This document shows, one piece after another, positions 1-64,000 of a stretch of 64,000 nucleotides of DNA. The stretch comes from an uncultured Thermomicrobiales bacterium. Its GTDB lineage: Bacteria; Chloroflexota; Chloroflexia; Thermomicrobiales; UBA6265. The notes beneath the pieces are model-generated. The model worked only from the letters and a program-made list of their open reading frames with translations, did not search any database and was not told the origin of the DNA. The stretch lies in contig CAXTHM010000014.1 in the NCBI GenBank assembly GCA_964244115.1, forward strand, positions 330 through 64,329, read 5' to 3'. A program made the position numbers and the translations under genes. Each line of letters opens with the position of its first letter. Position 1 is the stretch's first letter.

Positions 1-140
1 GCCTCATGCTGGTCGCGAATCGCCCGGGCGGTGGCGGCGAGCCACGTCGGGAGACCGGCCGGTGGTTGCCCGTCGCCGTGGGCGAGCCGATCGAGATAGT
101 CGTCGAGCCGATCGACCGCATCGTGGTCAGGAGTGGTCAC
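1..140 (-). CDS. putative anti-sigma factor, N-terminal part (gene runs off the window)
   Basis: GTG at 140-138 overlaps the sigma-factor stop (GTGA). The reverse frame reads VTTPDHDAVDRLDDYLDRLAHGDGQPPAGLP... and stays open to the window edge. The slot directly downstream of an ECF sigma gene is the usual anti-sigma position. No domain recognised. Confidence 0.3.
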   Translation of the reverse strand, partial: MTTPDHDAVDRLDDYLDRLAHGDGQPPAGLPTWLAATARAIRDQHE

Positions 141-865
141 TGGTAGTCCCCCCTTTCGTCCGGGCTGGCGCCGAGCAGGCGCCGCAGGGTCGTGATGGCG
201 CGAAACTGGAGCATCTTGACGGCGCCCGGCGGTCGGCCCATCACCTGGGCGACCTCGGGTCCGGTCAGGTCGGCGAGCCGCAGCTCGATGGCGCGGCGCT
301 GGTCGTCGGGCAGGTGATGCAGCAGGGAGCGCAGGGCGGCGCGGTCCTCGGCGTCGAGCGCCGCTTCTTCCGGGGTGGGGTCGCGGTCGGTGCGCTCGGG
401 CACGTCGTCGATCGAGACCTGGGGCCGCTGCCGGCGCCAGACGTCGATCACGACCCGCTCGGCGATGGTGAACAGCCAGGCCGGGAAGGACGTGCCGTCC
501 CGGTGGGAGTCGATCGCCGTCATCGCCCGGATGAACACCTGGCTGGTGGCGTCCTCAGCCGCCTCCCGGCTACTGAGCCGCCGGGAGCAGTAGCGGTAGA
601 CCCGGTCGACATAGCGGTCGTAGAGCAGCCCGAACGCCTGCCGGTCGGCTTTCGCCAGCCGGACGAGTTCGGTATCGGTCAGCACCGCGGCGACGGGCGG
701 GACCGAGGCATCCGGAGACGTCCCCGCTCGGACCGCACGTCCGGGCCGTAACCGGGCGGTGGACGACTCTTCGGTCCGGTCCGTCACGACCGACCAGCCG
801 GGTGCGGTCGTCCTGGTCGCCGGTTGTCTGCGCAGTCCACCCACACCGGCCCCTCCTGCCCGCAC
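137..865 (-). CDS. ECF-type RNA polymerase sigma-70 family factor
   Basis: Region 2: FGLLYDRYVDRVYRYCSRRL ... PAWLFTIAERVVIDVWRR. Region 4 HTH: LPDDQRRAIELRLADLTGPEVAQVMGRPPGAVKMLQFRAITTLRR. The true start is probably internal (non-ATG), because the first ~60 aa are low-complexity. Confidence 0.85.
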   Translation of the reverse strand: MRAGGAGVGGLRRQPATRTTAPGWSVVTDRTEESSTARLRPGRAVRAGTSPDASVPPVAAVLTDTELVRLAKADRQAFGLLYDRYVDRVYRYCSRRLSSREAAEDATSQVFIRAMTAIDSHRDGTSFPAWLFTIAERVVIDVWRRQRPQVSIDDVPERTDRDPTPEEAALDAEDRAALRSLLHHLPDDQRRAIELRLADLTGPEVAQVMGRPPGAVKMLQFRAITTLRRLLGASPDERGDYQ

Positions 866-1033
866 GATCCCGATTGAGGGCGGGACCGCCCCATGGCTGG
901 TGGCCCCGCCGCGAACAGATCAGTCAGACGCGTCTGATGAGAGAGACGCGGGAGAGGTGGGGATGGTCACGGTCGGCATCGTGGGTCGGCGTGGCGCCAT
1001 CTCGCTGGCCAGCGGGTCTGTTCCGATGAACAG

Positions 1034-1116
1034 GATTGAACCCGGAAGACCGGTTATCGCCCTGCGGGGCGATGGCGCCTGCGGGCGCCGGTCAGGGCAA
1101 GCCCGTGACCCTACGA
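1034..1116 (+). repeat. family-A GC-rich multi-hairpin intergenic repeat
   Basis: GATTGAACCCGGAA arm, then ATCGCCC-TGCG-GGGCGAT and GGCGCC-TGCG-GGCGCC hairpins, then GGTCAGGGCAAGCCCGTGACCCTAC. Recurs >=12 times in the window. Confidence 0.8.
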
Positions 1117-1164
1117 CATGACCGCCACCTTTCCGACGGGCAGGAGCGCTTGCGCGACATACGC

Positions 1165-1242
1165 AAGCCCCTCTCCGGGCGTGAGCGCCGTAGCGCGATA
1201 CGAGCCGGGGAGGGGTCTCACTTCGCTGGGGGAGGGGTCTGC
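1165..1242 (+). repeat. family-D ~78-bp repeat
   Basis: AAGCCCCTCTCCGGGCGTGAGCGCCGTAGCGCGATACGAGCCGGGGAGGGGTCTC...GGGGGAGGGGTCTGC. A near-identical reverse-complement copy lies at 17313-17390. Confidence 0.75.
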
Positions 1243-1290
1243 TCCGCAACAGACCTCTCCTCCTTTTGATCGCCCGTGTTGCCAGCACCG

Positions 1291-1350
1291 CCATCGCCCT
1301 GTGGGGCGATGGCGCCTGCGGGCGCCGGTCACCCCAAGGGGCGACCCTAC
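1291..1350 (+). repeat. family-A repeat (overlaps the MFS stop codon by 4 nt)
   Basis: CCATCGCCCTGTGGGGCGATGGCGCCTGCGGGCGCCGGTCACCCCAAGGGGCGACCCTAC. Confidence 0.8.
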
Positions 1351-2639
1351 ATCACCGTGCCGTCTCCATCCTCATCACCGTCGTCATCGATGATCGGGAT
1401 GTCCCGCAGCCGGCGGACGGACGAGAGGACGATCGGCAGGGCGGCCAGGGCCATCCCGGCGGCAGCGATGAACATCGTCTCCCGGACGGTGAGCACGAAC
1501 GGCAGCAGACCGGCCAGCAACGTCCCGAGTAGGTCGCCGCCGAACCGCGTCGTCCGCATGATCGCCTGGACCCGGCCCTGCCAGGCGTCGCCGGCGCTGG
1601 CCTGGACCAGACTCGTGTCGGCGATCTCGTAGACCGTCCACGAGACGTCCCCGACCACCTGCTGAGCGAGGATCAGGCCGAAGGCGAGCAGGCTGGCCTC
1701 GGTCGAGAGCGGCACCAGCAGGTTGGCCAGCGCCGCGACGACCAGCGCCGCCACCATCGCATTGCCGACCCCCAACCGCCGGGTGATCCGGCCCGCGAAG
1801 ACGGCCCCGGCCAGCGACGCCGCCCCGCCCAACCCGAACGCCAGACCGCTGATTCCCTCCGAGAAGCCGATCTCCTCGAGGACATAGAACACGTAGAGCG
1901 TCCCGAGCATGGTCCCGAACAGGTTGAACAGCAGCGCCGAGCCCAGCGTCGCCCGAAGCACGACGCTTCGGGCGACGTACCGAATGCCGTCGCGCAGCTC
2001 GGTCAGGATCGGCAGGTGCGCCCCGGCCGGTTTCGAGGTCGGCTCCGGTCTCGCGATCCGGGAGACGAACAGCGCCGACCAGATGAAGGTAAACGCGTTG
2101 ATGACGAACGTGAACGGGGCCGTCAGTGCCTGGACGAGGAAGCCGGCCGACCCGAACGCCACCGCTTCCGCGACGGCGCCGCTGCCGGTCAGTTTGCTGT
2201 TCGCCTCCGTCAGCGCCCCCCGTGAGACCAGCCACGGCAGGTGGGCCCGGTTGGCGACGTCGAACGATAGCGACAGGACACTGATCAGCGCGGCGAACGC
2301 GTAGAGCAGCGTCATGCTCAGGGAATCGAGCAGCGCCGCCAGCGGGATCGCCAACAAGACGACCGCCCGGGCCAGGTCCGTCGCGATCATGACCGGCCGG
2401 CGCCGGCGCCGGTCGACGAGGACGCCGATCAGCGGCCCGGCCAGGAACGCCGGGACGAGACCGCAGAGCCCGAGCAGGGACAACTGGAACGGGGTCGCAC
2501 CCAGATAACCGATCGCGAGGAACGACAGGGCCAGCCCGGTGACGAACGACCCGTAGGTCGAGATCGTCTGGGCAGCCCAGAGGCGGAGGAAATCAGGGTC
2601 TCGCCAGAGACCCCTCAGGAGGGATGACAGAGCGAACAC
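1347..2639 (-). CDS. MFS transporter (EntS/MFS_3-like exporter)
   Basis: 430 aa with about 12 predicted hydrophobic spans. N-terminus: LWRDPDFLRLWAAQTISTYGSFVTGLAL. Also a DRRRRRP loop between TM2 and TM3. Confidence 0.8.
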   Translation of the reverse strand: MFALSSLLRGLWRDPDFLRLWAAQTISTYGSFVTGLALSFLAIGYLGATPFQLSLLGLCGLVPAFLAGPLIGVLVDRRRRRPVMIATDLARAVVLLAIPLAALLDSLSMTLLYAFAALISVLSLSFDVANRAHLPWLVSRGALTEANSKLTGSGAVAEAVAFGSAGFLVQALTAPFTFVINAFTFIWSALFVSRIARPEPTSKPAGAHLPILTELRDGIRYVARSVVLRATLGSALLFNLFGTMLGTLYVFYVLEEIGFSEGISGLAFGLGGAASLAGAVFAGRITRRLGVGNAMVAALVVAALANLLVPLSTEASLLAFGLILAQQVVGDVSWTVYEIADTSLVQASAGDAWQGRVQAIMRTTRFGGDLLGTLLAGLLPFVLTVRETMFIAAAGMALAALPIVLSSVRRLRDIPIIDDDGDEDGDGTVM

Positions 2640-3151
2640 GGGGACAGACCTTTCCGGGACACGAACGACGGAGAGACGGCGTGAGCTGGTGCGTCCGATC
2701 GTCGACGAGGAGCAGTCCCATCCGTGTTCTCCGGTGTCCGTGCCGCGGCCCGGTCCGCCGATCTGGCGCCGTCCGCTGGCTGGCGTGGTGAGACGAGAGC
2801 GGCGCGCGCCGCGGCGCCCCGGCTGCCGAGAAGACGCCCCGGGCGTCCATCTGGTTCCCGGTCATCGGCTCGGCGAGGCGTCGATGTTATCGCGTGATGG
2901 GCGGTGCGATCGACCCGACCGTGTGCCAGCGTGCCCGACCCCCTCACCTCCCGACCGGTTGTTCACAGGCGAATCGGACGGCACCGGACCATCGATGGGA
3001 GATCGACCTGACCCATTCCAGCCCCAGCCGCAACGTGTCATGGCCTCGGCGCGGTCTCCACGGCACTGTTGTTGCCACGGGGACGGAGATGATCCTGCCC
3101 CGGACCCGGTTGCCAGACGCCCAATGGCCCTGACGGTCGCCGCAGGCGTGC

Positions 3152-4528
3152 GTGTCCGACTCCCCGCCTCAGCCCGGAAGGAGCCCTGTGTCCTCGACGT
3201 TCACGACCTGGTACATGATCGTCGGGGTGCTCTTCATCACGATGGCGCTGAGCGGCTCGATCCTGAAGCGGCTGCCACTGACGACCTCGATCCTCTACCT
3301 CCTGATCGGTCTGGCGCTCGGGTCGGCCGGGGCCGGGTTCATCGACCTCGACGTGATCGCCGATGCGGCCCTGCTCGAGCGGATCACCGAGATTGCGGCG
3401 ATCGTGTCGCTGTTCACCGCCGGGTTGAAGCTGCGGATCGACTGGAGCGACACCCGCTGGCGGATCCCGCTCCGGCTGGCCGTCGTCTCGATGGCGATCA
3501 CGGTCGGGCTGATCGCCATCGCCGGGTTCGTCGGGCTCGGGCTATCGCTGGGCGCGGCCGTCCTGCTCGGCGCCATCCTCGCCCCGACGGACCCGGTCCT
3601 GGCCGCCGAGGTCGCCGTCGACAGCCCGACGGACGAGGACCAGCTCCGGCTGGGGCTGACCGGCGAAGCCGGACTCAACGACGGGACCGCCTTCCCCTTC
3701 GTGATGCTCGGGCTCGGCCTGCTCGGGCTGCACGACCTCGGGTCGTTCGGCTGGCGCTGGCTGGCGGTCGATCTGGTCTGGGCGTCGCTGGGCGGCATCG
3801 CGGTCGGCGTGCTGCTCGGGACGCTGGTCGGCTCCCTGGTGCTCTACCTGCGCCGCGTGCACCGGGAGGCGGTCGGGCTGGACGAGTTCCTGACGCTGGG
3901 GCTGATCGCGATGTCGTACGGCGGCGCCCTGCTGATCCACACGTATGGCTTCCTCGCCGTCTTCGCGGCCGGGCTGGCGCTGCGCCGGGTCGAGCGGCGC
4001 CTGACCCCGGGCGACTTCGAGGAGGTGATCGAGGAGGTCGTCACGGGGCGCGAGGAGGACATCCAGACCCGGAGCGAGACCGCCCCGGCCCACATGCTGG
4101 CGGCCGTCCTCGGCTTCAACGAGCGGCTGGAGCGGATCGGCGAGCTGGCGGTCGTGCTCCTGATCGGTGGGCTGCTGTCCGTCGCGCTGCTGCCGGTCGA
4201 GGCGCTGTGGTTCGTCCCGCTCCTGTTCCTCGTCATCCGGCCGGTGAGCGTCTGGCTGGGGCTCCTGCGCGCCCCGACCACCCAGACCCAGCGGCACTAC
4301 ATCGCATGGTTCGGCATCCGCGGGGTCGGGGCGATCTACTACCTGACGTACGCGATCGAGCACGGGCTGTCGGACGGGGACGCCGAGGTGCTGACCGCCA
4401 TCGTCCTGACCGTCGTCGCGATCTCGATCGTCGTCCACGGGATCTCGGTCACGCCCCTGATGGCTCGCTACGAGCGGCAGGGCCGGTGGCGGGCCGCAGA
4501 GGGCGTCCGCATCCGGACCGATCCATGA
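3152..4528 (+). CDS. cation:proton antiporter (Na+/H+ exchanger family, CPA1-like)
   Basis: Polytopic membrane protein. Motifs LGAILAPTDPVLAAEV and GEAGLNDGTAFPF are typical of Na_H_Exchanger proteins. Non-ATG start in the track. Confidence 0.8.
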   Translation: MSDSPPQPGRSPVSSTFTTWYMIVGVLFITMALSGSILKRLPLTTSILYLLIGLALGSAGAGFIDLDVIADAALLERITEIAAIVSLFTAGLKLRIDWSDTRWRIPLRLAVVSMAITVGLIAIAGFVGLGLSLGAAVLLGAILAPTDPVLAAEVAVDSPTDEDQLRLGLTGEAGLNDGTAFPFVMLGLGLLGLHDLGSFGWRWLAVDLVWASLGGIAVGVLLGTLVGSLVLYLRRVHREAVGLDEFLTLGLIAMSYGGALLIHTYGFLAVFAAGLALRRVERRLTPGDFEEVIEEVVTGREEDIQTRSETAPAHMLAAVLGFNERLERIGELAVVLLIGGLLSVALLPVEALWFVPLLFLVIRPVSVWLGLLRAPTTQTQRHYIAWFGIRGVGAIYYLTYAIEHGLSDGDAEVLTAIVLTVVAISIVVHGISVTPLMARYERQGRWRAAEGVRIRTDP

Positions 4529-4850
4529 CGTCGGGACGACCGTGGGCTTCAGCGGAGGCCCCCGACATCAGGCCACGGAGGGGACCGTTCGCCGCCGACC
4601 TCGTCGCCAGGGCCACACGCCGCCGACCATTCACGGCCGAAGTCGCACCCCCGGAACGCCCCGGAACCGGGCACGTCACGACGAACGTGACGCTACAGCG
4701 CGGCTCATAGCGGTTGACGGGGGAGCGAGCGCCCTCTCTCTATCCGGTCCAGACAGAGTCGCCCGCAGGTGACGGAGGCTGACCGAGATGGGAAGGGGGC
4801 CGGGGGGTGGGGCTGGCCGCTCGCGACCGACAAGCTCCATGAGATCCGCT

Positions 4851-6374
4851 CTATGCCCTGGGCGCGATCGGCAGCCGGATCGTGACGCTGGTGCCGACGC
4901 CTTCCGTGCTGGCGACGCTGATCTCACCGTCGTGCTGCTCGACGAGCTGGCGGACGCCGGACAGGCCGATCCCGCTGCCGCTGATCCCATCGACGTTGCC
5001 GCCGCGGTGGAACCGCTCGAAGACGTGGGGCAGATCTACCGCCGGGATCCCGATGCCCTGGTCGCGGACGACGATCAGCGCCGGGCGTTCCCCCTCGCCG
5101 TCGCCGTCGACCACGACCGACACCTCACCCCCCTGCGGCGAGTACTTCATGGCATTGTTGACGACGTTGTCGATCACCCGGCGCAGGCGCGCCCGGTCCG
5201 CGTGGATCGTCACGGCCGCGCGGACATCGACCTGAACCTGCCGGCCCGGCGAGATCGCCCTGGCATTGGTGACCGTGACCGTGACCAGTTCGCCGAGATC
5301 GACGGTCTCGAGGTTGAGTTCGACGTGCTCACCGGCGCTCAGGTAGACCGTGTCGACCATCTCGTCGATGATCTGCATCATCTGGTCGGTGCCCTGCTCG
5401 ATCACCCGCAGCCCCCGATCGATCCGCCCCGCATCCAGCGTCCCGCGCTGGGCCCGGCGCATCATCAACTGGCCCTCCCCGCGGATGGCGGCAACCGGGT
5501 TGCGCAGGTCATGGGCGAGCGAATCCATGAACGTCTGCCGCTCGCGCTCCGATTCCAGCCGGGCGCTGATGTCCTCCAGGGCCAGCAGGATGCGGGGGGC
5601 CGCGACATCGCTGGATTCCAGGACACGGGCGTCGAGCTGGAACGTCCGGGAACCGAGCCGGGCGAAGTCATGCTGTACCCGCAGATCCTCGAACGGCGTC
5701 CGCTCCCGGATCACGGTCCGGAGCGCATCGATCAGATCGGGCTGGTTCCACTCCCCGTCGCCGAGCTCATCGATCGGCCGGCCGATCGTCTCGGCGTGCC
5801 AGACGGTGAAGGTCTGGTAGAACGCCCGGTTGGCGGAGACGACGCGCAGGTCGTGGTCGAGGACGAGGAGCGGCTCCCGGACGGAATCGACCGTCGCGTC
5901 GGCGTAGGCGCGGGCCCGCTGCAGGTCGATCAGCGCCCCGTGCAGCGTCATCTCCGCCGAGGCCGCCGCCGCGAGATCGCCGAGGATCAGGACGTCCTCG
6001 TCGGTCCAGTCCCGCGGTTCGGTGTCGATCGCGCAGAACGTCCCGAGGATGGTTCCGTCCATGGCTCGCATCGGGACACCGGCATAGGCCATGACGCCCA
6101 GTTCCGTCCGGGCAAGCCTCGTGTCGATGGCCGTCGCCAAACGGGTATCGGGGATGACCAGCGGTCTGCCCCGGGCGGCCGGGATCTGGCAGAGCGAGTG
6201 GGAGATCGGTGTCCAGCGCTGGCTCGCCCAGGGTTCACCCAGACCGTCGAGTCCGATGAACCGCTGGCGATCCGGTTCGATCACGGTGATCAGGGCGATC
6301 GGTACGCCGAGTGTTCGTCGGGCCAGCCGGGCCAGCCGGTCGAGCGCGATCTGGTGCGGTGTCATCGCGGGCAT
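4851..6374 (-). CDS. soluble sensor histidine kinase (GAF-PAS-HisKA-HATPase)
   Basis: GAF-like N-terminus. PAS: VREPLLVLDHDLRVVSANRAFYQTF. H-box: SLAHDLRNPVAAI. N-box: VIDNVVNNAMKYSP. G-boxes: DQGIGIP and GSGIGLSGV. No TM segment. Confidence 0.85.
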   Translation of the reverse strand: MPAMTPHQIALDRLARLARRTLGVPIALITVIEPDRQRFIGLDGLGEPWASQRWTPISHSLCQIPAARGRPLVIPDTRLATAIDTRLARTELGVMAYAGVPMRAMDGTILGTFCAIDTEPRDWTDEDVLILGDLAAAASAEMTLHGALIDLQRARAYADATVDSVREPLLVLDHDLRVVSANRAFYQTFTVWHAETIGRPIDELGDGEWNQPDLIDALRTVIRERTPFEDLRVQHDFARLGSRTFQLDARVLESSDVAAPRILLALEDISARLESERERQTFMDSLAHDLRNPVAAIRGEGQLMMRRAQRGTLDAGRIDRGLRVIEQGTDQMMQIIDEMVDTVYLSAGEHVELNLETVDLGELVTVTVTNARAISPGRQVQVDVRAAVTIHADRARLRRVIDNVVNNAMKYSPQGGEVSVVVDGDGEGERPALIVVRDQGIGIPAVDLPHVFERFHRGGNVDGISGSGIGLSGVRQLVEQHDGEISVASTEGVGTSVTIRLPIAPRA

Positions 6375-6675
6375 CGATCCTTCTGGGCGCTGGGCGTCAC
6401 GGTCGCCAGGATTGTAGTCATCCGGTCAGTCAGGCGCTATGCCTGGACGGACCGGCGCCTGGATCGTGTCGATCCTCGTGTCCGGCCCGATCGCGGGCCC
6501 CGATCCGTCGCCAGCCCATGCTCCGGCCAGCCAGAGGTCGGGCCGCTCGGGCCGCATCCGCCATCGACCGGCGGATCGGCGCGTGCGATACCCTTCTTCG
6601 AGCCGACCGTTCGATGTCGATCGTCCCGCCAGGCGGCGGGCACCGGCACCGACTCGATTGAGGGAGCACATCACC

Positions 6676-7662
6676 ATGGCAGGTATGACGTTCGGGGTCT
6701 TCCCCCCGCAGGGCTGGAAGATGGATCTGACCCAGATCGCGGACCCGGTCGAGCAGTTCGAGGCCATGACCAGCGTCGCGAAGGTGGCCGACGAGGGGCC
6801 GTGGGACAGCATCTGGGTGTTCGACCACTTCCACACCGTCCCGCACCCGACCATGAACACGGTCTTCGAGTCCTGGACGATCTCGGCGACGCTCGCCCGC
6901 GACACCAAGCGGGTCAACGTCGGCCAGATGGTCAACTGCAACGGCTACCGCAACCCCTCGCTGTTCGCCAAGATCGCCTCGACGGTCGACGTCGCCAGCC
7001 ACGGCCGGCTCTACGCCGGCTACGGTGCCGGCTGGTACGAGCACGAGTGGAAGGCGTACGGCTACGGCTTCCCCGAGACCCGCGACCGGATGCGGGCCTT
7101 CCGCGAGGGCGTCGAGATCATCCACAAGATGTGGACGGAGGACAAGCCGACCTTCACGGGCGAGTACTACACAATCGACGGGCCGATCAACGAGCCGAAG
7201 AGCGCGAAGCCGGGCCGCAAGATCCCCCTCTGGATCGGCGGCGGCGGCGAGAAGGTCACGCTCAAGCTGGTCGCCCAGTACGGTGACGCCTGCAACGTCG
7301 GCGGCGGCAACGCGGCCACGATCCGGGAGAAGCTGGAGATCCTGCAGGGGCACTGCGAGACGGTCGGCCGCGACTACGGCGAGATCGTCCGCTCGACCGG
7401 CTTCAACGTCTACCCGGTCGCGGCCGGCGAAGACCCGGTGACGAAGACGGCGACGCTGCGCGAGTCGATGGGCAACATGTCCTGGGAGGACTTCTCCAAG
7501 GACAACCACGTCGGCACGGTGGACGTCATCGCGGAGCGCATTCAGGCCGGAATCGAGGCCGGCGCCGACTACGGGATCATCTACATCCCCGGCCTGGCCT
7601 ACGACATCGACCTGCTCCACATGTTCGAGGAGGGCGTCATCGCCCCGCTCGCCAACAGCTGA
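6676..7662 (+). CDS. LLM-class (luciferase-like) F420/flavin-dependent oxidoreductase
   Basis: MAGMTFGVFPPQGW...DSIWVFDHFHTVPHP...GYGAGWYEHEWKAYGY...PLWIGGGGEKVTLKLVAQYGD. ATG at 6676 chosen inside track ORF 6439..7662; the upstream part is Arg/Pro junk. Confidence 0.8.
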   Translation: MAGMTFGVFPPQGWKMDLTQIADPVEQFEAMTSVAKVADEGPWDSIWVFDHFHTVPHPTMNTVFESWTISATLARDTKRVNVGQMVNCNGYRNPSLFAKIASTVDVASHGRLYAGYGAGWYEHEWKAYGYGFPETRDRMRAFREGVEIIHKMWTEDKPTFTGEYYTIDGPINEPKSAKPGRKIPLWIGGGGEKVTLKLVAQYGDACNVGGGNAATIREKLEILQGHCETVGRDYGEIVRSTGFNVYPVAAGEDPVTKTATLRESMGNMSWEDFSKDNHVGTVDVIAERIQAGIEAGADYGIIYIPGLAYDIDLLHMFEEGVIAPLANS

Positions 7663-7774
7663 CCGTGGCGGGTGCCATCGGCATCACGCTGACGTCGTCT
7701 CCACGAACAGGACCGCGGGAAATTCCCGCGGTCCTGTCTGGTTTTCCGGCTGTGACGGAATGTCGCGTGGGGCG

Positions 7775-8716
7775 CTACCGGCCCTTCAGCTCGCGGACGA
7801 TCGTGGCGAAGGTGTCGATGTCGGCCTCACGCACGGTGTAGTAGGTGATGCCGAAACGATCCCGGCTCGCCATGATCTTGGCGACCATCTCGTCGGCGCT
7901 GCCGATCATCGTGACCGGGCTGTCGCGGACCGTCTCGGCCGGGACGTCCCACGTCGTCGCCATCGTCTCGATCTCGGCCGCCGTCGCCGCCGCGCCGTCC
8001 GTCAGCGCGAACCGCTCCAGCAGGACATTGAACTCCAGCCCGTCGAACCGCTCCCCGGCGGCCTCGCGAATGAACGCGACCTTCTTGTCGAAGCCATCCG
8101 GCGAGCCGTCGTTGCGGTCGAAGCCGCTGCCGTCGTGCTTCGACTTCCAGATCAGCCCGATGATGTCGGCTTCCCGGGCGGCGAAGGAGAGGATCCGCGG
8201 ACCACCGCCGCCGAGGATCAGCGGCGGGTGCGGGCTCTGGACCGGCTTCGGGTTGGCCGGCAGTCCCTCGATCTGGTAATGCTTGCCGGCGAAGGTGACC
8301 GTCTCCTCGGTGAAGTACCGCTTGACGATGCCGACGCTCTCGATGAACTTCCCGACCCGGACCCCGGCGGCCTCGAACGGGATGCCCGTCTTGGTGTAGT
8401 CGGAGCCCAGCCAGCCGGCGCCGAGCCCAAGCTCCAGGCGCCCGTCGGTCAGCAGATCGACGGTGGCGGCGTCCTGCGCCAGGACGGCCGGGTGCCGGAA
8501 GTCGTTGTCCAGCACGTACGGGCAGAACCGCAGCGTCGTCGTCACGCTGGCGGCGGAGACGATCGCCGGGGACCAGGCGAAGACGTCGGTGAAGTGATCG
8601 ACCGTCGCGAGGACGTCATACCCGAGCGCCTCGGCCCGGCGCGCCTTGTCCTCCCAATCGGCCCGGGACTCCCCCCGCGCGATCTGCACCCCGAACCGGA
8701 ACGGTTTCACGGTCAT
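7775..8716 (-). CDS. LLM-class F420-dependent oxidoreductase
   Basis: MTVKPFRFGVQIARGES...LGYDVLATVDHF...GLGAGWLGSDYTKTGIPFE...PPLILGGGGPRILSFAARE. GAGGGAGA RBS lies 6-7 nt before the ATG at 8716. Confidence 0.8.
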   Translation of the reverse strand: MTVKPFRFGVQIARGESRADWEDKARRAEALGYDVLATVDHFTDVFAWSPAIVSAASVTTTLRFCPYVLDNDFRHPAVLAQDAATVDLLTDGRLELGLGAGWLGSDYTKTGIPFEAAGVRVGKFIESVGIVKRYFTEETVTFAGKHYQIEGLPANPKPVQSPHPPLILGGGGPRILSFAAREADIIGLIWKSKHDGSGFDRNDGSPDGFDKKVAFIREAAGERFDGLEFNVLLERFALTDGAAATAAEIETMATTWDVPAETVRDSPVTMIGSADEMVAKIMASRDRFGITYYTVREADIDTFATIVRELKGR

Positions 8717-8822
8717 ACGCTGTCTCCCTCGATCGACGCCCAAGGCCGGCCCGGATCATCACGGTGAATATGGTCGCACGGCCTACGCCATCTGACACCG
8801 GTCGGTCACGTCCCGTGCGTCT

Positions 8823-8930
8823 CGTAGGGGCGACGCTTGCGAGTCCGGCGCCCGCAGGCGCTCGTTCCGTAGGGGCGTGGGCTTGCCCCCCGCCCGGCGC
8901 CCGCAGGCGCCATCGCTGCCAGGCGATAAC
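8823..8930 (-). repeat. family-A repeat, partially duplicated copy
   Basis: CGTAGGGGCGACGCTTGCGAGTCCGGCGCCCGCAGGCGC...CGTAGGGGCGTGGGCTTGCCCC..GGCGCCCGCAGGCGCCATCGCTGCCAGGCGATAAC. Confidence 0.75.
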
Positions 8931-8942
8931 TGTCTGCGTTGA

Positions 8943-9144
8943 CCCGACCATAAATGGCAGCGAAGCGAGTCGGGCTCAGGAACGATGTCGCCAACGGACC
9001 AGACGGAAATCTGCTCAGCGTCATTGAGCGATGGATCGGTCGGGCGTGATGCGTTGTCCAACCTCGGTGCGCAACCATCGGTTTCCACAGGAACCACGAA
9101 TCGATCCGGTTATCGTCTCTGAGCCCGATGCATTCATGGTCGGG
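8943..9144. mobile_element. family-C MITE-like element (about 200 bp, terminal inverted repeats)
   Basis: Left end: CCCGACCATAAATGG..GGGCTCAGGAACGA. Right end: TCTCTGAGCCCGATGCATTCATGGTCGGG. The ends are inverted copies of each other and of the ends of 21560-21771. No ORF inside. Confidence 0.6.
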
Positions 9145-9163
9145 ATACGCCCAAGGCCACCAT

Positions 9164-9233
9164 TTATCGTCCTGCGAGGCTATGGCGCCTGCGGGCGACC
9201 GACTCGCAAGCGTCGCCCCTACAAGAAGGCTCG
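9164..9233 (+). repeat. family-A repeat
   Basis: TTATCGTCCTGCGAGGCTATGGCGCCTGCGGGCGACCGACTCGCAAGCGTCGCCCCTACA. Confidence 0.75.
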
Positions 9234-9256
9234 CATGCGCAGGCCCGGCGTCATCG

Positions 9257-10192
9257 TCAGCGCAGGCGGACGGCGATCGGGGCGAAGGCCTCCATGGACG
9301 GCCCGAAGACCGAGATGTAGCTGATCCCCCAGCGGTCCCGCCGGGCGAGCAGCGTCTCGACGATCTCGTCCTCCGTGCCGACGAGGATCAGGGGCGACTC
9401 GGCCAGGGTCTCGGCTGGCATCTCCCAGTCCCCGCTGAGCTTCCGGAGCACCTCCGCCGTCACCGCGGCGCTGTCGGTCACGGTCAGGTGCTGGAGGAGG
9501 ATGTTGATCGTGATCGCGTCGAACCGTTCCCCGGCGCCCTCACGGAGCCAGCCGATCTTGCGATCCATCGCCTCGGCCGACGAGTCCGCCGTGTCTAGCC
9601 CCGAGCCGTCCCGCCTGGCGATCGGCGTGATGCTGGCGATGTCGGCCTGCTGCCCGGCCAGGGTGAGCATCCTGCGCCCGCCGCCGCCCAGCAGGATCGG
9701 CGGGCAGGGCCGGCTGAGGACGTTCGCCTCGCCGCCCAGCTCGCTGACCCGGTAGTGCTCACCGGTGAAGGTGAACGGCTCACCGCCGAAGGCCCCGCGG
9801 ATCAGCGTGATCGCCTCGGCCAGCTTCGCGACCCGGACGCCGGCCGGCTCGAACGGGATGCCGGCCATCTCGTAGTCCTTGCCGAGCCAGCCCGCCCCGA
9901 GCCCGAGATCCAGCCGCCCATCGGAGAGCAGGTCCAGCGACGCCGCCTCGAGCGCGACGAAGGCCGGGTTGCGGAAGTCGTTGTCCAGCACGAACGTGCC
10001 GATCCGGAGCGACGGCGCCACCGTCGCCGCGACGGCCAGCATCGGTCCCCAGAGCAGGTGCCCGGTCGGGTGATCCGGCACGGTCACGGTGTCATACCCA
10101 AGCGCCTCGACCCGGAGGACCTCGTCGGTGAACGCGGCCCGATTCTCGGCCCGGCCCAGGTGAACGCTGAAGCGGAACGGCGTACTGGTCAT
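9257..10192 (-). CDS. LLM-class F420-dependent oxidoreductase (paralog of 7775..8716)
   Basis: MTSTPFRFSVHLGRAEN...LGYDTVTVPDHP...GLGAGWLGKDYEMAGIPFE...PPILLGGGGRRMLTLAGQQAD. Confidence 0.8.
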   Translation of the reverse strand: MTSTPFRFSVHLGRAENRAAFTDEVLRVEALGYDTVTVPDHPTGHLLWGPMLAVAATVAPSLRIGTFVLDNDFRNPAFVALEAASLDLLSDGRLDLGLGAGWLGKDYEMAGIPFEPAGVRVAKLAEAITLIRGAFGGEPFTFTGEHYRVSELGGEANVLSRPCPPILLGGGGRRMLTLAGQQADIASITPIARRDGSGLDTADSSAEAMDRKIGWLREGAGERFDAITINILLQHLTVTDSAAVTAEVLRKLSGDWEMPAETLAESPLILVGTEDEIVETLLARRDRWGISYISVFGPSMEAFAPIAVRLR

Positions 10193-10412
10193 CCTGATGG
10201 CTCCCGCTGATCGGTCGATTCAGTGGCCGACAGGATAACCGGGCAGCCCTGCGTCCCACGCTCGCCTCGCGCCAGCATCCCGACTGGCTCCCCGACATCG
10301 CCGCTCCGGTCGTCGCGCACGCAGACAGGCGACACCCATGCGGGGTGCCGCCCGTCTGCGTATCCCGGTGTCATCGGGCGATCGTCGGGCGTGGAGTGGG
10401 CCGGTGGCCGGA

Positions 10413-11936
10413 CTACCGGCCCGGCCGCCGGACCTGATGGGGCAGGGCGAAGACGAACAGGAAGGCGCCGACCGAGAGGGCGATGCTGACCGAGAGCGCC
10501 AGCTCGGCGCTGTGCAGGAAGGCCGGCGCCGGGCCGTCCGCCCCGACGCTGAGCGTCCCGAACAGGACGCTGCTGATGATCGCGACCCCGATCGCGGTCC
10601 CGATCCGCTGGGCGGTGGAGACCAGCCCACTGGCGGCGCCGGCCTGCCGCGGGTCGACCGTCGCGAGGATGAACGAGGTATTCGGGGCGATGAACAGGCC
10701 GTTCCCGGCCCCGGCCAACAGCAGCGGGATCGCCAGGAGCCACGGCTCCGGGTCCGGCGCCCGGTCCCAGAGCACGAACAGGGTCAGGCTGAGCCCGACC
10801 ACGACCATGAGCGTCCCGAGGCTGAGGACGTTGCGGCCCATCCGGGCGGCGAACTTGTCGCTGTTGGCGGCGGTGACGAGGCTGCCGAGCGCGAACGGCG
10901 TCACGATCAGGCCGGTCTCCAGGGCGCTGTAGCCCAGCCCGGTCTGGAGGAGGATCGAGAGGGTGAAGAAGATGCTGGTGAAGGCACCGAAATAGACGAG
11001 GGACAGGCCGGTCCCGGCGGCGAACGACGCCCGCCGGAGCAGGCTGACGGCGACGATCGGGACGTAGCCGCGCCCCTCGACCCGACGCTCCCAGACCAGC
11101 AGGGCGATGAGGAGCACGACCGCGCCGACCAGACTCAGCCAGGTCCAGAGCGGCCAGCCCTGACCCTGCCCCTCGACGAGCGGCACCAGCAGCGCCAGCA
11201 GGGCGGCGACGAGCAGGAGCAGCCCGATCGGGTCGAGCATGTCGACCAGCTTCCGGCGCTGCTCGGCCTCCCCCTGGATCTCCCGCCCCGGCAGCAGCCG
11301 CCAGGACAGCACGAGGGCGACGATGCCGATCGGGACATTGACGAGGAAGATCCAGCGCCAGCCGTCAGTCTCGCCGCCCAGCTGGATCAGGAAGCCGCCC
11401 AGCAGTGGGCCGATCGCCGAGGAGATCCCGATGACCGCTCCGAACAGCCCGAAGACCCTGGCGCGGACCGGCCCCTGGAACAGGACCTGGAAGAAGGCGA
11501 CGATCGCCGGGTTGAACAGCCCGGCGGAGAACCCCTGGAGGGCCCGGATCGCGATCAGCTCGGCCGGGTTCTGGACGAGCCCGGCGACGAGACTCGTCAG
11601 CGTGAAGAGCACGAGCCCGACGATGAACAGCCGCCGGTGGCCGTAGAGGTCGCCGAGGCGACCGGCCGGGATCAGCGTCAGGCCGAAGGCGAGCGTGTAG
11701 CCGGAGACGACCCAGGCCAGCGTCGTGTCGCTGGCGCCGATGCCGGTCCGGATGCTGGGCAGGGCGACGTTGACGATCGTGACGTCGAGCAGCGCCATGA
11801 AGGCGCCGATCAGCAGCGGCACGACCATCCGCCAGGCATCGGGATGCATGACCCCGGACGAGTCCGGGGTCGGTGAACCGGCCGAAGGCGCCGGTGCGCC
11901 GGGCTGGGTGGGACGCGTCGTGGGATTTCCGGTCAT
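10413..11936 (-). CDS. MFS transporter, DHA2 (EmrB/QacA-like, 14-TMS) drug:H+ antiporter
   Basis: LLIGAFMALLDVTIVNVALPSI, LAWVVSGYTLAFGLTLIPAGRLGDLYGHRR, and about 14 hydrophobic spans. Start set at the ATG 11936 (MTGNPTT...), which overlaps the upstream gene stop as ATGA. Confidence 0.8.
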   Translation of the reverse strand: MTGNPTTRPTQPGAPAPSAGSPTPDSSGVMHPDAWRMVVPLLIGAFMALLDVTIVNVALPSIRTGIGASDTTLAWVVSGYTLAFGLTLIPAGRLGDLYGHRRLFIVGLVLFTLTSLVAGLVQNPAELIAIRALQGFSAGLFNPAIVAFFQVLFQGPVRARVFGLFGAVIGISSAIGPLLGGFLIQLGGETDGWRWIFLVNVPIGIVALVLSWRLLPGREIQGEAEQRRKLVDMLDPIGLLLLVAALLALLVPLVEGQGQGWPLWTWLSLVGAVVLLIALLVWERRVEGRGYVPIVAVSLLRRASFAAGTGLSLVYFGAFTSIFFTLSILLQTGLGYSALETGLIVTPFALGSLVTAANSDKFAARMGRNVLSLGTLMVVVGLSLTLFVLWDRAPDPEPWLLAIPLLLAGAGNGLFIAPNTSFILATVDPRQAGAASGLVSTAQRIGTAIGVAIISSVLFGTLSVGADGPAPAFLHSAELALSVSIALSVGAFLFVFALPHQVRRPGR

Positions 11937-12469
11937 GAGGGGTCTTCCTTGGGCTGCTCGCCCGGCCGGGTCCCGTGGGACTCGCCGGAGATATCGCGGA
12001 CGCGGTCGATGACGGATTCGTGCCAGGCGAGGTCGGCGTCGAGCCGCATCAGGACATGGCGGATGACGTCGGCCTCGGCGGTGCTGAGCCATGGCGAGAA
12101 GATGCCGAGGACGTGCTGGAGACTGTCACGCCGGACTCGCAACTCCCCGATCCGGTTCCGGAGCAGGGTCGCGAGCTGGGCGGCCTCGATCGGGCCGGAG
12201 TGGGCCAGGGCGCGGTCGAACGGGCCGACGTGATGGACGGCGGACGGGAGCATATCCTGTAGGACGACCCGCGGGGAGCGTTTGCCCTCCTCTATGACCG
12301 CGTAGTTCACCCACTCCGGGGTAAGACCCTCCCGTTGGGCACGGAAGGCCTGGATCAGGCCCGCTCGCTGGAGTCGACTCAGCTCGCCGTAGCGTGCGCC
12401 CACGGCGCCATCGGACCAGCGTTGCGTCCGGTCCTCGTGGGCCTTTCGGTGAACCTGCTGGCCGTTCAC
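11933..12469 (-). CDS. putative PadR-like transcriptional regulator (N-terminally short)
   Basis: ...WSDGAVGARYGELSRLQRAGLIQAF....YAVIEEGKR resembles the PadR wing/recognition region, followed by a long helical C-terminal domain. GTG start with a stop 4 codons upstream. Translationally coupled (ATGA) to the DHA2 exporter. Confidence 0.4.
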   Translation of the reverse strand: MNGQQVHRKAHEDRTQRWSDGAVGARYGELSRLQRAGLIQAFRAQREGLTPEWVNYAVIEEGKRSPRVVLQDMLPSAVHHVGPFDRALAHSGPIEAAQLATLLRNRIGELRVRRDSLQHVLGIFSPWLSTAEADVIRHVLMRLDADLAWHESVIDRVRDISGESHGTRPGEQPKEDPS

Positions 12470-12651
12470 GGGCCGTCGTCTTCAATCGATGCGGCGAGCA
12501 CGAAGCGTCTGCCGCTGTTCACGGGACGACTCTCGCAGGAGTACGCTCGCCTATCCGGCGGAGATGTCCCCTGTGTCGGTTCAGGCCAAGCCCAGGCCTC
12601 ACGGAAGCAAGCAGGTCGAACCCGGCTGGCGCCAGATTAGGAACGCACGGA

Positions 12652-13194
12652 TCAGACCGGGACGAGTGGCTGATGCGGTCCGGCAGGGAGCGAGACGGTG
12701 ATCCGGTCGCCGGGGCGGATCTCGCCGCCGGCGACGACGACGCCCATCACGCCGGCCTTGCGGATGAGATTCCCCTCGGCGTCCCGGCCCAGCGTCGCGG
12801 CCATCAACCCGTTGCGCAGGCCGTCGAGCTGGCCGCAGGGGTTGCGCAGCCCGGTGATCTCGAGGGTGGCCTCGTCCCCGAGCCGCAGCAGCGTCCCGAC
12901 CGGCAGCCCGAGCAGGTCGACCCCGCGGGTCGTGACGTTCTCGCCCATCTCGCCCGGCGCGAGCGTGAAGCCCTGCTCCCGGAGCTCGTCGTGCAACTCG
13001 GCGTGGATGAGGTGGACCTGCCGCAGGTTGGGCTGGCTCGGGTCCCGCGCCACCCGGGAACGGTGTTTGACCGTTTCCCCGGCATGGGCATCGCCATCGA
13101 CCCCGAGTCCGACCAGCAGCCGGATCGACTCTGCGGCGGGCTTGGACATCGTGTGCGCCGGACTGACACTGACCGCTTCGACCCTTGCTGTCAT
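12652..13194 (-). CDS. MOSC domain-containing protein (YiiM-like)
   Basis: VGLGVDGDAHAGE...QVHLIHAELHDEL...GEMGENVTTRGVDLLGLPVGTLLRLG...GLRNPCGQL...GVMGVVVAGGEIRPGDRI. Confidence 0.75.
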   Translation of the reverse strand: MTARVEAVSVSPAHTMSKPAAESIRLLVGLGVDGDAHAGETVKHRSRVARDPSQPNLRQVHLIHAELHDELREQGFTLAPGEMGENVTTRGVDLLGLPVGTLLRLGDEATLEITGLRNPCGQLDGLRNGLMAATLGRDAEGNLIRKAGVMGVVVAGGEIRPGDRITVSLPAGPHQPLVPV

Positions 13195-13298
13195 CGAACG
13201 ACGTCTCCTTCAAATCAGAACGTATCGTTGAGGTTGCCCCAGCAAGAGGCAGACACTACTATCGCGCCATTGAGACCCTATCACCGTGGGGGTGAACC

Positions 13299-13583
13299 AT
13301 GACGGCATCGGCAGAGACGGTCGCGACGACGAACGAGGACGGAACAATAACCATCTCGGCCGACCTGCTCGATGAACTCGGCATCCACGCCGGCGATCGG
13401 GTGGCCGTAGTGCGGGATGGCGACACGATCCGACTGCGCCGGCCAGGGAGCGTCGCGTTACGGACCGCCGGAATTTTTCGCGATGCGGTCCCCAATCCTC
13501 CCCTCACGATCGCCGAGGAGCGGGAGTCGTTCGAACTCGCTGTTGCCGAAGAGGTGTCGGAAACGCCTCAGAATCAATGGTGA
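13299..13583 (+). CDS. AbrB/SpoVT-fold antitoxin (VapB-like)
   Basis: GTITISADLLDELGIHAGDRVAVVRDGDTIRLRRP swapped-hairpin motif. Overlaps the downstream PIN gene by 7 nt. Confidence 0.7.
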   Translation: MTASAETVATTNEDGTITISADLLDELGIHAGDRVAVVRDGDTIRLRRPGSVALRTAGIFRDAVPNPPLTIAEERESFELAVAEEVSETPQNQW

Positions 13584-13987
13584 TTCCTTTTCTGGACACG
13601 AACGTCATCCTCCGACATATTCTCCACGATCATTCAGACCACTCCCCAAGAGCCACTGCGCTAATCCTGGCCCTTGATCTCGGCGACACGTCGGTTCACA
13701 TCTCGGCGACGGTCGTCTTCGAAGTCGTGTTCACGCTCGAGAAGCGCTATCGTCGTTCCCGCGAAGAGATCACGGACGCGGTTCTGCCCATCATCGAATT
13801 CCCAGCGATCCTCATCTCCGACAAGGAAATGTACAGGGAGGTCTTCGAACGCTGGCTCGCCGAGCCCTCTATCTCCTTCGCCGACTCGTGCCATCTCTCG
13901 CAGGCGAAACAACTCGGATTGACCGAGATCATCTCGTTCGACCGCAAGATCGAGAAGGACCCGGCGATCCGGCGGATAGAACCGTGA
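13577..13987 (+). CDS. PIN-domain toxin (VapC-like ribonuclease)
   Basis: FLDTNVILRH (Asp), VVFEVVF (Glu), ISFADSCH (Asp), IISFDRK (Asp). 136 aa. Confidence 0.8.
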   Translation: MVIPFLDTNVILRHILHDHSDHSPRATALILALDLGDTSVHISATVVFEVVFTLEKRYRRSREEITDAVLPIIEFPAILISDKEMYREVFERWLAEPSISFADSCHLSQAKQLGLTEIISFDRKIEKDPAIRRIEP

Positions 13988-14292
13988 TGGGATCGAGAAA
14001 GACGAGGACGGGGGCTATGCAGACACTGGCTGTTGGTGACGAGGGAGACATCGTCATCCCGGAATCGTTGCTGGCCGCACTTGGTCTGGACGACAGTTCG
14101 CTCGTGTCTATCGAGGCCGTCGGGAATACCCTCGTGCTCAAACAGGCCAGGCTCGATTGCGAAGAAATCGTCGCGATCTACCAGGATCTGACGAAGCAGC
14201 GCCCATTGACTCCCCATCAGGAGCGCGAAGCGTTTGGCAATGGCATCGCGGCTGACTACGCGCGGGAGCAGGCCGAGGGTCGATACGGCTGA
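13987..14292 (+). CDS. second AbrB/SpoVT-like antitoxin-type protein (no cognate toxin downstream)
   Basis: GDIVIPESLLAALGLDDSSLVSIEAVGNTLVLKQA, then PLTPHQEREAFGNGIAADY, which parallels PLTIAEERESFELAVAEEV of 13299..13583. ATG 13987 overlaps the PIN stop (TGATG). An alternative start is MQTLAV. Confidence 0.6.
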   Translation: MGSRKTRTGAMQTLAVGDEGDIVIPESLLAALGLDDSSLVSIEAVGNTLVLKQARLDCEEIVAIYQDLTKQRPLTPHQEREAFGNGIAADYAREQAEGRYG

Positions 14293-14326
14293 TCGTCCGA
14301 GCGATAACCCCGGGGGCGTCCAGAGT

Positions 14327-15196
14327 TCACGCCAGCGCCAGATCGACCCGGCTCATGACTGTGACGCCGTCGCCGACCGCGATGTTGCCGGTGCCATCGA
14401 AGGTCATGTTCTGGCCGAACATCACGCCCCGCGGGAACTTGCGGTAGCCGGCGAAGGTCCGGAGCGGCTCCTTGCCGGTCTCGGCGGTCTGCTGGTCGGT
14501 CGTCGTGATCGCGCAGCGGGCGCAGAGCTTGACCCCGTGCAGGGTCATCCCGCCCTCCGCGCCGTCCCCGCCGATGCGGACGTCGCCCCAGGTGTCCTCC
14601 TCGTTCGGGTCGCCGCCCGCGACGACGATGTTCGGCCGGAAGCGGTCCATCGGCAGCGTCGCCTCGCCCCCCTCCGCCAGCCGCCGGTTCAGCTCGACCA
14701 GCGACTCCTCGGAGACGAGGAGGATCGGGTAACCGTCGGAGAAGCCGGTCTGGTCCTCCGGCCGGGCGTAGGTCTGGTCGACCTGCCGGACGTGATCCTC
14801 GGCCATCCGCGCCAGCCGGACCGGCCGCCCCATGAATGCCGACAGCCAGCCGGCGATCTCCTCGCCCTGATCGACCCCGCCGGCCTCGTCCTTCCAGATC
14901 TCGACCGCGATCCGCCGGCCCTCGACCTGGCGCGTGAACGCGATCGGCTCCATCCCCGGCGCCGAGACCCGGAGGCCGCCCGCGACGAGCTCAGGGACGA
15001 TCAGCGCCATCCGCGGGACCTGCCGCTGGGTGAGGAACTTCCCACCGGCATCGACGACGACGAACTCGCGATCGTGCAGCACCCCGCGGGCGTCGAAATC
15101 GGCGACCGCCAGCGCCTGCCCGCGGCAGGACTTGATCGGGTAGCGGAACAGCCCGGTCACCCTCACCGACCCGGCCGACCGATTGATCTCATTCAT
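14327..15196 (-). CDS. MOSC domain protein with N-terminal beta-barrel (YcbX-like)
   Basis: LFRYPIKSCRGQAL (MOSC_N), HDREFVVVD, FSDGYPILLVSEESL, RFRPNIVV, and LCARCAITTTDQ (conserved Cys). Confidence 0.8.
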   Translation of the reverse strand: MNEINRSAGSVRVTGLFRYPIKSCRGQALAVADFDARGVLHDREFVVVDAGGKFLTQRQVPRMALIVPELVAGGLRVSAPGMEPIAFTRQVEGRRIAVEIWKDEAGGVDQGEEIAGWLSAFMGRPVRLARMAEDHVRQVDQTYARPEDQTGFSDGYPILLVSEESLVELNRRLAEGGEATLPMDRFRPNIVVAGGDPNEEDTWGDVRIGGDGAEGGMTLHGVKLCARCAITTTDQQTAETGKEPLRTFAGYRKFPRGVMFGQNMTFDGTGNIAVGDGVTVMSRVDLALA

Positions 15197-15457
15197 CTCG
15201 CACCTCGTCCGTGCCAGTCAGCACACGGCGTATCATGCCGGTCGGCCGGCGTCACGGGCGTCTCCCGGTCATTCGTCCTGGCAGTATAGAGGTCCGCCAT
15301 CCGATCGCGGCGACGTCGTTCCGGGCAACGCAGGGACTCGTCCTCCGTGCCCGCCGGTCACGGCATCGGGTAGACTGCGCGTACGGACAGCCACGGCGCT
15401 GATTCCGGGCGCGCATCCCGGCGCAAGCTGCGTCCTCACGCAGACGGCAGGTTCCTG

Positions 15458-15979
15458 ATGGCGGATCATGTTGACCTCTTCGACCCCACCCTCCGGCGGC
15501 GCGTCCTCCGCGTCCTCGAGCGCGACGCACGGCGCTCGGCCGCACAGATCGCAGAGGCCGTCGGGGCAGACGAGGCAACGGTCGCAGCCATCATCGCGGA
15601 CGCCGAGCGGCAGGGCGCGATCCGGCGCTACAAGGCGATCGTGAGCTGGGACCAGGTCGGCGACAACGGCCAGGTCGTGGCGTTCATCGACGTCTCGGTC
15701 CAGCCAGAGCGCGACACCGGGTTCGACCACGTCGCCTCCCGCATCGCCCGCTTCCCCGAAGTCCGAAGCGTCCACCTCGTCTCCGGCGCGAACGATCTCC
15801 GGGTCGTGATCGAAGGGCCCAGCCTCCAGGCCGTGGCCGCCTTCGTCGCCCACAAGCTCTCCCCGCTGGACGGGGTGACGGCAACCGAGACCCACTTCCT
15901 GCTCAAGGCATACAAGGAAGATGGCGAATCGCTGACCGACGAGAAGACGCAGGACAACCGGCTGGCGGTCGCGCCGTAG
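15458..15979 (+). CDS. Lrp/AsnC family transcriptional regulator
   Basis: RRVLRVLERDARRSAAQIAEAVGADEATVAAIIADAERQGAIRRY HTH, plus a C-terminal AsnC-type ligand domain (VVAFIDVSVQPE...VRSVHLVSGANDLRVVIE). Confidence 0.8.
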   Translation: MADHVDLFDPTLRRRVLRVLERDARRSAAQIAEAVGADEATVAAIIADAERQGAIRRYKAIVSWDQVGDNGQVVAFIDVSVQPERDTGFDHVASRIARFPEVRSVHLVSGANDLRVVIEGPSLQAVAAFVAHKLSPLDGVTATETHFLLKAYKEDGESLTDEKTQDNRLAVAP

Positions 15980-15998
15980 CGCCGCGGGAGAACCCACG

Positions 15999-17279
15999 AT
16001 GACAACCCAGACCATGACCCCGGGGGGCGATCAGCCCCGCCGTTCCCCCAGCAATGCCCTCCGGATCGCGCGCGGCGTCTCCGCCGTGCCGCCCTCCGGC
16101 ATCCGCCGCCTGTTCGATATCGTCACCGAGATGGACGACGTCATCTCCCTCGGCGTCGGCGAGCCCGACTTCCCGACCCCGTGGCGGGTCCGCGAGGCGG
16201 CGATCCACGGGCTCGAGAACCGGCGCGTCACCTACACCGGCAACGCCGGCCTGCTCGAACTGCGCGAGATGATCGCCCAGTATCTGGAGGGCCGCTTCGG
16301 CGTCGGCTACCGGCCCAAGGACCAGATCCTCGTCACGGTCGGGGTCAGCGAGGCGCTCGACCTCGCCCTCCGGGCGATCCTCGAACCCGGCGACGAGGTG
16401 ATCGTCGTCGAGCCGAGCTACGTCTCGTACAAGCCGTGCGTGCTGTTCGCCGGCGGCGTCCCGGTGCCGCTGGCGACGCGGGCCGAGGATGGCTTCGTCC
16501 CGCAGCCCGACGAGCTGGAGGCGAAGATCACCCCCCGTACCCGGGCGATCATGATCAACTCGCCCAATAACCCGACCGGCGCCGCCTACAGCCGCGAGGC
16601 GCAGCAGGCGATCGCCGAGGTCGTCGAGCGCCACGACCTGCTCGTGATCAGCGATGAGGTCTATGAGCGGCTCTGCTACGACGAGCGGCACGTCTCGTTC
16701 GCGTCGATCCCCGGGATGGCCGAGCGGACGTTGCTGCTGAACGGTTTCAGCAAGGCTTACGCGATGACCGGCTGGCGCCTCGGGTACGCCTGCGGACCGG
16801 AGCCGCTGATCTCGGCCATGAACAAGATCCACCAGTACACCGCCCTCTGCGCCAGCCGGACGGCGCAGGAAGCGGGGATCGAGGCGCTCCGCCACGCCGA
16901 TGCCGACGTCGAGGTGATGGTCGACGACTACGACGCCCGCCGCCGGATGGTGGTGGCCGGTCTGAACCGGATCGGCCTGCCCTGCCACCTGCCGGAGGGG
17001 GCCTTCTACGTCTTCCCGTCGATCCGGACGACCGGGCTCAGCTCGGCCGACTTCACCGAGCAGCTCCTGATGGAGGGCCGGGTCGCGGTCGTCCCGGGCG
17101 AGGCCTTCGGCGAGAGCGGCGCCGGCCATGTCCGGATCTCCTACGCCTACGCCGTCCCGCAGATCGAGGAGGCGCTGGGCCGGATCGCCGGGTTCGTCGC
17201 CACCCTGCCAGACTTCGTCCCGGAGTCGGCCCCTATCCGGCCCCGACCGGTGGTGGCGCAGGTTCCGGTCAAGGTCTAG
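15999..17279 (+). CDS. class I/II pyridoxal-phosphate-dependent aminotransferase (AspC/AlaT-like)
   Basis: NSPNNPTG, SDEVYERL, and FSKAYAMTGWRLGY (PLP-lysine motif). About 30-aa C-terminal tail. Confidence 0.85.
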   Translation: MTTQTMTPGGDQPRRSPSNALRIARGVSAVPPSGIRRLFDIVTEMDDVISLGVGEPDFPTPWRVREAAIHGLENRRVTYTGNAGLLELREMIAQYLEGRFGVGYRPKDQILVTVGVSEALDLALRAILEPGDEVIVVEPSYVSYKPCVLFAGGVPVPLATRAEDGFVPQPDELEAKITPRTRAIMINSPNNPTGAAYSREAQQAIAEVVERHDLLVISDEVYERLCYDERHVSFASIPGMAERTLLLNGFSKAYAMTGWRLGYACGPEPLISAMNKIHQYTALCASRTAQEAGIEALRHADADVEVMVDDYDARRRMVVAGLNRIGLPCHLPEGAFYVFPSIRTTGLSSADFTEQLLMEGRVAVVPGEAFGESGAGHVRISYAYAVPQIEEALGRIAGFVATLPDFVPESAPIRPRPVVAQVPVKV

Positions 17280-17312
17280 CGACGGCTGCCATCGAAGCAT
17301 CCGGGCCGCCGA

Positions 17313-17390
17313 GCAGACCCTTCCCCCAGCGCAGCGAGACCCCTCCCCGGCTCGTTTCGCGCTGCGGCGCTCACGCCCGGAGAGGGGCTT
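17313..17390 (-). repeat. family-D repeat (reverse complement of 1165-1242)
   Basis: GCAGACCCTTCCCCCAGCGCAGCGAGACCCCTCCCCGGCTCGTTTCGCGCTGCGGCGCTCACGCCCGGAGAGGGGCTT. Confidence 0.75.
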
Positions 17391-17436
17391 CTTGCTGGTC
17401 GGCTTCGCCTTGCTGACGATGGTCGTGGCGTCGTTT

Positions 17437-17516
17437 CGTAGGGGCGACGCTTGCGAGCCCGGCGCCCGCAGGCGCCATCGCCCCGCAGGGCGATAACCGG
17501 CGTAACGGGTTCGATC
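17437..17516 (-). repeat. family-A repeat
   Basis: CGTAGGGGCGACGCTTGCGAGCCCGGCGCCCGCAGGCGCCATCGCCCCGCAGGGCGATAACCGG..GGGTTCGATC. Confidence 0.8.
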
Positions 17517-17566
17517 ATGCCTTGGGTTTCACGCCAGGTCGCCAACGCAGCGTTCACATGCAACGC

Positions 17567-17643
17567 GGTTGAACCCGGAACACCGTGTCGCCTGGCGGCG
17601 AAGGCCGCAGCGGCGGCCAGGCTTGCAAGCTGCGCCCCTACGA
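17567..17643 (+). repeat. family-A repeat, divergent variant
   Basis: GGTTGAACCCGGAACACCGTGTCGCCTGGCGGCGAAGGCCGCAGCGGCGGCCAGGCTTGCAAGCTGCGCCCCTACGA. Confidence 0.65.
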
Positions 17644-17700
17644 CGCCGCTGCGGCGGGACAGGGATCGGACGTGAGTCCTGGGCGACGAGCCCTGGGTGC

Positions 17701-18153
17701 CTACCGCCAGGGTTCGTCGCCCGGGACCTGCGGGCCGCCGAACGCGCCCTGCTCCCGCATGTCGATCTCGGCCAGTTCGACCATGATCGTCAGGAAGCCG
17801 TCGGTGGTGACGTCGGCGTTGTGGAACCGGAAGCGGCCAACCTCGTAGTGGAGCTGCTGGCCGGGCTCGAAGACCTCGCCGCGCAGCCCGAGCTGGCTGA
17901 GCCGGACCAGGCGCGGGTCGTCCGCCGGCAGCGCGTCGATCGTGTCGGCGAGTTCGTCCAGGCCGTCGGCGGTGCGGACGTTGCGCAGGTCGCGGTCATA
18001 CTCCCGGGCCCGCTGACGCCGCCAGTCCGCGATGTCGCGGAGGTACGCCCGCAGCGCCAGCCGGACATCCCGCGCCGCCTCCCGCTGTCGCTCCGCATCC
18101 GCGAATCGGTCGTTGCCCTGCACGCGTCTCCCCCGTTTCCGCTCCCGCACCAT
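17701..18153 (-). CDS. hypothetical protein
   Basis: 150-aa ORF with good GC3 bias and no recognisable motif (…LRAYLRDIADWRRQRAREYDRDL…FHNADVTTDGFLTIMVELAEIDM…). Confidence 0.5.
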   Translation of the reverse strand: MVRERKRGRRVQGNDRFADAERQREAARDVRLALRAYLRDIADWRRQRAREYDRDLRNVRTADGLDELADTIDALPADDPRLVRLSQLGLRGEVFEPGQQLHYEVGRFRFHNADVTTDGFLTIMVELAEIDMREQGAFGGPQVPGDEPWR

Positions 18154-18332
18154 ACACAGGCCACGGCTCTCGGCCAGGGCAGTCCTACGGGACGCTATGC
18201 GAGAACCGTTCCGCCCGGACGTTTCGGCGCGGTATCACCCATCCGTCTCGATCGGCGTAAGCATCCCCGACCGGCACCGACCCGTGACGAAAATGCGACA
18301 CCTGCTCCCTACACTCCGGTGGGAAAGGGGAT

Positions 18333-19811
18333 GTGTCCATGGGCCGGAACAGTCGTGGCAGACCATCATCCAGATACCCGGCGGGACGCCTCAGACCACC
18401 CCGGGGGCGGTCCGCGCGTCGGCTGCTGTTCGGGATCATGTTCCTGCTCGGCCTGCTGCTGCCGGTTGCCGGTGACCTCGTCGTCGCCCAGTCAGCTTCG
18501 ACTGACGTCCCCGTGATCAGGCTGGACGGGTCGATCACCCCGGCACTCGCGAACCGCGCGGCCGGGGAGATCGACCGGGCTGGCGACGACGGCGCTCCGG
18601 CGGTCATCCTCGAAATCCAAACCGCGACCGGGACGCTAGCGGCGACCGATACCGTCCGGGACGCGATCCGGGACAGCCGCGTCCCGGTCCTGACCTGGGT
18701 GCCACCCGGCGCGACGGTCGAGGGGCCGGGCGCGGTCGTCGTCCTCGCCGGGCAGGTCGCGGCGATGGCGCCCGACAGCCGGATTACGGTCGCTGGCGGC
18801 TACGCCCGGACGGCCTCGCCGTTCGACGACGACCGCTCCGACATCAACCGGGTGGCGGAGATCACCCGACTCGCGGAGCAGCAGGACCGACCGACCGGAT
18901 GGGTCGCCACGGCGGTCGCGGACGGGACAGTGTTCGCCGCCCCCGACGCAGCCGCGGCCGGGATCATCGACGTGGAGGCGGCGACCCTGGCCGACCTGCT
19001 GGCGGCCGTGGACGGCCGAACGATCGAACTTGCAGCGGGGCCAGCGACCATCGCGACCGCGGGTGCCACGACGTTCACCCCTGATCCGTCGCTGACGGAG
19101 CGGCTCTGGCTGTTCCTGACGCTCCCGACGGTCGCCTACCTGCTGCTCTGCTTCGGTGCGATCGGCCTGCTGCTCGAGATCAGCAGCCCCGGCGTCACCT
19201 TCCCCGGCGTCGCCGGTCTGATCGCCCTCGGGGTGGCGGCCGTCCTGCTCGGCGGGATGCCGCTGAACTGGACCGGGCTGCTGCTGATCGGCGGTGGGCT
19301 CGTCCTGCTGATCGTGGACGTCTTCGTCCCCTCGCTCGGGCTGCTCACCCTCGGCGGGCTGGCGGCGTTCGTCGTCGGCTCGTACGTCCTGTTCGACGAT
19401 GCGGCGTCGGGCTACACCGTCGACCCGGTCGCGATCTGGGTGGTAACGGCCTGCCTGGTCCTGTTCTTCGTCTTCATCGCCGGTTCCGCGATCAAGAGCC
19501 TGCGGCGACGCCCGTACTCCGGGCGGGAGTCGATGGTCGGCCGGCTCGGGGAAGCCCGGACGCCGCTCGCGCCCGAGGGGATGGTCTTCATCGATGGCGA
19601 GCTCTGGGAGGCCCACGCGATCACACTGCATCGCTCCGCCGCCGCCCCGATCATCCCGGCTGGCGCGGCCATCACGGTGACGAAGATCGACGGGCTGCTG
19701 CTCGAGGTCCGGCTCGCCACGACCGACGAGATCGAGCGGACATCGCTCGGTCCCCCGGCGCCTGACCGCCGGACCGTCGTCCCGGTCCAGAGCGGGTCGG
19801 CCGCGGAGTGA
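18333..19811 (+). CDS. NfeD family membrane-bound ClpP-class serine protease
   Basis: N-terminal signal/TM. ClpP-like region: VIRLDGSITPALA...VLTWV.P.GA...GAVVVLAG. Central multi-TM block: LWLFLTLPTVAYLLLCFGAIGLLLEI... C-terminal NfeD OB domain: GRLGEARTPLAPEGMVFIDGELWEA. Followed by an SPFH gene. Confidence 0.8.
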   Translation: MSMGRNSRGRPSSRYPAGRLRPPRGRSARRLLFGIMFLLGLLLPVAGDLVVAQSASTDVPVIRLDGSITPALANRAAGEIDRAGDDGAPAVILEIQTATGTLAATDTVRDAIRDSRVPVLTWVPPGATVEGPGAVVVLAGQVAAMAPDSRITVAGGYARTASPFDDDRSDINRVAEITRLAEQQDRPTGWVATAVADGTVFAAPDAAAAGIIDVEAATLADLLAAVDGRTIELAAGPATIATAGATTFTPDPSLTERLWLFLTLPTVAYLLLCFGAIGLLLEISSPGVTFPGVAGLIALGVAAVLLGGMPLNWTGLLLIGGGLVLLIVDVFVPSLGLLTLGGLAAFVVGSYVLFDDAASGYTVDPVAIWVVTACLVLFFVFIAGSAIKSLRRRPYSGRESMVGRLGEARTPLAPEGMVFIDGELWEAHAITLHRSAAAPIIPAGAAITVTKIDGLLLEVRLATTDEIERTSLGPPAPDRRTVVPVQSGSAAE

Positions 19812-19894
19812 TCGTCGCGGTTCCGCGGTAGATTGAGCGGACCACCCCGTCAGGGCATTCGTCCTCGACCGTCGTCGCACCGAAGGGATTCCCG

Positions 19895-20770
19895 TTGGAA
19901 CCGATCCTCATCGTCGCCATCGTCATCGTCGTCTTCCTCCTGTTCGTGCTGTCATCGACGGTCAAGATCGTCCAGGAGTACGAGCGCGGCGTCGTCTTCC
20001 GGCTCGGGCGGCTGCTCGGACCGCGCGGCCCCGGCATCATCTTCCTGATCCCGTTCGTCGAGCAGATGCGCAAGATCGACCTGCGCACCGTCACGATGGA
20101 CATCCCGGCCCAGGAGGTCATCACCCGCGACAACGTCACGGTTCGGGTCAACGCGGTCGCCTACTTCCGCGTCGTCGACCCGAACGCCGCCGTCGTCAAC
20201 GTGGCCGACTTCATCCGGGCGACGTCGCAGATCTCGCAGACGACGTTGCGGAGCGTCCTCGGCCAGGGTGACCTGGACGACCTGCTCTCGGAGCGGGAGA
20301 AGATCAACCAGGAGCTCCAGCGGATCATCGACGAGCAGACCGAGCCGTGGGGCGTCAAGGTCAGCGTCGTCGAGGTCAAGGACGTCGAGCTGCCGCCGAG
20401 CATGCAGCGGGCGATGGCCCGGCAGGCGGAGGCCGAGCGGGAGAAGCGGGCCAAGATCATCCACGCCGAGGGTGAGTTCCAGGCCAGCCAGCAGCTCGCG
20501 AAGGCCGCCGACGTGATCAACCAGAACCCGGTCACGATCCAGCTCCGCTACCTCCAGACGCTGACCGAGATCGGCGCCGAGCAGAACACGACGGTCATCG
20601 TCGCGCTGCCGGCCGACGCCAGCGGCATCCCGGGCGGCGTCGCCCACTCGATGACCCGCGCCGTGATGGGCACCGGCTCCGTCGCTGGGGCGGCGAGCGA
20701 GGCCAACCAGCAGCAGCGCGGCGAGCGCCAGACCCGGAGCACCGAGGACGACGTCTGGAACGGGGTCTGA
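19895..20770 (+). CDS. SPFH/Band-7 (stomatin/slipin-like) protein
   Basis: [43 protein letters not shown]..., [36 protein letters not shown]. Confidence 0.9.
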
Positions 20771-20800
20771 CCGAACTCCGATGGGGTGGGTTTCGTCTGA

Positions 20801-20969
20801 GACCGGGCGCTGAAGCCGCCCGGCAACTCGAAGAAGGGGACAGCATCAGTCCATCCAGCTGACCGGTCGTTATTCAAGCAATGGACAGCGTGTCGCGACG
20901 TAGACAACCGCCACACTATGCAGAGCGTCCGCGGTTTTCCGAGTTGCCGGGCGGCTTCAGCGCCCGGTC
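20801..20969. mobile_element. family-B MITE-like element with 30-bp perfect terminal inverted repeats
   Basis: 20801-20830 GACCGGGCGCTGAAGCCGCCCGGCAACTCG is the exact reverse complement of 20940-20969. Each arm is itself a CCGGGCG..CGCCCGG hairpin. About 109-bp core with no ORF. Confidence 0.7.
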
Positions 20970-21060
20970 CAGGTAGAGGCGGCTCCCCCTATCCTTGCGA
21001 CGAGCGGCTCGTGGCCATCGTGATGACACGTTCGCCGATCGTCGCCGAAGAGGAACCCCC

Positions 21061-21570
21061 ATGTCACCAAGCTGGATCACGCCCGAGACGGCCGTCGCCA
21101 CGATCGAGGATCTGCTCGCCCTGCTGATGAGCGGCTACACCGTCGAACTGGTCCCGCTCGACCTGATCGGCCCGGACCGCGCCCTGCTCCGCCTGACCGG
21201 GCAGGACGGTGACGCGATTGCGCCCCACGAGGTCTGGATCGCGACGATGCGCGGCCTCGGCGACGGTGTCCGGCAGCTCCGGGAGCTGGCACTCGGTGCC
21301 GACGATGCGGGTGATGAGCGCCCGGACTCCGTATCGGCCAATCAGGCTGGCGGGCTGCCGCTGGGGCTGATGGCCGCGATGATGGGCATGGGAGGCAGTG
21401 TCCCGGCAGGTTCGACCGGCGAAGCCGAGCAGCCAAAGCAGGTCCGGAAGACGGACCCGGCCGCGATGGCTGACGCGATCACCGCCGCCCTTCGCCCCGC
21501 CCGCCAAATCCCCCATGAGAACCAGGAACCTGACAGCGCGTCGTCGTCTATCGACGATACCCGACCATAG
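21061..21570 (+). CDS. hypothetical protein
   Basis: 169 aa from the ATG at 21061 (MSPSWITPETAVATIEDLLALL...). GC3-biased, with no motif recognised. The last codons and the stop lie inside the family-C repeat arm. Confidence 0.5.
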   Translation: MSPSWITPETAVATIEDLLALLMSGYTVELVPLDLIGPDRALLRLTGQDGDAIAPHEVWIATMRGLGDGVRQLRELALGADDAGDERPDSVSANQAGGLPLGLMAAMMGMGGSVPAGSTGEAEQPKQVRKTDPAAMADAITAALRPARQIPHENQEPDSASSSIDDTRP

Positions 21571-21771
21571 ATGGCTCGGGCTCAGGAACGACAACCGGTT
21601 CGGGGATCGGTTTCATCAACAATCGCTTCACGCGGCAAATGCATGGATCACCCATACGGATCGACCACATTGAAATGACACCTTTGCCGAATTCGGTTCG
21701 GTTCAAACCAGGACACGATAGACCAATCCGCTCGTAACATCGTTCCTGAGCCCGATCCATTCATGGTCGGG
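21560..21771. mobile_element. family-C MITE-like element (about 210 bp)
   Basis: Arms CCCGACCATAGATGGCTCGGGCTCAGGAACGA (21560-21591) and TCGTTCCTGAGCCCGATCCATTCATGGTCGGG (21740-21771) are near-perfect inverted repeats. The core is visibly less GC-rich than the surroundings. Confidence 0.65.
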
Positions 21772-21798
21772 TCCCGCGAGACGGGCAGAGCTTCTCAA

Positions 21799-22443
21799 CT
21801 ACAGGTCGCGCTGGCGGTACTGCGGCAGGGACCAGCCGGAGACGATGCCATAGGCCCGGACGCCGAGGGCGACCAGGGTGGCGATGATGGTCTGCGTGAC
21901 CGGGTCGGCGCCGAGCCGGTCCAGCGCCAGGACGGCGATGCTCCCGATGACGGCGGCCGTGGCGTAGAGGTCCTTGTGCAGGATCAGCGGCATCGTGTCG
22001 CTGAGCAGATCCCGCAGGACGCCGCCACCGACCGCCGTTAGGACACCGAGCAGCACCGCCGAGACCGCCGGGACGTCGTACGTCATCGCCAACTGGGTGC
22101 CGGAGACCGCGAAGATCGCCAGCCCGACGGCGTCGGCCCAGACGAGGACGCCCCGCCGGGGGACCTCCAGCCGCGCCAGCAGCGGGGCGCCGAAGAACGT
22201 CACCGCCCCGGCCAGCGCGGCGACGATCAGGAAGCTCGGGTCGCGCACCCAGGTGACCGGGCCGATCCCGAGCAGCAGGTCGCGCATCGTCCCGCCGCCG
22301 GTCCCGGTCACCATCGCGATCACGACGAACCCGAACAGGTCCATCCCGCGGCGGGCGGCCGTCAGCCCGCCGCTCAGGCCGAAGACGGCCGTCCCGATGT
22401 AACTGAGGACATCGATCGTCGCCTCAGTGAAGGTCAGGTCCAC
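21799..22443 (-). CDS. trimeric intracellular cation channel family / UPF0126 (YadS-YicG-like) membrane protein
   Basis: Two UPF0126 repeats with GTGGGTMRDLLLG and AVGGGVLRDLLS motifs. About 7 TM helices. Confidence 0.75.
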   Translation of the reverse strand: MDLTFTEATIDVLSYIGTAVFGLSGGLTAARRGMDLFGFVVIAMVTGTGGGTMRDLLLGIGPVTWVRDPSFLIVAALAGAVTFFGAPLLARLEVPRRGVLVWADAVGLAIFAVSGTQLAMTYDVPAVSAVLLGVLTAVGGGVLRDLLSDTMPLILHKDLYATAAVIGSIAVLALDRLGADPVTQTIIATLVALGVRAYGIVSGWSLPQYRQRDL

Positions 22444-22517
22444 CGGCTCCCCTGGCCTGAGGGCAGGCGGCCCACGTCATCGTCGCTGCCCGCCCACTCC
22501 GAGAGCATCGCCGCCGC

Positions 22518-23138
22518 TCAGACCTTCTCGGCCAGCCAGTGCTTCTCGCGACCGAACGTCGTCGGCTCGCCGTGACCGGAGTAGACGACGACATCGTCCG
22601 GCAGGTCCTTGATGCGGGCGAGGCTGTGGTCCATCGTCGCCTGGTCGGAGCCGGCGATGTCCGTCCGGCCGTGGCCGTTCGGGAAGAGGACGTCGCCGCC
22701 GAGGAACATCCGGTCCTTCTCGCTGTAGAGGACGATGTGATTCGGCTCGTGGCCGGGGAGATACATGACCGTGAAGACCGACCCGCCGAGCTGGACGAGG
22801 TCGCCGTCGGCCAGGGTCGCGTCCAGTTCGGACGGCGGGATCGTCATCGGCGCGGTGGTGGACGGGTGGCGGAGCGTCTCGGCGAGGTCGGCGTAACCCA
22901 CCAGCGGGGCGCCGGTCGCCTCGTGGAGGGCGGCGGCATCCCCGATGTGGTCCCAGTGCCCGTGGGTGATCACGATCCGGGTGAGCTGGAGCGACTGGCG
23001 CTGGGCGGCGGCCGTGATCGGCCCGGTCACGCCCGGAGGCGCGTCGATGATGAGCGCCTCGCCGGTCTCGGCGTCGCTGACGAGGTAGGCGTTCGTGGCG
23101 GCGGGTCCGCTGGGGAAGGTCTCGATCTTCAGCGTCAT
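22518..23138 (-). CDS. MBL-fold metallo-hydrolase (glyoxalase II-like)
   Basis: NAYLVSD..ALIIDAPPG, ITHGHWDHIGD (HxHxDH), LPGHEPNH, GHGRTD. Start set at MTLKIETF (ATG 23138, GAAGGAA RBS); the track ORF extends to 23252. Confidence 0.8.
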   Translation of the reverse strand: MTLKIETFPSGPAATNAYLVSDAETGEALIIDAPPGVTGPITAAAQRQSLQLTRIVITHGHWDHIGDAAALHEATGAPLVGYADLAETLRHPSTTAPMTIPPSELDATLADGDLVQLGGSVFTVMYLPGHEPNHIVLYSEKDRMFLGGDVLFPNGHGRTDIAGSDQATMDHSLARIKDLPDDVVVYSGHGEPTTFGREKHWLAEKV

Positions 23139-23424
23139 CAGGGGTTCCTTCATCATTTCGTAGCCGATCGTCCGGAATACCATCCGATGGTCCCGCATGG
23201 CCCGGAGCGTGCGGAGGGGGCGGGAGGCAGGCATCACCCTATCACGATGCATGCCCCCTGGTTCACGGTCGACGCCGATGAGCCATCCCGGTCATGTCGT
23301 TAGGGTTCGTTCGAGTCAGCGAGGTCGATCCATTCCCCCGGTACAGCGGATCACCCCATCCGGCCAGACCGATTGACCGGTCAGTCGGATCCCGATTCAC
23401 CGCCCGGCAATACAGGTACCGCAT

Positions 23425-23820
23425 GTGACGACGACCGCTCGACAACAGACCATCCTCGTCGTCGACGACGAGCGATTCATCGTCTCCCTCCTGACAGAGA
23501 TCCTCGAGGAAGAGGGCTATCTCGTCCGCATTGCCAGTGACGGCGAGGCCGCGCTCCAGGAGATCGCGACGACCCGGCCCGATCTCGTCGTCGCGGACAT
23601 CATGATGCCCCGTCTGGACGGTCTGACGCTCGCGGCGACGCTGCGATCCTGGCCCCTGCCGATCCCCGTCATCCTGATGAGCGCGGCCGTCACGCCACGC
23701 AGCCACGGCGTCTCGTTCATCCCCAAGCCGTTCGACATCGACGACCTGCTCATCGCCGTCGGCCGGATCCTCGGGCCGTCGCCGGGCCACCACACTGGGT
23801 CACCCAGCCACCACGGTTGA
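23425..23820 (+). CDS. single-domain response regulator (CheY-like receiver)
   Basis: ILVVDDERFI, DLVVADIMMPRLDG (phospho-acceptor Asp), PVILMSA, IPKPFDIDDL. Confidence 0.8.
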   Translation: MTTTARQQTILVVDDERFIVSLLTEILEEEGYLVRIASDGEAALQEIATTRPDLVVADIMMPRLDGLTLAATLRSWPLPIPVILMSAAVTPRSHGVSFIPKPFDIDDLLIAVGRILGPSPGHHTGSPSHHG

Positions 23821-23823
23821 CGG

Positions 23824-24636
23824 TCAGGCGTCGTCCTCGGACCCTTCCTGCGCGGCGATGATCAGATCCCGGACGGCGGCGGGGCGCATCCCCCCGATCG
23901 ACTGGCCGATCAGATCCTCGACGTCGGTACGATTCGTCAGCCCCCGCTCCCCAGCCCAGCGCCAGAACGCCTGGTGCGAGACCCCTGCGTCGTCATCGGC
24001 ATCGTTCTGGGTCGGGCTCGCCCTCTCCGGGGGAGGGGTCGCGGCCGGCGGCGTGGTGTCCCGTCGCTGGGAGCTGGAGGACTCGGTCTCGATCGGGCGT
24101 GGCGGCGGGGCCGCCGGACGGCTCTGGGCGGTCATCGTCCCTGCCGGCGGGTCCTCGTTCTGGCCTTCAGGGGGTCGGGGCGCGGCCGTGATGGACCGAG
24201 CCCCGAGCCGCATCCCGGTTGCCGAGGCGACCGCGGCGGCCGACGGCGATGTCCCGAGGTTATACGGGTCGGACGGCGACGCGTCGGCGACGGCCTGGTA
24301 GAGGCCACTCCCGGCGTACGGCGCATCGGGCCCGTCGTCGCGCTCCTCGTACCCGTCGTCATCGGTGGGGACCCGGCCGTCGTAGGCGTCCTGGTCGACG
24401 CCGAGCAGCGCCATCGCCCGGGCCAGTGCCCGCCCCTCAGCCAGCGCGATCGCATCCACGCCAGAGCCGGCGACACTGCCGTACCCCGTCGCCTCCGCGC
24501 CCGTCGGCAGCGTGATCGTCGCCCGGAACACCGTCAACGGCCCGTCGAGCGTGACGTGCTCCGTCCGGACCCGCATCGCCGGGAATTCGGCCCGCACGTC
24601 GTTGAGTGCCGCGACGATCGCGCCCTCCGCTTCCAT
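23824..24636 (-). CDS. hypothetical protein (Pro/Ala-rich linker)
   Basis: 270 aa. Folded-looking N-terminus (RVRTEHVTLDGPLTVFRATITLPTGAEATGYG), a long P/A/D-rich middle, and a helical C-terminus (HQAFWRWAGERGLTNRTDVEDLIG). No motif recognised. Confidence 0.5.
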   Translation of the reverse strand: MEAEGAIVAALNDVRAEFPAMRVRTEHVTLDGPLTVFRATITLPTGAEATGYGSVAGSGVDAIALAEGRALARAMALLGVDQDAYDGRVPTDDDGYEERDDGPDAPYAGSGLYQAVADASPSDPYNLGTSPSAAAVASATGMRLGARSITAAPRPPEGQNEDPPAGTMTAQSRPAAPPPRPIETESSSSQRRDTTPPAATPPPERASPTQNDADDDAGVSHQAFWRWAGERGLTNRTDVEDLIGQSIGGMRPAAVRDLIIAAQEGSEDDA

Positions 24637-24936
24637 GAATCGTCCTCTCCCGTTCGATCAGCACCGGCTGGTACCGGTTGGCACCATCGCCCGTCCCGTA
24701 TTCCGGCATCGGTCGTGCTGGCCGGTCGGCAGGCTGGGTCGTCCCCGTGATCGCATCCCCCGCGCCGCGCCGGTCGGTTGCGCTCCGCGACATCCTACGA
24801 CGAAGTGGCGCCTCAGGACGGTTCCAGCCCGTTCGCACCGCCCCTCACGCACCGGTTGCCGGCGCGGGAGCGCCCGGCTGTGCCATCCTCCGCGGCGCGG
24901 CCCGCTTCCCGGGTCGTGGACGAGGAGCCATACCCC

Positions 24937-25281
24937 ATGACTGACACCCCGAACAGTACCCCTGACGCGACGACCGGCGACGCCAGGCCGGGCGTAGATG
25001 ACCACCCCAGTCGTCGCGACCCGATCACCGTGCTCGACATGGTCTGGCCGGAGACCGGGCTGCCCGTCTCCGTCCGCATCGACCGCCGCCCGCAGGACAC
25101 GATCTCCGAAGACGACGCCGTCCACCTCGAACTCGACTTCGTCACCCTCGCCCTGTCGCCGCTGGAGTTCATCCAGCTCGCGGCCTCGCTGCGAATGAGC
25201 GTCGATGCCCTGCTCGACCAGCACCCGGGTCTCCAGCGAGCCGTGATCGCCGCCTTCGACCTGCGCAAGGACGACCGCTGA
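24937..25281 (+). CDS. hypothetical protein
   Basis: 114 aa from ATG 24937 with a GGACGAGGAG RBS. No motif recognised. Confidence 0.45.
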   Translation: MTDTPNSTPDATTGDARPGVDDHPSRRDPITVLDMVWPETGLPVSVRIDRRPQDTISEDDAVHLELDFVTLALSPLEFIQLAASLRMSVDALLDQHPGLQRAVIAAFDLRKDDR

Positions 25282-25466
25282 CGACGAGAGCAGGTGACCT
25301 GACCCGTCCAGACGGCTAGGCCGGTGGCTGCCCACCCGTCTGATGCTGGCCCTCCCGCGAGTCCGTAGGCTGAGCAGCAGACATCCGGGCGACTTCGCTC
25401 GCTGCCGACGTCCGCCGCGGGCATCCGGCCCGGCCGAACCGATCACGACAGGAAGGTCTCGCCACC

Positions 25467-26381
25467 ATGTCCACGACCACGCCATCCGACCTCCTCAGCA
25501 CGCTCTCCGAGGGCATGGCCGACGCCGTCGCCCATGCCGCCAGCGCCATCGTCACCGTCAACGGCCGTCGCCGCCTGCCGGCCAGCGGCATCGTCTGGGA
25601 CGCCCAAACCGTCGTCACCGCCAGCCACGTCGTCGAGCGCGATGACAACCTCACGATCGGCCTGCCGGACGGCACGACCGTCCCGGCGACACTGGTCGGC
25701 CGCGACCACGGCAGCGACCTCGTCGTCCTCTCCGCCGAACTGGGCGGGATCGCCCCGATCGCGCGGGCGGCGCACCCTGCCCGCGTCGGTCAGCTCGCCC
25801 TCGCCATCGGCCGGGCCGGTTCGGACGGCGTCCGGGCGACCTTCGGCGCGATCAGCACCGTCGGCGGCGCCTGGCGGACGATCAACGGCAGCAAGGTCTC
25901 GGGCTACGTCCGGGCCGAACTGACGATGCTGCCGGGCTTCTCCGGTGGGCCGCTCGTCTCGACCGCCGGTGAACTGATCGGGCTCAACACCAGCGCCCTC
26001 GGCCGCGACGGCGGGATCACCCTGCCGGTCTCCGCGATCGAGCCGATCGTCGCCGATCTCCGGGAGCACGGCCGCCTCCGCCGCGGCTACCTCGGCATCG
26101 CCAGCCAGAGCGTCGACATCCCGGCCAGCATGGTCGAGACCGTCGCGACGGGGCAGGCCCACGGCCTCCTGATCGTCCACGTCGAGCCCGACGGCCCGGC
26201 CCACACCGCCGGTCTGCTGCTCGGCGACGTCCTGCTGACGATCGATGGTCAGCCGGTCACGGACACGGGCACGCTCCAGGAGCAGCTCGGCCCCGAGACG
26301 GTCGGCACGGCCCTCGGCGCTCGCACCCTGCGCGGTGGTGCGATCATGGATCTGACCATTACGGTCGGCACCCGGCAGTGA
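25467..26381 (+). CDS. S1C (HtrA/DegP-like) trypsin-fold serine protease with PDZ domain
   Basis: VVTASHVV (His), GSDLVVLS (Asp), LPGFSGGPLV (Ser). PDZ: GLLIVHVEPDGPAHTAGLLLGDVLLTIDGQPV. Confidence 0.85.
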   Translation: MSTTTPSDLLSTLSEGMADAVAHAASAIVTVNGRRRLPASGIVWDAQTVVTASHVVERDDNLTIGLPDGTTVPATLVGRDHGSDLVVLSAELGGIAPIARAAHPARVGQLALAIGRAGSDGVRATFGAISTVGGAWRTINGSKVSGYVRAELTMLPGFSGGPLVSTAGELIGLNTSALGRDGGITLPVSAIEPIVADLREHGRLRRGYLGIASQSVDIPASMVETVATGQAHGLLIVHVEPDGPAHTAGLLLGDVLLTIDGQPVTDTGTLQEQLGPETVGTALGARTLRGGAIMDLTITVGTRQ

Positions 26382-27166
26382 GTGCGCTGCTGGCACCGGG
26401 GTTGCCTGCACAGGCGGCAGGGCGGCGCCCCACGCCGACCCTCGGCGTCGTCGCCACCAAGGACGGACCCGTCGCCATGGCCGTGCTGATGTCGCCAACC
26501 GGAATCGACGAGACACCCGACCAGCCGACGCTGGTCCGGGTGCTTGTCCTGGCGCGCTCCCCGGCGGTCCGGGCCGGGCTGGGGGCGCTGCTGACGACGG
26601 ACGACCGGATCGTGATGGTCACGACGCCGGGCGTCGCGAGCGGCTGGCTCCGGACGAGCGATCCGCGGCTCGACGCCCCGGAGCCGCTCGACGCGATCGT
26701 CGTCGATCTGCCCAGCTTCGACCCGTCGGCGCTGGACGACATCGCCGAGCGATTCCCCGGCACCCCGATGATCCTGCTCGGCGGCGACCCGGCCGCCTCG
26801 CCGCCGCTGGTCGACGCCCCGACCGGCTACCTGAGTACCGACGCCGACAGCGCGTCCCTGATGGCGGCGGTCCACGCCGTCGTCGCCGGGCTGACCGTGA
26901 TCGACCCGGCGCTGGTGACGCGGTTCGGCGCCCGTCCGGGGACGCCCTCCGCGCCGGACGGCGGTGGGGAGACGCTGACCCCGCGGGAGCGCGAGGTCCT
27001 GCGGCTCGTCGCCGAGGGGCTGCCGAACAAGACGATCGCCCGCGAACTCGGGATCAGCGAGCACACCGCCAAGTTCCACGTCGGCTCACTGCTGGCGAAG
27101 CTCGACGCCGGCAGCCGGACCGAGGCCGTCACCACGGCCACTCGGCGGGGCCTACTGACGGTTTGA
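26378..27166 (+). CDS. LuxR/NarL-family DNA-binding regulator with atypical receiver-like domain
   Basis: C-terminal HTH: LTPREREVLRLVAEGLPNKTIARELGISEHTAKFHVGSLLAKL. The N-terminal receiver-like fold has VLVLARSP in place of the usual acidic DD pair. GTG start overlaps the protease stop (GTGA); the true start may be the ATG at 26477. Confidence 0.75.
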   Translation: MSALLAPGLPAQAAGRRPTPTLGVVATKDGPVAMAVLMSPTGIDETPDQPTLVRVLVLARSPAVRAGLGALLTTDDRIVMVTTPGVASGWLRTSDPRLDAPEPLDAIVVDLPSFDPSALDDIAERFPGTPMILLGGDPAASPPLVDAPTGYLSTDADSASLMAAVHAVVAGLTVIDPALVTRFGARPGTPSAPDGGGETLTPREREVLRLVAEGLPNKTIARELGISEHTAKFHVGSLLAKLDAGSRTEAVTTATRRGLLTV

Positions 27167-27308
27167 TCTGGCGGTCGATGACCGGACGTTACCTGGACTG
27201 ATGAATACGCCGACAGATCACCCCGGCGCTTCGCCATTCCGTGAGGCGCTGGTGTGGTCTGTCGTTCATGCGTCGCGGATACAAGGAAAGTCCTGAACAG
27301 GCCGCTTT

Positions 27309-27757
27309 TCCGGGCGCTAAAGCGACCCGGCTCAGGGGTGATTCCTGGAGTTGGCTGGCGGAGATGCGAAGCGGCAGATCATCCGGGACCGGGCGCTAAA
27401 GCCGCCCGGCAACCCGAAGATGGGCGGCGCTGTTGGGGATCAACGCGGCAACTGGTGGGGAGCAGTGGCAGATGTTTTTGGTCGTTGCCGGGTGACTTTG
27501 GCGCCCGGTCATGCTGGAACCTCGAATGCTCGCCAATCTCCCCTGAGCCGGGTCGCTTTAGCGCCCGGTTACGCCGACCGCCGACCGGCAACCCCAAGAT
27601 CGTCTGCCGCTACCTCCACCATTCACCGCGTTGATCCCCAACATCACCGCCCATCTTCGTGTTGCCGGGCGGCTTTAGCGCCCGGTTGCGCTGGCGGATT
27701 CACCCAGATTCGTCACCCATCACCTCTGAGCCGGGTCGCTTTAGCGCCCGGTTGCGC
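27309..27757. repeat. nest of six family-B hairpin units forming nested inverted repeats
   Basis: Units at about 27309-27340, 27387-27420, 27483-27510, 27540-27575, 27659-27692 and 27721-27757. 27387-27448 is the inverted repeat of 27626-27686 (3 mismatches in ~61 nt), and 27309-27340 is the inverted repeat of 27721-27752. Confidence 0.75.
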
Positions 27758-27774
27758 CAACCGACCGCCGACTG

Positions 27775-28983
27775 CTACTCGTTGACCAGTTGCTCCGCGG
27801 CATCGACCGATGGGTCCGGCGCCGGGGACGGTCGGCTGCCCTCGCGGCGCTCCCAGCCGGGGGCGAACAGCGGCAGGAAGTTGCTCACCTCGTACGGGTG
27901 CTTGGCGATCTCGGTCCAGTTCAGGTCCACACCCAGCCCCGGCCGGTCCGGGATGACAATCTTGCCGTCGACGAGCTCGACCGGGTGATCGACGATCTCG
28001 CGCTCCCAGTCGACGTTGAACTCGTCGAACAGTTCCTGCACCAGCAGGTTCGGCGACGACGCGCTGATCTGGATGCAGGACGCCGTCGAGAGCGGCCCCT
28101 GGGCGTTGTGGGGCGCGATCACGGCGTAGTGGGCGTCCGCCATCGCCGCGACCTGGCGCGTCTTCCAGATCCCGCCGAGGTTGCCCGGCTCCGGCTGGAT
28201 GATGTGGACGGCGTTGTGGGCCAGCAGTTCCGCGAACTGGTGCGTGCTGGTCAGGCTCTCACCCGTCGCGACCGGGACGGTCAGCTTGCGGGCGACCTCG
28301 ACGACGCTGTCGATCTTCTGGTGGGCGGTCGGCTCCTCGAACCAGGTCGGCGCGAACTCCTCCAGCCGCGACCCCACCCAGACCGCCTCGGCGACGCTGA
28401 ACCGGCAGTGGCCCTCGATCATGATCTCGATGTCCGGCCCGACGGCCTCGCGGACGGCCCGGACGATCTCGATCGAGAGGTGGCGCTCGCTCGGCACCAT
28501 CGTCCGCCAGGCCGCGCCGAACGGGTCGAACTTCAGCGCCTTGTAGCCGCGCCCGACGACCATCGCCGCCCGCTCGGCGAAGGACTCCGGCGTCCGCGGC
28601 CCGGCGTACCAGCCGTTGGCGTAGGCCGGCAACGCGTCGTGGCACTGCCCGCCGATCAGATCGTAGATCGGCCGGCCGGTGGCCTTGCCGATGATGTCCC
28701 AGCAGGCGGTCTCGACGGCGGCGACCGCGTTCATATGGATCTGTCCGCCCTCGGAGTAGACATCACGGACCATGCGCTGGTAGATCGTCTCGACCTGGAA
28801 CGGGTCCATCCCCTCGAAGCGCGGCGTCAGCTCATGGATGGCCGCCTCGACGGTCCTGGCGAAGGCGTTGAGCGTCCCCTCGCCGATCCCGTACAGCCCC
28901 GGCTGGTCGGTATCGAGCCGGACGAACAGCCAGTTCTTCCACGGGTTGCCGACGAGATAGGTGGTCACGCGGGTGATACGCAT
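27775..28983 (-). CDS. enolase-superfamily dehydratase (mandelate racemase/muconate lactonizing family; galactonate/mannonate dehydratase-like)
   Basis: MRITRVTTYLVGNPWKNWLFVRLDTDQPGLYGIGEGTL..., AVETACWDIIGKATGRPIYDLIGG, EEPT, ATGESL. Start set at ATG 28983 inside the track ORF. Confidence 0.8.
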   Translation of the reverse strand: MRITRVTTYLVGNPWKNWLFVRLDTDQPGLYGIGEGTLNAFARTVEAAIHELTPRFEGMDPFQVETIYQRMVRDVYSEGGQIHMNAVAAVETACWDIIGKATGRPIYDLIGGQCHDALPAYANGWYAGPRTPESFAERAAMVVGRGYKALKFDPFGAAWRTMVPSERHLSIEIVRAVREAVGPDIEIMIEGHCRFSVAEAVWVGSRLEEFAPTWFEEPTAHQKIDSVVEVARKLTVPVATGESLTSTHQFAELLAHNAVHIIQPEPGNLGGIWKTRQVAAMADAHYAVIAPHNAQGPLSTASCIQISASSPNLLVQELFDEFNVDWEREIVDHPVELVDGKIVIPDRPGLGVDLNWTEIAKHPYEVSNFLPLFAPGWERREGSRPSPAPDPSVDAAEQLVNE

Positions 28984-29183
28984 CGGGTCTTCTCCTGCAT
29001 CCTGTGCACCCTGGCACGGCGCCACGCCATTGCGGTCCGCCGGGATGATAGCGCGATCGCCCACGGCGCCACCTGCCCGGGATGATCGGCTCCTGACCGG
29101 AGACGCGCTGCCCGGAGCTGTCGGTCGCACGATAGAATGGAGACGGCAGGAGCGTCCGAACGGATCACGGATCGAGGAGAGCG

Positions 29184-29519
29184 ATGGACGGACGGACGAC
29201 CACAACCCCGTCGTTACCGGCGATCCTGACCGACCGTCTGGGCGAGATCGCCGCGGTCTGTCGGGAGTACGGGGTGCGCGAACTCTACGTCTTCGGCTCG
29301 GCCGTCCACGGCACGTTCGATCCGGAGACGAGCGATCTCGACTTCATGGTCAACCTGGGGGAGTACGAGCTGGAGATCGCCAGTCGGTATGTCCGGTTCT
29401 ACGAGGCCCTAAGAGCAGTGTTTGATCGAGACATTGATCTCATAACGGTACGTTCGAGGGGTAGCGACCGTTTTCTGGCGCGTGTCATCGAGACGCGCGA
29501 GCTTCTCTATGCCGCCTAG
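29184..29519 (+). CDS. MNT-type nucleotidyltransferase antitoxin (MntA-like)
   Basis: LYVFGSAVHGTFDPETSDLDFMV (GS..DxD minimal nucleotidyltransferase motif). 111 aa. Followed by a DUF86/HepT reading frame. Confidence 0.75.
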   Translation: MDGRTTTTPSLPAILTDRLGEIAAVCREYGVRELYVFGSAVHGTFDPETSDLDFMVNLGEYELEIASRYVRFYEALRAVFDRDIDLITVRSRGSDRFLARVIETRELLYAA

Positions 29520-29870
29520 GCGCGGTCGTAGTGTCGAGGATTCGCTGCGAGACGCCCTGCTTGCCGCAACGAAATCATCGAATGGACCAGCAACAAGACC
29601 TTCACCGATTACACGACTGACAAACGGATGCGGTACTCCCTTGAACGTCAGTTCGAGGTTCTGGGTGAGTCACTGAATGCCGCTGATCGCATCGAGGAGA
29701 ATCTTCGGCACACGATTCCGGAGATCGGCGAATTCATCGGATTGCGGAACGTCATTGCTCACGCGTACTTCCGGATCGACGACGAAGTCATCTGGTCGGC
29801 GATCCGGGTTGACATCCGCTCATTCAGACAAGGATCGTTGACTATCTCGGAGGCGATCACGATCCAGTGA
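29509..29870 (+). pseudogene. HepT/DUF86 (HEPN) toxin, frameshifted
   Basis: Frame 1 from ATG 29509: MPPRRGRSVEDSLRDALLAATK. Frame 0 continues IIEWTSNKTFTDYTTDKRMRYSLERQFEVLGESL...GLRNVIAHAYF (Rx4HxY HEPN motif). Joining them needs one extra base in the AAA run at 29572-29574. Frame 0 has no start before ATG 29628. Confidence 0.6.
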
Positions 29871-30259
29871 CGATGACCCCGATCACTCCGTCGATGAGAA
29901 CGCTCAATACCGTCAATCGCCCTTAGGCGCCGCAGAACCGGACGCCGCTATCGAGCGTTAGGTTAGGTAATGGCCCGGGCCACCCCGTCCGGATAGCGCC
30001 AGGGTTGTCCCGATCGGACCATCAACCGGATGGGTCGGTCGTCTTGACGCCCGGTCAACGCGCTGTCAGCATTGCTTTCAAACGCCCCCTCAGGCGATGT
30101 GATCCGCGCCCGATCCGGCCCGCGCACCGAACCCGGGACCGCCGCATCGTCGCCGGCGCCGGTCCGGCGGCCCTTCGACCGGGCCGCCAGCGGGACCGAT
30201 CTCTCACCCAGCCTGGAGTACTCGTCCGCGTGAATCAGTACCGCCGCCCCTCGTACGCC

Positions 30260-32776
30260 ATGGCCCCACCCACCCGCTCGGCCCGCTGGCCGTGGGCGCT
30301 GCTGATCGTCGTACTGCTCGCGATCGGCGCGATCGGCGCCCTGATCATCACCGACGGCAACCTCACCGGTGGCGACGACGGCCCCGAGACCGTGCCCGGT
30401 CCCAACGGCGAGATGATCATCGTCTCGCGGACCAGTCCGTCCGGAGAGGCGTCGGCGTCGGCGCCGGTCGCGTCGGCACCGACCGACGATGACGCGGGAT
30501 CGGCCGGCGACCCGGCCGCGAGCCCGGCCGATGGCAGCGCCCTCGCCAGTGCCGGGCCGACGGTCCCGCTCCCGACGTCGACGCCGGCTGGCCCGACCAA
30601 CACCGAGCTGGCCGCGGACTGGGCGGCGACCTGGCAGACCGGCGATTTCCAGGCGATGTACGGTCTGCTCAGCGACGCGGCCAGGGACACGATCTCCGAG
30701 GACGACTTCGTGGCTCGCTACCAGGCGATCTACGACCGCGCCACGATCACCAACGTCGTCGTCACGCTCGGCACCGACCCGCTGGCCGCCGACGCCGACG
30801 CCGTCCCGTTCAACGCCGCATTCACCTCGACGGCGCTCGGCGAGTTCGATCAGGACAACACCCTGCCGCTGGTTCAGCAGAACGGGGTCTGGACCGTCGA
30901 CTGGACGCCGTCAGCGATCTTCGACGGGCTCGACGACGACGGCTGCGTCGACCTCCAGAGCGACCCGACCGAGCGCGGCCGCATCCTCGACCGCAACGGC
31001 GAGATCCTCGCGCGGGACGATTTCTTCGACATCATCGGGGTCGACACCGGCGCGATCACCGACGCGGACGGCCTGAACCGCGGTCTGGCCAGTCTGCTCG
31101 GGATGAGCGCGGATGACGTCGCCGCGGCCTGGGCCAATGGCGTCGACGGTCAGTTCACTCCGATCCGTGGGCTCCCCGAGCGTCAGGTGACGCCGGAGAT
31201 GCTCGGCGAATTCGACCTGATCGACGGTGTCCAGGTCCAGCGGACCTCGGGTCGCTCCTACCCGTTCGGCGCCGTCGCGGCCCACATCACCGGCTACGTC
31301 ACGGTTGCGAGCGAGGAGGACATCGCCGCCGACCCGACCATCGCCGCCGGCAGCACGATCGGCCGGTCGGGACTCGAGGCGGGGGCCAACGACACGCTGG
31401 CCGGTGTCTCCGGGCTGGCGCTCTCGGTCGTGGACTGCACCTCCCGGGCGACCCGATCCACGATCGCCGAGCGGGCGGCCGTGCCAGGGCAGGACCTGAT
31501 CCTGACGATCGACATCGGCCTCCAGCAGGCGGTCGACAAGGTGCTGACCGACGTCGAGGGCACGGATGAGCGCGGCAGCGCCGTCCTGCTCGACCCGCGC
31601 AACGGGGCGGTCCTGGCGATGGCCTCCCACCCGACCTACGACCCCAACGGCTTCGTGCTCGGGTTCGACGAGAAAGCGCTGGCCCGGATCAACGACGACA
31701 CGCTCGCCCCGCTTCGCAACCGCGCCGCTGACAGTGCCTATCCAGTCGGATCGATCTTCAAGATCATCACGATGGCCGCCGGGATGGCCCACCTCGGCTA
31801 CGACGAGACCACCGTCCTGGAATGCCCGTCGTCGTACGAACTCAACGGCAACATCTACAACGACTGGGTGGTCGAGTGGGGCGAGCAGCCGCAGGGGCAA
31901 CTGACGCTTCACGACGCCCTTGTCCAGTCCTGCAACACCGTCTTCTATGACATCGGCGCCAAACTGGACCAGCAGGACGACCTGTTCCTGCCCGACATGG
32001 CCCGGTCGTTCGGGCTTGGCGCGCCGACCAACATCCCGTACCTGCCCGAAGTCGGCGGGACCGTCCCCGACGCCGCCTGGAAGGCGGAAGTCATCAGCGA
32101 CGGCTGGTCGACCGGCGACGCGATCAACCTCGCGATCGGACAGGGTTTCCTCGAAGCGACCCCGCTCCAGATGGCCAACGCCTACGCGACGATGGCCAAC
32201 GGCGGCACGCTGCTGGAGCCGTACATGGTCGAGTACACCCAGATCCCCGGCGGCCCCGCCACCCGCGTCGGTGAGCGCAAGGAGGTCGGCCAGGTGCCAC
32301 TCGACGCCACCCAGGTCGGCCAGATCCAGCAGGCGCTCCGCGACCAGACCAGCAACGCCGAGGAGCGCGGCTCGGCCCGGGTCTTCGGGGCCGCCTACCC
32401 GTTCGCGATCGCCGGCAAGACCGGGACGTCCGAGAGCTCGACCGAGCGCGGCAGCCAGCCCCACTCCTGGTTCGCCGCCTTCGGCCCCTGGGAGGACACC
32501 AGTTCCGTCCCGACGATCGCGTCCATCGTGATGCTGGAGAACAAGGGCGAGGGCGGCAAGGTCGCGGCCCCGGCGACCAAGGCGATCTACGACTACTACA
32601 TGACGACCGACCTCGCCGACCGGACCGACAGCGACGGGTCACCACCGCAGGCCATCGAGCCCGACCCGGCCGAACAGTACCCGGCCACCCTGCCGGCCAC
32701 CTCGCCGGCCCCGAGTACGAGCGGCCGCCGTCGCAAGGCGACCGTCCGGCTGCGTCCACGTCGCGTGGACGCATGA
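30260..32776 (+). CDS. class B penicillin-binding protein (transpeptidase) with NTF2-like N-terminal domain
   Basis: TM anchor WPWALLIVVLLAIGAIGALII. NTF2/MecA_N-like WAATWQTGDFQAMYGLLSD. SxxK = VGSIFKIIT, SxN = VQSCNTVF, KTG = AGKTGTSE. Low-complexity P/A/T tail. Start set at ATG 30260. Confidence 0.85.
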   Translation: MAPPTRSARWPWALLIVVLLAIGAIGALIITDGNLTGGDDGPETVPGPNGEMIIVSRTSPSGEASASAPVASAPTDDDAGSAGDPAASPADGSALASAGPTVPLPTSTPAGPTNTELAADWAATWQTGDFQAMYGLLSDAARDTISEDDFVARYQAIYDRATITNVVVTLGTDPLAADADAVPFNAAFTSTALGEFDQDNTLPLVQQNGVWTVDWTPSAIFDGLDDDGCVDLQSDPTERGRILDRNGEILARDDFFDIIGVDTGAITDADGLNRGLASLLGMSADDVAAAWANGVDGQFTPIRGLPERQVTPEMLGEFDLIDGVQVQRTSGRSYPFGAVAAHITGYVTVASEEDIAADPTIAAGSTIGRSGLEAGANDTLAGVSGLALSVVDCTSRATRSTIAERAAVPGQDLILTIDIGLQQAVDKVLTDVEGTDERGSAVLLDPRNGAVLAMASHPTYDPNGFVLGFDEKALARINDDTLAPLRNRAADSAYPVGSIFKIITMAAGMAHLGYDETTVLECPSSYELNGNIYNDWVVEWGEQPQGQLTLHDALVQSCNTVFYDIGAKLDQQDDLFLPDMARSFGLGAPTNIPYLPEVGGTVPDAAWKAEVISDGWSTGDAINLAIGQGFLEATPLQMANAYATMANGGTLLEPYMVEYTQIPGGPATRVGERKEVGQVPLDATQVGQIQQALRDQTSNAEERGSARVFGAAYPFAIAGKTGTSESSTERGSQPHSWFAAFGPWEDTSSVPTIASIVMLENKGEGGKVAAPATKAIYDYYMTTDLADRTDSDGSPPQAIEPDPAEQYPATLPATSPAPSTSGRRRKATVRLRPRRVDA

Positions 32777-32785
32777 CGGGTTCTC

Positions 32786-32980
32786 ATGAACCTTGTCGAT
32801 GGGTCGGAGTCGACGACGTCGAGGGGGGGGGTCGATGACCTCGTCGCGCGTGGCGTCCGGATCGAGCGGTACGGCGGGATGGACCAGGACGAGCGCGGCA
32901 TCGACCGCGGCGGCGGACCGCCGATCGCCTGGTTCACGGACCCCGCCGGGAACGTCCTGTCGGTGATCAGCGGGACCTGA
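32786..32980 (+). pseudogene. C-terminal fragment of a VOC/glyoxalase-family gene
   Basis: ...[16 protein letters not shown]......[15 protein letters not shown] is a typical last beta-alpha-beta-beta-beta module of a VOC domain. The frame opens only at 32777, so the N-terminal half is missing. Contains a G9 run at 32823-32831. Confidence 0.45.
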
Positions 32981-33063
32981 CGAGATCGAGAACACGCCGC
33001 GACCGGAGCCCGGCCCGTTGCCCGACACACCGTGCGACGGCCCAGTACGCAGCCGGTTCTCGC

Positions 33064-33281
33064 ATTGCCGGGCGGCTGCGGCGCCCGGTCAGAGGCAATT
33101 GCTTTCGGATTTCGTCGGCAGTGAAGCTAGCATCAGGTGACAGGTCACGAGCGGCCGATTCCATTCATCAATATTCGTGAATCACCCCTGAGCCGGGCGG
33201 CTTTAGCCTCCGGGTGCGCCAACGGGCGAGCCCGGAAAGTCGAGCATTTTCGAGTTGCCGGGCGGCTTCAGCACTCGGTCC
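33064..33281. repeat. three family-B hairpin units upstream of the E1 gene
   Basis: ATTGCCGGGCGGCTGCGGCGCCCGGTC (33064-33090), CCCCTGAGCCGGGCGGCTTTAGCCTCCGGGTGCGCC (33185-33220), TTCGAGTTGCCGGGCGGCTTCAGCACTCGGTCC (33249-33281). Confidence 0.7.
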
Positions 33282-33459
33282 GGAGCGCTCGCTTCATGGA
33301 GTCCGTCCGGGAGAGAAGCGCAGTCCTGGAGGCGATCACCGCAACAGCACCGCCCGGCCCATCCGGCCCGTGGATACATCGACCGGCAGCCCCTATCATT
33401 GTCCGCACGCCTGTTCGCGTCGTTCCCACAGCCCCTCGCCCGAAGGAGACTGGCCCGCG

Positions 33460-34704
33460 ATGCCGCCCCCGGTCGCCTTCCTGCCCTCTACCGAATCGAT
33501 CGCCCCCGACCCCGCCGACCGTTACGCCCGGCAGCGGCTCCTGCCGTGGTGGGACCAGGACCGGCTGGCCGCGGCGCGGGTCGTCGTCGCTGGGGCCGGC
33601 GCCGTCGGTAACGAGGCGCTCAAGCTGCTCGCCCTCGTTGGTGTGGGCGAGATCGTCGTGGTCGATTTCGACACCGTCTCGCCCTCGAACCTGAGCCGGA
33701 CCGTCCTGTTCCGGGCCGAGGACGTCGGGCAGCCCAAGGCCGCGCTGGCCGCCCGCCGGACGAGGGAGATCAACCCGGAGGTCCACGTCGCCGCGATCGA
33801 CGGGGACATCGGCCGCGACCTCGGGCTGGCAACGCTGGCTGGGGCCGACGTCGTCCTCGGCGGGCTGGACAGCATCAACGCCCGCTGGTCGCTGAACCGG
33901 CGCTGCCTCCAGGCCGGCGTCCCCTGGATCAACGCCGGGATCACCGCCTCCGATGTCCAGGTCAGCCGGCACGTCCCCGGCGAGGGCGCCTGCTACGAGT
34001 GCACCTTCACCGAGGGGATGGCGCGGCGGTTCAACGCGCGCTCCTCCTGCACCGGGCTCGTCCGCCGGACGCCGGACCGGACGGTGCCGACGACCGCGAT
34101 CGGCGCCTCGGTCGTCGCCGGGCTGATGGTCCACGACGCGCTCCGCTTCCTGCACGACCCGGCCACCGGGCTCCGGGCCGGCCAGCGCCAGACCCTCCTG
34201 CTGGATGGCTATCGCCAGTTCCTCGACGATCTGCCCGTCGACCCGGACTGCCCGGCCCACACCGACCCGGTCCGCGACTGGACCACGACCGACCGTGACC
34301 CGGCCACGACCTCGGCCCGGGCACTGGCCAGTACCGCCGGGCTGTCGGAGGCGACCTGGCTGGAGTTGACGTTCGAGCTCGTTCTGGGCTTCTCCTGCCC
34401 CGCTTGCGGCGTGACGGAGGATGTCGGGCGACCGACCGCCGCCGTCTACGAGGAGGAGATCCTCTGCCCGACCTGCCGGCAGGAACGGATCGTCGCCCGT
34501 GGCACCCGTGTCCCGCTCGACGGCCCGCTCGCCGAACGGCCCCTGGCCAGCCTCGGCGTCCCGCCGCACGATCTGGTCGCTGTCGGAATCGGCGACCGGG
34601 CCGGAACATGGCTGGAGACGGGCGGGGAGTCACCGTGGCGAACCATCCCGGACCGACCGACACAGCACCGACCCGAAACCGTACCGACAGGAGCCCAGCG
34701 ATGA
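33460..34704 (+). CDS. ThiF/MoeB-family E1-like ubiquitin-like-protein activating enzyme
   Basis: RYARQRLLPWW, Rossmann VVVAGAGAVGNEALKLLALVGVGEIVVVDFDTVSPSNLSRTVLF, CYEC, SSCTG. C-terminal extra domain with CPACG...CPTCR. GAAGGAGA RBS before ATG 33460. The stop overlaps the next start (ATGA). Confidence 0.85.
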   Translation: MPPPVAFLPSTESIAPDPADRYARQRLLPWWDQDRLAAARVVVAGAGAVGNEALKLLALVGVGEIVVVDFDTVSPSNLSRTVLFRAEDVGQPKAALAARRTREINPEVHVAAIDGDIGRDLGLATLAGADVVLGGLDSINARWSLNRRCLQAGVPWINAGITASDVQVSRHVPGEGACYECTFTEGMARRFNARSSCTGLVRRTPDRTVPTTAIGASVVAGLMVHDALRFLHDPATGLRAGQRQTLLLDGYRQFLDDLPVDPDCPAHTDPVRDWTTTDRDPATTSARALASTAGLSEATWLELTFELVLGFSCPACGVTEDVGRPTAAVYEEEILCPTCRQERIVARGTRVPLDGPLAERPLASLGVPPHDLVAVGIGDRAGTWLETGGESPWRTIPDRPTQHRPETVPTGAQR

Positions 34705-35048
34705 CCGAGCCCATCCAGCAGCCCACCCCCGGCACCCCCAACGAGATGACGCTGAACATCCGGACCGCCAATCGGGACCGCAAGGCCGAGATCGCCGTCG
34801 ACCCGACCGTGACGGTCTCGGAGATCCTCGAAGCCGCCATGCAGAACTGGGCCCTGCCGACGGACTACGACTACGTCGTCCGCAGCGACCGCCTCGGGAC
34901 CCAGCTCCGCCCCTCGGCGACGCTGATCGGCAGCGGCGTCCGCGAGGGCGACATCCTCGAGATCCAGCCGATCGCCGACGCCGGCAGCTCGGCCGGTCGG
35001 CAGGTCCTGCTCTGGCTGGACCCGGTCGGAGCCTGCCCGTGGGCGTGA
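34701..35048 (+). CDS. small ubiquitin-like (beta-grasp-sized) protein, probable precursor
   Basis: 115 aa wedged between the E1 and E2 genes with overlapping stops and starts. The ~80-aa core ends ...GDILEIQPIADAG (Gly95), followed by a 20-aa tail. The fold is inferred from size, context and pattern, not proven. Confidence 0.65.
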   Translation: MTEPIQQPTPGTPNEMTLNIRTANRDRKAEIAVDPTVTVSEILEAAMQNWALPTDYDYVVRSDRLGTQLRPSATLIGSGVREGDILEIQPIADAGSSAGRQVLLWLDPVGACPWA

Positions 35049-35566
35049 TGATCCGCCGGCGGCAGGCCGACCTCGAACGGCTCCGCGAACTGGCGGCGGC
35101 CAACCCCGGCCGGATCGAGATCGTCGCCGTCGAGGGCGAGCCCCCGACGATGATCCGCTTCCGGCTCACCTGCCAGAGCATCACCGAGCTGTCCGCATCG
35201 GGCCAGCCCACCCTCGGCGGCAGCCACCTCCTCCGGGTCCACTTCGGCCAGCGCTACCCGCTGGAGCCGCCGCTGGTCTACGTCGAGTCGCCGATCGCCA
35301 ACCCGCACGTCTTCCCGACCACCCGGCGGATCTGCATCGGCGCCGCCTGGATCCCGTCGGAGACGCTCGACCTGTTCACCCAGCGCGTCTGGGCGATCCT
35401 GGCCTGGGACCCGCAGGTGATCGACCCCGGCAGCCCGGCCAACATGACCGCGCTGAAGTGGTCCGAGGACCACCGGGACCGCCTGCCGATCGAGCCGACC
35501 CGCCTCCGGAACGCCGGGACCCTCGTGCAGGTCGACGCCAAACCGCGCCTGAGCTGGCGGGGCTAG
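35048..35566 (+). CDS. E2-like ubiquitin-conjugating enzyme (UBC fold)
   Basis: LLRVHFGQRYPLEPPLVYVESPIANPHVFPTTRRICIGAAWIPSETL matches the YPxxPP...HPN...C...W.P block of E2s. Candidate catalytic Cys96 = 35333-35335. An alternative GTG start lies at 35045. Confidence 0.8.
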   Translation: MIRRRQADLERLRELAAANPGRIEIVAVEGEPPTMIRFRLTCQSITELSASGQPTLGGSHLLRVHFGQRYPLEPPLVYVESPIANPHVFPTTRRICIGAAWIPSETLDLFTQRVWAILAWDPQVIDPGSPANMTALKWSEDHRDRLPIEPTRLRNAGTLVQVDAKPRLSWRG

Positions 35567-35596
35567 ACGCGGACGGGCGGCTCGACGGACAACGAT

Positions 35597-35660
35597 CGTA
35601 GGGTCACGGGCTTGCCCTGACCGGTCGCCGCAGCGGCCATCGCCCCGCAGGGCGATAATT
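35597..35660 (-). repeat. family-A repeat inserted between the E2 and JAB genes
   Basis: CGTAGGGTCACGGGCTTGCCCTGACCGGTCGCCGCAGCGGCCATCGCCCCGCAGGGCGATAATT. Confidence 0.8.
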
Positions 35661-35694
35661 ATTGGCCGGGCGGCCAGAGGCGGAGGACAGGTCG

Positions 35695-36480
35695 ATGGTC
35701 GCGTGGAAGAGCACAACCGAGTTCAGCCCGGAGCCCCTCGACCTGGCTGCCTACGCCGCGGCCCATCACCTCGCCCTGCCGGAGACGGATAACGCGATCG
35801 GGCCGACCGACCCGGTCCTCGTCATCGACCACGCCGCCTGGGAGGCGCTCTGGGACCACGCCCGGTCGGCCGACGTCGAGGTCGGCGGGCTGCTGGTCGG
35901 CGAGGTCTTTCGGGATACGGCGACTGACCGACCGGTCACGATCGTCCGGGGCGCGATCCCGGCCATTGGCGGAGCGTCGTCCGCCGTCAGCTTCACCTTC
36001 ACGCCGGACGCGTGGGACCACCTCACCGCCGCGCGTGACCACTCGTGGCCGGAGCTGATCACCGTCGGCTGGTTCCACACCCACCCCAACCTCGGCGTCT
36101 TCTACTCTGGGACCGACCGCAACACGCAGCACGCCTTCTTCAACCGCCCCTGGAACGTCGGTATCGTCGTCGACCCGCTGGCGCTCTCGGATCAGGTCGG
36201 GCTGTTCGTCGGCGCCCACAGTCGCCGCATCCCGGCCTCGGACCTCGTCGTCGCACCGGAGCTGATTGCCGTCGCACGGCAGCCGGTCGCCGGTGCACGG
36301 GTGCCCGCCGCGCCGGTCCCGGAGCCGATCCGTCCCGTCCCGACGCCGATCCGCCCGACGATCCGCACCGTCTGGGACACCTACGGCTCGCGAGTCGCGG
36401 CGGCGGCGGCCGGAGCGGCAGTCGCCGTCGTGGCGGTGGCCGCGACCGAATGGGTCCGCTCGCAGCGCAGGGAACCGTAG
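35695..36480 (+). CDS. JAB/MPN+ (JAMM) metalloprotease with Pro-rich linker and hydrophobic C-terminal segment
   Basis: VEVGGLLVGE (Glu) and GWFHTHPNLGVFYSGTD, an exact HxHx7SxxD at 36076-36117. C-terminus: ...PVPEPIRPVPTPIRP...RVAAAAAGAAVAVVAVAATEWVRSQRREP. GGAGGA RBS before ATG 35695. Confidence 0.85.
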   Translation: MVAWKSTTEFSPEPLDLAAYAAAHHLALPETDNAIGPTDPVLVIDHAAWEALWDHARSADVEVGGLLVGEVFRDTATDRPVTIVRGAIPAIGGASSAVSFTFTPDAWDHLTAARDHSWPELITVGWFHTHPNLGVFYSGTDRNTQHAFFNRPWNVGIVVDPLALSDQVGLFVGAHSRRIPASDLVVAPELIAVARQPVAGARVPAAPVPEPIRPVPTPIRPTIRTVWDTYGSRVAAAAAGAAVAVVAVAATEWVRSQRREP

Positions 36481-37521
36481 ATGAGCGAGCGCGCCGAGCA
36501 GATCTCCTATCTGCAACGCCTGATCGACCGGATGACCGGCCGGTCGGCGGCGGCACACGAGGCGGCCAGTGAACCCGCCCATCTGCTCACGCCCGACCCG
36601 CGCGAGTCCCAGCAGCGCCACGGCGACCGGCCCCGGACACCCGGCTCCCGCCCACCATCCCGAACGCCGGCGTCAACGCCGAGAGCGCTGGAATCCCGCA
36701 CGCCGGAGCGCATGGCCCGGCCGACCCCGTCGACGATCTCGTGGGGCGGGGCGGCGGGTCCGTCCGTGCTCGACGACCCGCTCCACTTCATCGGCCAGAC
36801 AGACCCGCTCGAAGGGACCGCCCTGCTGGCCGGGGAGCAGGTCTCGGTCTGCACCCGCTGCGGCGCGGCCTATCACCTCGCGACGATGAGCTTCATCCGC
36901 GGCGCGACCGGCGGCGCCTGCGTCAGTTGCGGCACCGCCGGGCTGTTCCAGACCCTGACGCTGGAGGCCGGCGCCCAGACCATCGCCGCCCCGCCACCGC
37001 CGGTCATCACGATCCCGGTCGCGAACGAGCGCAAACCCATCCGTCCGACCCCTACCGCCGCGCCGCCCCGTGACGCCGCCGGCCGGCCGATCATCCAGCT
37101 CCATCAGGTCCGCGACCACATCGGCGAGGAGGTCGCCTTCGAGGGCCGCGTCCTCCGGGTCCATCTCACCGGCGGCGGGGCCTACTTCCTCTACTTCGAG
37201 CGGGCGGCCCGGGTGCTCGACGGCTTCCGGGCCGTGATCCGGCCGCGGGACATCTTCCACTGGGAGATCGAGGGGCTCGTCCCGCCCGACGCCTACCCGG
37301 ACCAGTGGGTCCGGATCGCGGGGCGGATCGTCGACGACCCGCGCTGGCAACTGGAGATCCTGATCCAGCGGCCGGAGTCGATCCAGATCCTCGACGGCCC
37401 GACCGAGTCGGCCGGCTGGCGCCCGGACGACGGGCTGATCCCGGACATCCCGGCCCCGCTGCTGTCCGACGCCCCGGCCATGAAGTCGGAACCAGCCGCC
37501 CGGGTCCGCTGGCTGGATTGA
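36481..37521 (+). CDS. Zn-ribbon plus OB-fold-like protein of unknown function (candidate adaptor/E3-like/target)
   Basis: The start abuts the JAB stop (TAGATG). Disordered P/R/S-rich N-terminal third. CTRCGAAYH...CVSCG (C124, C127, H132, C147, C150; 36850-36930). C-terminal pattern IIQLHQVRDHIGEEVAFEGRVLRVHLTGGGAYFLYFE...FRAVIRPRD...DQWVRIAGRIVDDPRWQLEILIQRPESIQIL is typical of OB-fold modules. Confidence 0.6.
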   Translation: MSERAEQISYLQRLIDRMTGRSAAAHEAASEPAHLLTPDPRESQQRHGDRPRTPGSRPPSRTPASTPRALESRTPERMARPTPSTISWGGAAGPSVLDDPLHFIGQTDPLEGTALLAGEQVSVCTRCGAAYHLATMSFIRGATGGACVSCGTAGLFQTLTLEAGAQTIAAPPPPVITIPVANERKPIRPTPTAAPPRDAAGRPIIQLHQVRDHIGEEVAFEGRVLRVHLTGGGAYFLYFERAARVLDGFRAVIRPRDIFHWEIEGLVPPDAYPDQWVRIAGRIVDDPRWQLEILIQRPESIQILDGPTESAGWRPDDGLIPDIPAPLLSDAPAMKSEPAARVRWLD

Positions 37522-37565
37522 CCCGAACTGCCGAACGGCGCCATCGTGACCAAGGGAGCCAGACG

Positions 37566-38354
37566 ATGCAACCGAAACCGGCGCACCTCGAAGCACGCTA
37601 CGGCGAGCAGTTCTCCGACCAGTCGGTCGTGGACGCCTACGGGCTCCGGCCGCCCTACCCCGATGGCGTCATCGACCTACTCGCCGACCTCGCCGGTCCG
37701 ACGGGGGCCGTGCTCGACCTCGGCTGCGGGACCGGCGAGATCACCCGCCGCCTCGCCGGGCGCGTCGGCCGGATCGACGCGGTCGACCCGTCGGCGGCGA
37801 TGCTTGTCAGGGCCCGGTCGTTGCCTGGCGGGGACCAAGCGAACCTGTCCTGGATCCACGGAGCGGCCGAAGATGCTCCGTTCGACCCGCCGTACGACCT
37901 CGTCTGCGCCGCCGCCGCGCTCCACTGGATGGACTGGGCGGTCGTCCTGCCCAGAATCCGGGCGGCGCTGACCCCGTCCGGTCCGCTGGCGATCGTTGGG
38001 GACGGCGTGGCTACCGTCCCCTGGGCCGCCGACGCGCAGGTCGTGATCGATCGATATTCGACCAACCGGGATTACCGTCCCTACAATCTGCAAGCAGAAC
38101 TCGAGCAGCGCGGACTCTTCCGCGAGACCGGCCGCTACCGCTCCGAGCCGGTCCCGTTCGACCAGACGATATATGATTACGTCAACAGCTATCACGCTCG
38201 CAATGGCTTCTCCCGCGACCGGATGGACCCGGCCAAAGCCGACGCCTTCGACCGCGAGCTGACCGCCATCGTCGCCTCACACGTCACCGGCGATACCGTC
38301 CGGCTCATGGTCTTCGGCGCCATCGTCTGGGGCATCCCCGGACCCGCCGATTGA
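37566..38354 (+). CDS. class I SAM-dependent methyltransferase
   Basis: Motif I VLDLGCGTGEITRRLA, motif II RIDAVDPSAAML, post-II DLVCAAAALHWMDW. AAGGGAG RBS. Confidence 0.8.
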   Translation: MQPKPAHLEARYGEQFSDQSVVDAYGLRPPYPDGVIDLLADLAGPTGAVLDLGCGTGEITRRLAGRVGRIDAVDPSAAMLVRARSLPGGDQANLSWIHGAAEDAPFDPPYDLVCAAAALHWMDWAVVLPRIRAALTPSGPLAIVGDGVATVPWAADAQVVIDRYSTNRDYRPYNLQAELEQRGLFRETGRYRSEPVPFDQTIYDYVNSYHARNGFSRDRMDPAKADAFDRELTAIVASHVTGDTVRLMVFGAIVWGIPGPAD

Positions 38355-38450
38355 TCTCCCCTACCCCACAGACATCCCTTCGCCAGGCGCCCCTTTCCAT
38401 CGCATCACCCCGACGGCGGCCCGGCTAGTGGCCCCGTCACAGGAGCGCAG

Positions 38451-40508
38451 ATGAGCGACGACCCCACCGATCCCCAGGACGACAGCGCGACCGGCGCCGA
38501 GCCGGAACTGTCCAACAACGACGGCGGCATCGGCCGTCCGCCACCCCGAACCCCGCGCCCGCCCCGCCTCGACGAGCGTCGCGGCGGCCTACGCGGACCC
38601 AATGGCCGGATCATCCCGCCGGGCGGCTCCGGGCCGGGCCGGAATGGCCCCCCGGTCCCGACCGTCCGCTTCCTCACCGGGCAGGGTCAGGCCGACGGCG
38701 ACCGGACCGAGCGCGAGGGCGACGAGCCCGACGAGCCGACCAGCACGACGCCGCTGCTCGATGCGGCGGGCCGCGACCTGACCGCCCTGGCCCGAGCCGG
38801 CGAGCTACCGGACATCGTCGGCCGCGACCCCCAGATCCTCCAGCTCGCCCAGACGCTGCTCCGCCATGACCGCCCCGCGCCGCTCCTGATCGGCGAGTCC
38901 GGCATCGGGCGGACGGCGATCGTCGAGGGGCTCGCCGTCCGGGCCGTCGCCGAGGGGGCCGACCCGCGGCTGGCGAAGCTCCGGATCGTCCAGCTCTCGC
39001 TCGACCAGATGGGCGGCGACGCGATGATCCGTCCCCGGATGGCGAACCGCTTCGGCGCCGTTCTGGAAGAGGTCGTCGCCCACCCGGATACGGTCCTGTT
39101 CATCGACGGGCTGCACCTGCTGCTCGGCGGGACCCCGATCGAGATCGTCCCGGCCGACGTGCTGCGCGGCTTCCTCAACCAGCACGCCGGCCAGATGATC
39201 GGCACGACGACGCCGAAGATCGCCGAGGCGATGCTGAGCCCGCAGCGCGAGCTCGCCCCGTCGCTGATGCCGATCACCGTCGGCGAGCTCTCGGAAGAGG
39301 ATGCCCGGACGCTACTGACCCGGCAGGCCGGTGCCTACGCCGCCCACCATGACGTCGAGATCGGTCCGGACGCGATCGAGGCCGCCCTCGCCCTCAGCAT
39401 CCGCTACGTCTCCCAGGGCTGGTTGCCGCGCAAGGCCAGCGAGCTGCTCGACATCGCCGCCAGCCAGCGCAGCCTGCCCCTGCTGACCGGCCGGGCGAAC
39501 GGCGAGCGTCCCGTCGTGACGCCGGAGGCGATCGCCGCCGCACTCCACGCCCGCTGGGGGATCACCGCCCCGAGCTGGGACGCCGCCCAGGAGCACAGTG
39601 AGCCGACCCCGCTGGCCGCGCCGGCGGACCTCGCCGAGCGGCTGGCCGAACGCATCCTCGGGCAGCCCGAGGCGATCGGCGCCATGACCGACGCCGTCCG
39701 CGTCGCCGCCCTCGGGCTCCGCACGACCGACCGGCCCCGGGCCGTGATGCTGTTCGGCGGCCCGACCGGCGTCGGCAAGACGGCCCTCGCCCGGAACCTG
39801 GCCTCGGCCCTGTTCGGCTCCGAAGAGGCGCTGCTCCGGATCGACATGAGCGAGTTCCAGCAGCAGCACGTCATCGCCCGGCTACTCGGGGCGCCCCCCG
39901 GCTTCGTCGGCTACAACGACGGCGGCCAGCTCTCCCGCTTCCTCCGCGCCCACCCGGAGAGCGTCATCCTGCTCGATGAGATCGAGAAGGCCCACCCGCA
40001 GGCGCTCGACATCTTCCTCCAGCTCTTCGACGCCGGCCGGATCACCGATGGCCACGGCCAGATCCTCGACGCCCGCCACGCCGTCTTCATCATGACGACC
40101 AACCTCCCGATGAGCGACAACCACGTCACCCTCCGGGCTCGGCTGCGACCGGAGTTCCTCAACCGGATCGACCGGATCGTCCAGTTCCGGGCCCTGGAAC
40201 TGGAGGACCTCGAGCGGATCGCGTTGATGCGGCTGGAGACGCTGACCGCCCAGCTCCGCGCCCGGCAGATCATCCTGCGGGTCACGCCGGACGCCCTGAC
40301 CGCCCTGGCCCGGCCGGAGTCCGACGGGCGGGCTGCCAACGGTCGCACGGTCGAGCGCCGGCTGGACCAGGAGGTGGCCGGGCGGGTCGCCGAGTGGGCC
40401 GCGCTGCTGACCGGGATGGCGCCGGGCCAGCCGGTCGTCCTGACGCTGGAGGCCACCGCGACCGGCACCCGCGTCAGCCCGCCGGGGATGCTCGACGTCA
40501 ACGCCTGA
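38451..40508 (+). CDS. ClpA/ClpB-family double-ring AAA+ ATPase with degenerate D1 and no Clp_N domain
   Basis: D1: LIGESGIGRTAIVEGLA (Walker A Lys replaced by Arg) and VLFIDGLHLLLG (Walker B DE replaced by DG). D2 is canonical: LFGGPTGVGKTALA, VILLDEIEKAHPQALDIFLQLFDAGRITDG, LLGAPPGFVGY, PEFLNRID. The first ~100 aa are G/P/R-rich. No coiled-coil M-domain and no IGF/IGL-type loop seen. Confidence 0.8.
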   Translation: MSDDPTDPQDDSATGAEPELSNNDGGIGRPPPRTPRPPRLDERRGGLRGPNGRIIPPGGSGPGRNGPPVPTVRFLTGQGQADGDRTEREGDEPDEPTSTTPLLDAAGRDLTALARAGELPDIVGRDPQILQLAQTLLRHDRPAPLLIGESGIGRTAIVEGLAVRAVAEGADPRLAKLRIVQLSLDQMGGDAMIRPRMANRFGAVLEEVVAHPDTVLFIDGLHLLLGGTPIEIVPADVLRGFLNQHAGQMIGTTTPKIAEAMLSPQRELAPSLMPITVGELSEEDARTLLTRQAGAYAAHHDVEIGPDAIEAALALSIRYVSQGWLPRKASELLDIAASQRSLPLLTGRANGERPVVTPEAIAAALHARWGITAPSWDAAQEHSEPTPLAAPADLAERLAERILGQPEAIGAMTDAVRVAALGLRTTDRPRAVMLFGGPTGVGKTALARNLASALFGSEEALLRIDMSEFQQQHVIARLLGAPPGFVGYNDGGQLSRFLRAHPESVILLDEIEKAHPQALDIFLQLFDAGRITDGHGQILDARHAVFIMTTNLPMSDNHVTLRARLRPEFLNRIDRIVQFRALELEDLERIALMRLETLTAQLRARQIILRVTPDALTALARPESDGRAANGRTVERRLDQEVAGRVAEWAALLTGMAPGQPVVLTLEATATGTRVSPPGMLDVNA

Positions 40509-40528
40509 GCCGACCCGTTGACGAACCA

Positions 40529-40562
40529 CCAGACGGCGCGACCCCGGGGTCGCGCCGTCTGG
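40529..40562 (+). terminator. perfect 34-nt palindromic hairpin after the AAA+ gene
   Basis: CCAGACGGCGCGACCCCGGGGTCGCGCCGTCTGG, 20 nt after the stop. No clear U-tract. Confidence 0.55.
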
Positions 40563-40955
40563 TATGCTGCGCGGACATCGCCTCGCTCGCGCCGGGCCGC
40601 ATCATGATCATTGCAAGGGAGACCCATCGACCGTCCGTCGGATGGGTCTCGTCGATCCTGGTCGGCGGCCGTCGCGACGCATCCCTCCGATGCCGGGCGC
40701 CAGCCCCCGCCATCTCACCCCACACTCCCCGGCCAGTTCGCGGAGCACGCACGAAGGAGATGCCCTGATGAACCCAATGGTGATCCCCCGCTAGATCGTG
40801 GCCCGGTCCGGCCATTCACATCCGGACCGAACGAGCTATCACCCGGAAGACGGCCAGATCCGTTGTCGGAGCCCACCTACGGTCGCCGGCAGGGATCCGT
40901 GCGCCCTGTTGCAGCGGTCCATTCATCGTAGCGTCCCATGTGGTCGCCCGGTTCT

Positions 40956-41035
40956 TGTCGGGGCGAAGCTTGCGAGTCCGGCCGCCGCAGCGGCCATCGC
41001 CCCGCAGGGCGATAACCGGTGTTCCGGGTTCAACC
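40956..41035 (-). repeat. family-A repeat
   Basis: TGTCGGGGCGAAGCTTGCGAGTCCGGCCGCCGCAGCGGCCATCGCCCCGCAGGGCGATAACCGGTGTTCCGGGTTCAACC. Confidence 0.8.
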
Positions 41036-41238
41036 GTGTTTGGCAAGAAATCGCATGGCCGTGACCGCGTCGCCCAATATGGATCGCATGGTCCCTTGCC
41101 TTGATGGCCGCTGCGGCGGCCCGGATGGGCAATCTCCCCCTCCGGACGTCGTCGCCTTGCACGACCGGAAATGAGACCGACCGTGAACACGCCCGCCCTC
41201 ATCAGACACACCTTCAATTGACAGGGAATGGACCAGCA

Positions 41239-42513
41239 ATGATTACCCAGCACTACCCCCCAGCGGCTCCCGAGAGCACGCCGGACCCACGGATCTTCAG
41301 CAGCGAGGGACAGGCGTTCCTCGTCGGCGACACCATCTTCCTGCGCGGCATCGAGGACGAGGACGCCGTCCGCGCCAGCGCCTGGCGCGACTCTCCCTAC
41401 CCGATCAACGCCGAGCGGGCTGGCGAAATCATCAAGGAGATGACCGAGAAGCCCAAGCCCGGCAGCCGCTTCCTCGTCGCCTGCCGCCGCAGCGACGGCG
41501 AGCCGGTCGGCTCGCTGTCCCTGTCCCGCTGGCCAGGCAACGACCTCGACATCCCGGTGGACCTCTACGCCAACCCGGCCCTCCCCGACCGCGAGGCGAT
41601 CCGGGCCGAGATGCTGAAGCTGTTCATCGCGTGGGGCGCCAGCGAGGGCGAGCTCCCGGTGGTCTACATCGAGTTCGCCGACTCGCAGACCGAGCTCCGG
41701 GCGATGGCCGAGTCCCTCGGGATGCGCCACGCGGCCCTGTGGCGCGAGCAGCGCTGGCTCGACGGCGCCTGGCGGGACAAGCTCGCCTACGCCTGGCATA
41801 ACCCGGCCTGGATCCCGCGGCTCGGCGAGCCCGGCGTCGGGATCGACTTCGCCCTGCCCGTTGACGACGCCTCCCGCTGGCGCCCGCGGCAGTTCCCGAC
41901 CTACGGCACGCTCGGTGGCGACCCGCCGACCAATGCCGTCATGGTCGGCCCGCGCGTCTACCTGCGGCCGATCGAGATGGAGGACGCCCCGGTGATCGTC
42001 GCCGGCCAGCGCCGCGAGACCGAGACCTTCTTCGATGATGGCCGCCTGCCGGGGAGCGTCGCCCGGATGCGCCAGCACACCCGCGACCTGGTGAAGGACG
42101 ACATCCAGGAGTGGGTCCGGTTCGCCGTCTGCCTGCGAGAGACCGGCGAGATCATCGGCACCAACGGGATCGACTCCGTCGACCTGATCAACCGGACCGC
42201 CGAGACGGAGACGTTCTTCCACAACGCCGCCTACCGGGGCGGCGGCTACGGCTCGGAAGCCAAGCAGCTCCTGCTTGCCTACGCCTTCGAGCGCCTCGGG
42301 CTGCACTCCGTCTACAGCTGGGTCTGGGGGCCGAATACCCGCTCCGCCGCCGCGCTGCGCAAGCAGGGCTACCGCGAGTGCGGCCGCGTCTTCTGGGCCG
42401 GGACCAAGAACGGCGAGTACACCCACGCCTACACCTTCGACTTCCTCGCCGAGGAGTGGCGCGAGATGACGGCCCGGGCGGCCACTGCCGAGTCGATGGC
42501 GGTCGCCCGATAA
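41239..42513 (+). CDS. double-GNAT (RimJ/RimL-like) N-acetyltransferase, paralog 1
   Basis: Two acetyltransferase halves. The second carries the acetyl-CoA motif AYRGGGYGSEAKQLLLAYAFERLGLHSV...NTRSAAALRKQGYRECG. 424 aa from ATG 41239. Confidence 0.75.
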   Translation: MITQHYPPAAPESTPDPRIFSSEGQAFLVGDTIFLRGIEDEDAVRASAWRDSPYPINAERAGEIIKEMTEKPKPGSRFLVACRRSDGEPVGSLSLSRWPGNDLDIPVDLYANPALPDREAIRAEMLKLFIAWGASEGELPVVYIEFADSQTELRAMAESLGMRHAALWREQRWLDGAWRDKLAYAWHNPAWIPRLGEPGVGIDFALPVDDASRWRPRQFPTYGTLGGDPPTNAVMVGPRVYLRPIEMEDAPVIVAGQRRETETFFDDGRLPGSVARMRQHTRDLVKDDIQEWVRFAVCLRETGEIIGTNGIDSVDLINRTAETETFFHNAAYRGGGYGSEAKQLLLAYAFERLGLHSVYSWVWGPNTRSAAALRKQGYRECGRVFWAGTKNGEYTHAYTFDFLAEEWREMTARAATAESMAVAR

Positions 42514-42553
42514 CCGACCCCACCTCTACAAGGTTCGCCAGAAGCGGTGAATC

Positions 42554-42584
42554 CTGTAGGGTGGGGCAAGCCCCACCCTACGAA
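42554..42584. repeat. perfect hairpin related to the third arm of family A; likely terminator between the GNAT paralogs
   Basis: CTGTAGGGTGGGGCAAGCCCCACCCTACGAA (GTAGGGTGGGG / CCCCACCCTAC stem). Confidence 0.6.
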
Positions 42585-42671
42585 CCGTCGTCCCCACTGA
42601 ACGGCTTCGGTCAGCTCGGCCACCACGCAACCCCAACATATACCTCACCCCCACACAAACGGAGTCCCTAC

Positions 42672-43937
42672 ATGACCACCCAGACGTATCCGCCCCCGGT
42701 CGTCGAGGGCACGCCCGACCCACGGATCTTCAGCGGCGAGGGACAGGCGTTCCTCGTCGGTGAGACGATCTTCCTGCGTGGGCTGGAAGAGGAGGACGCC
42801 GTCCGCGCCAGCGCCTGGCACGACTCGCCCTACCCGATCAACGCCGAGCGGGCCAGCAAGATCATCAGGGAGCTGACCGAGAAGCCCAGGCCGGGCAACC
42901 GCTTCCTCGTCGCCTGCCGCCGCAGCGATGGCGAACCCGTCGGTTCCCTCGCCCTGCGGCGCTGGGCCGGCAATGAGCCCGACAATCGCCTGGGACTCTG
43001 GGCCGACCCGGCCCGGCCGGAGAGCGAGCGGATCAGGGCCGAGATGCTCGGGCTGATGGTGGGATGGGGCTTCGGCGAGGCCGAACTGCCGAAGATCGTG
43101 CTCGAGTTCGATGACGGTCAGGCGCCGCTGCGGGGACGGGCCGAGGCACTCGGGATGCGCCGCGCCGCCCTGTGGCGGGACGGCGTCTGGCGCGACGGGC
43201 AGTGGCGCGACCGCGTGCTGTACGAAGGGTTGCACCCGGCCTGGCTCCGGCGCCTCGGCGACCCCGGCCGCGGGATCGACCACGCGATAGGCGTGGACGA
43301 CCCGATCCGCTGGCGCCCACGACAGTTCCCGACGTACGGCACCGTCGACGGCGACCCGCCGATCAACGCCGTCATGGTCGGCCCACGGGTCTACCTCCGG
43401 CCGATCGAGATGCGGGACGCGGCTCCATCGGTCGCGATGGAGCGTCGCGAACCCGAGACGTTCATGGACAACGGGCGCTTCCCCTGGTCCGCCGCCGGGG
43501 CACGGCAGTTCGTGCGGGACAACGCGAAATCCGACCCGCCCGGGTGGGTCCAGTTCGCCGTCTGCCTGCGGGAGGACGGCCGGCACATTGGGACCAACGG
43601 GATCTGCGCCATCGACCGGCTCAACCTGACGGCCGAGACGGAGTCCTGGTTCCATGACCCGGCCTACCGCAATAAGGGCTACGGCTCCGAGGCCAAGCAA
43701 CTCCTGCTCGCCTACGCCTTCGAGCGCCTCGGTCTCCACTCCGTCCACAGCCATGTCTGGGGACCCAACACGCGCTCGGCCGCGGCGCTCCGCAAGCAGG
43801 GCTACCGCGAGTGCGGCCGGCTGGTCTGGCAAGGGACGAAGCACGGCGAGTACACCCACGCCTACCTGTTCGACTTCCTCGCCGACGAGTGGCGCGAGAT
43901 GACCGCCCGGGCCAGCGCCGCGGCTGGGAACGCGTAG
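42672..43937 (+). CDS. double-GNAT (RimJ/RimL-like) N-acetyltransferase, paralog 2
   Basis: Alignable end to end with 41239..42513. Identical runs include NAVMVGPRVYLRPIEM, GYGSEAKQLLLAYAFERLGLHSV and WGPNTRSAAALRKQGYRECGR. Confidence 0.75.
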   Translation: MTTQTYPPPVVEGTPDPRIFSGEGQAFLVGETIFLRGLEEEDAVRASAWHDSPYPINAERASKIIRELTEKPRPGNRFLVACRRSDGEPVGSLALRRWAGNEPDNRLGLWADPARPESERIRAEMLGLMVGWGFGEAELPKIVLEFDDGQAPLRGRAEALGMRRAALWRDGVWRDGQWRDRVLYEGLHPAWLRRLGDPGRGIDHAIGVDDPIRWRPRQFPTYGTVDGDPPINAVMVGPRVYLRPIEMRDAAPSVAMERREPETFMDNGRFPWSAAGARQFVRDNAKSDPPGWVQFAVCLREDGRHIGTNGICAIDRLNLTAETESWFHDPAYRNKGYGSEAKQLLLAYAFERLGLHSVHSHVWGPNTRSAAALRKQGYRECGRLVWQGTKHGEYTHAYLFDFLADEWREMTARASAAAGNA

Positions 43938-44211
43938 GACCGTCTCCGGTCGCTCAGCTGGCGGACGCCGTGGCGAGCGACGGGAGACGGATTCCCCCTC
44001 TTCGATATGACGCTGATCCATGCCCGAGCCGCCGTGACCGCGGCGCTGGGTGACGAGACGGCATAGCCAGACACCTGCAGGTGTCGCCGAACCGGAACGA
44101 CTTGCCTGTGGCATCATCCCCCATGCCCTATCGCGTCCGGCGGCGGGGCGGTCGGTACCACGCGGTGCGCCGAGACGACCGCCGGACCGGCCCAGCAGAG
44201 GAGGAGTCATC

Positions 44212-45330
44212 GTGGAGCCTGTGCGCGTCGGCGTCGTCGGTACCGGAAACATCAGCAGCATCTACCTCGAGAACTCGCACAAGTTCCGTGAGTACGAGGT
44301 CGTCGCCGTCGCCGACATCCTCCAGGACCGTGCCCAGGAGCAGGCCGACAAGTTCGGCATCCCCCGCGCCCTGTCGGTCGATGAGCTGATCGTCGATCCG
44401 GAAGTCGAGCTCGTCCTCAACCTGACGATCCCGGCCGCCCACGCCGGGATCGCGATCCGGTCGCTGCAGGCCGGCAAGGTCGCCTACGGCGAGAAGCCGT
44501 TCGCGACCAACCGCGAGGATGGCCAGGCGATCCTCGACGCCGCCGCGGCCGCCGGCCTGGTCGTCGGCTGCGCCCCGGACACCTTCCTCGGCGCCGGCAT
44601 CCAGACGGTGCGCCACGCGATCGACTCCGGCCGGATCGGGACGCCGCACTCCGCGATGTGCGTGATGGCCGGCCCCGGCCCGGCCGTCTGGCACCCGGAC
44701 CCCGGCTTCTTCTTCCAGCCCGGCGGTGGACCGGTGCTGGACATGGGCCCGTACTACATCACCAACCTCGTCACCCTGCTCGGCCCGATCAAGCGGGTCT
44801 CCGCCAAGGGCTTCTCGCCCGGCAAGGAGCGCACGATCGGCATGGGGCCGAAGGCCGGCCAGACGATCCCGGTCGACATCCTGACGACGGTCTCGGCCCA
44901 GCTCGAGCTGGAGAGCGGCGTCCTCGCGACCCTGTTCATGAGCTGGGACGTCTGGGGCACGGAGAACACCAACGTCGAGATCTACGGGGAGGACGGCGCC
45001 CTCTCCGGCTGGGACCCGAACACCTTCCACGGCCCGATCAGGTTCCGGAACGCCGACAGCACCGAGCGCGACGTCTGGGAAGAACTCGACCTCGTCAGCC
45101 CGCACGACGGCAATTCCCGCGGCCTCGGACTTGCCGACATCGCGGTCGCCCACCGGACCGGCGTCGCCCCACGCGCCAGTGGCACCCTCGCCTTCCATGT
45201 CCTCGACGTCATGCTGAGCATCATCGAGTCAGCCGAGCAGGACCGCCCGGTCGAGATCGGCAGCCGGGCCGAGCGGCCGGAAGCCCTGCCGGCCGGGCTC
45301 GCCAACTGGACCGTGACGCTGGACCAGTAA
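44212..45330 (+). CDS. Gfo/Idh/MocA family NAD(P)-dependent oxidoreductase
   Basis: VRVGVVGTGNISSIYL Rossmann, AYGEKPFA. GTG start at 44212 preceded by GAGGAGGA; the track ORF starts earlier. Confidence 0.8.
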   Translation: MEPVRVGVVGTGNISSIYLENSHKFREYEVVAVADILQDRAQEQADKFGIPRALSVDELIVDPEVELVLNLTIPAAHAGIAIRSLQAGKVAYGEKPFATNREDGQAILDAAAAAGLVVGCAPDTFLGAGIQTVRHAIDSGRIGTPHSAMCVMAGPGPAVWHPDPGFFFQPGGGPVLDMGPYYITNLVTLLGPIKRVSAKGFSPGKERTIGMGPKAGQTIPVDILTTVSAQLELESGVLATLFMSWDVWGTENTNVEIYGEDGALSGWDPNTFHGPIRFRNADSTERDVWEELDLVSPHDGNSRGLGLADIAVAHRTGVAPRASGTLAFHVLDVMLSIIESAEQDRPVEIGSRAERPEALPAGLANWTVTLDQ

Positions 45331-45357
45331 CCAGGAACGAGGCAACCAGTTCGTGAG

Positions 45358-45391
45358 GAGAGCCCGCCTGACACTGGTCAGGCGGGCTCTC
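45358..45391 (+). terminator. 15-bp perfect stem hairpin after the oxidoreductase gene
   Basis: GAGAGCCCGCCTGAC-ACTG-GTCAGGCGGGCTCTC. Confidence 0.55.
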
Positions 45392-45507
45392 GCTACGCCC
45401 TTGCGAGTTGGGGCTCCAGCCTCTCGACTTAGTCCGGGCAGTACCGATGAGCCTGGGGTCAACCCGGGGAGACGATATACTGGCGGGTAGACGAGGGAGG
45501 TGCCGAG

Positions 45508-45810
45508 ATGACCCAGACGCGTCCTGCCACCAGCTTACAGGCCACACGATCCCTGACGATCGAGACGGACGGCGACACGCAGATCATCCGTCTGCCATCC
45601 GACATCCATTTCGACGGGGATACGGTCATGCTCCGTCAGGATCAGGCGACGGGGGATGTCATCCTCTCGCAGCGCCCGAAGGCGAAGACCTGGGATGAAT
45701 TGTTCGCCATCCTCGATGAACTCGGACCGATGCCCGACGACTTCATGGCGGATCGACCGATGAATGGACCCATCGACCCACGCGGCGTGTTCGACGACGA
45801 GTTCCCATGA
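45508..45810 (+). CDS. vapB: VapB-type (AbrB/VagC-like) antitoxin
   Basis: TQIIRLPSDIHFDGDTVMLRQDQATGDVILS, C-terminal ...DFMADRP. ATGA overlap with the PIN gene. Confidence 0.7.
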   Translation: MTQTRPATSLQATRSLTIETDGDTQIIRLPSDIHFDGDTVMLRQDQATGDVILSQRPKAKTWDELFAILDELGPMPDDFMADRPMNGPIDPRGVFDDEFP

Positions 45811-46229
45811 CGCTTCGCTACATGCTCGATACCGACATCGCCAGCTACGTCGTCAAGGAGCGTCCGCCAGAGTTCCGAAGGCGGATGGATGCCATGCCCC
45901 TTGGTGAAGCCTGCGTCTCGGCGATCACTCGGGCAGAGCTGTTGTACGGCCTGGTTGGGTTCCCCGTTGACCATCGATTGCATGTGGGCACTGCTGCGTT
46001 TCTCGAATCGGTCGTGATCCTCGACTGGCCGACATCAGCTGCGGAGAGGTTCGCCGGGATCAAGCACGACCTGGTATCGACCGGTCAGCGAATCGGTGAG
46101 ATGGACCTGCTGATCGCCGCCCATGCGCTGGACGCCGGCCTGCCGCTGGTGACAGGGAACGTCCGGCACCACGGGCGCGTTCCGGGGCTGGAAGTCATCG
46201 ACTGGCGAGACGCTCCTAACGAGGGCTGA
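45807..46229 (+). CDS. vapC: VapC PIN-domain toxin
   Basis: YMLDTDIASYVVK, ITRAELLYG, DLLIAAHALDAGLPLVTGNVRHH. Confidence 0.85.
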   Translation: MTLRYMLDTDIASYVVKERPPEFRRRMDAMPLGEACVSAITRAELLYGLVGFPVDHRLHVGTAAFLESVVILDWPTSAAERFAGIKHDLVSTGQRIGEMDLLIAAHALDAGLPLVTGNVRHHGRVPGLEVIDWRDAPNEG

Positions 46230-46431
46230 TCAGACCGGCCGCACATCGGTCGTGCCGCCGGCGTCATGCCCCATCCGGGTCGCCGCAGCGTCCGTCGCCG
46301 CCCGGCTTGACGGTGGTGCGTGTGAGCACTGGGCGGCCCAACGCGGCCGGTATGAGACGATCGGGACCGTTACCCGGTGAGGCAGCGACGCACGCTGGTC
46401 ACCCCCGGACTCGCCAACGAGCAGCGACATC

Positions 46432-47331
46432 TCACGATCGGATCCGGCCCGGACTGACCCACTCGACCCCACGACGTTCCACCGGCGGCCCTGGCATCGG
46501 CATCGGGTCGAACTCGACCTCCTGCCAGGTGAACCGGGAGCGGTAGCGCTCCAGCAGCCGGACGATCGGCCCACCCAACGCGACCACGAGGACGACGTTG
46601 GCGATGGCGCGGGTGAGGTCGTGGGGCAGCGAGGTGATCAGATAGAAGCGGACGTACGTCGTGAGCGTCTCCGTGAACGACATCCCCGGCACCCACGACA
46701 GGCTGGTCGCGTACTCGACCCCGGGCGCGGTGAACGGCCAGAAGGACAGGTTGAGCAGCGCGCCGTAGAGGAGCCCCCAGGCGGCACCGAAGCCGGCCAG
46801 CAGCGCCAGCCGCCGCCGGGGGTGTCCGTCCAGCCGGGGCAGCAGCCCCGCCGTCAGCCCGACCCAGCCCGCGCCGAGCATCTGGTACGGCAACCACGGC
46901 CCCACGCCGCCTGTCAGCAGCGCCGAGATCAGCAGCGACAGCGCTCCGAGCTGGAAGCCGATCGCGCCACCGAAGACCGCGCCGACGAGGATGATCAGCA
47001 GGAAGACCGGCGAGGCGCCCAGGAACGTCGGCAGCAGCCGCAGGGTCGCGTTGACCGCGACCAGCACCCCGAGCAGCGCCACGATCCGGGCCGGCCGGAC
47101 GTCTCCGGCGGAGAGTTCCCCGAGGATGGCGAGCAGGCACAGCCCGGTCACGATCGCGAGGATGAACGGGGCGGCCCGCGTCGCGCTGCTGACCCCGTCG
47201 ATGCCGAGGGCCGGCAGCAGGAACGGCCAGAGGTAGCCGAGGAGCCCGATCAGGCTGGCGACCCCGATCGCCAGCCGGGCGGGGATCGCGGTCGCTCCGG
47301 GCCGGGAACGGATCGAGAACGGGCGTATCAT
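46432..47331 (-). CDS. polytopic membrane protein, ECF-transporter S-component-like
   Basis: Six or more hydrophobic spans with G/A-rich helices (LLIILVGAVFGGAIGFQLGALSLLISALLTGGVGPW). No EcfA/EcfT partner in the window. Family assignment is tentative. Confidence 0.5.
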   Translation of the reverse strand: MIRPFSIRSRPGATAIPARLAIGVASLIGLLGYLWPFLLPALGIDGVSSATRAAPFILAIVTGLCLLAILGELSAGDVRPARIVALLGVLVAVNATLRLLPTFLGASPVFLLIILVGAVFGGAIGFQLGALSLLISALLTGGVGPWLPYQMLGAGWVGLTAGLLPRLDGHPRRRLALLAGFGAAWGLLYGALLNLSFWPFTAPGVEYATSLSWVPGMSFTETLTTYVRFYLITSLPHDLTRAIANVVLVVALGGPIVRLLERYRSRFTWQEVEFDPMPMPGPPVERRGVEWVSPGRIRS

Positions 47332-47946
47332 CGGGGGAACCCTCGAACGGCAGCGGCAACGGATACCGCTACGCTCAACCGCGTTGCCGGGACTCGACGG
47401 CCGGCGCTATTCCCGCTCTGGTCACTCGCGGAGCCGAAGCCGGTTCAGCGGGTGAGCAAGCAGGTGCCCCGAGCAGAGGGCGGGAGGAGGTCTGCCCTCC
47501 CACCAGAACGCCTCGATCACAACCGGTTCACGTCCGAAGACTACACGCTACCGTCCAACCCGCCCGGACTGACGACCCTATCGTCGGGCATCGTCGGGAT
47601 CACCGGAGCCAGAGGCCCTTGGGGCTCGACAGGTATCAGCGACCGCTCTGCTCCAGCCGATACCAGACGGCGTCAAGTGAACCATCTACCTTTTGTACAG
47701 AGCGCACAGTGATACATCCAAGACGCGTCCCGCACCCATCACATCGGCCGTATAGGATCACGTAAACTGCGCAGACTCAACAACAGCCAGGCGAAACCCG
47801 GCGTCCATTCGTTGGGCGGATCGGTAGATGCCGGGCTGTTCGCACAGGTCAGGACAACGGAGGCGGATCGCAGCGACGCGTCGGGCTCTCACGTTCGTGG
47901 GTCGGTTGCCGGTGGATCGCCGGGCACATGAGAGGACGAGCGCGGG

Positions 47947-49488
47947 ATGGCTGCCGAGATCACCCTTGCCGACCTGCTGGCCTGGGTACCGCGACTGCGG
48001 CTGCCGGCCCAGGGCGAACCGGTGCTGGCCGGGGACACGGGCGGGGCGCGACCAGGGTTGCGGGGGATCGCTCCGGTCACCTCACTGGACCGGGAACTGA
48101 CCTGGGCGGTCACCGTCCGGGCGAGCAGCCCGATGCTCCCACCGCTCCGGGGCGGCGAACTCGTCCTGCTGCCCCGGCGGGTGCTGGCCGAGTCCGGCGT
48201 CTCGCTGCCCCTGCTGCTCCGGGAACTCTCGAGCCACCAGTGCTCGGGCGTGGTCCTGGACGGCGTCCCAAGCGGGACGGCGCCCCTGCCACTGCTCGTG
48301 ACCACGTCGGTCGGACCGGAGTTCGAGAACGAGATCAACCGGTTGCTGACCCAGCGCCGGGGTGAACTCTACCGCTCCGGCACCGAACTCGAGCACCTGC
48401 TGAGCGACCTCGCCAACTCCGGCGCCGAGGCCTCGCAGGCGCTGACGGCGGTCGCCGGACAACTCGGCGTCCCGCTGGCGATCACGGACCCGCGCGGCCA
48501 GGTGATGATGACGACCGCGCCGGAGCCGGCGATCCCGGCGACGGTCCCGGCACCACGCGGCTGGCAGCAGGACCGGCTGGCGCTGGCGCTGTCGGACGGC
48601 CGGTCGCTCTGGGTCGGGCCGGTCCCCCGGGCCACCCGGGCGCTGATCCGGCTGGTCGGCGAGCGGGTGGCGACGGCGGTCGATTCGGCCCTGCTCCGGG
48701 CGTCGCAGGCCCGGCCGCGCGGTCCGGCGCGGTCGATGGCACTCCAGTCGCTGGTCGTCGGCGCGATCTCGGACCCACTGACCCGTGCCTCCGCCCTCGG
48801 CCTGCCGACGGACGGCCACTTCCGGGTGGCGCTCGCCAGCACCGAGGCCGGGACCGCCGGGCTGATCCGCTCGCTCGGTCCGCTCGGCACCGTCCATGAC
48901 GGCACGACGCTGGACGGTCTCCCGCTCGGGCTGATCGAGGTCCGCCCGGAGCCGGTGGCGTCCGGCGCCAGCCGCGGTCGGGGCAGCCAGCGCGAGAGCC
49001 GACCGGTCTACCGGTCGCCATCGGTGACCGTCCCGCCGACGCAGGGCTGGTTGGCGGTCTCCGGAACGGTGGCCGGGGTCGCCGGGCTGCCCGACGCCCT
49101 CCGGGAGGCGCGGTTCGTCGCGGCGCTGCTTCAGCACGAGGTCATCCCCGGTCCCCTCGCCCGGTTCGACGTCGTCGACGATCTGGGCGCCTACCGGTTG
49201 CTCTATCGACTCTGGGGGACGATCGACCTGGCCCGGTTCGCGGCCGACACGCTCGGGGAGCTGCCGTTCCGCGACAAGAAGGGGTCGCTCCGGCAAACGC
49301 TCCTCGTCTACCTGGAGACGGGCGGCTCGCACGTCGACGCCGCCGACCGGCTCGGCATCCACCGCAACACGCTGGCCTACCGGCTCAAGCAGATCGGGCT
49401 GCTGACGGGCCGGAACCCGACCGAGCCCGGCTGCCGCCTCGTCCTGCACCTCGCCCTCCTCGCGACCGCTTTGCCCGCCGCGCCGTAG
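47947..49488 (+). CDS. PucR-family transcriptional regulator
   Basis: C-terminal PucR HTH: LRQTLLVYLETGGSHVDAADRLGIHRNTLAYRLKQIGLLTG. Confidence 0.8.
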   Translation: MAAEITLADLLAWVPRLRLPAQGEPVLAGDTGGARPGLRGIAPVTSLDRELTWAVTVRASSPMLPPLRGGELVLLPRRVLAESGVSLPLLLRELSSHQCSGVVLDGVPSGTAPLPLLVTTSVGPEFENEINRLLTQRRGELYRSGTELEHLLSDLANSGAEASQALTAVAGQLGVPLAITDPRGQVMMTTAPEPAIPATVPAPRGWQQDRLALALSDGRSLWVGPVPRATRALIRLVGERVATAVDSALLRASQARPRGPARSMALQSLVVGAISDPLTRASALGLPTDGHFRVALASTEAGTAGLIRSLGPLGTVHDGTTLDGLPLGLIEVRPEPVASGASRGRGSQRESRPVYRSPSVTVPPTQGWLAVSGTVAGVAGLPDALREARFVAALLQHEVIPGPLARFDVVDDLGAYRLLYRLWGTIDLARFAADTLGELPFRDKKGSLRQTLLVYLETGGSHVDAADRLGIHRNTLAYRLKQIGLLTGRNPTEPGCRLVLHLALLATALPAAP

Positions 49489-49580
49489 CTGGCAGGTGCT
49501 CATTGGACTGGCCGCGCTCACCCAGGAGCAGCGGCAGTCCGTCACGTCGGGGTGACAGCTCTCGCATCGCTGGCCTCGTT

Positions 49581-49730
49581 CGGCCGCCGTTGCGGCCCAT
49601 GACGTCGGGGCGACGGCCCGCCCTGCCCGGCCGCCGCAGCGGCCCGTCATGTAGAGACGAAGCCTGTAAGCCAGGCCGCCGCAGCGGCCGTCGCCCCGCC
49701 GGGCGACGACTGGCGCACCGGGTTCAACCC
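49581..49730 (-). repeat. family-A repeats (about 1.5 divergent copies)
   Basis: ...GTAGAGACGAAGCCTGTAAGCCAGGCCGCCGCAGCGGCCGTCGCCCCGCCGGGCGACGACTGGCGCACCGGGTTCAACCC. Confidence 0.65.
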
Positions 49731-49825
49731 TCGTCGATCATGCCCGGTAGTGCGCTATTCGGTTTCCCGACCTGGCCGTTGCATCGAGAGACGGCGTCGC
49801 CGACCTGCGTGGTTCGTTCGCAGAC

Positions 49826-49907
49826 GGTTGAACCCAGTGCGCGGTTATCGCCCTGGGGGGGCGATGGTCGCTGCGGCGACCGGTCAGGGCAAGCCCGTGA
49901 CCCTAGG
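49826..49907 (+). repeat. family-A repeat
   Basis: GGTTGAACCCAGTGCGCGGTTATCGCCCTGGGGGGGCGATGGTCGCTGCGGCGACCGGTCAGGGCAAGCCCGTGACCCTAGG. Confidence 0.8.
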
Positions 49908-50177
49908 TCTCGAGCCGCTGCGACGGTGGTTCGGGGCCAGCGAAGCGTTGCGTGAGCGTCGACTTGCCTGCGAACCGGACACCCATGAGAGTCGCCCCGA
50001 CGAGGCTGGTCGCCCTCTCCCCCGAGAGAACCGTTGCGGATCACGTACGTACATAGAGGTACGGACTCCGCACCGTTCGCGGCTGGGCTCCTGTCCCTGC
50101 CTATGACGTCCCGGATCTTCGCCCCGCGCGATCCCGCCCACGCACTGATTTCCCGCACCCCGCACCGACCTGTGATA

Positions 50178-50202
50178 CTGTACGTACAGTGTGTGCGTAC
50201 AC
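50178..50202. promoter_or_regulatory. candidate operator: perfect 12-bp palindrome plus adjacent degenerate copy
   Basis: CTGTACGTACAG immediately followed by TGTGTGCGTACAC, 185 nt upstream of the 50374 start. The same TGTACGTACA core lies upstream of dcd. Confidence 0.35.
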
Positions 50203-50373
50203 CCTTTCGGGCCGGTCCTGCTCGACGCCGATCGTCGGCGTCCCGGACCAGACACATCAGACGCTACGGACCCGATGTCCGCTGGCGGTCGCGGCGGTCG
50301 GGACCCGGCGCATTGGCGTCGAGGCCTGCCGACTGGCCGGTGAACCCATCCAAATATGCGTGAGGAGGCAGTC

Positions 50374-53300
50374 ATGGGACAGTCCGGACTGGGCAACACG
50401 CCCGAGGTCGGTCGCCCACGCGGCGCGGTCTGGCGGTCGCTCGTCAGTGAAGGGATCGCCTGGGAGGGCCAGGTCACGATTGCCGGTGAGCACTCGGACC
50501 TCGCCGCCCGGCTGATCGTCACCGGGCAGCGCGTGGTCTTCGTCCGCAACGGGGCGATCGCGCTGGACGCAGAGCGGTCCTGGCTGGACCCGGCCCCGAC
50601 GATGGGCCGGAACGGCCGCGTCTCGCTCGCGATCTCGACGCCGAACGGCAATGGGCCGATCCCGGTCGAGATCCGGGTCCGGGACGGGAAGTTCGGGGCC
50701 ACCCGGCTGATCTCGAAACTGACGACCGATCCGGTCGAGGATAGTTCGCCGTTCGCTGCCCTGCCCCCACGGCAGCGGTCGCCGGAGCGGGCCGCCCGCC
50801 CGGGAGGAGCGGGCGAGCCGCTCTCCCCGGCGGGCACGGCCGGGCGAGTCCCATCCCGACCGGGACCGCAGCCGAGCCGGCCGGAATCGCGTCCGGCGGT
50901 GCCACCGGTCGCTAGCGCACCGTCGGAGATGTCCCACTTCGGGATACCGTCGACGGGACTCCCACCGATATCGACCCCGATCCCGGCGTTCGGGGTCGCG
51001 TCCCCTCTGCCGACCGAACGGTCCGGTCGTCCCGACGGCGCCCGCTCAGCCACCGGGCCTGCCGAGCGGGCGGGTGACGCCCACCCGAACAGTCCCTCTC
51101 CGGCCCTCAGCGTCGCCGCCATCAACCGGGCCTTCGGGGATCGCCCCGATGCGCCGACGAGCGCGAGCCGACTGACGGACTCGCCCGGGACGGCTCCGAC
51201 GAGGGCGAGCGAGAGCCCGACACGGTGGACGCTGGCGAGTGCCCTCCTGGCTCGCTCCGAGCCTGCGTCCGAACCCCCGACGGAGTTCGGCCCGGTGATC
51301 CCTCGGTCGACGGCGGGCGATGCCCTGGCCGTCCCGTCGCCCACCCGGCCAGTCGCGACGACCAGCGAGCGGCTCGCGCTGCCCGCCGGAGCCGGGCCCG
51401 CGTCATCGGGTCCGGCGACCCAGCGGGCGCTGGCGGTCCCGTCTTCCCTCCGGACGTCGGACCCGGTCCCGCACGCCCGGCCGCTCGAGTCGTCCGGCTC
51501 ACGGAGCATGCTGCCGGGTCTCCCGGCCGGGAACCAGCCGTCCGACCCCGCCAGCGACCGGCGCCCGGTCTCGGCGGCACCCTCGGGTCGGCTAGCGGGG
51601 AACAGCGTCATCACCGCCCGGTCATCGGCGGCGGCACGACAATCCGCCAAGCAGGGCGGCGGCGCGAAGCTCCGCCCGGAGGAGCTCTCGCCCCCGGCGG
51701 TCGCCCTGGCCGGTGCCCGGGCCGGTGTGCCGCTGGCGCCGCTGCCGGGGCCGGTCCCGGTCGGCGAGATCCCGGTCATGGCGGCGGAGCCTGGCGTCGA
51801 GGTCCGGCGAGGCTTCCTCGGCCGGCTGGCTGGCGACCGCGTCAGTGCCCGGGCGGCGTGGGGCGTCACCGCCTTCGCCCTCGTGGCGCTGACCGTCGCG
51901 GCTGGTCTCTATCTCGCCCTCGGCATCCCCACGGATGACGGCAACGGCGACGGCGGCCAGTCCGCCGGGCTGACGCAGCCGCCGGCGACCGGATCCGGTC
52001 AGATCGCGATCGTCGACGCGACGCCGTCCGCCACCAGCCGATCCGTCCCGACCCCCACGGCGACCAGCGCGGTCCCCCGTGGCGTCGGCGGCGAGCGCGG
52101 CGGCATCACCATCCCGACCCGGGCCGCCACCGTCGCGGTGTCGACGGACAGTGACGTCGCCGCTCCGGCGGCGACCGACCCGGCACCGGGCAGTGCGGGC
52201 GGTGGCGCCCCGGTTTCCGATGGAGACGCGGTCGAGACGGATGGCGTCTCATCCGGTGTCCCGTCGGCCTCGCCCTCCGAGATCGCCACGACGACGGCAC
52301 CGAGCGTCGAACCGAGCGTCGAACCGAGCGTCGAATCGACGGCCACCGCAACCACGGAGCCGACCGTCGTCCCACCCGAGACGACCGCGCCCACGGCCGA
52401 ACCGACCGTAACCGTGACCGAGGAACCGACCGCGACCGAGGAACCGACCGCGACCGAGGAACCGACCGCGACCGAGGAGCCGACCGCCACCACGGAGCCG
52501 GGCCCGAACGTCGAGCCGCAGCCCGCCACGGTCGAAGACGATGGCGTACCGTCCCAGGTCTTCACCGTCGGCTCGGTCCGCTACACGATCGAGTCCGTCG
52601 AGGCGGGCCCGACCATCCCCGAGATCAACCAGCCCCAGTCCCCGTTCGGGGGCGACTGGCTGGCGGTCGTCCTGACCGCCGCGAACTGGGGTGAGGGCGA
52701 CGCGGTGATCGACATGACCCAGTTCACCGCGTCGATCGGGAGTTCGGGTGAGACCGATCCCCTCGACACCTACAGCGAGACGGTCGCGATCCAGCTCGGC
52801 TTCCCACGGGTAGTCGGTGCGGCCGATCAGGTCTCGATCGCCCCCGGCGACGAGCTCCGGCTCGGGCTGCTGTACCTGACGGCGCAGGGTGCGTCGGGCT
52901 TCGTCCTGAACGCCGGCACCGCGACGGTCGATCTGACGGCCGCCTTCAATTCCTCCCTCCCGATGGGTCAGCTCGGGGATGAGCCCGTCCCGCCGGACCT
53001 GCTCGAAGCCACGGTCGTCGGGGTGATCGACGCGGTCACGGTCGAGGTCGAGGTCGACGGCGAGAAGGTGGCGGTCCGCTACACCGGCATGGTCGCGCCG
53101 GACGTCGGGAGCTGCTTCTCCGGCTCCTCGACCCTCGCCAACCGGGACCTCGTCATGGGCCAGACGGTCTGGCTGGAGCGCCAGAATGCCAACGTCGACG
53201 AGGACGGGTCCTGGCTGCGGGACGTCTGGATCGAGGGCGACTCCGGGTCACTGGAGCTCGTCGCCGCCACACTCGTCGCCGAGGGCGCGATCGACGCGGT

Positions 53301-53400
53301 CGTGGAGCGGCCCAACAGCCGCTACGCCGCCTACCTCGAGACGCTCGCGTTCATCGCCGAGTCCAACGGGACGGGCATCTGGGCGGGGTGCGACGCCTGA
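50374..53400 (+). CDS. large single-pass membrane protein: PH-like N-domain, long disordered region, TM, P/T/E-rich repeats, DUF4352-like and thermonuclease (SNase)-like ectodomains
   Basis: GAGGAGG RBS before ATG 50374. TM: VTAFALVALTVAAGLYLALGI. (TEEPTA)x4. ...GGDWLAVVLTAANWGEGDAVIDMTQF (DUF4352-like). VAVRYTGMVAPD...DEDGSWLRDVW...LVAEGAIDAVVERPNSRYAAYL...NGTGIWAGC (SNase-like). Confidence 0.7.
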   Translation: MGQSGLGNTPEVGRPRGAVWRSLVSEGIAWEGQVTIAGEHSDLAARLIVTGQRVVFVRNGAIALDAERSWLDPAPTMGRNGRVSLAISTPNGNGPIPVEIRVRDGKFGATRLISKLTTDPVEDSSPFAALPPRQRSPERAARPGGAGEPLSPAGTAGRVPSRPGPQPSRPESRPAVPPVASAPSEMSHFGIPSTGLPPISTPIPAFGVASPLPTERSGRPDGARSATGPAERAGDAHPNSPSPALSVAAINRAFGDRPDAPTSASRLTDSPGTAPTRASESPTRWTLASALLARSEPASEPPTEFGPVIPRSTAGDALAVPSPTRPVATTSERLALPAGAGPASSGPATQRALAVPSSLRTSDPVPHARPLESSGSRSMLPGLPAGNQPSDPASDRRPVSAAPSGRLAGNSVITARSSAAARQSAKQGGGAKLRPEELSPPAVALAGARAGVPLAPLPGPVPVGEIPVMAAEPGVEVRRGFLGRLAGDRVSARAAWGVTAFALVALTVAAGLYLALGIPTDDGNGDGGQSAGLTQPPATGSGQIAIVDATPSATSRSVPTPTATSAVPRGVGGERGGITIPTRAATVAVSTDSDVAAPAATDPAPGSAGGGAPVSDGDAVETDGVSSGVPSASPSEIATTTAPSVEPSVEPSVESTATATTEPTVVPPETTAPTAEPTVTVTEEPTATEEPTATEEPTATEEPTATTEPGPNVEPQPATVEDDGVPSQVFTVGSVRYTIESVEAGPTIPEINQPQSPFGGDWLAVVLTAANWGEGDAVIDMTQFTASIGSSGETDPLDTYSETVAIQLGFPRVVGAADQVSIAPGDELRLGLLYLTAQGASGFVLNAGTATVDLTAAFNSSLPMGQLGDEPVPPDLLEATVVGVIDAVTVEVEVDGEKVAVRYTGMVAPDVGSCFSGSSTLANRDLVMGQTVWLERQNANVDEDGSWLRDVWIEGDSGSLELVAATLVAEGAIDAVVERPNSRYAAYLETLAFIAESNGTGIWAGCDA
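52300..52335 (+). repeat. in-frame tandem repeat, 12 bp x 3 (PSVE)
   Basis: CCGAGCGTCGAA repeated three times exactly. Confidence 0.9.
52417..52488 (+). repeat. in-frame tandem repeat, 18 bp x 4 (TEEPTA)
   Basis: ACCGAGGAACCGACCGCG x3, then ACCGAGGAGCCGACCGCC. Confidence 0.9.
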
Positions 53401-53579
53401 CGGTCTCGCGGGAGCACGCGATACCGATCGGAACGGGGCGGGGACGCAGGTCCTCGCCCCGTTCCCCTGTCCGGTCGGCCCTGTCCAGACCGGACGACGG
53501 TGCCTACAATCAGCACCGTTCTACTGCATCCCGACGACCGGACCCGACGTCGAGCCCGGTCACGCCCCGGAGACCTCCC

Positions 53580-54488
53580 ATGCGCATCGAGATGATCATC
53601 CCGCCGGCCTTCTCGTCCGGCCGCCCGGCCGACCAGCGCACCAGCGGCCTCGGCACGACCGGCGATGCCTACCTCGCCGACGGGCTGCCCGGACGACTCG
53701 GCGCCTACGCCGAGGTGACCGTCCAGGACTTGCAGGCCGCGGCGACTCACGCGCCGGCCGACCCGATCCCGAGGCTGGAGGCGATCAACGCCGCGATCGC
53801 CCGGTCGGTCTCCGGGGCGATCACCGGCGGCTCCGCCCCGCTCCTGACCGGCGGCTCCTGCGTCTCGCTGCCGGGGATGCTCGGCGGGATGCAGATCGGC
53901 TACGGCCCGACCGCCCGGATCGGCCTCGTCTGGTTCGACGCCCACGGCGACTTCAACACCCCGAAGACGACGCTGACCGGGATGCTGGGCGGGATGCCCG
54001 TCGCCGTCAGCGCCGGGCTCTGCTACCCGACCTGGCGCGTCGCCGCCGGGCTCGAGCTGCCGATCCCGACCGAACGGATCATCATGGTCGATGTCCGGAA
54101 CCTCGACCCGGCCGAGCGGACCCTGATCGAGGCGACCGACATCACGGTCGTCGATGTCCCGGGCCGGTCCGCCACATCGTCGCCGTTCGCCGGGGCCGTC
54201 GCCGTGATGGCCGCGTCGGTCGACCACATCTACCTCCACATCGACGCCGACGTCCTCGACGCCCGCTATCAGCCCAACCACCCGACGGTCGAGCCCGACG
54301 GCCCCAGTCTGGAGGATGTCAACGCGGCGATGGACATCGTCCTCGGGACCGGGAAGGTCCGGGCATTCGGCGTCGTCTCCGTCAATGCCGAAGGGCCGGA
54401 GGGACCGGTCGCGCTGGCGAGCGGCATGGCGATGATCGAATCGGCGATCGCGACCTGGACCGGCGTCGAGCCCGTCGCGGCCAGGTAG
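53580..54488 (+). CDS. arginase/agmatinase/formiminoglutamase-family ureohydrolase
   Basis: GLVWFDAHGDFNTP (DAHxD), IIMVDVRNLDP, IYLHIDADVLD (DxDxxD). ATG at 53580 inside the track ORF. Confidence 0.8.
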   Translation: MRIEMIIPPAFSSGRPADQRTSGLGTTGDAYLADGLPGRLGAYAEVTVQDLQAAATHAPADPIPRLEAINAAIARSVSGAITGGSAPLLTGGSCVSLPGMLGGMQIGYGPTARIGLVWFDAHGDFNTPKTTLTGMLGGMPVAVSAGLCYPTWRVAAGLELPIPTERIIMVDVRNLDPAERTLIEATDITVVDVPGRSATSSPFAGAVAVMAASVDHIYLHIDADVLDARYQPNHPTVEPDGPSLEDVNAAMDIVLGTGKVRAFGVVSVNAEGPEGPVALASGMAMIESAIATWTGVEPVAAR

Positions 54489-54652
54489 CCGGAGTCGTCA
54501 TCCCCGGCAGCGCCACGGACCGGGTACCTGTGTGCCGATCACTCCGCTCATGGCGGCCGATCCACCACGGCCCGTGACGCTGCCGGACACCCTTCGCCCT
54601 ATAATCGTCTGCATTGCGTCTGGACGGTTGGTTGTCGTGCGGGAGGACGAGT

Positions 54653-55105
54653 GTGGCGGACGACTTGCGGGCGCTGCTGAACTACATCGTGGTGCATTAT
54701 GTCGTCCCGGATGAGCAACGCGCGATCGAACTCGATGCGGCCCCGAGCGGCGACGGCGCGATGATCGAGGACGACAAGCGCTCCGCCTCGCGCCGGGAGG
54801 CGGAGCGGGCCGACGAGTTCGCGGCGCCGTTCGCGGACGGGCTCGTCATCGCCCACCACCGGGCGACGATGGGCGGCAAGACGCTGCCGCTGGACGACCG
54901 CAAGCCGCACGAGGACGCGATGGCGACCGCCCTGATCCGCTTCCTCGTCAGCAACGACCTGGCCACGTCACGGACCGAGGAGACGGACGCGCAGCGCTAC
55001 ACCTATCATGTCGCCGTCCGGTGGGACCGGCTCGAAGCCGTCTCCGGCGAGGCGGGCATCGACCTCGCCCGCGCCCTTGCCCGGCACCACCCCGCGTCCG
55101 AGTAG
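54653..55105 (+). CDS. hypothetical protein
   Basis: 150 aa from GTG 54653 (GGGAGGA RBS 5 nt upstream). Strong GC3 bias, no motif recognised. Confidence 0.5.
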   Translation: MADDLRALLNYIVVHYVVPDEQRAIELDAAPSGDGAMIEDDKRSASRREAERADEFAAPFADGLVIAHHRATMGGKTLPLDDRKPHEDAMATALIRFLVSNDLATSRTEETDAQRYTYHVAVRWDRLEAVSGEAGIDLARALARHHPASE

Positions 55106-55188
55106 CGTCGGTTATCGTCCGTTTCACCGGCCCTGAAGGGCAGCGGAGCGAGCCGGCTGAAGGACATTCGTGGCGATGTCGGTGAACC

Positions 55189-56400
55189 ATGCGACGCCAC
55201 GTCTATGCGGCGTCGGACGGGAGGTGCCGACCAATGTCCTTCAGCCGGACCCTTCAGGGCCGGTCCCACCGGCTGGCCGATGGCTCGCAGATCTCCGTCT
55301 GTACCTTGCGGGCATCCGCCGGAACAGAGGCTCCCGTGACACGATCACCCGACACGACGCCACCGACCGACGACCGCCAGGACGACGACCGCCCGACGCC
55401 GACGCTCCGGCCGCGGGTCCGTTCCCGACGACGGGACATCTCCCGATTGCGCTCGACCACCCGTGAGCCGGGCCAGCCCCCGGTCGGTCTGAACCGCGAC
55501 GCGTCGGAGGATGGAGACCGTCCAACGCCTCCAGTATCCGGAGCGGTCGCCCGGAAACCGACGCGGCGGGCGCGGCCGACCGAACCCGATCCGATCGAGG
55601 ACGGGCCGGTGATCCTCGACCCGACCGAGCAGCGCGCTCCCGCCTTCGCCGACCACGCCGACCTGCACTTCGACGACCTGGAGCCGCTGCGACTCGCCCT
55701 CACCCATCGCTCGATCCTGCATGACTGGGCCGCGGCCGGCCTGGGCGCGATCCACCTCGGCCGGCCGCTGCAATCCAACGAGCGGCTGGAGTTCCTCGGC
55801 GACGCCATGCTCGGCGCGATCGTGGCCGAGGAGCTCTACCTCCGCTTCCCCGATGCCGATGAGGGCACCCTGACCTCGGACCGCGTCGCGCTCGTCCGCT
55901 CGGAGACGCTCGTCCGCTGGGCCCGGTCGCTCGACCTCGGTGCGTACCTGATCCTCGGCAACGGCGAGCGGATCTCGGACAGCCCGCGGGACCGGATCCT
56001 GGCCGGCGCCTTCGAGGCCCTCGTCGGGGCGATCACGATCGACCAGGGGCTGGAGTCGGCCCGGGCGTTCGTCGGACGCTTCCTTGATGAGGACGCCGAC
56101 ACGGTCGACGGGCAGCGCCGGAGCGAGAGCAACCCCAAGGGGCATCTCCAGGAGCTGCTCCAGGACCGCTACGGGACCCAGCCGACCTACGAGACCATCG
56201 GCGAGTCCGGCCCGGACCACGACAAGGTCTTCACCATCGAGGTCCACCTCAAGGGGGAGCGCATCGGAACCGGCAGCGGCGTCAGCAAGCGAGCCGCCCA
56301 GCAGGACGCCGCCCGGGACGGGCTCCTGACGCTGGAGGCGCGGTTCGCGGACCACCGTTCGGTGCGAACCGCTCTCACCGACGACGAGCCAGCAGGTTAA
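55189..56400 (+). CDS. rnc: ribonuclease III (with long basic/Pro-rich N-terminal extension; start uncertain)
   Basis: LRLALTHRS, NERLEFLGDAMLGAIVAEELY signature, SGPDHDKVFTIEVHLKGERIGTGSGVSKRAAQQDAARDGL dsRBD. The catalytic core begins ~150 aa after ATG 55189. An in-frame GTG at 55609 would give a conventional 263-aa protein. Confidence 0.85.
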   Translation: MRRHVYAASDGRCRPMSFSRTLQGRSHRLADGSQISVCTLRASAGTEAPVTRSPDTTPPTDDRQDDDRPTPTLRPRVRSRRRDISRLRSTTREPGQPPVGLNRDASEDGDRPTPPVSGAVARKPTRRARPTEPDPIEDGPVILDPTEQRAPAFADHADLHFDDLEPLRLALTHRSILHDWAAAGLGAIHLGRPLQSNERLEFLGDAMLGAIVAEELYLRFPDADEGTLTSDRVALVRSETLVRWARSLDLGAYLILGNGERISDSPRDRILAGAFEALVGAITIDQGLESARAFVGRFLDEDADTVDGQRRSESNPKGHLQELLQDRYGTQPTYETIGESGPDHDKVFTIEVHLKGERIGTGSGVSKRAAQQDAARDGLLTLEARFADHRSVRTALTDDEPAG

Positions 56401-56437
56401 CGCGGACGATTCGAAGCGACCGTGTCCATGCACCCGG

Positions 56438-56464
56438 ACCGAACACCGGCGCCGGTTTTTCGGT
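56438..56464 (+). terminator. intrinsic terminator-like hairpin with T5 run after rnc
   Basis: ACCGAACACCGGCGCCGGTTTTTCGGT. Confidence 0.5.
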
Positions 56465-56608
56465 AGGCTATGTCCGGGCGGGCAACCGTGCGGTGGAACG
56501 GGGCGGATCGCACCGGACACCCCGGTGTGACCACCAGGATCCACTCTGCCCGGTAGCGGCGGATCAGGCTCGATGACACCGGCGACGGTCTCCGGCGGAG
56601 GGTAGACG

Positions 56609-57610
56609 GTGAGCAAGCTCTACGATCAGCTGGTCGTGTTCGGCGGCAATACCAACCCGGCCCTGGTCGATGACATCTGCGCGCACATCGGGATCCCCCG
56701 GGGCCGCGCCGACGTCTTCAAGTTCAGCAACGACAACACCTTCGTCCGGATCGGCGAGAGCGTCCGCGGCAACGACGCCTTCGTCGTCCAGACGCTGGCC
56801 GAGCCGGTCAACGACTCCGTGATGGAGTTGCTGATCATGATCGACACGCTCCGGTCGTCCTCCGCCGGGCGGATCACGGCCGTCATCCCCTACTACGGCT
56901 ACGGCCGGAGCGACAAGAAGGATCAGCCCCGCGTACCGGTCACGGCCCGGCTGGTCGCCAAGCTGATCGAGACGGCGGGGGCCGACCGCGTCCTGACCCT
57001 CGACCTCCACGCCGGCCAGATCCAGGCGTTCTTCGACGTCCCGGTCGACGAGATGACGGCGCTCTACCTGCTGGCGCACTACTTCGTCGAGAAGCGTCTG
57101 GTCAATCCGGTGATCGTCTCCCCGGACCTGGGCAGCACCAAGCGCGGCCGGACCTTCGCCGAGGTGCTGGACGCGCCGCTGGCGATCATCGAGAAGCGGC
57201 GGATCGGCAACAGCGGCCGGTCCGAGGTCGTCAACCTGATCGGCTCCGTCGCCGGCCACCCGGTCATCATCGTCGACGACGAGATCGACACCGCGGGCTC
57301 GATCACCCAGGCGGCCGATGTCTGCCTCCGGAACGGCGCCTCCGAGGTCTACGCCACCGCGATCCACCCGGTCTTCTCCGGCCCGGCGATCGCCCGGCTC
57401 CAGGCCAGCCCGCTGCGCGAGATCGTGGTGACGAACAGCATCGCCCTGCCCGAGGCCAAGCGGATCGACAAGATCACGACGCTCTCGATCGCTCCCCTGC
57501 TCGGCGAGGTGATCCAGCGCATCCACACCGGTACCAGCGTCTCGGCCGCCTACCGGGCCGCCGAGGCCCTCCAGAGCCGTCTGCTGTTCGGCTCCGTCTC
57601 TGGCCTGTGA
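56609..57610 (+). CDS. prs: ribose-phosphate pyrophosphokinase
   Basis: KFSNDNTFVRIGESVRGNDAFVVQT, YYGYGRSDKKD, LDLHAGQIQAFF, PVIIVDDEIDTAGS. GTG start. Confidence 0.9.
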   Translation: MSKLYDQLVVFGGNTNPALVDDICAHIGIPRGRADVFKFSNDNTFVRIGESVRGNDAFVVQTLAEPVNDSVMELLIMIDTLRSSSAGRITAVIPYYGYGRSDKKDQPRVPVTARLVAKLIETAGADRVLTLDLHAGQIQAFFDVPVDEMTALYLLAHYFVEKRLVNPVIVSPDLGSTKRGRTFAEVLDAPLAIIEKRRIGNSGRSEVVNLIGSVAGHPVIIVDDEIDTAGSITQAADVCLRNGASEVYATAIHPVFSGPAIARLQASPLREIVVTNSIALPEAKRIDKITTLSIAPLLGEVIQRIHTGTSVSAAYRAAEALQSRLLFGSVSGL

Positions 57611-58071
57611 GCGGCGAGTCTCGTCGCCCACGTACTACCAACGGTGTGCCGGACACTACTCCCGGAGAGAACTGCACGTTCTGCCTGGCGAATGGCGTCC
57701 TGCAGGGAGACATCATGGCCCGGAACGATCTGTGTTACTGCGTCGAGTCGATCGACCCGGTCCTACGGACAGCGGCCATGATCATCCCGGTTCGTCATGT
57801 TGCAACGCCGTTCGACCTCAGGGCCGACGAGTGGCAGTCGACGCACGATCTGCTGCGTGAAGTCAGGGAGTTCCTGGAGCGAGCCGATCCATCCGGTTAC
57901 ACCATCGGCTGGAGTTCGTTACCCGTGGCTCACGCGCACCTGCACGTGATCGCGCGGTTCGCCGACGAACCGCTGAGAGGCCAAGGGCTGCGCTACGCGC
58001 TCAAGCAGGAGTCGAACCGGCGTCTAACGCCCAAAAGAACGAATGTTCTCCCATTAGAGACGGAGCTGTGA
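57607..58071 (+). CDS. HIT-family (histidine triad) protein
   Basis: CTFCL..., IIPVRHV, HAHLHVIARF (HxHxHxx). GTGA overlap with the prs stop. Confidence 0.8.
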   Translation: MSGESRRPRTTNGVPDTTPGENCTFCLANGVLQGDIMARNDLCYCVESIDPVLRTAAMIIPVRHVATPFDLRADEWQSTHDLLREVREFLERADPSGYTIGWSSLPVAHAHLHVIARFADEPLRGQGLRYALKQESNRRLTPKRTNVLPLETEL

Positions 58072-58088
58072 AGGGGGTCCCGGCGATC

Positions 58089-58125
58089 TTGACGAATACG
58101 CTAGGACTGGGTAGTGTACGTACAC
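58089..58125 (+). promoter_or_regulatory. candidate sigma-70-type promoter with overlapping perfect palindrome upstream of dcd
   Basis: TTGACG (58089-58094), 17-nt spacer, TAGTGT (58112-58117). GTGTACGTACAC (58114-58125) overlaps the -10, 72 nt before the dcd ATG. Confidence 0.35.
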
Positions 58126-58196
58126 ATGGGCTGGCCAGCGGGTCGGGGTCACCGTCGCTGCCGCGGGCATGGCCATCACACAGGACGAGGTCGGAC

Positions 58197-58847
58197 ATGG
58201 TGCTCTCGGATCGCGACATTCTCAAGGCGCTTGAATCCGGCCGGATCAAGATCGACCCGGTTCCCGACCTCGCGACGCAGCTTGGGTCGGTCTCGATCGA
58301 CTTCCGGCTCGGGACGACGTTCATGGTCTTCGAGCACAGCCGCTACAGCTTCATCGACCCGCGCCAGCCGCAGTCGATCGGCGACGCGATGCGGACGATC
58401 GAGGTGGCCGAGGACGAGCCGTTCATGATGCAGCCGGGCGACTTCGCGCTGGCATCGACGATCGAATCGCTGGAGCTCGACGACGCGATCCTGGGCCGAC
58501 TCGAAGGCCGATCGAGCATCGCCCGGCTCGGCATCACGGTCCACTCGACGGCGGCCGTCTTCGAGCCGGGTTGGCGCGGGACGGCGACGATGGAACTGAG
58601 TAACCTCGGCCGGATGGCAGTCGCGCTCTATCCGGGGATGCGGATCTGCTCGTTCTCGTTCGAGGAGGTCTCGTCGCCGGTGATGGTGCCGTACCACGCC
58701 AAGCGCAACGCCAAGTACGCTGGGCAGAGCACCCCACGGGCGAGCCTGCTGGCCGACGAAGGCCGCCGCGACGGGCAACCGACCGCGACGGGACCGCACG
58801 GGGAGGACGACCTCGTCCTCGACCCGATCAGCGGGTCGACGCGGTAA
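58197..58847 (+). CDS. dcd: dCTP deaminase
   Basis: MVLSDRDILKALESGRIKIDP, SIDFRLG, GRSSIARLGITVHSTA, GWRGTATMELSN. About 25-aa C-terminal extension. Confidence 0.85.
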   Translation: MVLSDRDILKALESGRIKIDPVPDLATQLGSVSIDFRLGTTFMVFEHSRYSFIDPRQPQSIGDAMRTIEVAEDEPFMMQPGDFALASTIESLELDDAILGRLEGRSSIARLGITVHSTAAVFEPGWRGTATMELSNLGRMAVALYPGMRICSFSFEEVSSPVMVPYHAKRNAKYAGQSTPRASLLADEGRRDGQPTATGPHGEDDLVLDPISGSTR

Positions 58848-58887
58848 CAGACGTCTGCATATCTCCACATGGGAGTTATCAACGCAG

Positions 58888-58924
58888 GAGGACGGCGCTG
58901 GGGAATGTCCCTGGCGCCGTCCTC
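58888..58924 (+). terminator. hairpin after dcd
   Basis: GAGGACGGCGC-(15 nt)-GCGCCGTCCTC followed by TGTTGT. Confidence 0.45.
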
Positions 58925-59022
58925 TGTTGTCGGAAGAGGCGTCGACTGGCAGGTGCCAGCGAGGAGAGCAGGACCTCTAAGGTCAGGCTACCCGTCTGAC
59001 ATCGCTATCGGGCAAGGGTCAG

Positions 59023-59038
59023 CGTTTCACGTGAAACG
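59023..59038. promoter_or_regulatory. perfect 16-bp palindrome CGTTTCACGTGAAACG (candidate operator)
   Basis: One of three copies of the GTTTCACGTGAAAC core in 1.4 kb. Lies about 150 nt upstream of the 59184 gene. Confidence 0.4.
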
Positions 59039-59183
59039 TCGCCTGAACCGGGGGACAACGGGAAGGGCCGGGAATACGATGCCATTGGCGAACGACGTAA
59101 CCCACCAGCGATACTAGTCCGGACGAGACCTTTGGCCAGACGGCCTCCCCATTCCCACCGATTCCCATGGAGATTCAACCCGC

Positions 59184-59564
59184 ATGACCACGACGATTGG
59201 ACTCCGCGAGCGCCTGCTCCCGATGCTGCGCTACGTCGCGCGGGAGTATGAACTGCGGACGCCGGACGGCTACCCGGAGGTGATCGACGAGCCAGCGCAG
59301 GGGATCGTCGGCCTGGCGCTCGACCCAAGCTTCACCCTGTTCTTCACCCAGCAGGACGACGGGTGGGACGTGCAATTGACCCGGCGGAACGCGCGCACCG
59401 ACGCCCGCTCCAGCGCCAGCACGATGCGACACGGCGGCGCGCCGCTGCGAGACAGCCGGGTGCTGCCGGACGATGTCTCCGATCAGACGCTGCGCAACCT
59501 GATCGCAGAACTCAAGTCCCACTTCAACCAGCAGCCGGGCCTGATCCACATCTCCGACTCGTAG
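59184..59564 (+). CDS. hypothetical protein
   Basis: 126-aa ORF, GC3-biased, no motif recognised. Confidence 0.5.
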   Translation: MTTTIGLRERLLPMLRYVAREYELRTPDGYPEVIDEPAQGIVGLALDPSFTLFFTQQDDGWDVQLTRRNARTDARSSASTMRHGGAPLRDSRVLPDDVSDQTLRNLIAELKSHFNQQPGLIHISDS

Positions 59565-59602
59565 GGCGCTCCCGATACTCGATTGATGTCGTTGAGCCGA
59601 AG

Positions 59603-59643
59603 ACAGCAGGACGGGGTGGCCACTGCGGCCACCCCGTCCTGCT
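59603..59643. terminator. bidirectional terminator-like hairpin (18-bp perfect stem) between convergent genes
   Basis: CAGCAGGACGGGGTGGCC-ACTGC-GGCCACCCCGTCCTGCTG. Confidence 0.6.
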
Positions 59644-59669
59644 GCTCCGCGATACCGACTGGTTGGACG

Positions 59670-60128
59670 TTACTCGACGATCCAGCGGTCGCCGTCGCGG
59701 GAGTACGAGACGATCTCACCCTCGTCGAAGAACAGCGCGACCTCACGGGCAGCGCTCTCCGGGCTGTCAGAGCCATGGACAAGATTGCGGCCGACCTGGA
59801 GGGCGAAGTCGCCCCGGATCGTGCCCGGCGCGGCGACGACGGGGTTAGTGCTGCCGATCGTGGCGCGGGCGGCGGCGATCCCGTCGGAGCCCTCGAAGAC
59901 CATGATGGCCGACGGGCCGGAGCCGATGTATTCGACCAGCCCGGCGTAGAAGCCCTTGCCCTGATGCTCGGCGTAGTGCTGCGAGGCGAGCGACTCGTCG
60001 ATGACCTGGAACTTGACCGCGACGAGCTTGAGGCCGCGTCCTTCGAGCCGGCTGATGATCGTGCCGGTCAGTCCGCGCTGGACCGCGTCCGGCTTGGCGA
60101 TGATGAGGGTGTGCTGGACGTCGGCCAT
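59670..60128 (-). CDS. ndk: nucleoside-diphosphate kinase
   Basis: MADVQHTLIIAKPDAVQRGL, GFYAGLVEYIGSGP, TIRGDFA, NLVHGSDS (active-site His). Start set at ATG 60128 inside the track ORF. Confidence 0.9.
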   Translation of the reverse strand: MADVQHTLIIAKPDAVQRGLTGTIISRLEGRGLKLVAVKFQVIDESLASQHYAEHQGKGFYAGLVEYIGSGPSAIMVFEGSDGIAAARATIGSTNPVVAAPGTIRGDFALQVGRNLVHGSDSPESAAREVALFFDEGEIVSYSRDGDRWIVE

Positions 60129-60355
60129 CGAGGCTCCCTTGTGATGAACGGTCTGGCGGACTCGGTGCCGCATGAGACCAGCGAATACTGCTGCCCCAGA
60201 GATGACGCAGGGCAAACCCGGCGAAGGATACCGCACGGGACATCCCGGGACTGTCGTGGGAAGGTAAACGTTCGCCCGTGTTTCCCGGCTAGCTGGCCAG
60301 ATAGTGGTCCAAGGGGGGAGGGTCGACGTGAATCGCCCCCCAGATGCACGGTGAC

Positions 60356-60406
60356 GTTTCACGTGAAACCCGTCCGCTCACCTCGACGCGGCGTTTCACG
60401 TGAAAC
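60356..60406. promoter_or_regulatory. two perfect 14-bp palindromes GTTTCACGTGAAAC, 37 bp centre to centre, upstream of ndk
   Basis: 60356-60369 and 60393-60406, both preceded by C (CGTTTCACGTGAAAC). They lie 230-280 nt upstream of the ndk ATG. Confidence 0.4.
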
Positions 60407-60418
60407 ATCGCTCTAGAC

Positions 60419-60459
60419 GACGAAGGGCCACGACGAGCGAATCGTCGCGGCCCTTCGTC
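60419..60459. terminator. long compound hairpin downstream of the E2 gene
   Basis: GACGAAGGGCC-[CGACGA-GCGAA-TCGTCG]-GGCCCTTCGTC. Followed by CTTTTG on the top strand. 27 nt after the stop of the minus-strand E2 gene. Confidence 0.5.
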
Positions 60460-60485
60460 CTTTTGACTCGCCGCAGACGGTGAGG

Positions 60486-61910
60486 CTATCCCAGCGCCAG
60501 GGTCATCGGGCGCTCGAGGTAGCCGCGCACCGTCTGCAGGAACCGGGCGACCTCGGCCCCGTCCACCGCCCGGTGGTCGGCCGCGATCGTCAGCTTCATC
60601 CGCTGCCCGATCACGATCTCGTCGCCGGAGACGACCGGCGTCCGGACGATCGCGCCGACCGCCAGGATCGCGGCCTGCGGCGGGTTGATCACCGCGATGA
60701 ACTCGTCGACATCGAGCATTCCCAGGTTGGAGATCGTGAACGTCCCGCCCTGGTACTCCTCCGGCTTGAGCCCACCGTTCTTGGCCCGGCCGATCAGGTC
60801 CTTCGCGGCCCGGGCGATCGCGCCGAGGCTCTTCTGGTCGGCGTCGGCGATGAACGGCGCGATCAGTCCACCGTCCAGCGCGACGGCGATGTTGATGTCG
60901 ATGTTCGCGTGGTCGTAGAGCTCGCCGCCCTCGAATGAGGCGTTCAGGTCGCGGTGCTGAGTCAGCGCCAGCGCGGCGGACTTGACGATCAGGTCGTTGA
61001 ACGAGACCCGCGCCCCGCCCTCGGGCAACTGCCCGTTGATCTCGGCCCGGAACGCCGACGCGGCGTCCATCGCGATCTCCGCCGTGACGTAGAAGTGCGG
61101 CACCGTCTGCTTGGACTCGGCCATCCGGCGACCGGTCACCCGGCGGATGCGGGGCAGGTCACGCAGGACCGGCTCGGGGCGCCCGGTGTAGCGCGCCGGG
61201 GCAGAGATCTGCGTCGAGGTCGCGATCTTCGATTCGGCGGCGTCGGCCGGCGCGGCGCTGACGGCGACGGGCTCGGCCCGCGGGGCTGGCGGCGGCGTAG
61301 ACTGTGCCTCCGCCTGGCGGGGCTGCTGCTTCTGGCCACCGGTGACGAACGGCATCACGTCGACCTTGACGATCCGGCCGCCCGGGCCGGTGCCGGCGAT
61401 CTGCTGGAGGTCGATGCCGTGCTCGCTCGCGAGGCGCTTGACGAGCGGCGACGCCCGGAAGCGGCCGTTGCCCTGCCCATCGGCAGCGGCAGGCGGGGCG
61501 GCGGTCGGGGGAGCGGCGGTCGCGGTGCTGGCACCGGCCCCGGCCAGGGGCGACTCCACCGTGTCGCTCTCGAGGGTGACTTCGGTCTGGTCGGTCGGCT
61601 CGGCGACGCTCGGCGTCTCCACCAGAGCCGTCGTGCTGGCGGCGTCCCCGGTCGCGCTGGCCGTCACCGCACCGTCATCGGCGCCGATCTGGGCGATCGG
61701 CTGCCCGATCGGGACGACGTCGCCCTCCCCGACGAGGAGCTTCGAGAGCGTGCCGGAGTCGGTCGCCTCGATCTCGAGCGAGACCTTGTCGGTCTCGATC
61801 TCGGCGATGGCGTCGCCCTCCTCGACCTCGTCTCCCTCGCTCTTCAGCCACTTGAGGAGCGTGCCCTCTTCCATCCCGTCGCCCATCTTGGGCATGATCA
61901 TCATCGGCAT
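60486..61910 (-). CDS. dihydrolipoamide acyltransferase (E2) of a 2-oxoacid dehydrogenase complex
   Basis: Lipoyl domain AIAEIETDKVSLEIEA. Subunit-binding domain ASPLVKRLASEHGIDLQQIAGTGPGGRI. Catalytic ADHRAVDGA. Confidence 0.9.
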   Translation of the reverse strand: MPMMIMPKMGDGMEEGTLLKWLKSEGDEVEEGDAIAEIETDKVSLEIEATDSGTLSKLLVGEGDVVPIGQPIAQIGADDGAVTASATGDAASTTALVETPSVAEPTDQTEVTLESDTVESPLAGAGASTATAAPPTAAPPAAADGQGNGRFRASPLVKRLASEHGIDLQQIAGTGPGGRIVKVDVMPFVTGGQKQQPRQAEAQSTPPPAPRAEPVAVSAAPADAAESKIATSTQISAPARYTGRPEPVLRDLPRIRRVTGRRMAESKQTVPHFYVTAEIAMDAASAFRAEINGQLPEGGARVSFNDLIVKSAALALTQHRDLNASFEGGELYDHANIDINIAVALDGGLIAPFIADADQKSLGAIARAAKDLIGRAKNGGLKPEEYQGGTFTISNLGMLDVDEFIAVINPPQAAILAVGAIVRTPVVSGDEIVIGQRMKLTIAADHRAVDGAEVARFLQTVRGYLERPMTLALG

Positions 61911-61918
61911 CTGAAGCC

Positions 61919-62905
61919 TTATCCTTTTCGGTACAGAGCGCGATTCGCCGCTTCGATCACCTGTGCAACGCCGGGAAATGCTGCGATCTCAAGGTTTCGG
62001 GCATATGGTGCCGGGACCTCGGCGCCGCTGACCCGCTCGACCGGTGCATCGAGGTAGTCGAAGGCGTGCTCCTGGATGATCGCGGCGACCTCGGACGCGA
62101 CGCTGAACCAGCGCCACTGCTCCTGGACGACGACGGCCCGGTTGGTCTTCTTCACCGACTCGATGATCGTCTCGCTGTCGAACGGGCGGATCGAGCGCAG
62201 GTCGATCACCTCGGCCTGGACGTCCTGCTCCTTCTCGAGCTGGTCGGCGACCTTGAGCAGCAGGTTGATCTGGCGGCCGTAGCTGATCAGCGTGATGTCC
62301 GACCCCTCGCGGGCGATCCGGGCCTTGCCGAACGGGACGGTCGCGTCGCCCTCGGGGACCTCGCCCTTGGTGCCGTAGAGGGCGCCGGCCTCCATGAAGA
62401 TGACCGGGTCCGGGTCGCGGATGGCGGTCAGCATCATGCCCTTGACGTCCTCCGGCGTCGCCGGGGCGACGACCTTGAGGCCGGGGAACTGGCCGTAGAA
62501 CCCTTCGAGGCTGTGCGTGTGCTGGGCGGAGAGCTGGACGCCGCCGCCGTTCGGGCCACGGATCACGATCGGGACCGAGACCTGGCCGCCGGAGAAGTAG
62601 CGCAGCTTGGCCGCGTTCTGGATGATCTGGTCCGACGCCAGGAACGAGAAGTTCCAGGTCATCATCTCGACGACGGGCTTCATCCCCATCATCGCCATCC
62701 CGATCGCGGCGCCGGTGAAGCCGCCCTCGGCGATCGGCGTGTCGATGACGCGCTTCTTGCCGAACCGGTCGATCAGCTTGTCGGTGATCAGGTGGGTGCC
62801 GCCGTAGAGACCGATGTCCTCGCCGATCAGCACGACGGACTCGTCGCGCTCCATCTCGTCGGCGAGCGCGGACTTGAGCGCATCGCGGTAGGTCATGATT
62901 GCCAT
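61919..62905 (-). CDS. 2-oxoacid dehydrogenase E1 component beta subunit
   Basis: MTYRDALKSALADEMERDESVVLIGEDIG..., VIDTPIAEGGFTGAAIGMAMMGMKPV, DLRSIRPFD. Start at ATG 62905. Confidence 0.9.
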   Translation of the reverse strand: MAIMTYRDALKSALADEMERDESVVLIGEDIGLYGGTHLITDKLIDRFGKKRVIDTPIAEGGFTGAAIGMAMMGMKPVVEMMTWNFSFLASDQIIQNAAKLRYFSGGQVSVPIVIRGPNGGGVQLSAQHTHSLEGFYGQFPGLKVVAPATPEDVKGMMLTAIRDPDPVIFMEAGALYGTKGEVPEGDATVPFGKARIAREGSDITLISYGRQINLLLKVADQLEKEQDVQAEVIDLRSIRPFDSETIIESVKKTNRAVVVQEQWRWFSVASEVAAIIQEHAFDYLDAPVERVSGAEVPAPYARNLEIAAFPGVAQVIEAANRALYRKG

Positions 62906-62973
62906 CAGGTGGTTCCTCGGTCGGACGCCAGACATCGGTCGATCGGCGCCGGGATGCTGCCAGGCCGGCGGTT

Positions 62974-64000
62974 CTAGAGCGTGCCCTGGTCGTTGCCGGG
63001 GGCGTAGACGTCCGTCGTCAGTTCGGACAGGTCCGGCTCCGGGCTCTCCTCGGCGAACCTGACGGCCTCGTCGGCGAGCTGCTTGGCGTGGGCGCGGATC
63101 TTCTCCATCGCCTCCTCGTCGGTCGCGCCGAGGTCGAGCAGGCGCTGCTCCAGCAGACCGATCGGGTCGCGCTTGCGGGCCTCGCGGACTTCGTCCTTGG
63201 AGCGGTACTGCTCGAGGAAGTCGGCGGCGCCGTGGGGCCCAAGCCGGTAGGTCATGGCCTCGACGGCGTAGGGCTTGCCGGTCTCCCGGATGTAGTCGAC
63301 GGCCTTATGGGCGACGGCGATCACCGCCTCGATGTCCATCGCGTCGACCTTCTCCCACTCGATCGCGTAGGAGTCGAACTTGGAACCGAGGTTGGTGTTG
63401 GCGGTGGCGCGCTCGACGCTGGTGCCCATGCCGTACTGGTTGTTCTCGATGATGAACAGGCAGGGGCACATCCCGTCCCTGCCCCAGAGCCCGGCCAGGT
63501 TGGCGGACTCGTGGAAGTACCCGTTGTGGATGGCGCCGTCACCGAGGTAGAGCTGGACGACGTTGCCCGTCTCCTTGTAGGCCTCGGCGTAGGCCATCCC
63601 GACGCCCAGCGGGATGTGGGCGCCGACGATACCGTAGCCGCCCCACATGCCGTTCTTGACGTCGAACAGGTGCATCGAGCCGCCCTTGCCCTTCACGATC
63701 CCGGTGCCCTTGCCATAGAGCTCGGCCATGGTGGCCTTGGGATCGCCGCCCTGGAACAGGACGTGGGCGTGGTCGCGATAGGCGGTGATCGTCTTGTCGC
63801 CCTTCTTGAATGCGTCGAGGAAGCCGCGGGCGAGCGCCTCCTGCCCGATGTAGACGTGGAGGTAGCCGCCCACCTTGCCCTGCCGGAAGCCGCGGGTGGC
63901 GGCCTCCTCGAACAGCCGGACCTCGACCATCTGCCGGTAGTAGTCGAGCAGCTTCTCGGGCGCGACGGCCGGAGCCTGGGCCGCCCCGTTGGCCGCTACG
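62974..64000 (-). CDS. 2-oxoacid dehydrogenase E1 component alpha subunit (TPP-dependent), 5' end beyond the window
   Basis: YRDHAH, LYLGDGAIHNGYFHESANLAGLW (GDG...N TPP motif), IIENNQYGMGTS. The reverse frame stays open upstream of the track's first Met through position 64000 (...PEKLLDYYRQMVEVRLFEE). Confidence 0.9.
   Translation of the reverse strand, partial: VAANGAAQAPAVAPEKLLDYYRQMVEVRLFEEAATRGFRQGKVGGYLHVYIGQEALARGFLDAFKKGDKTITAYRDHAHVLFQGGDPKATMAELYGKGTGIVKGKGGSMHLFDVKNGMWGGYGIVGAHIPLGVGMAYAEAYKETGNVVQLYLGDGAIHNGYFHESANLAGLWGRDGMCPCLFIIENNQYGMGTSVERATANTNLGSKFDSYAIEWEKVDAMDIEAVIAVAHKAVDYIRETGKPYAVEAMTYRLGPHGAADFLEQYRSKDEVREARKRDPIGLLEQRLLDLGATDEEAMEKIRAHAKQLADEAVRFAEESPEPDLSELTTDVYAPGNDQGTL

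Follow-up and report, generated by a model that had tools for sequence, protein, structure and literature searches.

The window, a 64-kb stretch of DNA, contains a dispersed repeat built of several hairpins (Family A), which raises the question of what kind of element it is and which enzyme, if any, serves it. Repetitive extragenic palindromes (REPs) are a class of short palindromes repeated between genes, and a domesticated tyrosine transposase (RAYT) serves them. Family A very probably consists of GTAG-tagged REPs that are paired in this lineage with a single-copy-type HUH/Y1 RAYT (TnpA-REP) transposase.

A profile HMM built from Family A copies (nhmmer) identified ten units of the 65-85-nt repeat in the window, with E from 4e-23 to 2e-11, and there are three to four part-copies (Table 1); a CM was also scored. 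The palindrome of the third hairpin, ATCGCCCCGCAGGGCGAT, has 12 matches with up to three mismatches in the window, compared to 0.33 expected, and at least 12 matches were reached in 0 of 100 shuffles. The pattern of the second hairpin has 24 matches against 3.1 expected. The dispersed family proposed in an earlier note on this DNA is therefore real: the coordinates named there were matched by the HMM, apart from 42554-42584, and the copies far exceed chance expectation. The 42556-42583 element, read earlier as a third arm only, is unmatched by the full-unit HMM and the CM and is a self-contained palindrome rather than a truncated full unit. The region 49581-49730, taken for a copy, contains one full unit, and the remainder is a solo hairpin and a degenerate part-copy; the succession of HP2 hairpin and unit is kept in the syntenic contig L103. 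Placement is intergenic, as proposed, since all copies fall outside ORFs that look coding by third-position GC, and there are two edge overlaps. In the copy 1288-1352, GTAG 1347-1350 provides the TAG with which the MFS gene 1347-2639(-) stops, and the HMM match 35596-35664 extends with its final 3 nt to the earliest start codon possible for the next gene. The claim that several copies start within a few nucleotides of a stop codon does not hold: one touches a stop codon, two follow at 30-33 nt, and the rest are 58-450 nt away.

Table 1 Family A copies and related hairpins in the window, and the RAYT gene of a relative (L001)
Feature	Position	Strand	Evidence	Parts and setting
Full unit	1031..1116	-	nhmmer E 1.2e-21; CM 90.1 bits	GTAG head, HP1 type b (GGGTCACGGGCTTGCCCTGACC), HP2 GGCGCC-CGCA-GGCGCC, long HP3 ATCGCCC-CGCA-GGGCGAT, HP4, TTCAATC tail; between MFS and sigma-factor genes, both minus strand
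Tail-less unit, head to HP3	1288..1352	-	nhmmer E 5.6e-13	HP1 compensated variant GGTCGCCCC/GGGGTGACC
Part-copy, head + HP1 + HP2 only	8822..8861	+	nhmmer E 1.2e-6, model positions 2-41; CM 33 bits	Directly 5' of unit 8868..8934
Unit, left member of GTAG-outward doublet	8868..8934	+	HMM, CM	HP1 type c (GGGGCGTGGGCTTGCCCCCCGCCC), short HP3 (ATCGCTGCCAGGCGAT)
Unit, right member of doublet	9158..9224	-	HMM, CM	Partner 8868..8934; HP1 type a, degenerate long HP3; starts 33 nt past stop codon of luciferase-like gene 9257-10192(-)
Full unit, good reference copy	17436..17518	+	HMM; CM 100.9 bits	GTAG 17438-17441, HP2 17461-17476, HP3 17477-17494, HP4 17495-17511; 157 nt past aminotransferase gene stop codon
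Full unit, short HP3 (TTCGCCGCCAGGCGA)	17566..17643	-	HMM, CM	Inverted partner of 17436..17518, convergent intergenic region; 58 nt past stop codon of gene 17701-18153(-)
Tail-less unit	35596..35664	+	HMM	30 nt past stop codon of ORF 34415-35566(+); adjoins JAB-domain gene start, 35662
Full unit, top score	40955..41038	+	nhmmer E 4.2e-23; CM 103.1 bits; DNA fold z = -2.5	Degenerate head GTCG 40957-40960, HP1 40961-40979, HP2 40980-40995, HP3 40996-41013, HP4 41014-41030, CAACC tail 41031-41035
Perfect palindrome GTAGGGTGGGGCAAGCCCCACCCTAC	42556..42583	none	sequence reading	REP-like element, head + hairpin only; Family A kinship by head only; 43 nt past GNAT gene stop codon
Solo HP2-like hairpin GGCCGC-CGTT-GCGGCC	49582..49597	+	sequence reading	
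Degenerate part-copy, head + HP1 + HP2	49602..49644	+	weak HMM match, E = 2	Exact HP2 pattern at 49627-49644
Full unit, left member of doublet	49649..49731	+	HMM, CM	Compensated HP3 GTCGCCC-CGCC-GGGCGAC; 161 nt past stop codon of gene 47947-49488(+)
Full unit, right member of doublet	49823..49907	-	HMM, CM	Partner 49649..49731; head CTAG; HP2 GGTCGC-CGCA-GCGACC, compensated T-A pair
RAYT gene	L001 3641-4162	-		174 aa, between inverted units

The unit is modular and reads from a (C)GTAGGG head through the hairpins HP1, HP2 and HP3; a fourth, bulged hairpin (HP4) and a TTCAAYC tail are present in about 30% of copies. The arm ending in CCCTAC that the earlier note placed third is in fact the 5' head, made of GTAGGG and the variable hairpin. 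HP1 is conserved in structure and variable in sequence, whereas HP2 and HP3 are near-invariant hairpins of 6-7 bp with CGCA loops. Variability is thus greatest in the hairpin next to GTAG and conservation greatest in the distal hairpins, contrary to what a simple model, with RAYT reading the GTAG-proximal hairpin, would predict. In a CM alignment of 43 copies, 88.2% of the cells of the four stems are paired, compared to 76.9% in shuffles; the observed level was reached in 0 of 500 shuffles, and slid controls gave 28-44%. The same alignment contains 76 double-sided stem changes, where 22.5 were expected, and has a covariation score of 0.200 against 0.065. The four positions of the GTAG head are kept in 42, 40, 39 and 43 of the 43 copies.

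No RAYT gene was found in the window by tblastn, in agreement with the earlier note, which had suggested a search beyond it. Such genes are present in relatives. A HUH/Y1 transposase of 164-178 aa is encoded between two inverted Family A copies, with GTAG outward, in a related metagenome-assembled genome (MAG) and four metagenome contigs, and this layout is that of a REPtron. The protein from L001 passes the Pfam Y1_Tnp cut-off (31.3 versus 23 bits), and REP_Tyr_transpos is the best of the NCBIfam models for it (E 6.6e-16), at 58.5 bits against the equivalog cut-off of 80. Its HUH motif, catalytic Tyr and the Asn four residues on align with those of E. coli RayT. The AlphaFold model of the protein (pLDDT 87.6) matches Y1 transposases, among them E. 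coli RAYT 4ER8 with TM 0.58-0.60 and the lowest rmsd, 3.5 Å. Four homologues with 55-68% identity are located on other contigs, each flanked by Family A, and the flanks combine a long and a short HP3 at three of the five loci examined. From these loci in relatives we infer that the units in the window's own genome have a RAYT partner as well.

By analogy with IS200/IS605 and E. coli TnpA-REP, the RAYT would bind GTAG and the hairpin on the single-stranded GTAG strand, and would cut and rejoin DNA without target duplications. Such activity may seed, amplify or remove units in trans. The presence of copies at orthologous sites is polymorphic. The copy 1031-1116 has an orthologue in L015 of the related MAG with different HP1 and HP2 variants, whereas the L015 site orthologous to 1288-1352 lacks the copy and the C-terminus of the gene differs there. 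L103 contains a doublet where the orthologous window site is empty, and HP1 types of orthologous copies differ in the comparisons with both L015 and L103.

Of 98 heads, 80 (82%) have GTAG toward the 3' end of a gene and 18 toward a 5' end (p 1.7e-10), and the median distance between stop codon and GTAG is 85 nt. Convergent, tandem and divergent intergenic regions hold 48, 58 and 2 copies, compared to a background of 87, 360 and 89 (p 1e-11), so that divergent regions are avoided. Because the units are located just downstream of genes with GTAG toward the stop codon, they are probably also transcribed into 3' UTRs, where their very stable hairpins, rich in GC, might halt 3' exonucleases or contribute to transcription termination. 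It is possible, with a probability well short of even, that the units are primarily such host RNA elements (terminators or mRNA stabilisers) spread through recombination or selection, and that the transposase link is incidental. The strong downstream bias, the very stable hairpins and the compensatory changes that hold the stems would suit this explanation, and many REPs act as RNA according to Di Nocera et al. (PMC3733652). However, no unit was found to be followed by a T-run or to have the U-tract that marks canonical intrinsic terminators, yet the window does contain a canonical terminator-like site at 7707-7737. In tandem-gene regions, the inverted partner of each doublet is antisense to transcription. 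On the GTAG strand, G-T mismatches outnumber A-C mismatches only weakly and not significantly (34 versus 21, p 0.10), which lends no real support to an RNA-level role. The flanking of the RAYT gene by units at five independent loci is difficult to regard as incidental. A function in 3' UTRs is nevertheless compatible with the REP-RAYT explanation, and the two are not mutually exclusive.

The sequences of HP2 and HP3 are conserved beyond the need for pairing, and HP2, 98.8% paired, occurs in essentially two sequence types. HP2, HP3 and the GGTTCAACC palindromes might consequently be double-stranded recognition sites of host DNA-binding proteins, which we consider unlikely. GGTTSAACC, within the tail, is indeed a double-stranded palindrome, and E. 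coli BIMEs, which bind IHF, gyrase and Pol I, are a precedent. However, the conservation is equally explained by recent amplification of a few master copies, and the compensatory stem changes favour hairpin extrusion over duplex recognition.

The copies occur as singles or inverted doublets, and 96 singles were counted against 24 pairs. GTAG is on the outside in 21 doublets and on the inside in none, and by HP3 length 12 doublets are long with short, two long with long and none short with short (p 0.005). When folded, the doublet 17436-17518/17566-17643 forms one long hairpin (z = -7.1). The doublet spacers are unrelated to one another and not conserved, so that there is no clear sign of units replicating as doublets. 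With their length of 200-260 nt and identical outer ends, CGTTYC-GTAGGG ... CCCTAC-GRAACG, the doublets superficially resemble elements with terminal inverted repeats. It is nevertheless very improbable that they are Correia- or ERIC-type MITEs, which would stem from an insertion sequence with a DDE transposase and move by cut-and-paste. The flanks of 26 doublets contain no target-site duplications, the best direct repeat being at most 3 nt and below control, and therefore the likeness to ERIC or Correia elements suggested earlier is unsupported. Furthermore, singles prevail, the spacers are unrelated, and the only transposase gene found bounded by units encodes a Y1/HUH enzyme. Structured small RNA genes or a cis-regulatory RNA family (riboswitch, attenuator) are equally improbable despite four covarying helices and conserved loops (CGCA in 74 of 97 HP2 loops), since Rfam gives no match to the unit at any E up to 1, the copies have both orientations, include tandem part-copies and follow unrelated genes, modules are assorted as a mosaic among copies, and no conserved promoter or terminator is attached.

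The REP/BIME-like reading of the earlier note is borne out by the 5' GTAG tag, stem covariation, siting downstream of genes with avoidance of divergent regions, lack of target-site duplications and the RAYT-type Y1 gene flanked by inverted copies in five related genomes or contigs, each of them a property already known from GTAG REPs and REPtrons (PMC3733652, PMC6006769). Its lineage specificity is likewise supported: among 185,579 species genomes, a diagnostic 23-mer occurs in a single one, which is a related Thermomicrobiales MAG, and it also occurs in 81 metagenome stretches from one set of metagenome assemblies. Whether the element was already catalogued has a divided answer. GTAG REPs, including GTAG-23, were published in 2013 (PMC3733652), but the composite sequence is unmatched in Rfam, and blastn with the composite unit and seven HP1 variants found no similarity on the Thermomicrobium roseum megaplasmid. 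REPs themselves are well known; Family A is a new REP family with an unusually long and modular unit. Its nearest catalogued relative is GTAG-23 of T. roseum, from which it is set apart by description and by the megaplasmid search.

GTAG REPs and REPtrons of E. coli and Pseudomonas (Nunvar 2010, Ton-Hoang 2012, Di Nocera 2013 PMC3733652) resemble Family A in several respects: an unpaired 5' GTAG precedes an imperfect hairpin; copies are numerous between genes, lie downstream of them and are scarce in divergent regions; both singles and inverted dimers occur, the GTAG-outside type of dimer being favoured; compensatory stem changes define subfamilies; inverted REPs flank a Y1 transposase gene; and target duplications are absent. 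In contrast to the classical REP, a single palindrome of 20-40 bp, the Family A unit is two to three times longer and has three or four hairpins. Its variable module is GTAG-proximal, whereas the distal pair of CGCA-loop hairpins hardly varies, the host genome is of the Thermomicrobiales type (Chloroflexota), and the RAYT is divergent from E. coli RayT (~24% identity, under the NCBIfam equivalog cut-off). GTAG-23 of T. roseum and Roseiflexus castenholzii (Di Nocera et al. 2013) belongs to the same GTAG superfamily and the same order, Thermomicrobiales, is found in a GC-rich host genome with two replicons, and is associated with small GC-rich palindromes (CCGSSCC n3-4 GGSSCGG) that recall HP2. 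By description, however, its short units form large blocks at few loci, whereas Family A copies are scattered singly or in doublets, and the T. roseum megaplasmid contains no RAYT of the Family A partner clade.

Composite repeats of P. putida and P. fluorescens ('double palindromic TIRs', PMC3733652 section 16) join a degenerate GTAG REP to unrelated stem-loops, occur in hundreds of copies and flank a tyrosine transposase gene; Family A differs in sequence and phylum, in its intact head and in its two or three added hairpins. E. coli BIMEs are similarly mosaic, with extra conserved motifs joined to the REP proper and two unit types alternating in inverted orientation, to which the long and short HP3 types of Family A correspond. 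However, the spacers between inverted Family A units are not conserved motifs, and the units form only doublets instead of long alternating arrays. Unlike REPINs (Bertels and Rainey 2011), Family A units are mostly singles, and the doublets have arms of different types and an unconserved spacer. Family A nevertheless resembles REPINs in its inverted doublets foldable as one long hairpin and in its association with a vertically inherited RAYT, the RAYT locus of Family A being syntenic in L018 and L020.

Family A, the dispersed multi-hairpin repeat, is represented in the window by ten units, which were recognized with E values between 4e-23 and 2e-11 by a profile HMM built from all claimed copies after they had been turned to one orientation. 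Repeat detection on the window recovered the family as direct repeat families D7, D8, D10 and D12 and inverted repeat families I3-I14. The G+C content is approximately 70% across the entire window, and the explanation that the copies are chance GC-rich palindromes was ruled out by counts in shuffled sequences. The 18-nt palindrome of the third hairpin (HP3) occurs 12 times in the window with up to three mismatches, versus 0.33 times expected from dinucleotide-preserving shuffles, and the pattern of the second hairpin (HP2) occurs 24 times versus 3.1 expected. The G+C content of third codon positions, which separates genes from shadow ORFs at 70% G+C, was used as the coding test. None of the ten units is located within a coding-like ORF, and there are two overlaps at edges. 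The MFS transporter gene 1347-2639(-) takes its TAG stop codon from the GTAG (1347-1350) of unit 1288-1352, and the last 3 nt of match 35596-35664 extend to the first possible start codon of the next gene (35662). The genes flanking the units encode a sigma factor, the MFS transporter, luciferase-like oxidoreductases, an aminotransferase, a JAB-domain protein, a Clp-type AAA ATPase and GNAT acetyltransferases. The HMM units, their excess over shuffles and their absence from coding-like ORFs confirm the claim of the earlier note that the window contains a dispersed intergenic repeat family.

Repeat elements in the window. Positions are nucleotides of the window.
Feature	Position	Strand	Source
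Family A unit	1031-1116	-	HMM
Family A unit	1288-1352	-	HMM
Family A unit	8868-8934	+	HMM
Family A unit	9158-9224	-	HMM
Family A unit	17436-17518	+	HMM
Family A unit	17566-17643	-	HMM
Family A unit	35596-35664	+	HMM
Family A unit	40955-41038	+	HMM
Family A unit	49649-49731	+	HMM
Family A unit	49823-49907	-	HMM
Family A part-copy	8822-8861		HMM
Family A part-copy, weak	49602-49644		HMM
28-nt palindrome	42556-42583
83-nt element	17308-17390	+
83-nt element	1165-1247	-
Second hairpin family	20801-20838		repeat detection
Second hairpin family	20929-20973		repeat detection
Second hairpin family	27310-27343		repeat detection
Second hairpin family	27383-27458		repeat detection
Second hairpin family	27519-27587		repeat detection
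Second hairpin family, further copy	27616-27704		repeat detection
Second hairpin family, further copy	27702-27770		repeat detection
Second hairpin family, further copy	33048-33104		repeat detection
Second hairpin family, further copy	33164-33232		repeat detection
Second hairpin family, further copy	33247-33294		repeat detection

The window holds further repeats. A perfect 28-nt palindrome, GTAGGGTGGGGCAAGCCCCACCCTAC, is located 43 nt past a stop codon; it is a minimal head-plus-hairpin REP-like element without HP2-HP4 and may belong to a simpler REP family. An 83-nt element with the internal hairpin CCCCTCCCCGG...CCGGAGAGGGG is present twice, with 93% identity. Each copy precedes a Family A unit on the 5' side by approximately 45 nt, with no conservation of the sequence between them, and the related loci contain only one 26-nt fragment of the element (L002 5006-5031). 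A second intergenic hairpin repeat family, unrelated to Family A and without the GTAG head, has the sequence GCCGGGCGGCTTTAGCGCCCGGT and the conserved flank CTGAGCCGGGTCGCTTTAGCGCCCGG...GGGGTGAT. Its copies, which correspond to repeat-detection families D6, D17, I2, I12, I17-I20 and I23, occur in both orientations and form clusters at approximately 27.3-27.8 kb and 33.0-33.3 kb. Tandem paralogues of GNAT acetyltransferases (41101-42513 and ~42540-43937, 71-87% DNA identity, 1433-nt spacing) and of luciferase-like oxidoreductases (7775-8743 and 9257-10192, 72% DNA identity) are separated by short gaps that hold REP units or the palindrome. The 1014-aa ORF 50356-53400 contains an 18-nt in-frame tandem repeat, (ACCGCGACCGAGGAACCG)n, at 52411-52500, which encodes a Thr/Glu/Pro-rich linker.

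Read 5' to 3' in the GTAG orientation, the Family A unit is composed of (T)YC-GTAGGG, the first hairpin (HP1), CC-HP2, HP3, the fourth hairpin (HP4) and CAAYC. HP2 is formed by GGCGCC, GGCCGC or GGTCGC, followed by CGCA and the complement. HP3 is either long (ATCGCCC-CGCA-GGGCGAT) or short (TTCGCC-GYCA-GGCGAR), and HP4 is AACCGG-NNNN-CCGG(G)TT. The sequence ending in CCCTAC, previously described as a third arm, is present but constitutes the 5' end of the unit. Among 194 pooled hits from the window and all related loci, 113 end after HP3, 50 are full length, 13 are part-copies containing the head, HP1 and HP2, typically just 5' of a complete unit, and 11 are headless.

The secondary structure was evaluated using a covariance model with four hand-specified helices, to which the 43 best copies from the window and related loci were aligned. 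Since the alignment was fitted to the structure and leans towards it, its statistics are quoted together with shuffled and slid controls. Standard pairs make up 88.2% of the cells versus 76.9% in column shuffles, none of which reached the observed value in 500 trials, and sliding the partner columns by 1-3 positions reduced the pairing to 28-44%. Double-sided changes affect 76 cells versus 22.5 in the control, and the covariation score is 0.200 versus 0.065. HP2 is 98.8% paired and has essentially two compensated sequence types. The outer stem of HP1, with T-A and G-C as alternatives, has 91% pairing, HP3 has 89% and HP4 has 77%, with double changes in six out of six HP4 pairs. The GTAG head positions are conserved in 42, 40, 39 and 43 of the 43 copies, respectively, and are preceded by C in 34. 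HP1 is a variable module with at least five sequence types and with long-loop versions, which combine as a mosaic with the types of HP2 and HP3. Sequence conservation is lowest in the GTAG-proximal hairpin and highest in the distal hairpins, which does not fit the simplest model of recognition by a REP-associated Y1/HUH tyrosine transposase (RAYT). RNAalifold run on a plain MAFFT alignment recovered HP2 and part of HP3 only, because the length variants of HP1 and HP3 were misaligned. An alternative pairing of the head GGGGCGA with the 5' arm of HP3 was seen in the fold and rejected as a family feature, as the type-b heads (GGGTCA) are incompatible with it. The DNA fold of a single unit is only moderately better than that of shuffles (z -2.5); a doublet, two inverted units with their GTAG ends outward, folds into one long hairpin (z -7.1).

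Only one of 185,579 species-representative genomes, the two-chromosome Thermomicrobiales MAG OZ244595/6, contains a diagnostic 23-mer that covers the junction of HP2 and long HP3, at 16 sites whose loci contain 32 Family A units or part-units. Window 10-2291 is syntenic with one of these loci, L015, with an identity of only 77-85%, and therefore the genome of the window belongs to a relative of the MAG and not to the same organism. The window, with four exact 23-mers in 64 kb versus 16 in the 4.25-Mb MAG, is unusually dense in Family A. The 23-mer was also found in 81 stretches, with 146 HMM hits, from one metagenome assembly set (JAABUN, JAABUS, JAABUR). No Rfam covariance model matched the whole window at gathering scores or, in a permissive search with E up to 1, the region 17280-17700, and assignment to an Rfam RNA family fails on these searches. 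There was no significant blastn match of the Family A unit in 72,556 plasmids, including the megaplasmid of Thermomicrobium roseum; plasmid matches at E 0.05 to 10 (Streptomyces, Rhizobium and others) are chance GC-rich matches. The proposal that the family is specific to its lineage is borne out by these searches. In the plasmid collection, the 860-kb sequence NZ_AP023416.1 of Vescimonas fastidiosa gave 38 matches to seven concatenated head-plus-HP1 variants, through query positions 119-181, where the GTAGGGGCGATCCCTTGCGGTCGCCC variant and, next to it, the palindrome variant GTAGGGTGGGG lie. The resemblance suggests that a similar GTAG-type REP family is present in this unrelated bacterium.

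Genes were predicted in all loci by a crude caller based on third-position GC, and 147 head-bearing copies were considered, six of which lie inside these crudely called genes. In 80 cases GTAG points towards a gene's 3' end and in 18 towards a 5' end (p 1.7e-10), with a median distance of 85 nt from the stop codon to GTAG. The intergenic regions in which copies lie are convergent in 48 cases, tandem in 58 and divergent in 2, compared with background counts of 87, 360 and 89, respectively (p 1e-11). Unit pairs within 400 nt have GTAG outside in 21 cases, inside in none and in tandem in three, and 96 units are single. Doublets typed by HP3 are predominantly heterotypic (12 long+short, 2 long+long, 0 short+short; p 0.005). 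Short-HP3 units are found in doublets more often than long-HP3 units (15/21 versus 25/98, p 2e-4), a comparison in which the number of long-HP3 singles is inflated because the loci were chosen by the long-HP3 23-mer. The spacers of doublets are unrelated in sequence.

Comparisons of syntenic loci provide evidence of turnover. Locus L103, which is syntenic with window 42811-58518 at 81-88% identity, contains a doublet after a small gene, and the orthologous window site 43921-44106 is without it. In the doublet common to L103 and the window (49602-49907), the HP1 types differ, and HP2 and HP3 agree. The window contains one unit more than L015, the one supplying the stop codon, and the unit common to both carries different, compensated variants of HP1 and HP2. 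The differences amount to presence/absence and replacement polymorphisms that arose since the species diverged. Comparison of filled and empty sites did not yield exact insertion boundaries, because the flanking intergenic DNA, at 80-88% identity, has diverged too far. The earlier note had called for a search for target-site duplications, and none were found at 26 doublets, where the best flanking direct repeat was at most 3 nt long and not above the shifted control. The assignment to DDE-type MITEs, such as Correia and ERIC elements, fails on this result.

The 64-kb window does not contain a RAYT gene, as had been stated before; a RAYT gene flanked by Family A was found in the relatives instead. 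A tblastn search with E. coli RayT gave one weak match, located exactly between two inverted units in L001, a locus of the related Thermomicrobiales MAG. The ORF 3641-4162(-) encodes 174 residues with HVH and YILENP motifs, and the protein passes the Pfam Y1_Tnp cut-off (31.3 bits, cut-off 23). Its best NCBIfam model is REP_Tyr_transpos, "REP-associated tyrosine transposase" (E 6.6e-16), with 58.5 bits, below the equivalog cut-off of 80, and IS200 scores only 32 bits. An alignment with E. coli RayT included shows no variation at residues H87, H89, Y157 and N161 (Tyr+4), and the Asn at Tyr+4 corresponds in position to N119 of E. coli TnpA-REP, which is essential (PMC6006769). The AlphaFold model of the protein, built on 42 homologues, has a pLDDT of 87.6, and the top 30 structures in a PDB search with it are all Y1 transposases. 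The highest query TM-score and the lowest rmsd were those of 4ER8, the E. coli RAYT bound to a REP hairpin (TM 0.58/0.60, rmsd 3.5 Å over 147 columns).

Homologues of the L001 RAYT form a tight clade with 55-79% identity, each on a single contig, after which identity drops to about 45%. Four homologue loci placed on contigs (L018, L020, L021 and L022) were examined, and proteins P0002 and P0006 were left out. In four out of four, the RAYT gene is bracketed by Family A units with GTAG outward, and in L020 and L022 the flanking units overlap a stop codon. The position of the RAYT gene between inverted Family A units in these loci and in L001 is a REPtron arrangement. In L001, L018 and L021, three of the five loci, the RAYT gene has a unit with long HP3 on its 5' side and one with short HP3 on its 3' side. 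L018 and L020 share the gene order Bmp-ABC transporter, RAYT, CNNM, which suggests that the RAYT gene stays in one place and is inherited vertically, the usual pattern for RAYTs. RAYT homologues in the plasmid collection were all distant, with at most 35% identity, and T. roseum had none among them. Beside the RAYT gene, the GTAG-plus-HP1 module (GTAGCGGCGAAGCTTGCGAGCCATCTCC) is repeated in tandem two to three times before a complete unit (L018 9808-9932, L020 10530-10640), which hints that the module can be amplified alone. The large ORF adjoining RAYT in L001 encodes a PT/TEP-rich linker similar to that of the 1014-aa ORF in the window.

Family A is a structured, GTAG-tagged extragenic repeat that is associated with a RAYT-type gene in relatives and turns over without target duplication. 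The GTAG tag, covarying stems, extragenic bias, RAYT in relatives and lack of target duplication support the REP-like reading of the repeat in the earlier note, and that interpretation was essentially right. By analogy to the biochemistry of IS608 and ISDra2 TnpA and of E. coli TnpA-REP, the RAYT probably recognizes GTAG and the adjacent hairpin on single-stranded DNA and catalyzes strand cleavage and transfer. Such activity would spread or remove Family A units in trans. Because the units sit just after genes with fixed polarity, they are probably transcribed as 3' UTR hairpins, which may protect or end transcripts. HP3 is followed by AACCGG and HP4 by TTCAACC. With no T-run after them, the units are not canonical intrinsic (Rho-independent) terminators, and none of the seven units and part-copies within window 1-20000 is among the terminator-like sites of that region. 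As a test for a role at the RNA level, G-T mismatches on the GTAG strand were counted against A-C mismatches; the excess, 34 versus 21, is not significant (p 0.10). A canonical-looking intrinsic terminator with a 14-bp stem followed by CTGGTTTTCC is located at 7707-7737(+), after gene 6439-7662; thus, the genome uses ordinary terminators alongside REP hairpins.

We speculate on a further and rather improbable scheme, in which the doublets would be miniature REPtrons that lack the transposase, have a left end different from the right one (long-HP3 and short-HP3) and move as a unit by single-strand "peel and paste". HP2 and HP3, and not the hypervariable GTAG-proximal hairpin, would then be read by the RAYT or a host factor, and the proximal hairpin would be swapped at resident sites. 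The two ends would be counterparts of LE and RE in IS200/IS605 elements. If true, Family A would exemplify a separate kind of modular REP architecture, found in a deep-branching phylum.

Read as REPs with a RAYT partner, Family A provides a well-documented example of such a pair from the Thermomicrobiales (Chloroflexota). To our knowledge, nearly all detailed work on REPs and RAYTs comes from Gammaproteobacteria. The long modular unit, the hypervariable transposase-proximal hairpin beside invariant distal hairpins, the two-type doublets and the stop-codon-supplying copy make the family useful for the study of RAYT substrate choice and REP turnover. In such genomes, the repeats will fragment assemblies and mislead both gene callers and terminator predictors, and the covariance model built here can be used to mask them. 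The general view of REPs is unchanged by Family A.

REPs from more than 80 species have been sorted into GTAG and CGTC superfamilies, for which compensatory subfamilies and REPtrons are described (Di Nocera et al. 2013, PMC3733652). The same survey gives dimers with GTAG outside, 20-100 bp apart, as the favored form and places REPs between tandem and convergent genes. Like GTAG REPs, Family A has a conserved unpaired GTAG by a stem-loop, many extragenic copies and no target-site duplication. Classical REPs are single palindromes of 20-40 bp, and the Family A unit, in which three or four hairpins covary, measures 65-85 nt; the size of a REP is matched by the GTAG-plus-HP1 module only, and part-copies and tandem arrays of that module alone exist. 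Composite repeats of Pseudomonas consist of a degenerate GTAG REP joined to unrelated stem-loops and flank a transposase gene (PMC3733652).

The closest described family, GTAG-23, occurs in T. roseum (both replicons) and Roseiflexus castenholzii, where it forms large-block clusters inserted within small CCGSSCC(n3-4)GGSSCGG palindromes (PMC3733652); 42 elements are reported on the T. roseum megaplasmid NC_011961. The bacterial order, the GTAG tag and the flavor of the GC-rich side palindromes are shared with Family A, whereas Family A is dispersed and has a long fixed modular unit, in a comparison that takes GTAG-23 from its description. The blastn search of the unit and seven HP1 variants against NC_011961, this replicon only, gave no match, and the first 50 kb of the megaplasmid contain no Family A unit. 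Neither the sequence match, compared on the megaplasmid only, nor the block clustering expected of GTAG-23 was found, and a search of the REP literature on Thermomicrobiales returned nothing beyond GTAG-23. Set against BIMEs, in which two REP types alternate in orientation and are joined by conserved linker motifs, Family A has two HP3 types that pair heterotypically (12/14 typed doublets) and spacers that are not conserved. Assignment to REPINs fails, since there are 96 singles versus 24 pairs, the arms are of different types and the spacers are unrelated. A CRISPR array was dropped for the lack of regular spacers, and an integron attC array for the lack of cassette arrays and of a GTTRRRY core, with copies in both orientations. 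Family A is a new sequence family within the GTAG REPs, with a RAYT partner, set apart from GTAG-23 by description and by the megaplasmid blastn search. Its peculiarities are a unit built of several hairpins, the variability of the proximal one, heterotypic doublets and a copy that donates a stop codon.

Follow-up and report, generated by a model that had tools for sequence, protein, structure and literature searches.

A chromosomal ubiquitin-like conjugation operon of eukaryote/archaeal type, followed by a Clp-derived AAA+ gene, in a Thermomicrobiales bacterium

Ubiquitin-like (Ubl) conjugation systems of several kinds are known. In CBASS, an E1-E2 fusion conjugates a CD-NTase, and in the lid and base of the 26S proteasome Rpn11 lies above the Rpt AAA+ ring. 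Bacterial neighbourhoods combining Ub, E1, E2, RING and JAB genes were reportedly predicted in 2011 by Burroughs, Iyer and Aravind, whose work is said to be the source of the Pfam family Prok-RING_1 and to include bacterial RING-like proteins with TM helices. We know of no AAA+, J-domain or OB association, and of no terminal phi-x-W motif, described for neighbourhoods of this type. [quoted passage not shown] The Bil-type E2 is without the classical histidine (Iyer 2006, class 6d, PMC1779556).

Here we examine a 64,000-nt stretch of DNA from an uncultured Thermomicrobiales bacterium (the window), in which a first-pass annotation had described an E1-Ubl-E2-JAB cassette extended by three further genes. 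The locus is a chromosomal, complete ubiquitin-like conjugation operon of eukaryote/archaeal type. HMM, profile and structure tests support the cassette of E1, pro-Ubl, UBC-type E2 and JAMM protein, and a domain search returned the families that had been predicted (ThiF, UQ_con, Prok-JAB, YukD-type beta-grasp, Methyltransf_25 and AAA_2). The features are as follows.

33371..33399, plus strand: sigma-70-like promoter candidate (TGGATA-17-TATCAT), ~60 nt upstream of E1, consensus match only
33460..34704, plus strand: E1, 414 aa, single ThiF/MoeB-type adenylation domain (Pfam ThiF 6e-54)
34701..35048, plus strand: pro-Ubl, 115 aa, beta-grasp (Pfam YukD 7e-5)
35039..35566, plus strand: UBC-type E2, 175 aa (GTG 35039) or 172 aa (ATG 35048) (UQ_con 1e-5)
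35695..36480, plus strand: Rpn11-like JAMM/JAB metallopeptidase, 261 aa (Prok-JAB 3.5e-7, JAB 1.6e-6)
36481..37521, plus strand: Zn-finger/OB protein, 346 aa (AF2 model, Foldseek, Prok-RING_1 matches)
36763-36966, plus strand: mononuclear RING-like Zn domain of that protein, aa ~95-162 (C124xxC127..YH132..C147xxC150)
37063-37410, plus strand: OB fold of that protein, aa ~195-310 (AF2/Foldseek)
37566..38354, plus strand: class I SAM-dependent methyltransferase (MTase), 262 aa (Methyltransf_25 4e-18)
38451..40508, plus strand: Clp/Hsp100-derived double-ring AAA+, 685 aa (AAA_2 9e-45 and AAA_lid_9)
40529..40562, no strand: perfect 34-nt GC-rich palindrome, 21 nt past the AAA+ stop codon

The seven same-strand genes reported for 33460-40508 are borne out by the positions of the open reading frames, which are those listed (35048-35566 for the E2 when counted from its ATG), and public gene calls are identical for four boundaries (E1, 414 aa; Ubl, 115 aa; Zn/OB, 346 aa; AAA+, 685 aa). 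The sequence features of the first-pass annotation are present where it placed them, with trivial corrections only. Three junctions without spacer can be read from the letters (ATGA, 34701-34704; TGATG, 35046-35050; TAG/ATG, 36478-36483). The second is spelled as described, but the E2 probably starts at GTG 35039, because all E2 homologues begin MGV-, and would then overlap the 3' end of the Ubl gene by 10 nt. The RBS-like AAGGGAG and AGGAG lie 8 nt 5' of the MTase ATG and 5 nt 5' of the AAA+ ATG, respectively; the gap between the Zn/OB and MTase genes is 44 nt and not 45. The 128-nt E2-JAB spacer contains a small hairpin and an AT-rich island (35640-35662), neither of which is conserved in relatives. 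Two sigma-70-like sites occur in the 8.5-kb region, against 0.2 expected. The palindrome at 40529-40562 is indeed perfect over 34 nt, with folding at -51.5 kcal/mol over the surrounding 92 nt, and is likely to be a transcription stop without a T-tract; lacking a T run, it was missed by a consensus terminator scan. A terminator search across the operon found none before 40529. We can only infer a single seven-gene transcription unit, because relatives without the MTase gene have a spacer of 186-293 nt before the AAA+ gene. This spacer holds a conserved -10-like GATACT, which could be the AAA+ gene's own promoter.

Alignment of the E1 family reveals an invariant Zn site (C178xxC181 with C264xxH), an invariant C-terminal Zn ribbon (C313, C336xxC339) and an invariant Cys197 in the crossover loop, which is a candidate catalytic cysteine. 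The best PDB matches of the family profile are the active adenylation domains of UBA7, UBA1, UBA6 and SAE2 (4e-46), with MoeB at 5e-34. By these comparisons the E1 is of eukaryote/archaeal type, with a single adenylation domain closest to eukaryotic UBA1/UBA7. For the pro-Ubl, the HMM match to YukD (7e-5) and the structure comparison agree with the beta-grasp fold that had been proposed. Its AF2 model, made from a single sequence (pLDDT 67), has the topology bb-a-bb-(a)-b, and each of the top 50 Foldseek matches in the PDB is either a ubiquitin-fold domain (ubiquitin, SUMO, NEDD8 or another) or a designed variant of ubiquitin; single-domain targets give TM values of 0.70-0.78. An invariant Ala94-Gly95 closes the beta-grasp core (Gly codon, 34983-34985), and beyond it lies a presumably removable 20-aa tail with an LLWLD motif; distant orthologues stop exactly at ...AG-COOH. 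Gly95 is the predicted conjugating residue.

The E2 scores 25.6 bits with UQ_con (E 1e-5), for which the gathering threshold is 27; PF00179 is precomputed for nearly all of its homologues, and the family profile matches eukaryotic UBE2A/B, UBE2L3 and UBC9 at 6e-15. The UQ_con and family-profile matches both support the UBC fold suggested earlier. Its motifs are YPLEPPLV, NPH (a variant of HPN), Cys96 and a C-terminal KPRLSWRG; the cysteine is confirmed at 35333-35335 and is invariant in 40 diverse sequences. The HxHx7SxxD motif of the JAB (H128/H130) is likewise present at 36076-36117, and the protein has an N-terminal MVAWKS motif, E62 and H128xH130x7S138xxD141, the JAMM motif being invariant in an alignment of 10 orthologues. 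In the PDB the JAB is matched best by PSMD14/Rpn11 (4.7e-10), followed by the Rpn11-like protein of Caldiarchaeum (1.4e-5). A hydrophobic C-terminal tail, VAAAAAGAAVAVVAVAATE, with a 19-residue Kyte-Doolittle mean of 1.9, may serve as a membrane anchor.

The product of the fifth gene begins with an N-terminal helix (aa 2-19) and a disordered linker, followed by the Zn domain, a linker, the OB fold and a C-terminal RVRWLD motif. Its identity as a Zn-finger and OB-fold protein is supported by the structure model, in which pLDDT is about 80 over the Zn domain and about 90 over the OB fold, by a Foldseek match (6.5e-6) between this OB fold and the anticodon-binding OB of class IIb aaRS, and by Prok-RING_1 matches of 8 of 11 Zn domains, all sub-threshold (best 3.8e-5; 21.9 bits against a threshold of 29.1). 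The Zn domain has one Zn site and not two, which counts against RING identity. Distant subfamilies also have orthologues of this protein (L010, L011 and L014, tblastn 2e-27 to 7e-21; also L095). A Zn-finger protein was found in every subfamily examined, OB-fused in three, the fusion recurring in two other subfamilies, and is the fifth conserved component of the family.

A short phi-x-W-x-(D/E/G) motif is found at the termini of the E2, JAB and Zn-finger proteins and in the pro-Ubl tail. It is present in 10/10 JAB N-termini, 35/40 E2 tails and 16/17 Zn/OB C-termini, against a rate of 2.6-4.0% in 780 background ORFs. These peptides would probably dock their proteins on the same partner, which would be the Ubl or the E1. 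The comparable island in the N-terminal tail of the AAA+ has F in place of W and is only four residues long. In locus L095, the gene of an HPD J-domain protein lies directly 5' of the E1 gene and overlaps the E1 start; the protein begins MKWTNL where the local JAB begins MKWNEL, i.e., with the common motif, and hints at an independent parallel to the AAA+ link in a different subfamily.

The bacterial E2 family comprises 924 clusters (E<=1e-3) and is found in Cyanobacteria, Burkholderiales and other phyla. The gene order E1-Ubl-E2 is present in 10/10 fetched loci reaching that far, the JAB gene is next in every locus reaching it, and the order E1-Ubl-E2-JAB is kept across unrelated genomic contexts. 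The family is thus large, widespread, bacterial and experimentally uncharacterised, with an invariant core of E1-Ubl-E2-JAB and a RING-like Zn-finger protein. The E1-first order, the membrane-tethered JAB and the Zn-finger protein had been regarded as oddities of this locus; they are the norm of a large family. Conservation of the three downstream genes beside the core, a further point raised earlier, holds for the Zn/OB gene, holds for the AAA+ gene within the lineage only and fails for the MTase gene. The MTase gene occurs in the window, L015 and L002/3/7/16, but the close relatives L005, L001 and L004 are without it, so that the MTase does not belong to the core of the system; it is an optional, dispensable passenger.

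The AAA+ shares the two-ring D1-D2 layout of ClpC, ClpA and ClpB. Its N-terminal tail is disordered, with 95 aa and conserved islands including VRFL (aa 72-75, nt 38664-38675). D1 has the Walker A GESGIGRT (38892-38915), the Walker B FIDGLH (39099-39116) and the pore loop MIRPRM, and has lost its Arg fingers; residue-level alignment with ClpC gives the changes K->R, E->G and Y->I, respectively. This degeneracy is kept in five orthologues, which, with the ClpC alignment, upholds the earlier call of a ClpA/B/C-like AAA+ with a dead D1. D1 is a conserved pseudo-ATPase and D2 is intact: it shares about 50-60% identity with the D2 of ClpC over the aligned block and keeps the Walker A and B motifs (GPTGVGKT, LLDEIEKA) and the GFVGY pore loop. 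Comparison with ClpC found no Clp_N domain and no M-domain, and a 31-residue ClpC segment, which we take to carry the ClpP-docking loop, is replaced by 7 residues; the AAA+ is accordingly predicted to be without this loop. Scores with the NCBIfam ClpB/ClpA/ClpV models (340-383 bits) are far under the cut-offs of 885-1232.

On balance, we favour the view that the Thermomicrobiales locus is a vertically inherited Ubl operon, with a dedicated AAA+ that is proposed to handle Ubl-conjugates and with the MTase as a passenger. The Rpn11-like JAB would strip the 20-residue tail of the pro-Ubl and expose Gly95; this step is suggested because orthologues elsewhere end at AG and because archaeal Rpn11 and BubCD do likewise. 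Gly95 would be adenylated by the E1 and then form a thioester, probably on Cys197, before transfer to Cys96 of the E2. The Zn-finger/OB protein may be an E3-like adaptor whose RING-like domain engages E2~Ubl while the OB fold selects the target, and the mark would be reversed at the membrane by the tail-anchored JAB. In Thermomicrobiales, the operon would have acquired the Clp-derived AAA+, in which only the D2 ring would hydrolyse ATP and ClpP could not dock. We propose that the disordered N-terminal tail, with its VRFL island, recognises Ubl-conjugates, which the AAA+ then unfolds or extracts.

It is also possible, if somewhat doubtful, that the functional unit is the five-gene Ubl system only, with the MTase and the AAA+, a chaperone paralogue with its own promoter, as unrelated neighbours by lineage synteny. 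Neither gene adjoins the core in L008-L014, L094 or L095, and the AAA+ is absent from all non-Thermomicrobiales loci of the E2 family (0/8). The three relatives lacking the MTase have the long GATACT-containing spacer, and in Thermomicrobiales synteny is as strong for the flanking PBP2 and GNAT genes as for the AAA+; therefore, adjacency of the AAA+ alone cannot separate function from inheritance. However, the AAA+ is no housekeeping Clp, having a dead D1 and neither N-domain, M-domain nor ClpP loop. Its orthologues, confined to Thermomicrobiales, lie directly after the cassette in 7/7 distinct contigs; none was found away from it, and the next-closest relatives are ordinary Clp genes, <=40% identical, with no Ubl genes nearby. 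The gene is on the same strand as the cassette with a conserved RBS and no terminator until 40529, it is the most conserved of the block (91/76/72/70% identity), and elsewhere in the family the common motif ties a J-domain chaperone cofactor to the system of another subfamily. Coupling of tagging and unfolding is thus plausible, not proven, because the AAA+ travels with the cassette in only one Thermomicrobiales clade, where the flanks are equally conserved.

Bil-like anti-phage defence, in which the Ubl is attached to phage structural proteins and the AAA+ is an added effector, is in our view unlikely. The set of E1, E2, Ubl and JAB parallels Bil, other bacterial Ubl operons are defensive (PMC11601596, PMC10557695), and one family member, L095, has a type I R-M system on one side and an AAA_15/AAA_21 ATPase on the other. 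However, PADLOC gave only generic E1-E2 and JAB domain matches and a partial BilD match (25.7 bits); the Ubl matched nothing, and the E2 matched no Bil model. The composition is not Bil-like: the E1 is single-domain and nearest UBA1/UBA7, the E2 has an HPN-type motif, and PADLOC found no BilA, BilB or BilC. The locus stays in stable synteny between housekeeping genes even among species that share only about 60% identity in PBP2, the L010/L011/L014 group is likewise stably syntenic, and tblastn against 72,556 plasmids and 50,697 phage records found no E2 homologue. Because of this stable synteny, housekeeping quality control is tentatively favoured over phage defence as the biological role. The locus is thus none of the named systems Bil, Bub and CBASS. 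A ThiS/MoaD-type sulfur-carrier or cofactor pathway in place of protein conjugation is highly improbable. The E1 does score with ThiF, MoeB and UbaA models, but the ThiF/MoeB scores are all far under the NCBIfam cut-offs and the E1 is nearer to eukaryotic adenylation domains; such a pathway has no role for a UBC-type Cys E2, an Rpn11-like isopeptidase or a RING-like protein, and the domain search found no sulfurtransferase or cofactor-synthesis gene in the block.

Among described systems, that of Caldiarchaeum has in common with the window an E1 with a single adenylation domain, a UQ_con-type E2 with a catalytic Cys, a single beta-grasp modifier made as a precursor whose C-terminal peptide is to be removed, an Rpn11-like JAMM peptidase and a small Zn-finger partner, all operon-encoded. 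The window system differs in being bacterial, in a Ubl with a terminal AG in place of GG and a sequence like that of YukD and not of ubiquitin, in a Zn domain with a single Zn site, which resembles RING only below threshold and in this family is joined to an OB fold or TM helices, and in its putatively tail-anchored JAB, E1-first order, common phi-x-W terminal motif and, in Thermomicrobiales, added AAA+. The neighbourhoods of Burroughs and coworkers reportedly have the same parts list, and the Zn domains here are repeatedly Prok-RING_1-like, although none reaches the Pfam gathering score. Bil (BilABCD) is also a four-part system of Ubl, E2, JAB and E1 with Ubl-to-lysine conjugation and a JAB that likely processes and recycles the Ubl; in contrast, the present locus has a single-domain E1 with a crossover-loop Cys, an E2 family with HPN or NPH, another gene order, no PADLOC Bil call and a position outside a defence island. 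Bub (6E/DUF6527) and Type II CBASS Cap2/Cap3 share E1/E2-like chemistry and a peptidase exposing a C-terminal Gly, whereas the oxyester chemistry and DUF6527 serine protease of the former and the E1-E2 fusion and CD-NTase of the latter are absent from the window system. Ub-Cdc48, the 26S lid and base and Pup-Mpa work by the logic of tagging with a small protein, unfolding by a dedicated AAA+ and removal of the tag by a peptidase; the likeness is one of analogy only, with a JAB most similar to Rpn11. Unlike Cdc48, Rpt and Mpa, the AAA+ is Clp/Hsp100-derived and its coupling putative; no peptidase chamber partner is evident, and PafA, Dop and Pup are absent. If true, the pairing of this AAA+ with an Rpn11-like JAB would follow Ub/Cdc48 or proteasome lid/base logic, and a Clp-type ATPase behind a tagging operon would allow a link of tagging to unfolding to be tested in bacteria.

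Seven open reading frames on the forward strand fill positions 33460-40508 of the window, where G+C content is about 70% throughout. The genes and two associated sequence elements are as follows.

33460-34704, + strand, E1 (414 aa)
34701-35048, + strand, ubiquitin-like protein, Ubl (115 aa)
35048-35566 (or from 35039), + strand, E2
35640-35662, E2-JAB spacer island: small GC hairpin CGCCC-CGCA-GGGCG, then AT-rich ATAATTATT, in a region of 72% G+C
35695-36480, + strand, JAB
36481-37521, + strand, Zn-finger/OB protein, Zn/OB (346 aa)
37566-38354, + strand, methyltransferase, MTase
38451-40508, + strand, AAA+ protein (685 aa)
40529-40562, perfect 34-nt palindrome

The boundaries of the E1, Ubl, Zn/OB and AAA+ genes coincide exactly with public gene calls. 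The layout described in the first-pass annotation can be read directly in the DNA: the three junctions (ATGA at 34701-34704, TGATG at 35046-35050 and TAG/ATG at 36478-36483), two RBS-like strings, the palindrome, and the positions of the JAB motif HxHx7SxxD (36076-36117), E2 Cys96 (35333) and Ubl Gly95 (34983-34985). Two details needed correction. The gap between the Zn/OB and MTase genes is 44 nt, not 45 nt, and the start of the E2 is probably GTG 35039 and not the TGATG junction, given that every homologue opens with MGV-. About 60 nt upstream of E1 there is a sigma-70-like site. The hairpin and AT-rich element of the E2-JAB spacer, which is about 80 nt longer than that of the closest relative, are missing in relatives; they could act as a weak attenuator or internal promoter element. 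A scan for consensus terminators called none, the palindrome having been missed because it has no T-tract, and an Rfam search of the whole window gave no match. Upstream, the region between PBP2 and E1 is variable: in the window it holds a 64-aa ORF (32786-32980) that looks like what is left of the C-terminus of a glyoxalase/VOC-family protein, and in relatives other small genes (SnoaL_2, Fic). Downstream of the palindrome are two tandem paralogous double-GNAT (Acetyltransf_3) genes, 41239-42513 and 42672-43937, which share 70% identity and keep their place in relatives. Outside Thermomicrobiales, the L010/L014 subfamily likewise has a weak GNAT-like protein encoded by one of its accessory genes, which may be a coincidence.

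The identities of the four core proteins are well supported. The E1 has a single ThiF domain (aa 32-260; Pfam, 6e-54), and a profile built from seven family members matched the active adenylation domains of UBA7, UBA1, UBA6 and SAE2 in the PDB at 4e-46 to 1e-35, ahead of MoeB (5e-34) and ThiF (1e-30). Invariant in the family alignment are C178xxC181 with C264xxH, the crossover-loop Cys197 and a C-terminal Zn ribbon. The Ubl gave a weak YukD match, and its AF2 model, made from single-sequence input, has the bb-a-bb-b topology of a beta-grasp; the top 50 Foldseek matches in the PDB were all ubiquitin, SUMO, NEDD8, other ubiquitin-fold domains or designed ubiquitin variants (TM 0.70-0.78 for single-domain targets). 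The proposal that 34701-35048 encodes a beta-grasp protein is thus borne out by structure prediction. Ala94-Gly95 is invariant, the terminus being AG and not GG, and distant orthologues end exactly at ...AG (L008, 7690-7998; L009, 7747-7995; L012, 7731-7982). Among the loci examined, tails elsewhere are 1 to 7 residues long and a 20-residue tail occurs in Thermomicrobiales only. The ending at AG in distant orthologues marks Gly95 as the predicted conjugating residue and the window Ubl, in which Gly95 and the tail take up 34983-35048, as a putative precursor.

The E2 falls 1.4 bits short of the Pfam threshold for UQ_con (25.6 against 27 bits), and PF00179 is assigned to nearly all of its homologues. 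A profile of 40 sequences matched the eukaryotic UBE2A/B, UBE2L3 and UBC9 at 6e-15, and Cys96 is invariant in that alignment. Where the family has HPN, the window clade has NPH, in both cases nine residues ahead of the Cys; the window has NPH at 35300-35308, against canonical H-P-N in Microcystis, Lautropia, L012, L094 and L095. In the Thermomicrobiales E2, the His and Asn appear to have exchanged positions. Many E2s of the family carry a fused C-terminal CxxC...CPxC zinc ribbon after a W motif described below (for example, family sequences P0043, P0047, P0050, P0051, P0054 and P0058, and L009 8001-8600, L012 8001-8642 and L095 9001-9609); the accessory protein's RING-like Zn domain is a different element. 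The best PDB match of the JAB was proteasomal Rpn11/PSMD14 (4.7e-10), with Caldiarchaeum Rpn11-like protein (1.4e-5) and CSN5 also found, and the JAMM site E...HxH...S..D is intact in all 10 orthologues.

A fifth protein belongs with these four. The AF2 model of Zn/OB, from a 17-sequence alignment, consists of an N-terminal helix, a four-Cys Zn domain (pLDDT ~80) and an OB fold (pLDDT ~90) joined by disordered Pro-rich linkers; in Foldseek the OB fold matched the anticodon-binding OB of AspRS, AsnRS and LysRS at 6.5e-6. The Zn pattern D-x-L-x-G-x(6-9)-V-x-x-C-x-x-C-G-x-x-Y-H-x(13-15)-C-x-x-C was found in every subfamily examined. It shares a polypeptide with an OB fold in L010, L011 and L014 (tblastn, 2e-27 to 7e-21), forms part of a TM-Zn-OB protein in L095, and lies behind TM helices in L008, L009, L012 and L094. 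This distribution argues that Zn/OB is integral to the core. The four Cys with the conserved Tyr-His would make up one Zn site, against the two of a binuclear cross-brace RING. Eight of 11 Zn domains matched Prok-RING_1 (PF14446), all below the gathering threshold of 29.1 bits (best E value, 3.8e-5; best full-length protein, 21.9 bits in L014; window domain, 18.9 bits) and over profile positions 12-44 of 54 only. As the matches are sub-threshold and partial, we describe the domain as RING-like and regard it as a candidate E3, and not as a member of Prok-RING_1. A PDB profile search with the Zn domain returned only spurious matches to summed C2H2 repeats. Hydrophobic segments, C-terminal or internal, are present in the JAB of three subfamilies, and elsewhere a TM helix sits in the Zn protein; hence, the system appears to be membrane-associated.

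The remaining two genes differ in their distribution. Close homologues of the E2 and Zn/OB form only 16-17 clusters, in which all named members are Thermomicrobiales, and a GTDB genome scan with the E2 alignment, a pattern scan that reaches close relatives only, found three species, all Thermomicrobiales MAGs. In L005 (OZ244596.1), the closest complete relative, also a Thermomicrobiales MAG, the cassette lies on a secondary replicon, 'chromosome 2' (2.4 Mb). Seven distinct contigs of the clade share the order PBP2 - (variable small genes) - E1 - Ubl - E2 - JAB - Zn/OB - [MTase] - AAA+ - GNAT. The MTase is a class I SAM methyltransferase of generic type. L015 and L002/3/7/16 have it, as does the window, and L005, L001 and L004 lack it; its proposed membership of the cassette did not hold, and it is best read as a passenger. 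Its C-terminus, AIVWG (ITFG in L002), was considered as a copy of the terminal motif described below and set aside, since it resembles the last strand of the fold. The AAA+ gene, in contrast to the MTase, is found in every clade contig that reaches far enough and shows the highest conservation in the block (the L005 copy is 91% identical). However, the flanks are equally syntenic, and the adjacency therefore reflects vertical inheritance and provides no independent evidence of linkage. In the loci without the MTase, 186-293 nt precede the AAA+ gene and contain a conserved GATACT (L005 12329-12513, L001 12348-12610, L004 12318-12609), possibly the -10 element of a separate AAA+ promoter; the RBS CAGGAGC before AAA+ is invariant in all loci. 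A metagenome scan with the D1 (first-ring) alignment, which also matches ordinary Clp genes and served as a negative control only, returned generic Clp at 77 of 79 loci, with at most 40% identity and no Ubl genes nearby.

The wider family is large. When the E2 profile was searched exhaustively with HMMER, it gave 924 clusters, 305 of them at 1e-10, with named members in cyanobacteria (Microcystis, Nodularia, Calothrix, Rivularia), Sericytochromatia, Burkholderiaceae and Lautropia. We sampled eight loci with different genomic contexts (L008-L014, L094, L095). The order E1-Ubl-E2 is kept in all seven whose contig covers the region upstream of E2, and JAB follows E2 in all eight; neither an AAA+ protein of the window kind nor the MTase was found in these eight loci. 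The cyanobacterial operons end with a conserved protein of about 200 aa that has no Pfam match (L008 11030-11632, L094 11157-11783). The claim that the AAA+ gene travels with the core thus stands within Thermomicrobiales contigs and fails in the wider-family loci examined, and the association is a lineage-specific variant.

The AAA+ protein is a relative of ClpA/B/C, with AAA_lid_9 in D1 and AAA_2 plus ClpB_D2-small in the second ring, D2; an alignment to ClpC spans both rings. It shares two Clp-type AAA+ modules with ClpA, ClpB and ClpC, but its scores with the NCBIfam ClpB/ClpA/ClpV models (383, 358 and 341 bits) are far short of the equivalog cut-offs (1232, 993 and 885), a domain search found no Clp_N, and it lacks a catalytic D1 and the M-domain or ClpP loop. 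Residue-level alignment to ClpC shows that in D1 the Walker A Lys is Arg (GESGIGRT), Walker B DE is DG, the pore loop KYR is MIR (MIRPRM) and the Arg-finger pair RR is PS. About 50 residues stand at the M-domain position, and seven residues replace ClpC 662-692, the segment which we take to carry the ClpP-docking loop. The N-terminus consists of 95 disordered residues with conserved islands (ELSNNDGG, PPRxPR, LPPG, VRFL), and D2 is fully canonical. The D1 degeneracy, the missing parts and the state of D2 are kept in the four orthologues examined, in agreement with the dead D1 ring noticed in the first-pass annotation. A dead D1, a canonical D2 and the seven-residue replacement, all conserved, point to a single-motor predicted unfoldase that would not dock ClpP in the known way.

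A second line of evidence comes from a short peptide, phi-x-W-x-(D/E/G/N), at the termini of the E2, JAB, Zn-finger and other accessory proteins and in the pro-Ubl tail. At the E2 C-terminus (window 35551-35566), Trp170 is nearly invariant in 40 sequences; 35 of the 40 tails match the motif, and two have Phe for Trp. The extreme N-terminus of JAB (35695-35712) carries it in 10 of 10 sequences from five subfamilies, and Zn/OB at its C-terminus (37501-37521) in 16 of 17 and at its N-terminus in L010 and L014. It appears as LLWLD in the Thermomicrobiales pro-Ubl tail (35004-35021), where the AF2 model places, with low confidence, a beta-strand at residues 102-108, and twice at the C-terminus of the ~200-aa cyanobacterial protein. 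The background frequency is 2.6-4.0% of the termini of 780 ORFs. The peptide may be a common docking peptide for Ubl or E1. In the AAA+ protein, the N-terminal island (V/I)RFL (38664-38675) resembles the Zn/OB C-terminus (V/I)RWL. In L095 (6578-10160, JGI Ga0609866_0002576), two genes stand ahead of E1-Ubl-E2-JAB, one for the TM-Zn-OB protein and one for a J-domain protein of 81 aa with HPD. The first residues of this J-domain protein are MKWTNL and those of the local JAB are MKWNEL; both carry the motif. Judged by this motif, the J-domain protein would link an ATP-dependent chaperone system to the Ubl family a second time, independently of the AAA+ protein, and no other observation gives the AAA+ link as much indirect support. 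Functional coupling of AAA+ and Ubl in Thermomicrobiales is therefore plausible and, on adjacency, specialised anatomy and motif resemblance, somewhat favoured in our judgement. Should the AAA+ gene prove to be no more than adjacent, the locus would remain a clear representative of an uncharacterised E2/Ubl family.

A broader reading, which we advance tentatively and think rather unlikely as a whole, is that Thermomicrobiales have a self-contained bacterial counterpart of ubiquitin-dependent unfolding, with a family-wide code of terminal peptides by which effectors plug in. Proteins near the membrane would be tagged by a cascade of eukaryote-type E1, E2 and RING-like protein; the single-motor Clp-derived AAA+, whose disordered N-terminus contains a phi-x-(W/F) peptide, would use this peptide to bind the tag and would then unfold the substrate or extract it; and the Rpn11-like JAB would strip the tag. 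The terminal peptide would recruit interchangeable effectors: AAA+ here, a J-domain/Hsp70 partner elsewhere and other proteins in cyanobacteria. A role in defence may apply to parts of the family, given that L095 has a type I R-M system on one side and an AAA_15/AAA_21 ATPase on the other. In the window lineage, stable synteny between housekeeping genes, the lack of E2 homologues in plasmid and phage collections and the absence of a PADLOC call argue against a typical mobile defence island. To our knowledge, the characterised bacterial systems Bil, Bub and CBASS include no unfoldase. The locus bears on a standing question, that of how prokaryotic ubiquitin-type tagging is read out: a compact set of six or seven genes places a eukaryote-like E1/E2/Rpn11-like cascade before a dedicated, simplified AAA+, a link open to biochemistry or cryo-EM. 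It also offers handles on a large unexamined bacterial Ubl branch, namely the 924 E2 clusters, the fifth RING-like component, membrane anchoring, the shared terminal docking peptide and J-domain recruitment in another subfamily. For the archaeal Rpn11 system, the authors of one study state that neither the choice of substrates nor a possible link from tagging to degradation is known (PMC6043591).

Comparison with named systems places the cassette outside each of them. Bil needs an E1 with tandem domains and an E2 that lacks the histidine (PMC11601596, PMC1779556): BilD has inactive and active adenylation domains in tandem and a mobile Cys domain, and BilB is an E2 of the 6d type without the classical HPN histidine, whereas the window E1 has one ThiF domain with a crossover-loop Cys197 and the E2 keeps NPH (HPN in the family). 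The PADLOC BilD match to the E1 covers only about 100 residues (25.7 bits), PADLOC BilB does not match the E2, and neither BilA nor BilC was recognised, PADLOC having no family for the Ubl and matching the JAB with generic CBASS-type JAB models only (E ~1e-4). In Bub (6E/DUF6527), the E1 and E2 are without catalytic cysteines, the chemistry is oxyester and a DUF6527 serine protease is present; invariant Cys96 and Cys197, and the absence of a DUF6527 match in any of the seven proteins, rule out membership. Type II CBASS has Cap2, an E1-E2 fusion, beside a CD-NTase (with Cap3); here E1 and E2 are separate genes, the PADLOC E1-E2 matches cover the adenylation domain only, and no CD-NTase occurs in the gene block. 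Neither Pup, a PafA/Dop ligase-deamidase nor Mpa with its coiled-coil/OB N-domain was matched among the seven proteins, and PADLOC and NCBIfam assigned the block to no named defence system and no equivalog.

The Caldiarchaeum-type operon, in contrast, shares with the window family a UQ_con-type E2 with catalytic Cys and HPN-like motif, an Rpn11-like JAMM protein with intact site, and a ubiquitin-fold modifier whose C-terminal Gly is exposed by processing, here by prediction and with an AG end. Bacterial counterparts were reportedly described by Burroughs et al. in 2011. The archaeal Ub/E1/E2/RING/Rpn11 operon (PMC5654768, PMC6043591) and its bacterial counterparts, of which one of these papers mentions 'some examples of complete operons' (PMC5654768), are the closest known systems; a 2015 survey recorded no complete bacterial toolkit (PMC4327156). 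Our literature searches found no bacterial operon of Ubl plus unfoldase, no account of this E2 family and no AAA+ link to such an operon. The reading of the locus as a ubiquitin-like cassette therefore stands for the core and Zn/OB, falls for the MTase and applies to the AAA+ gene as a feature of one lineage; the core itself is a well-defined new case of the ubiquitin-like conjugation operons already known.
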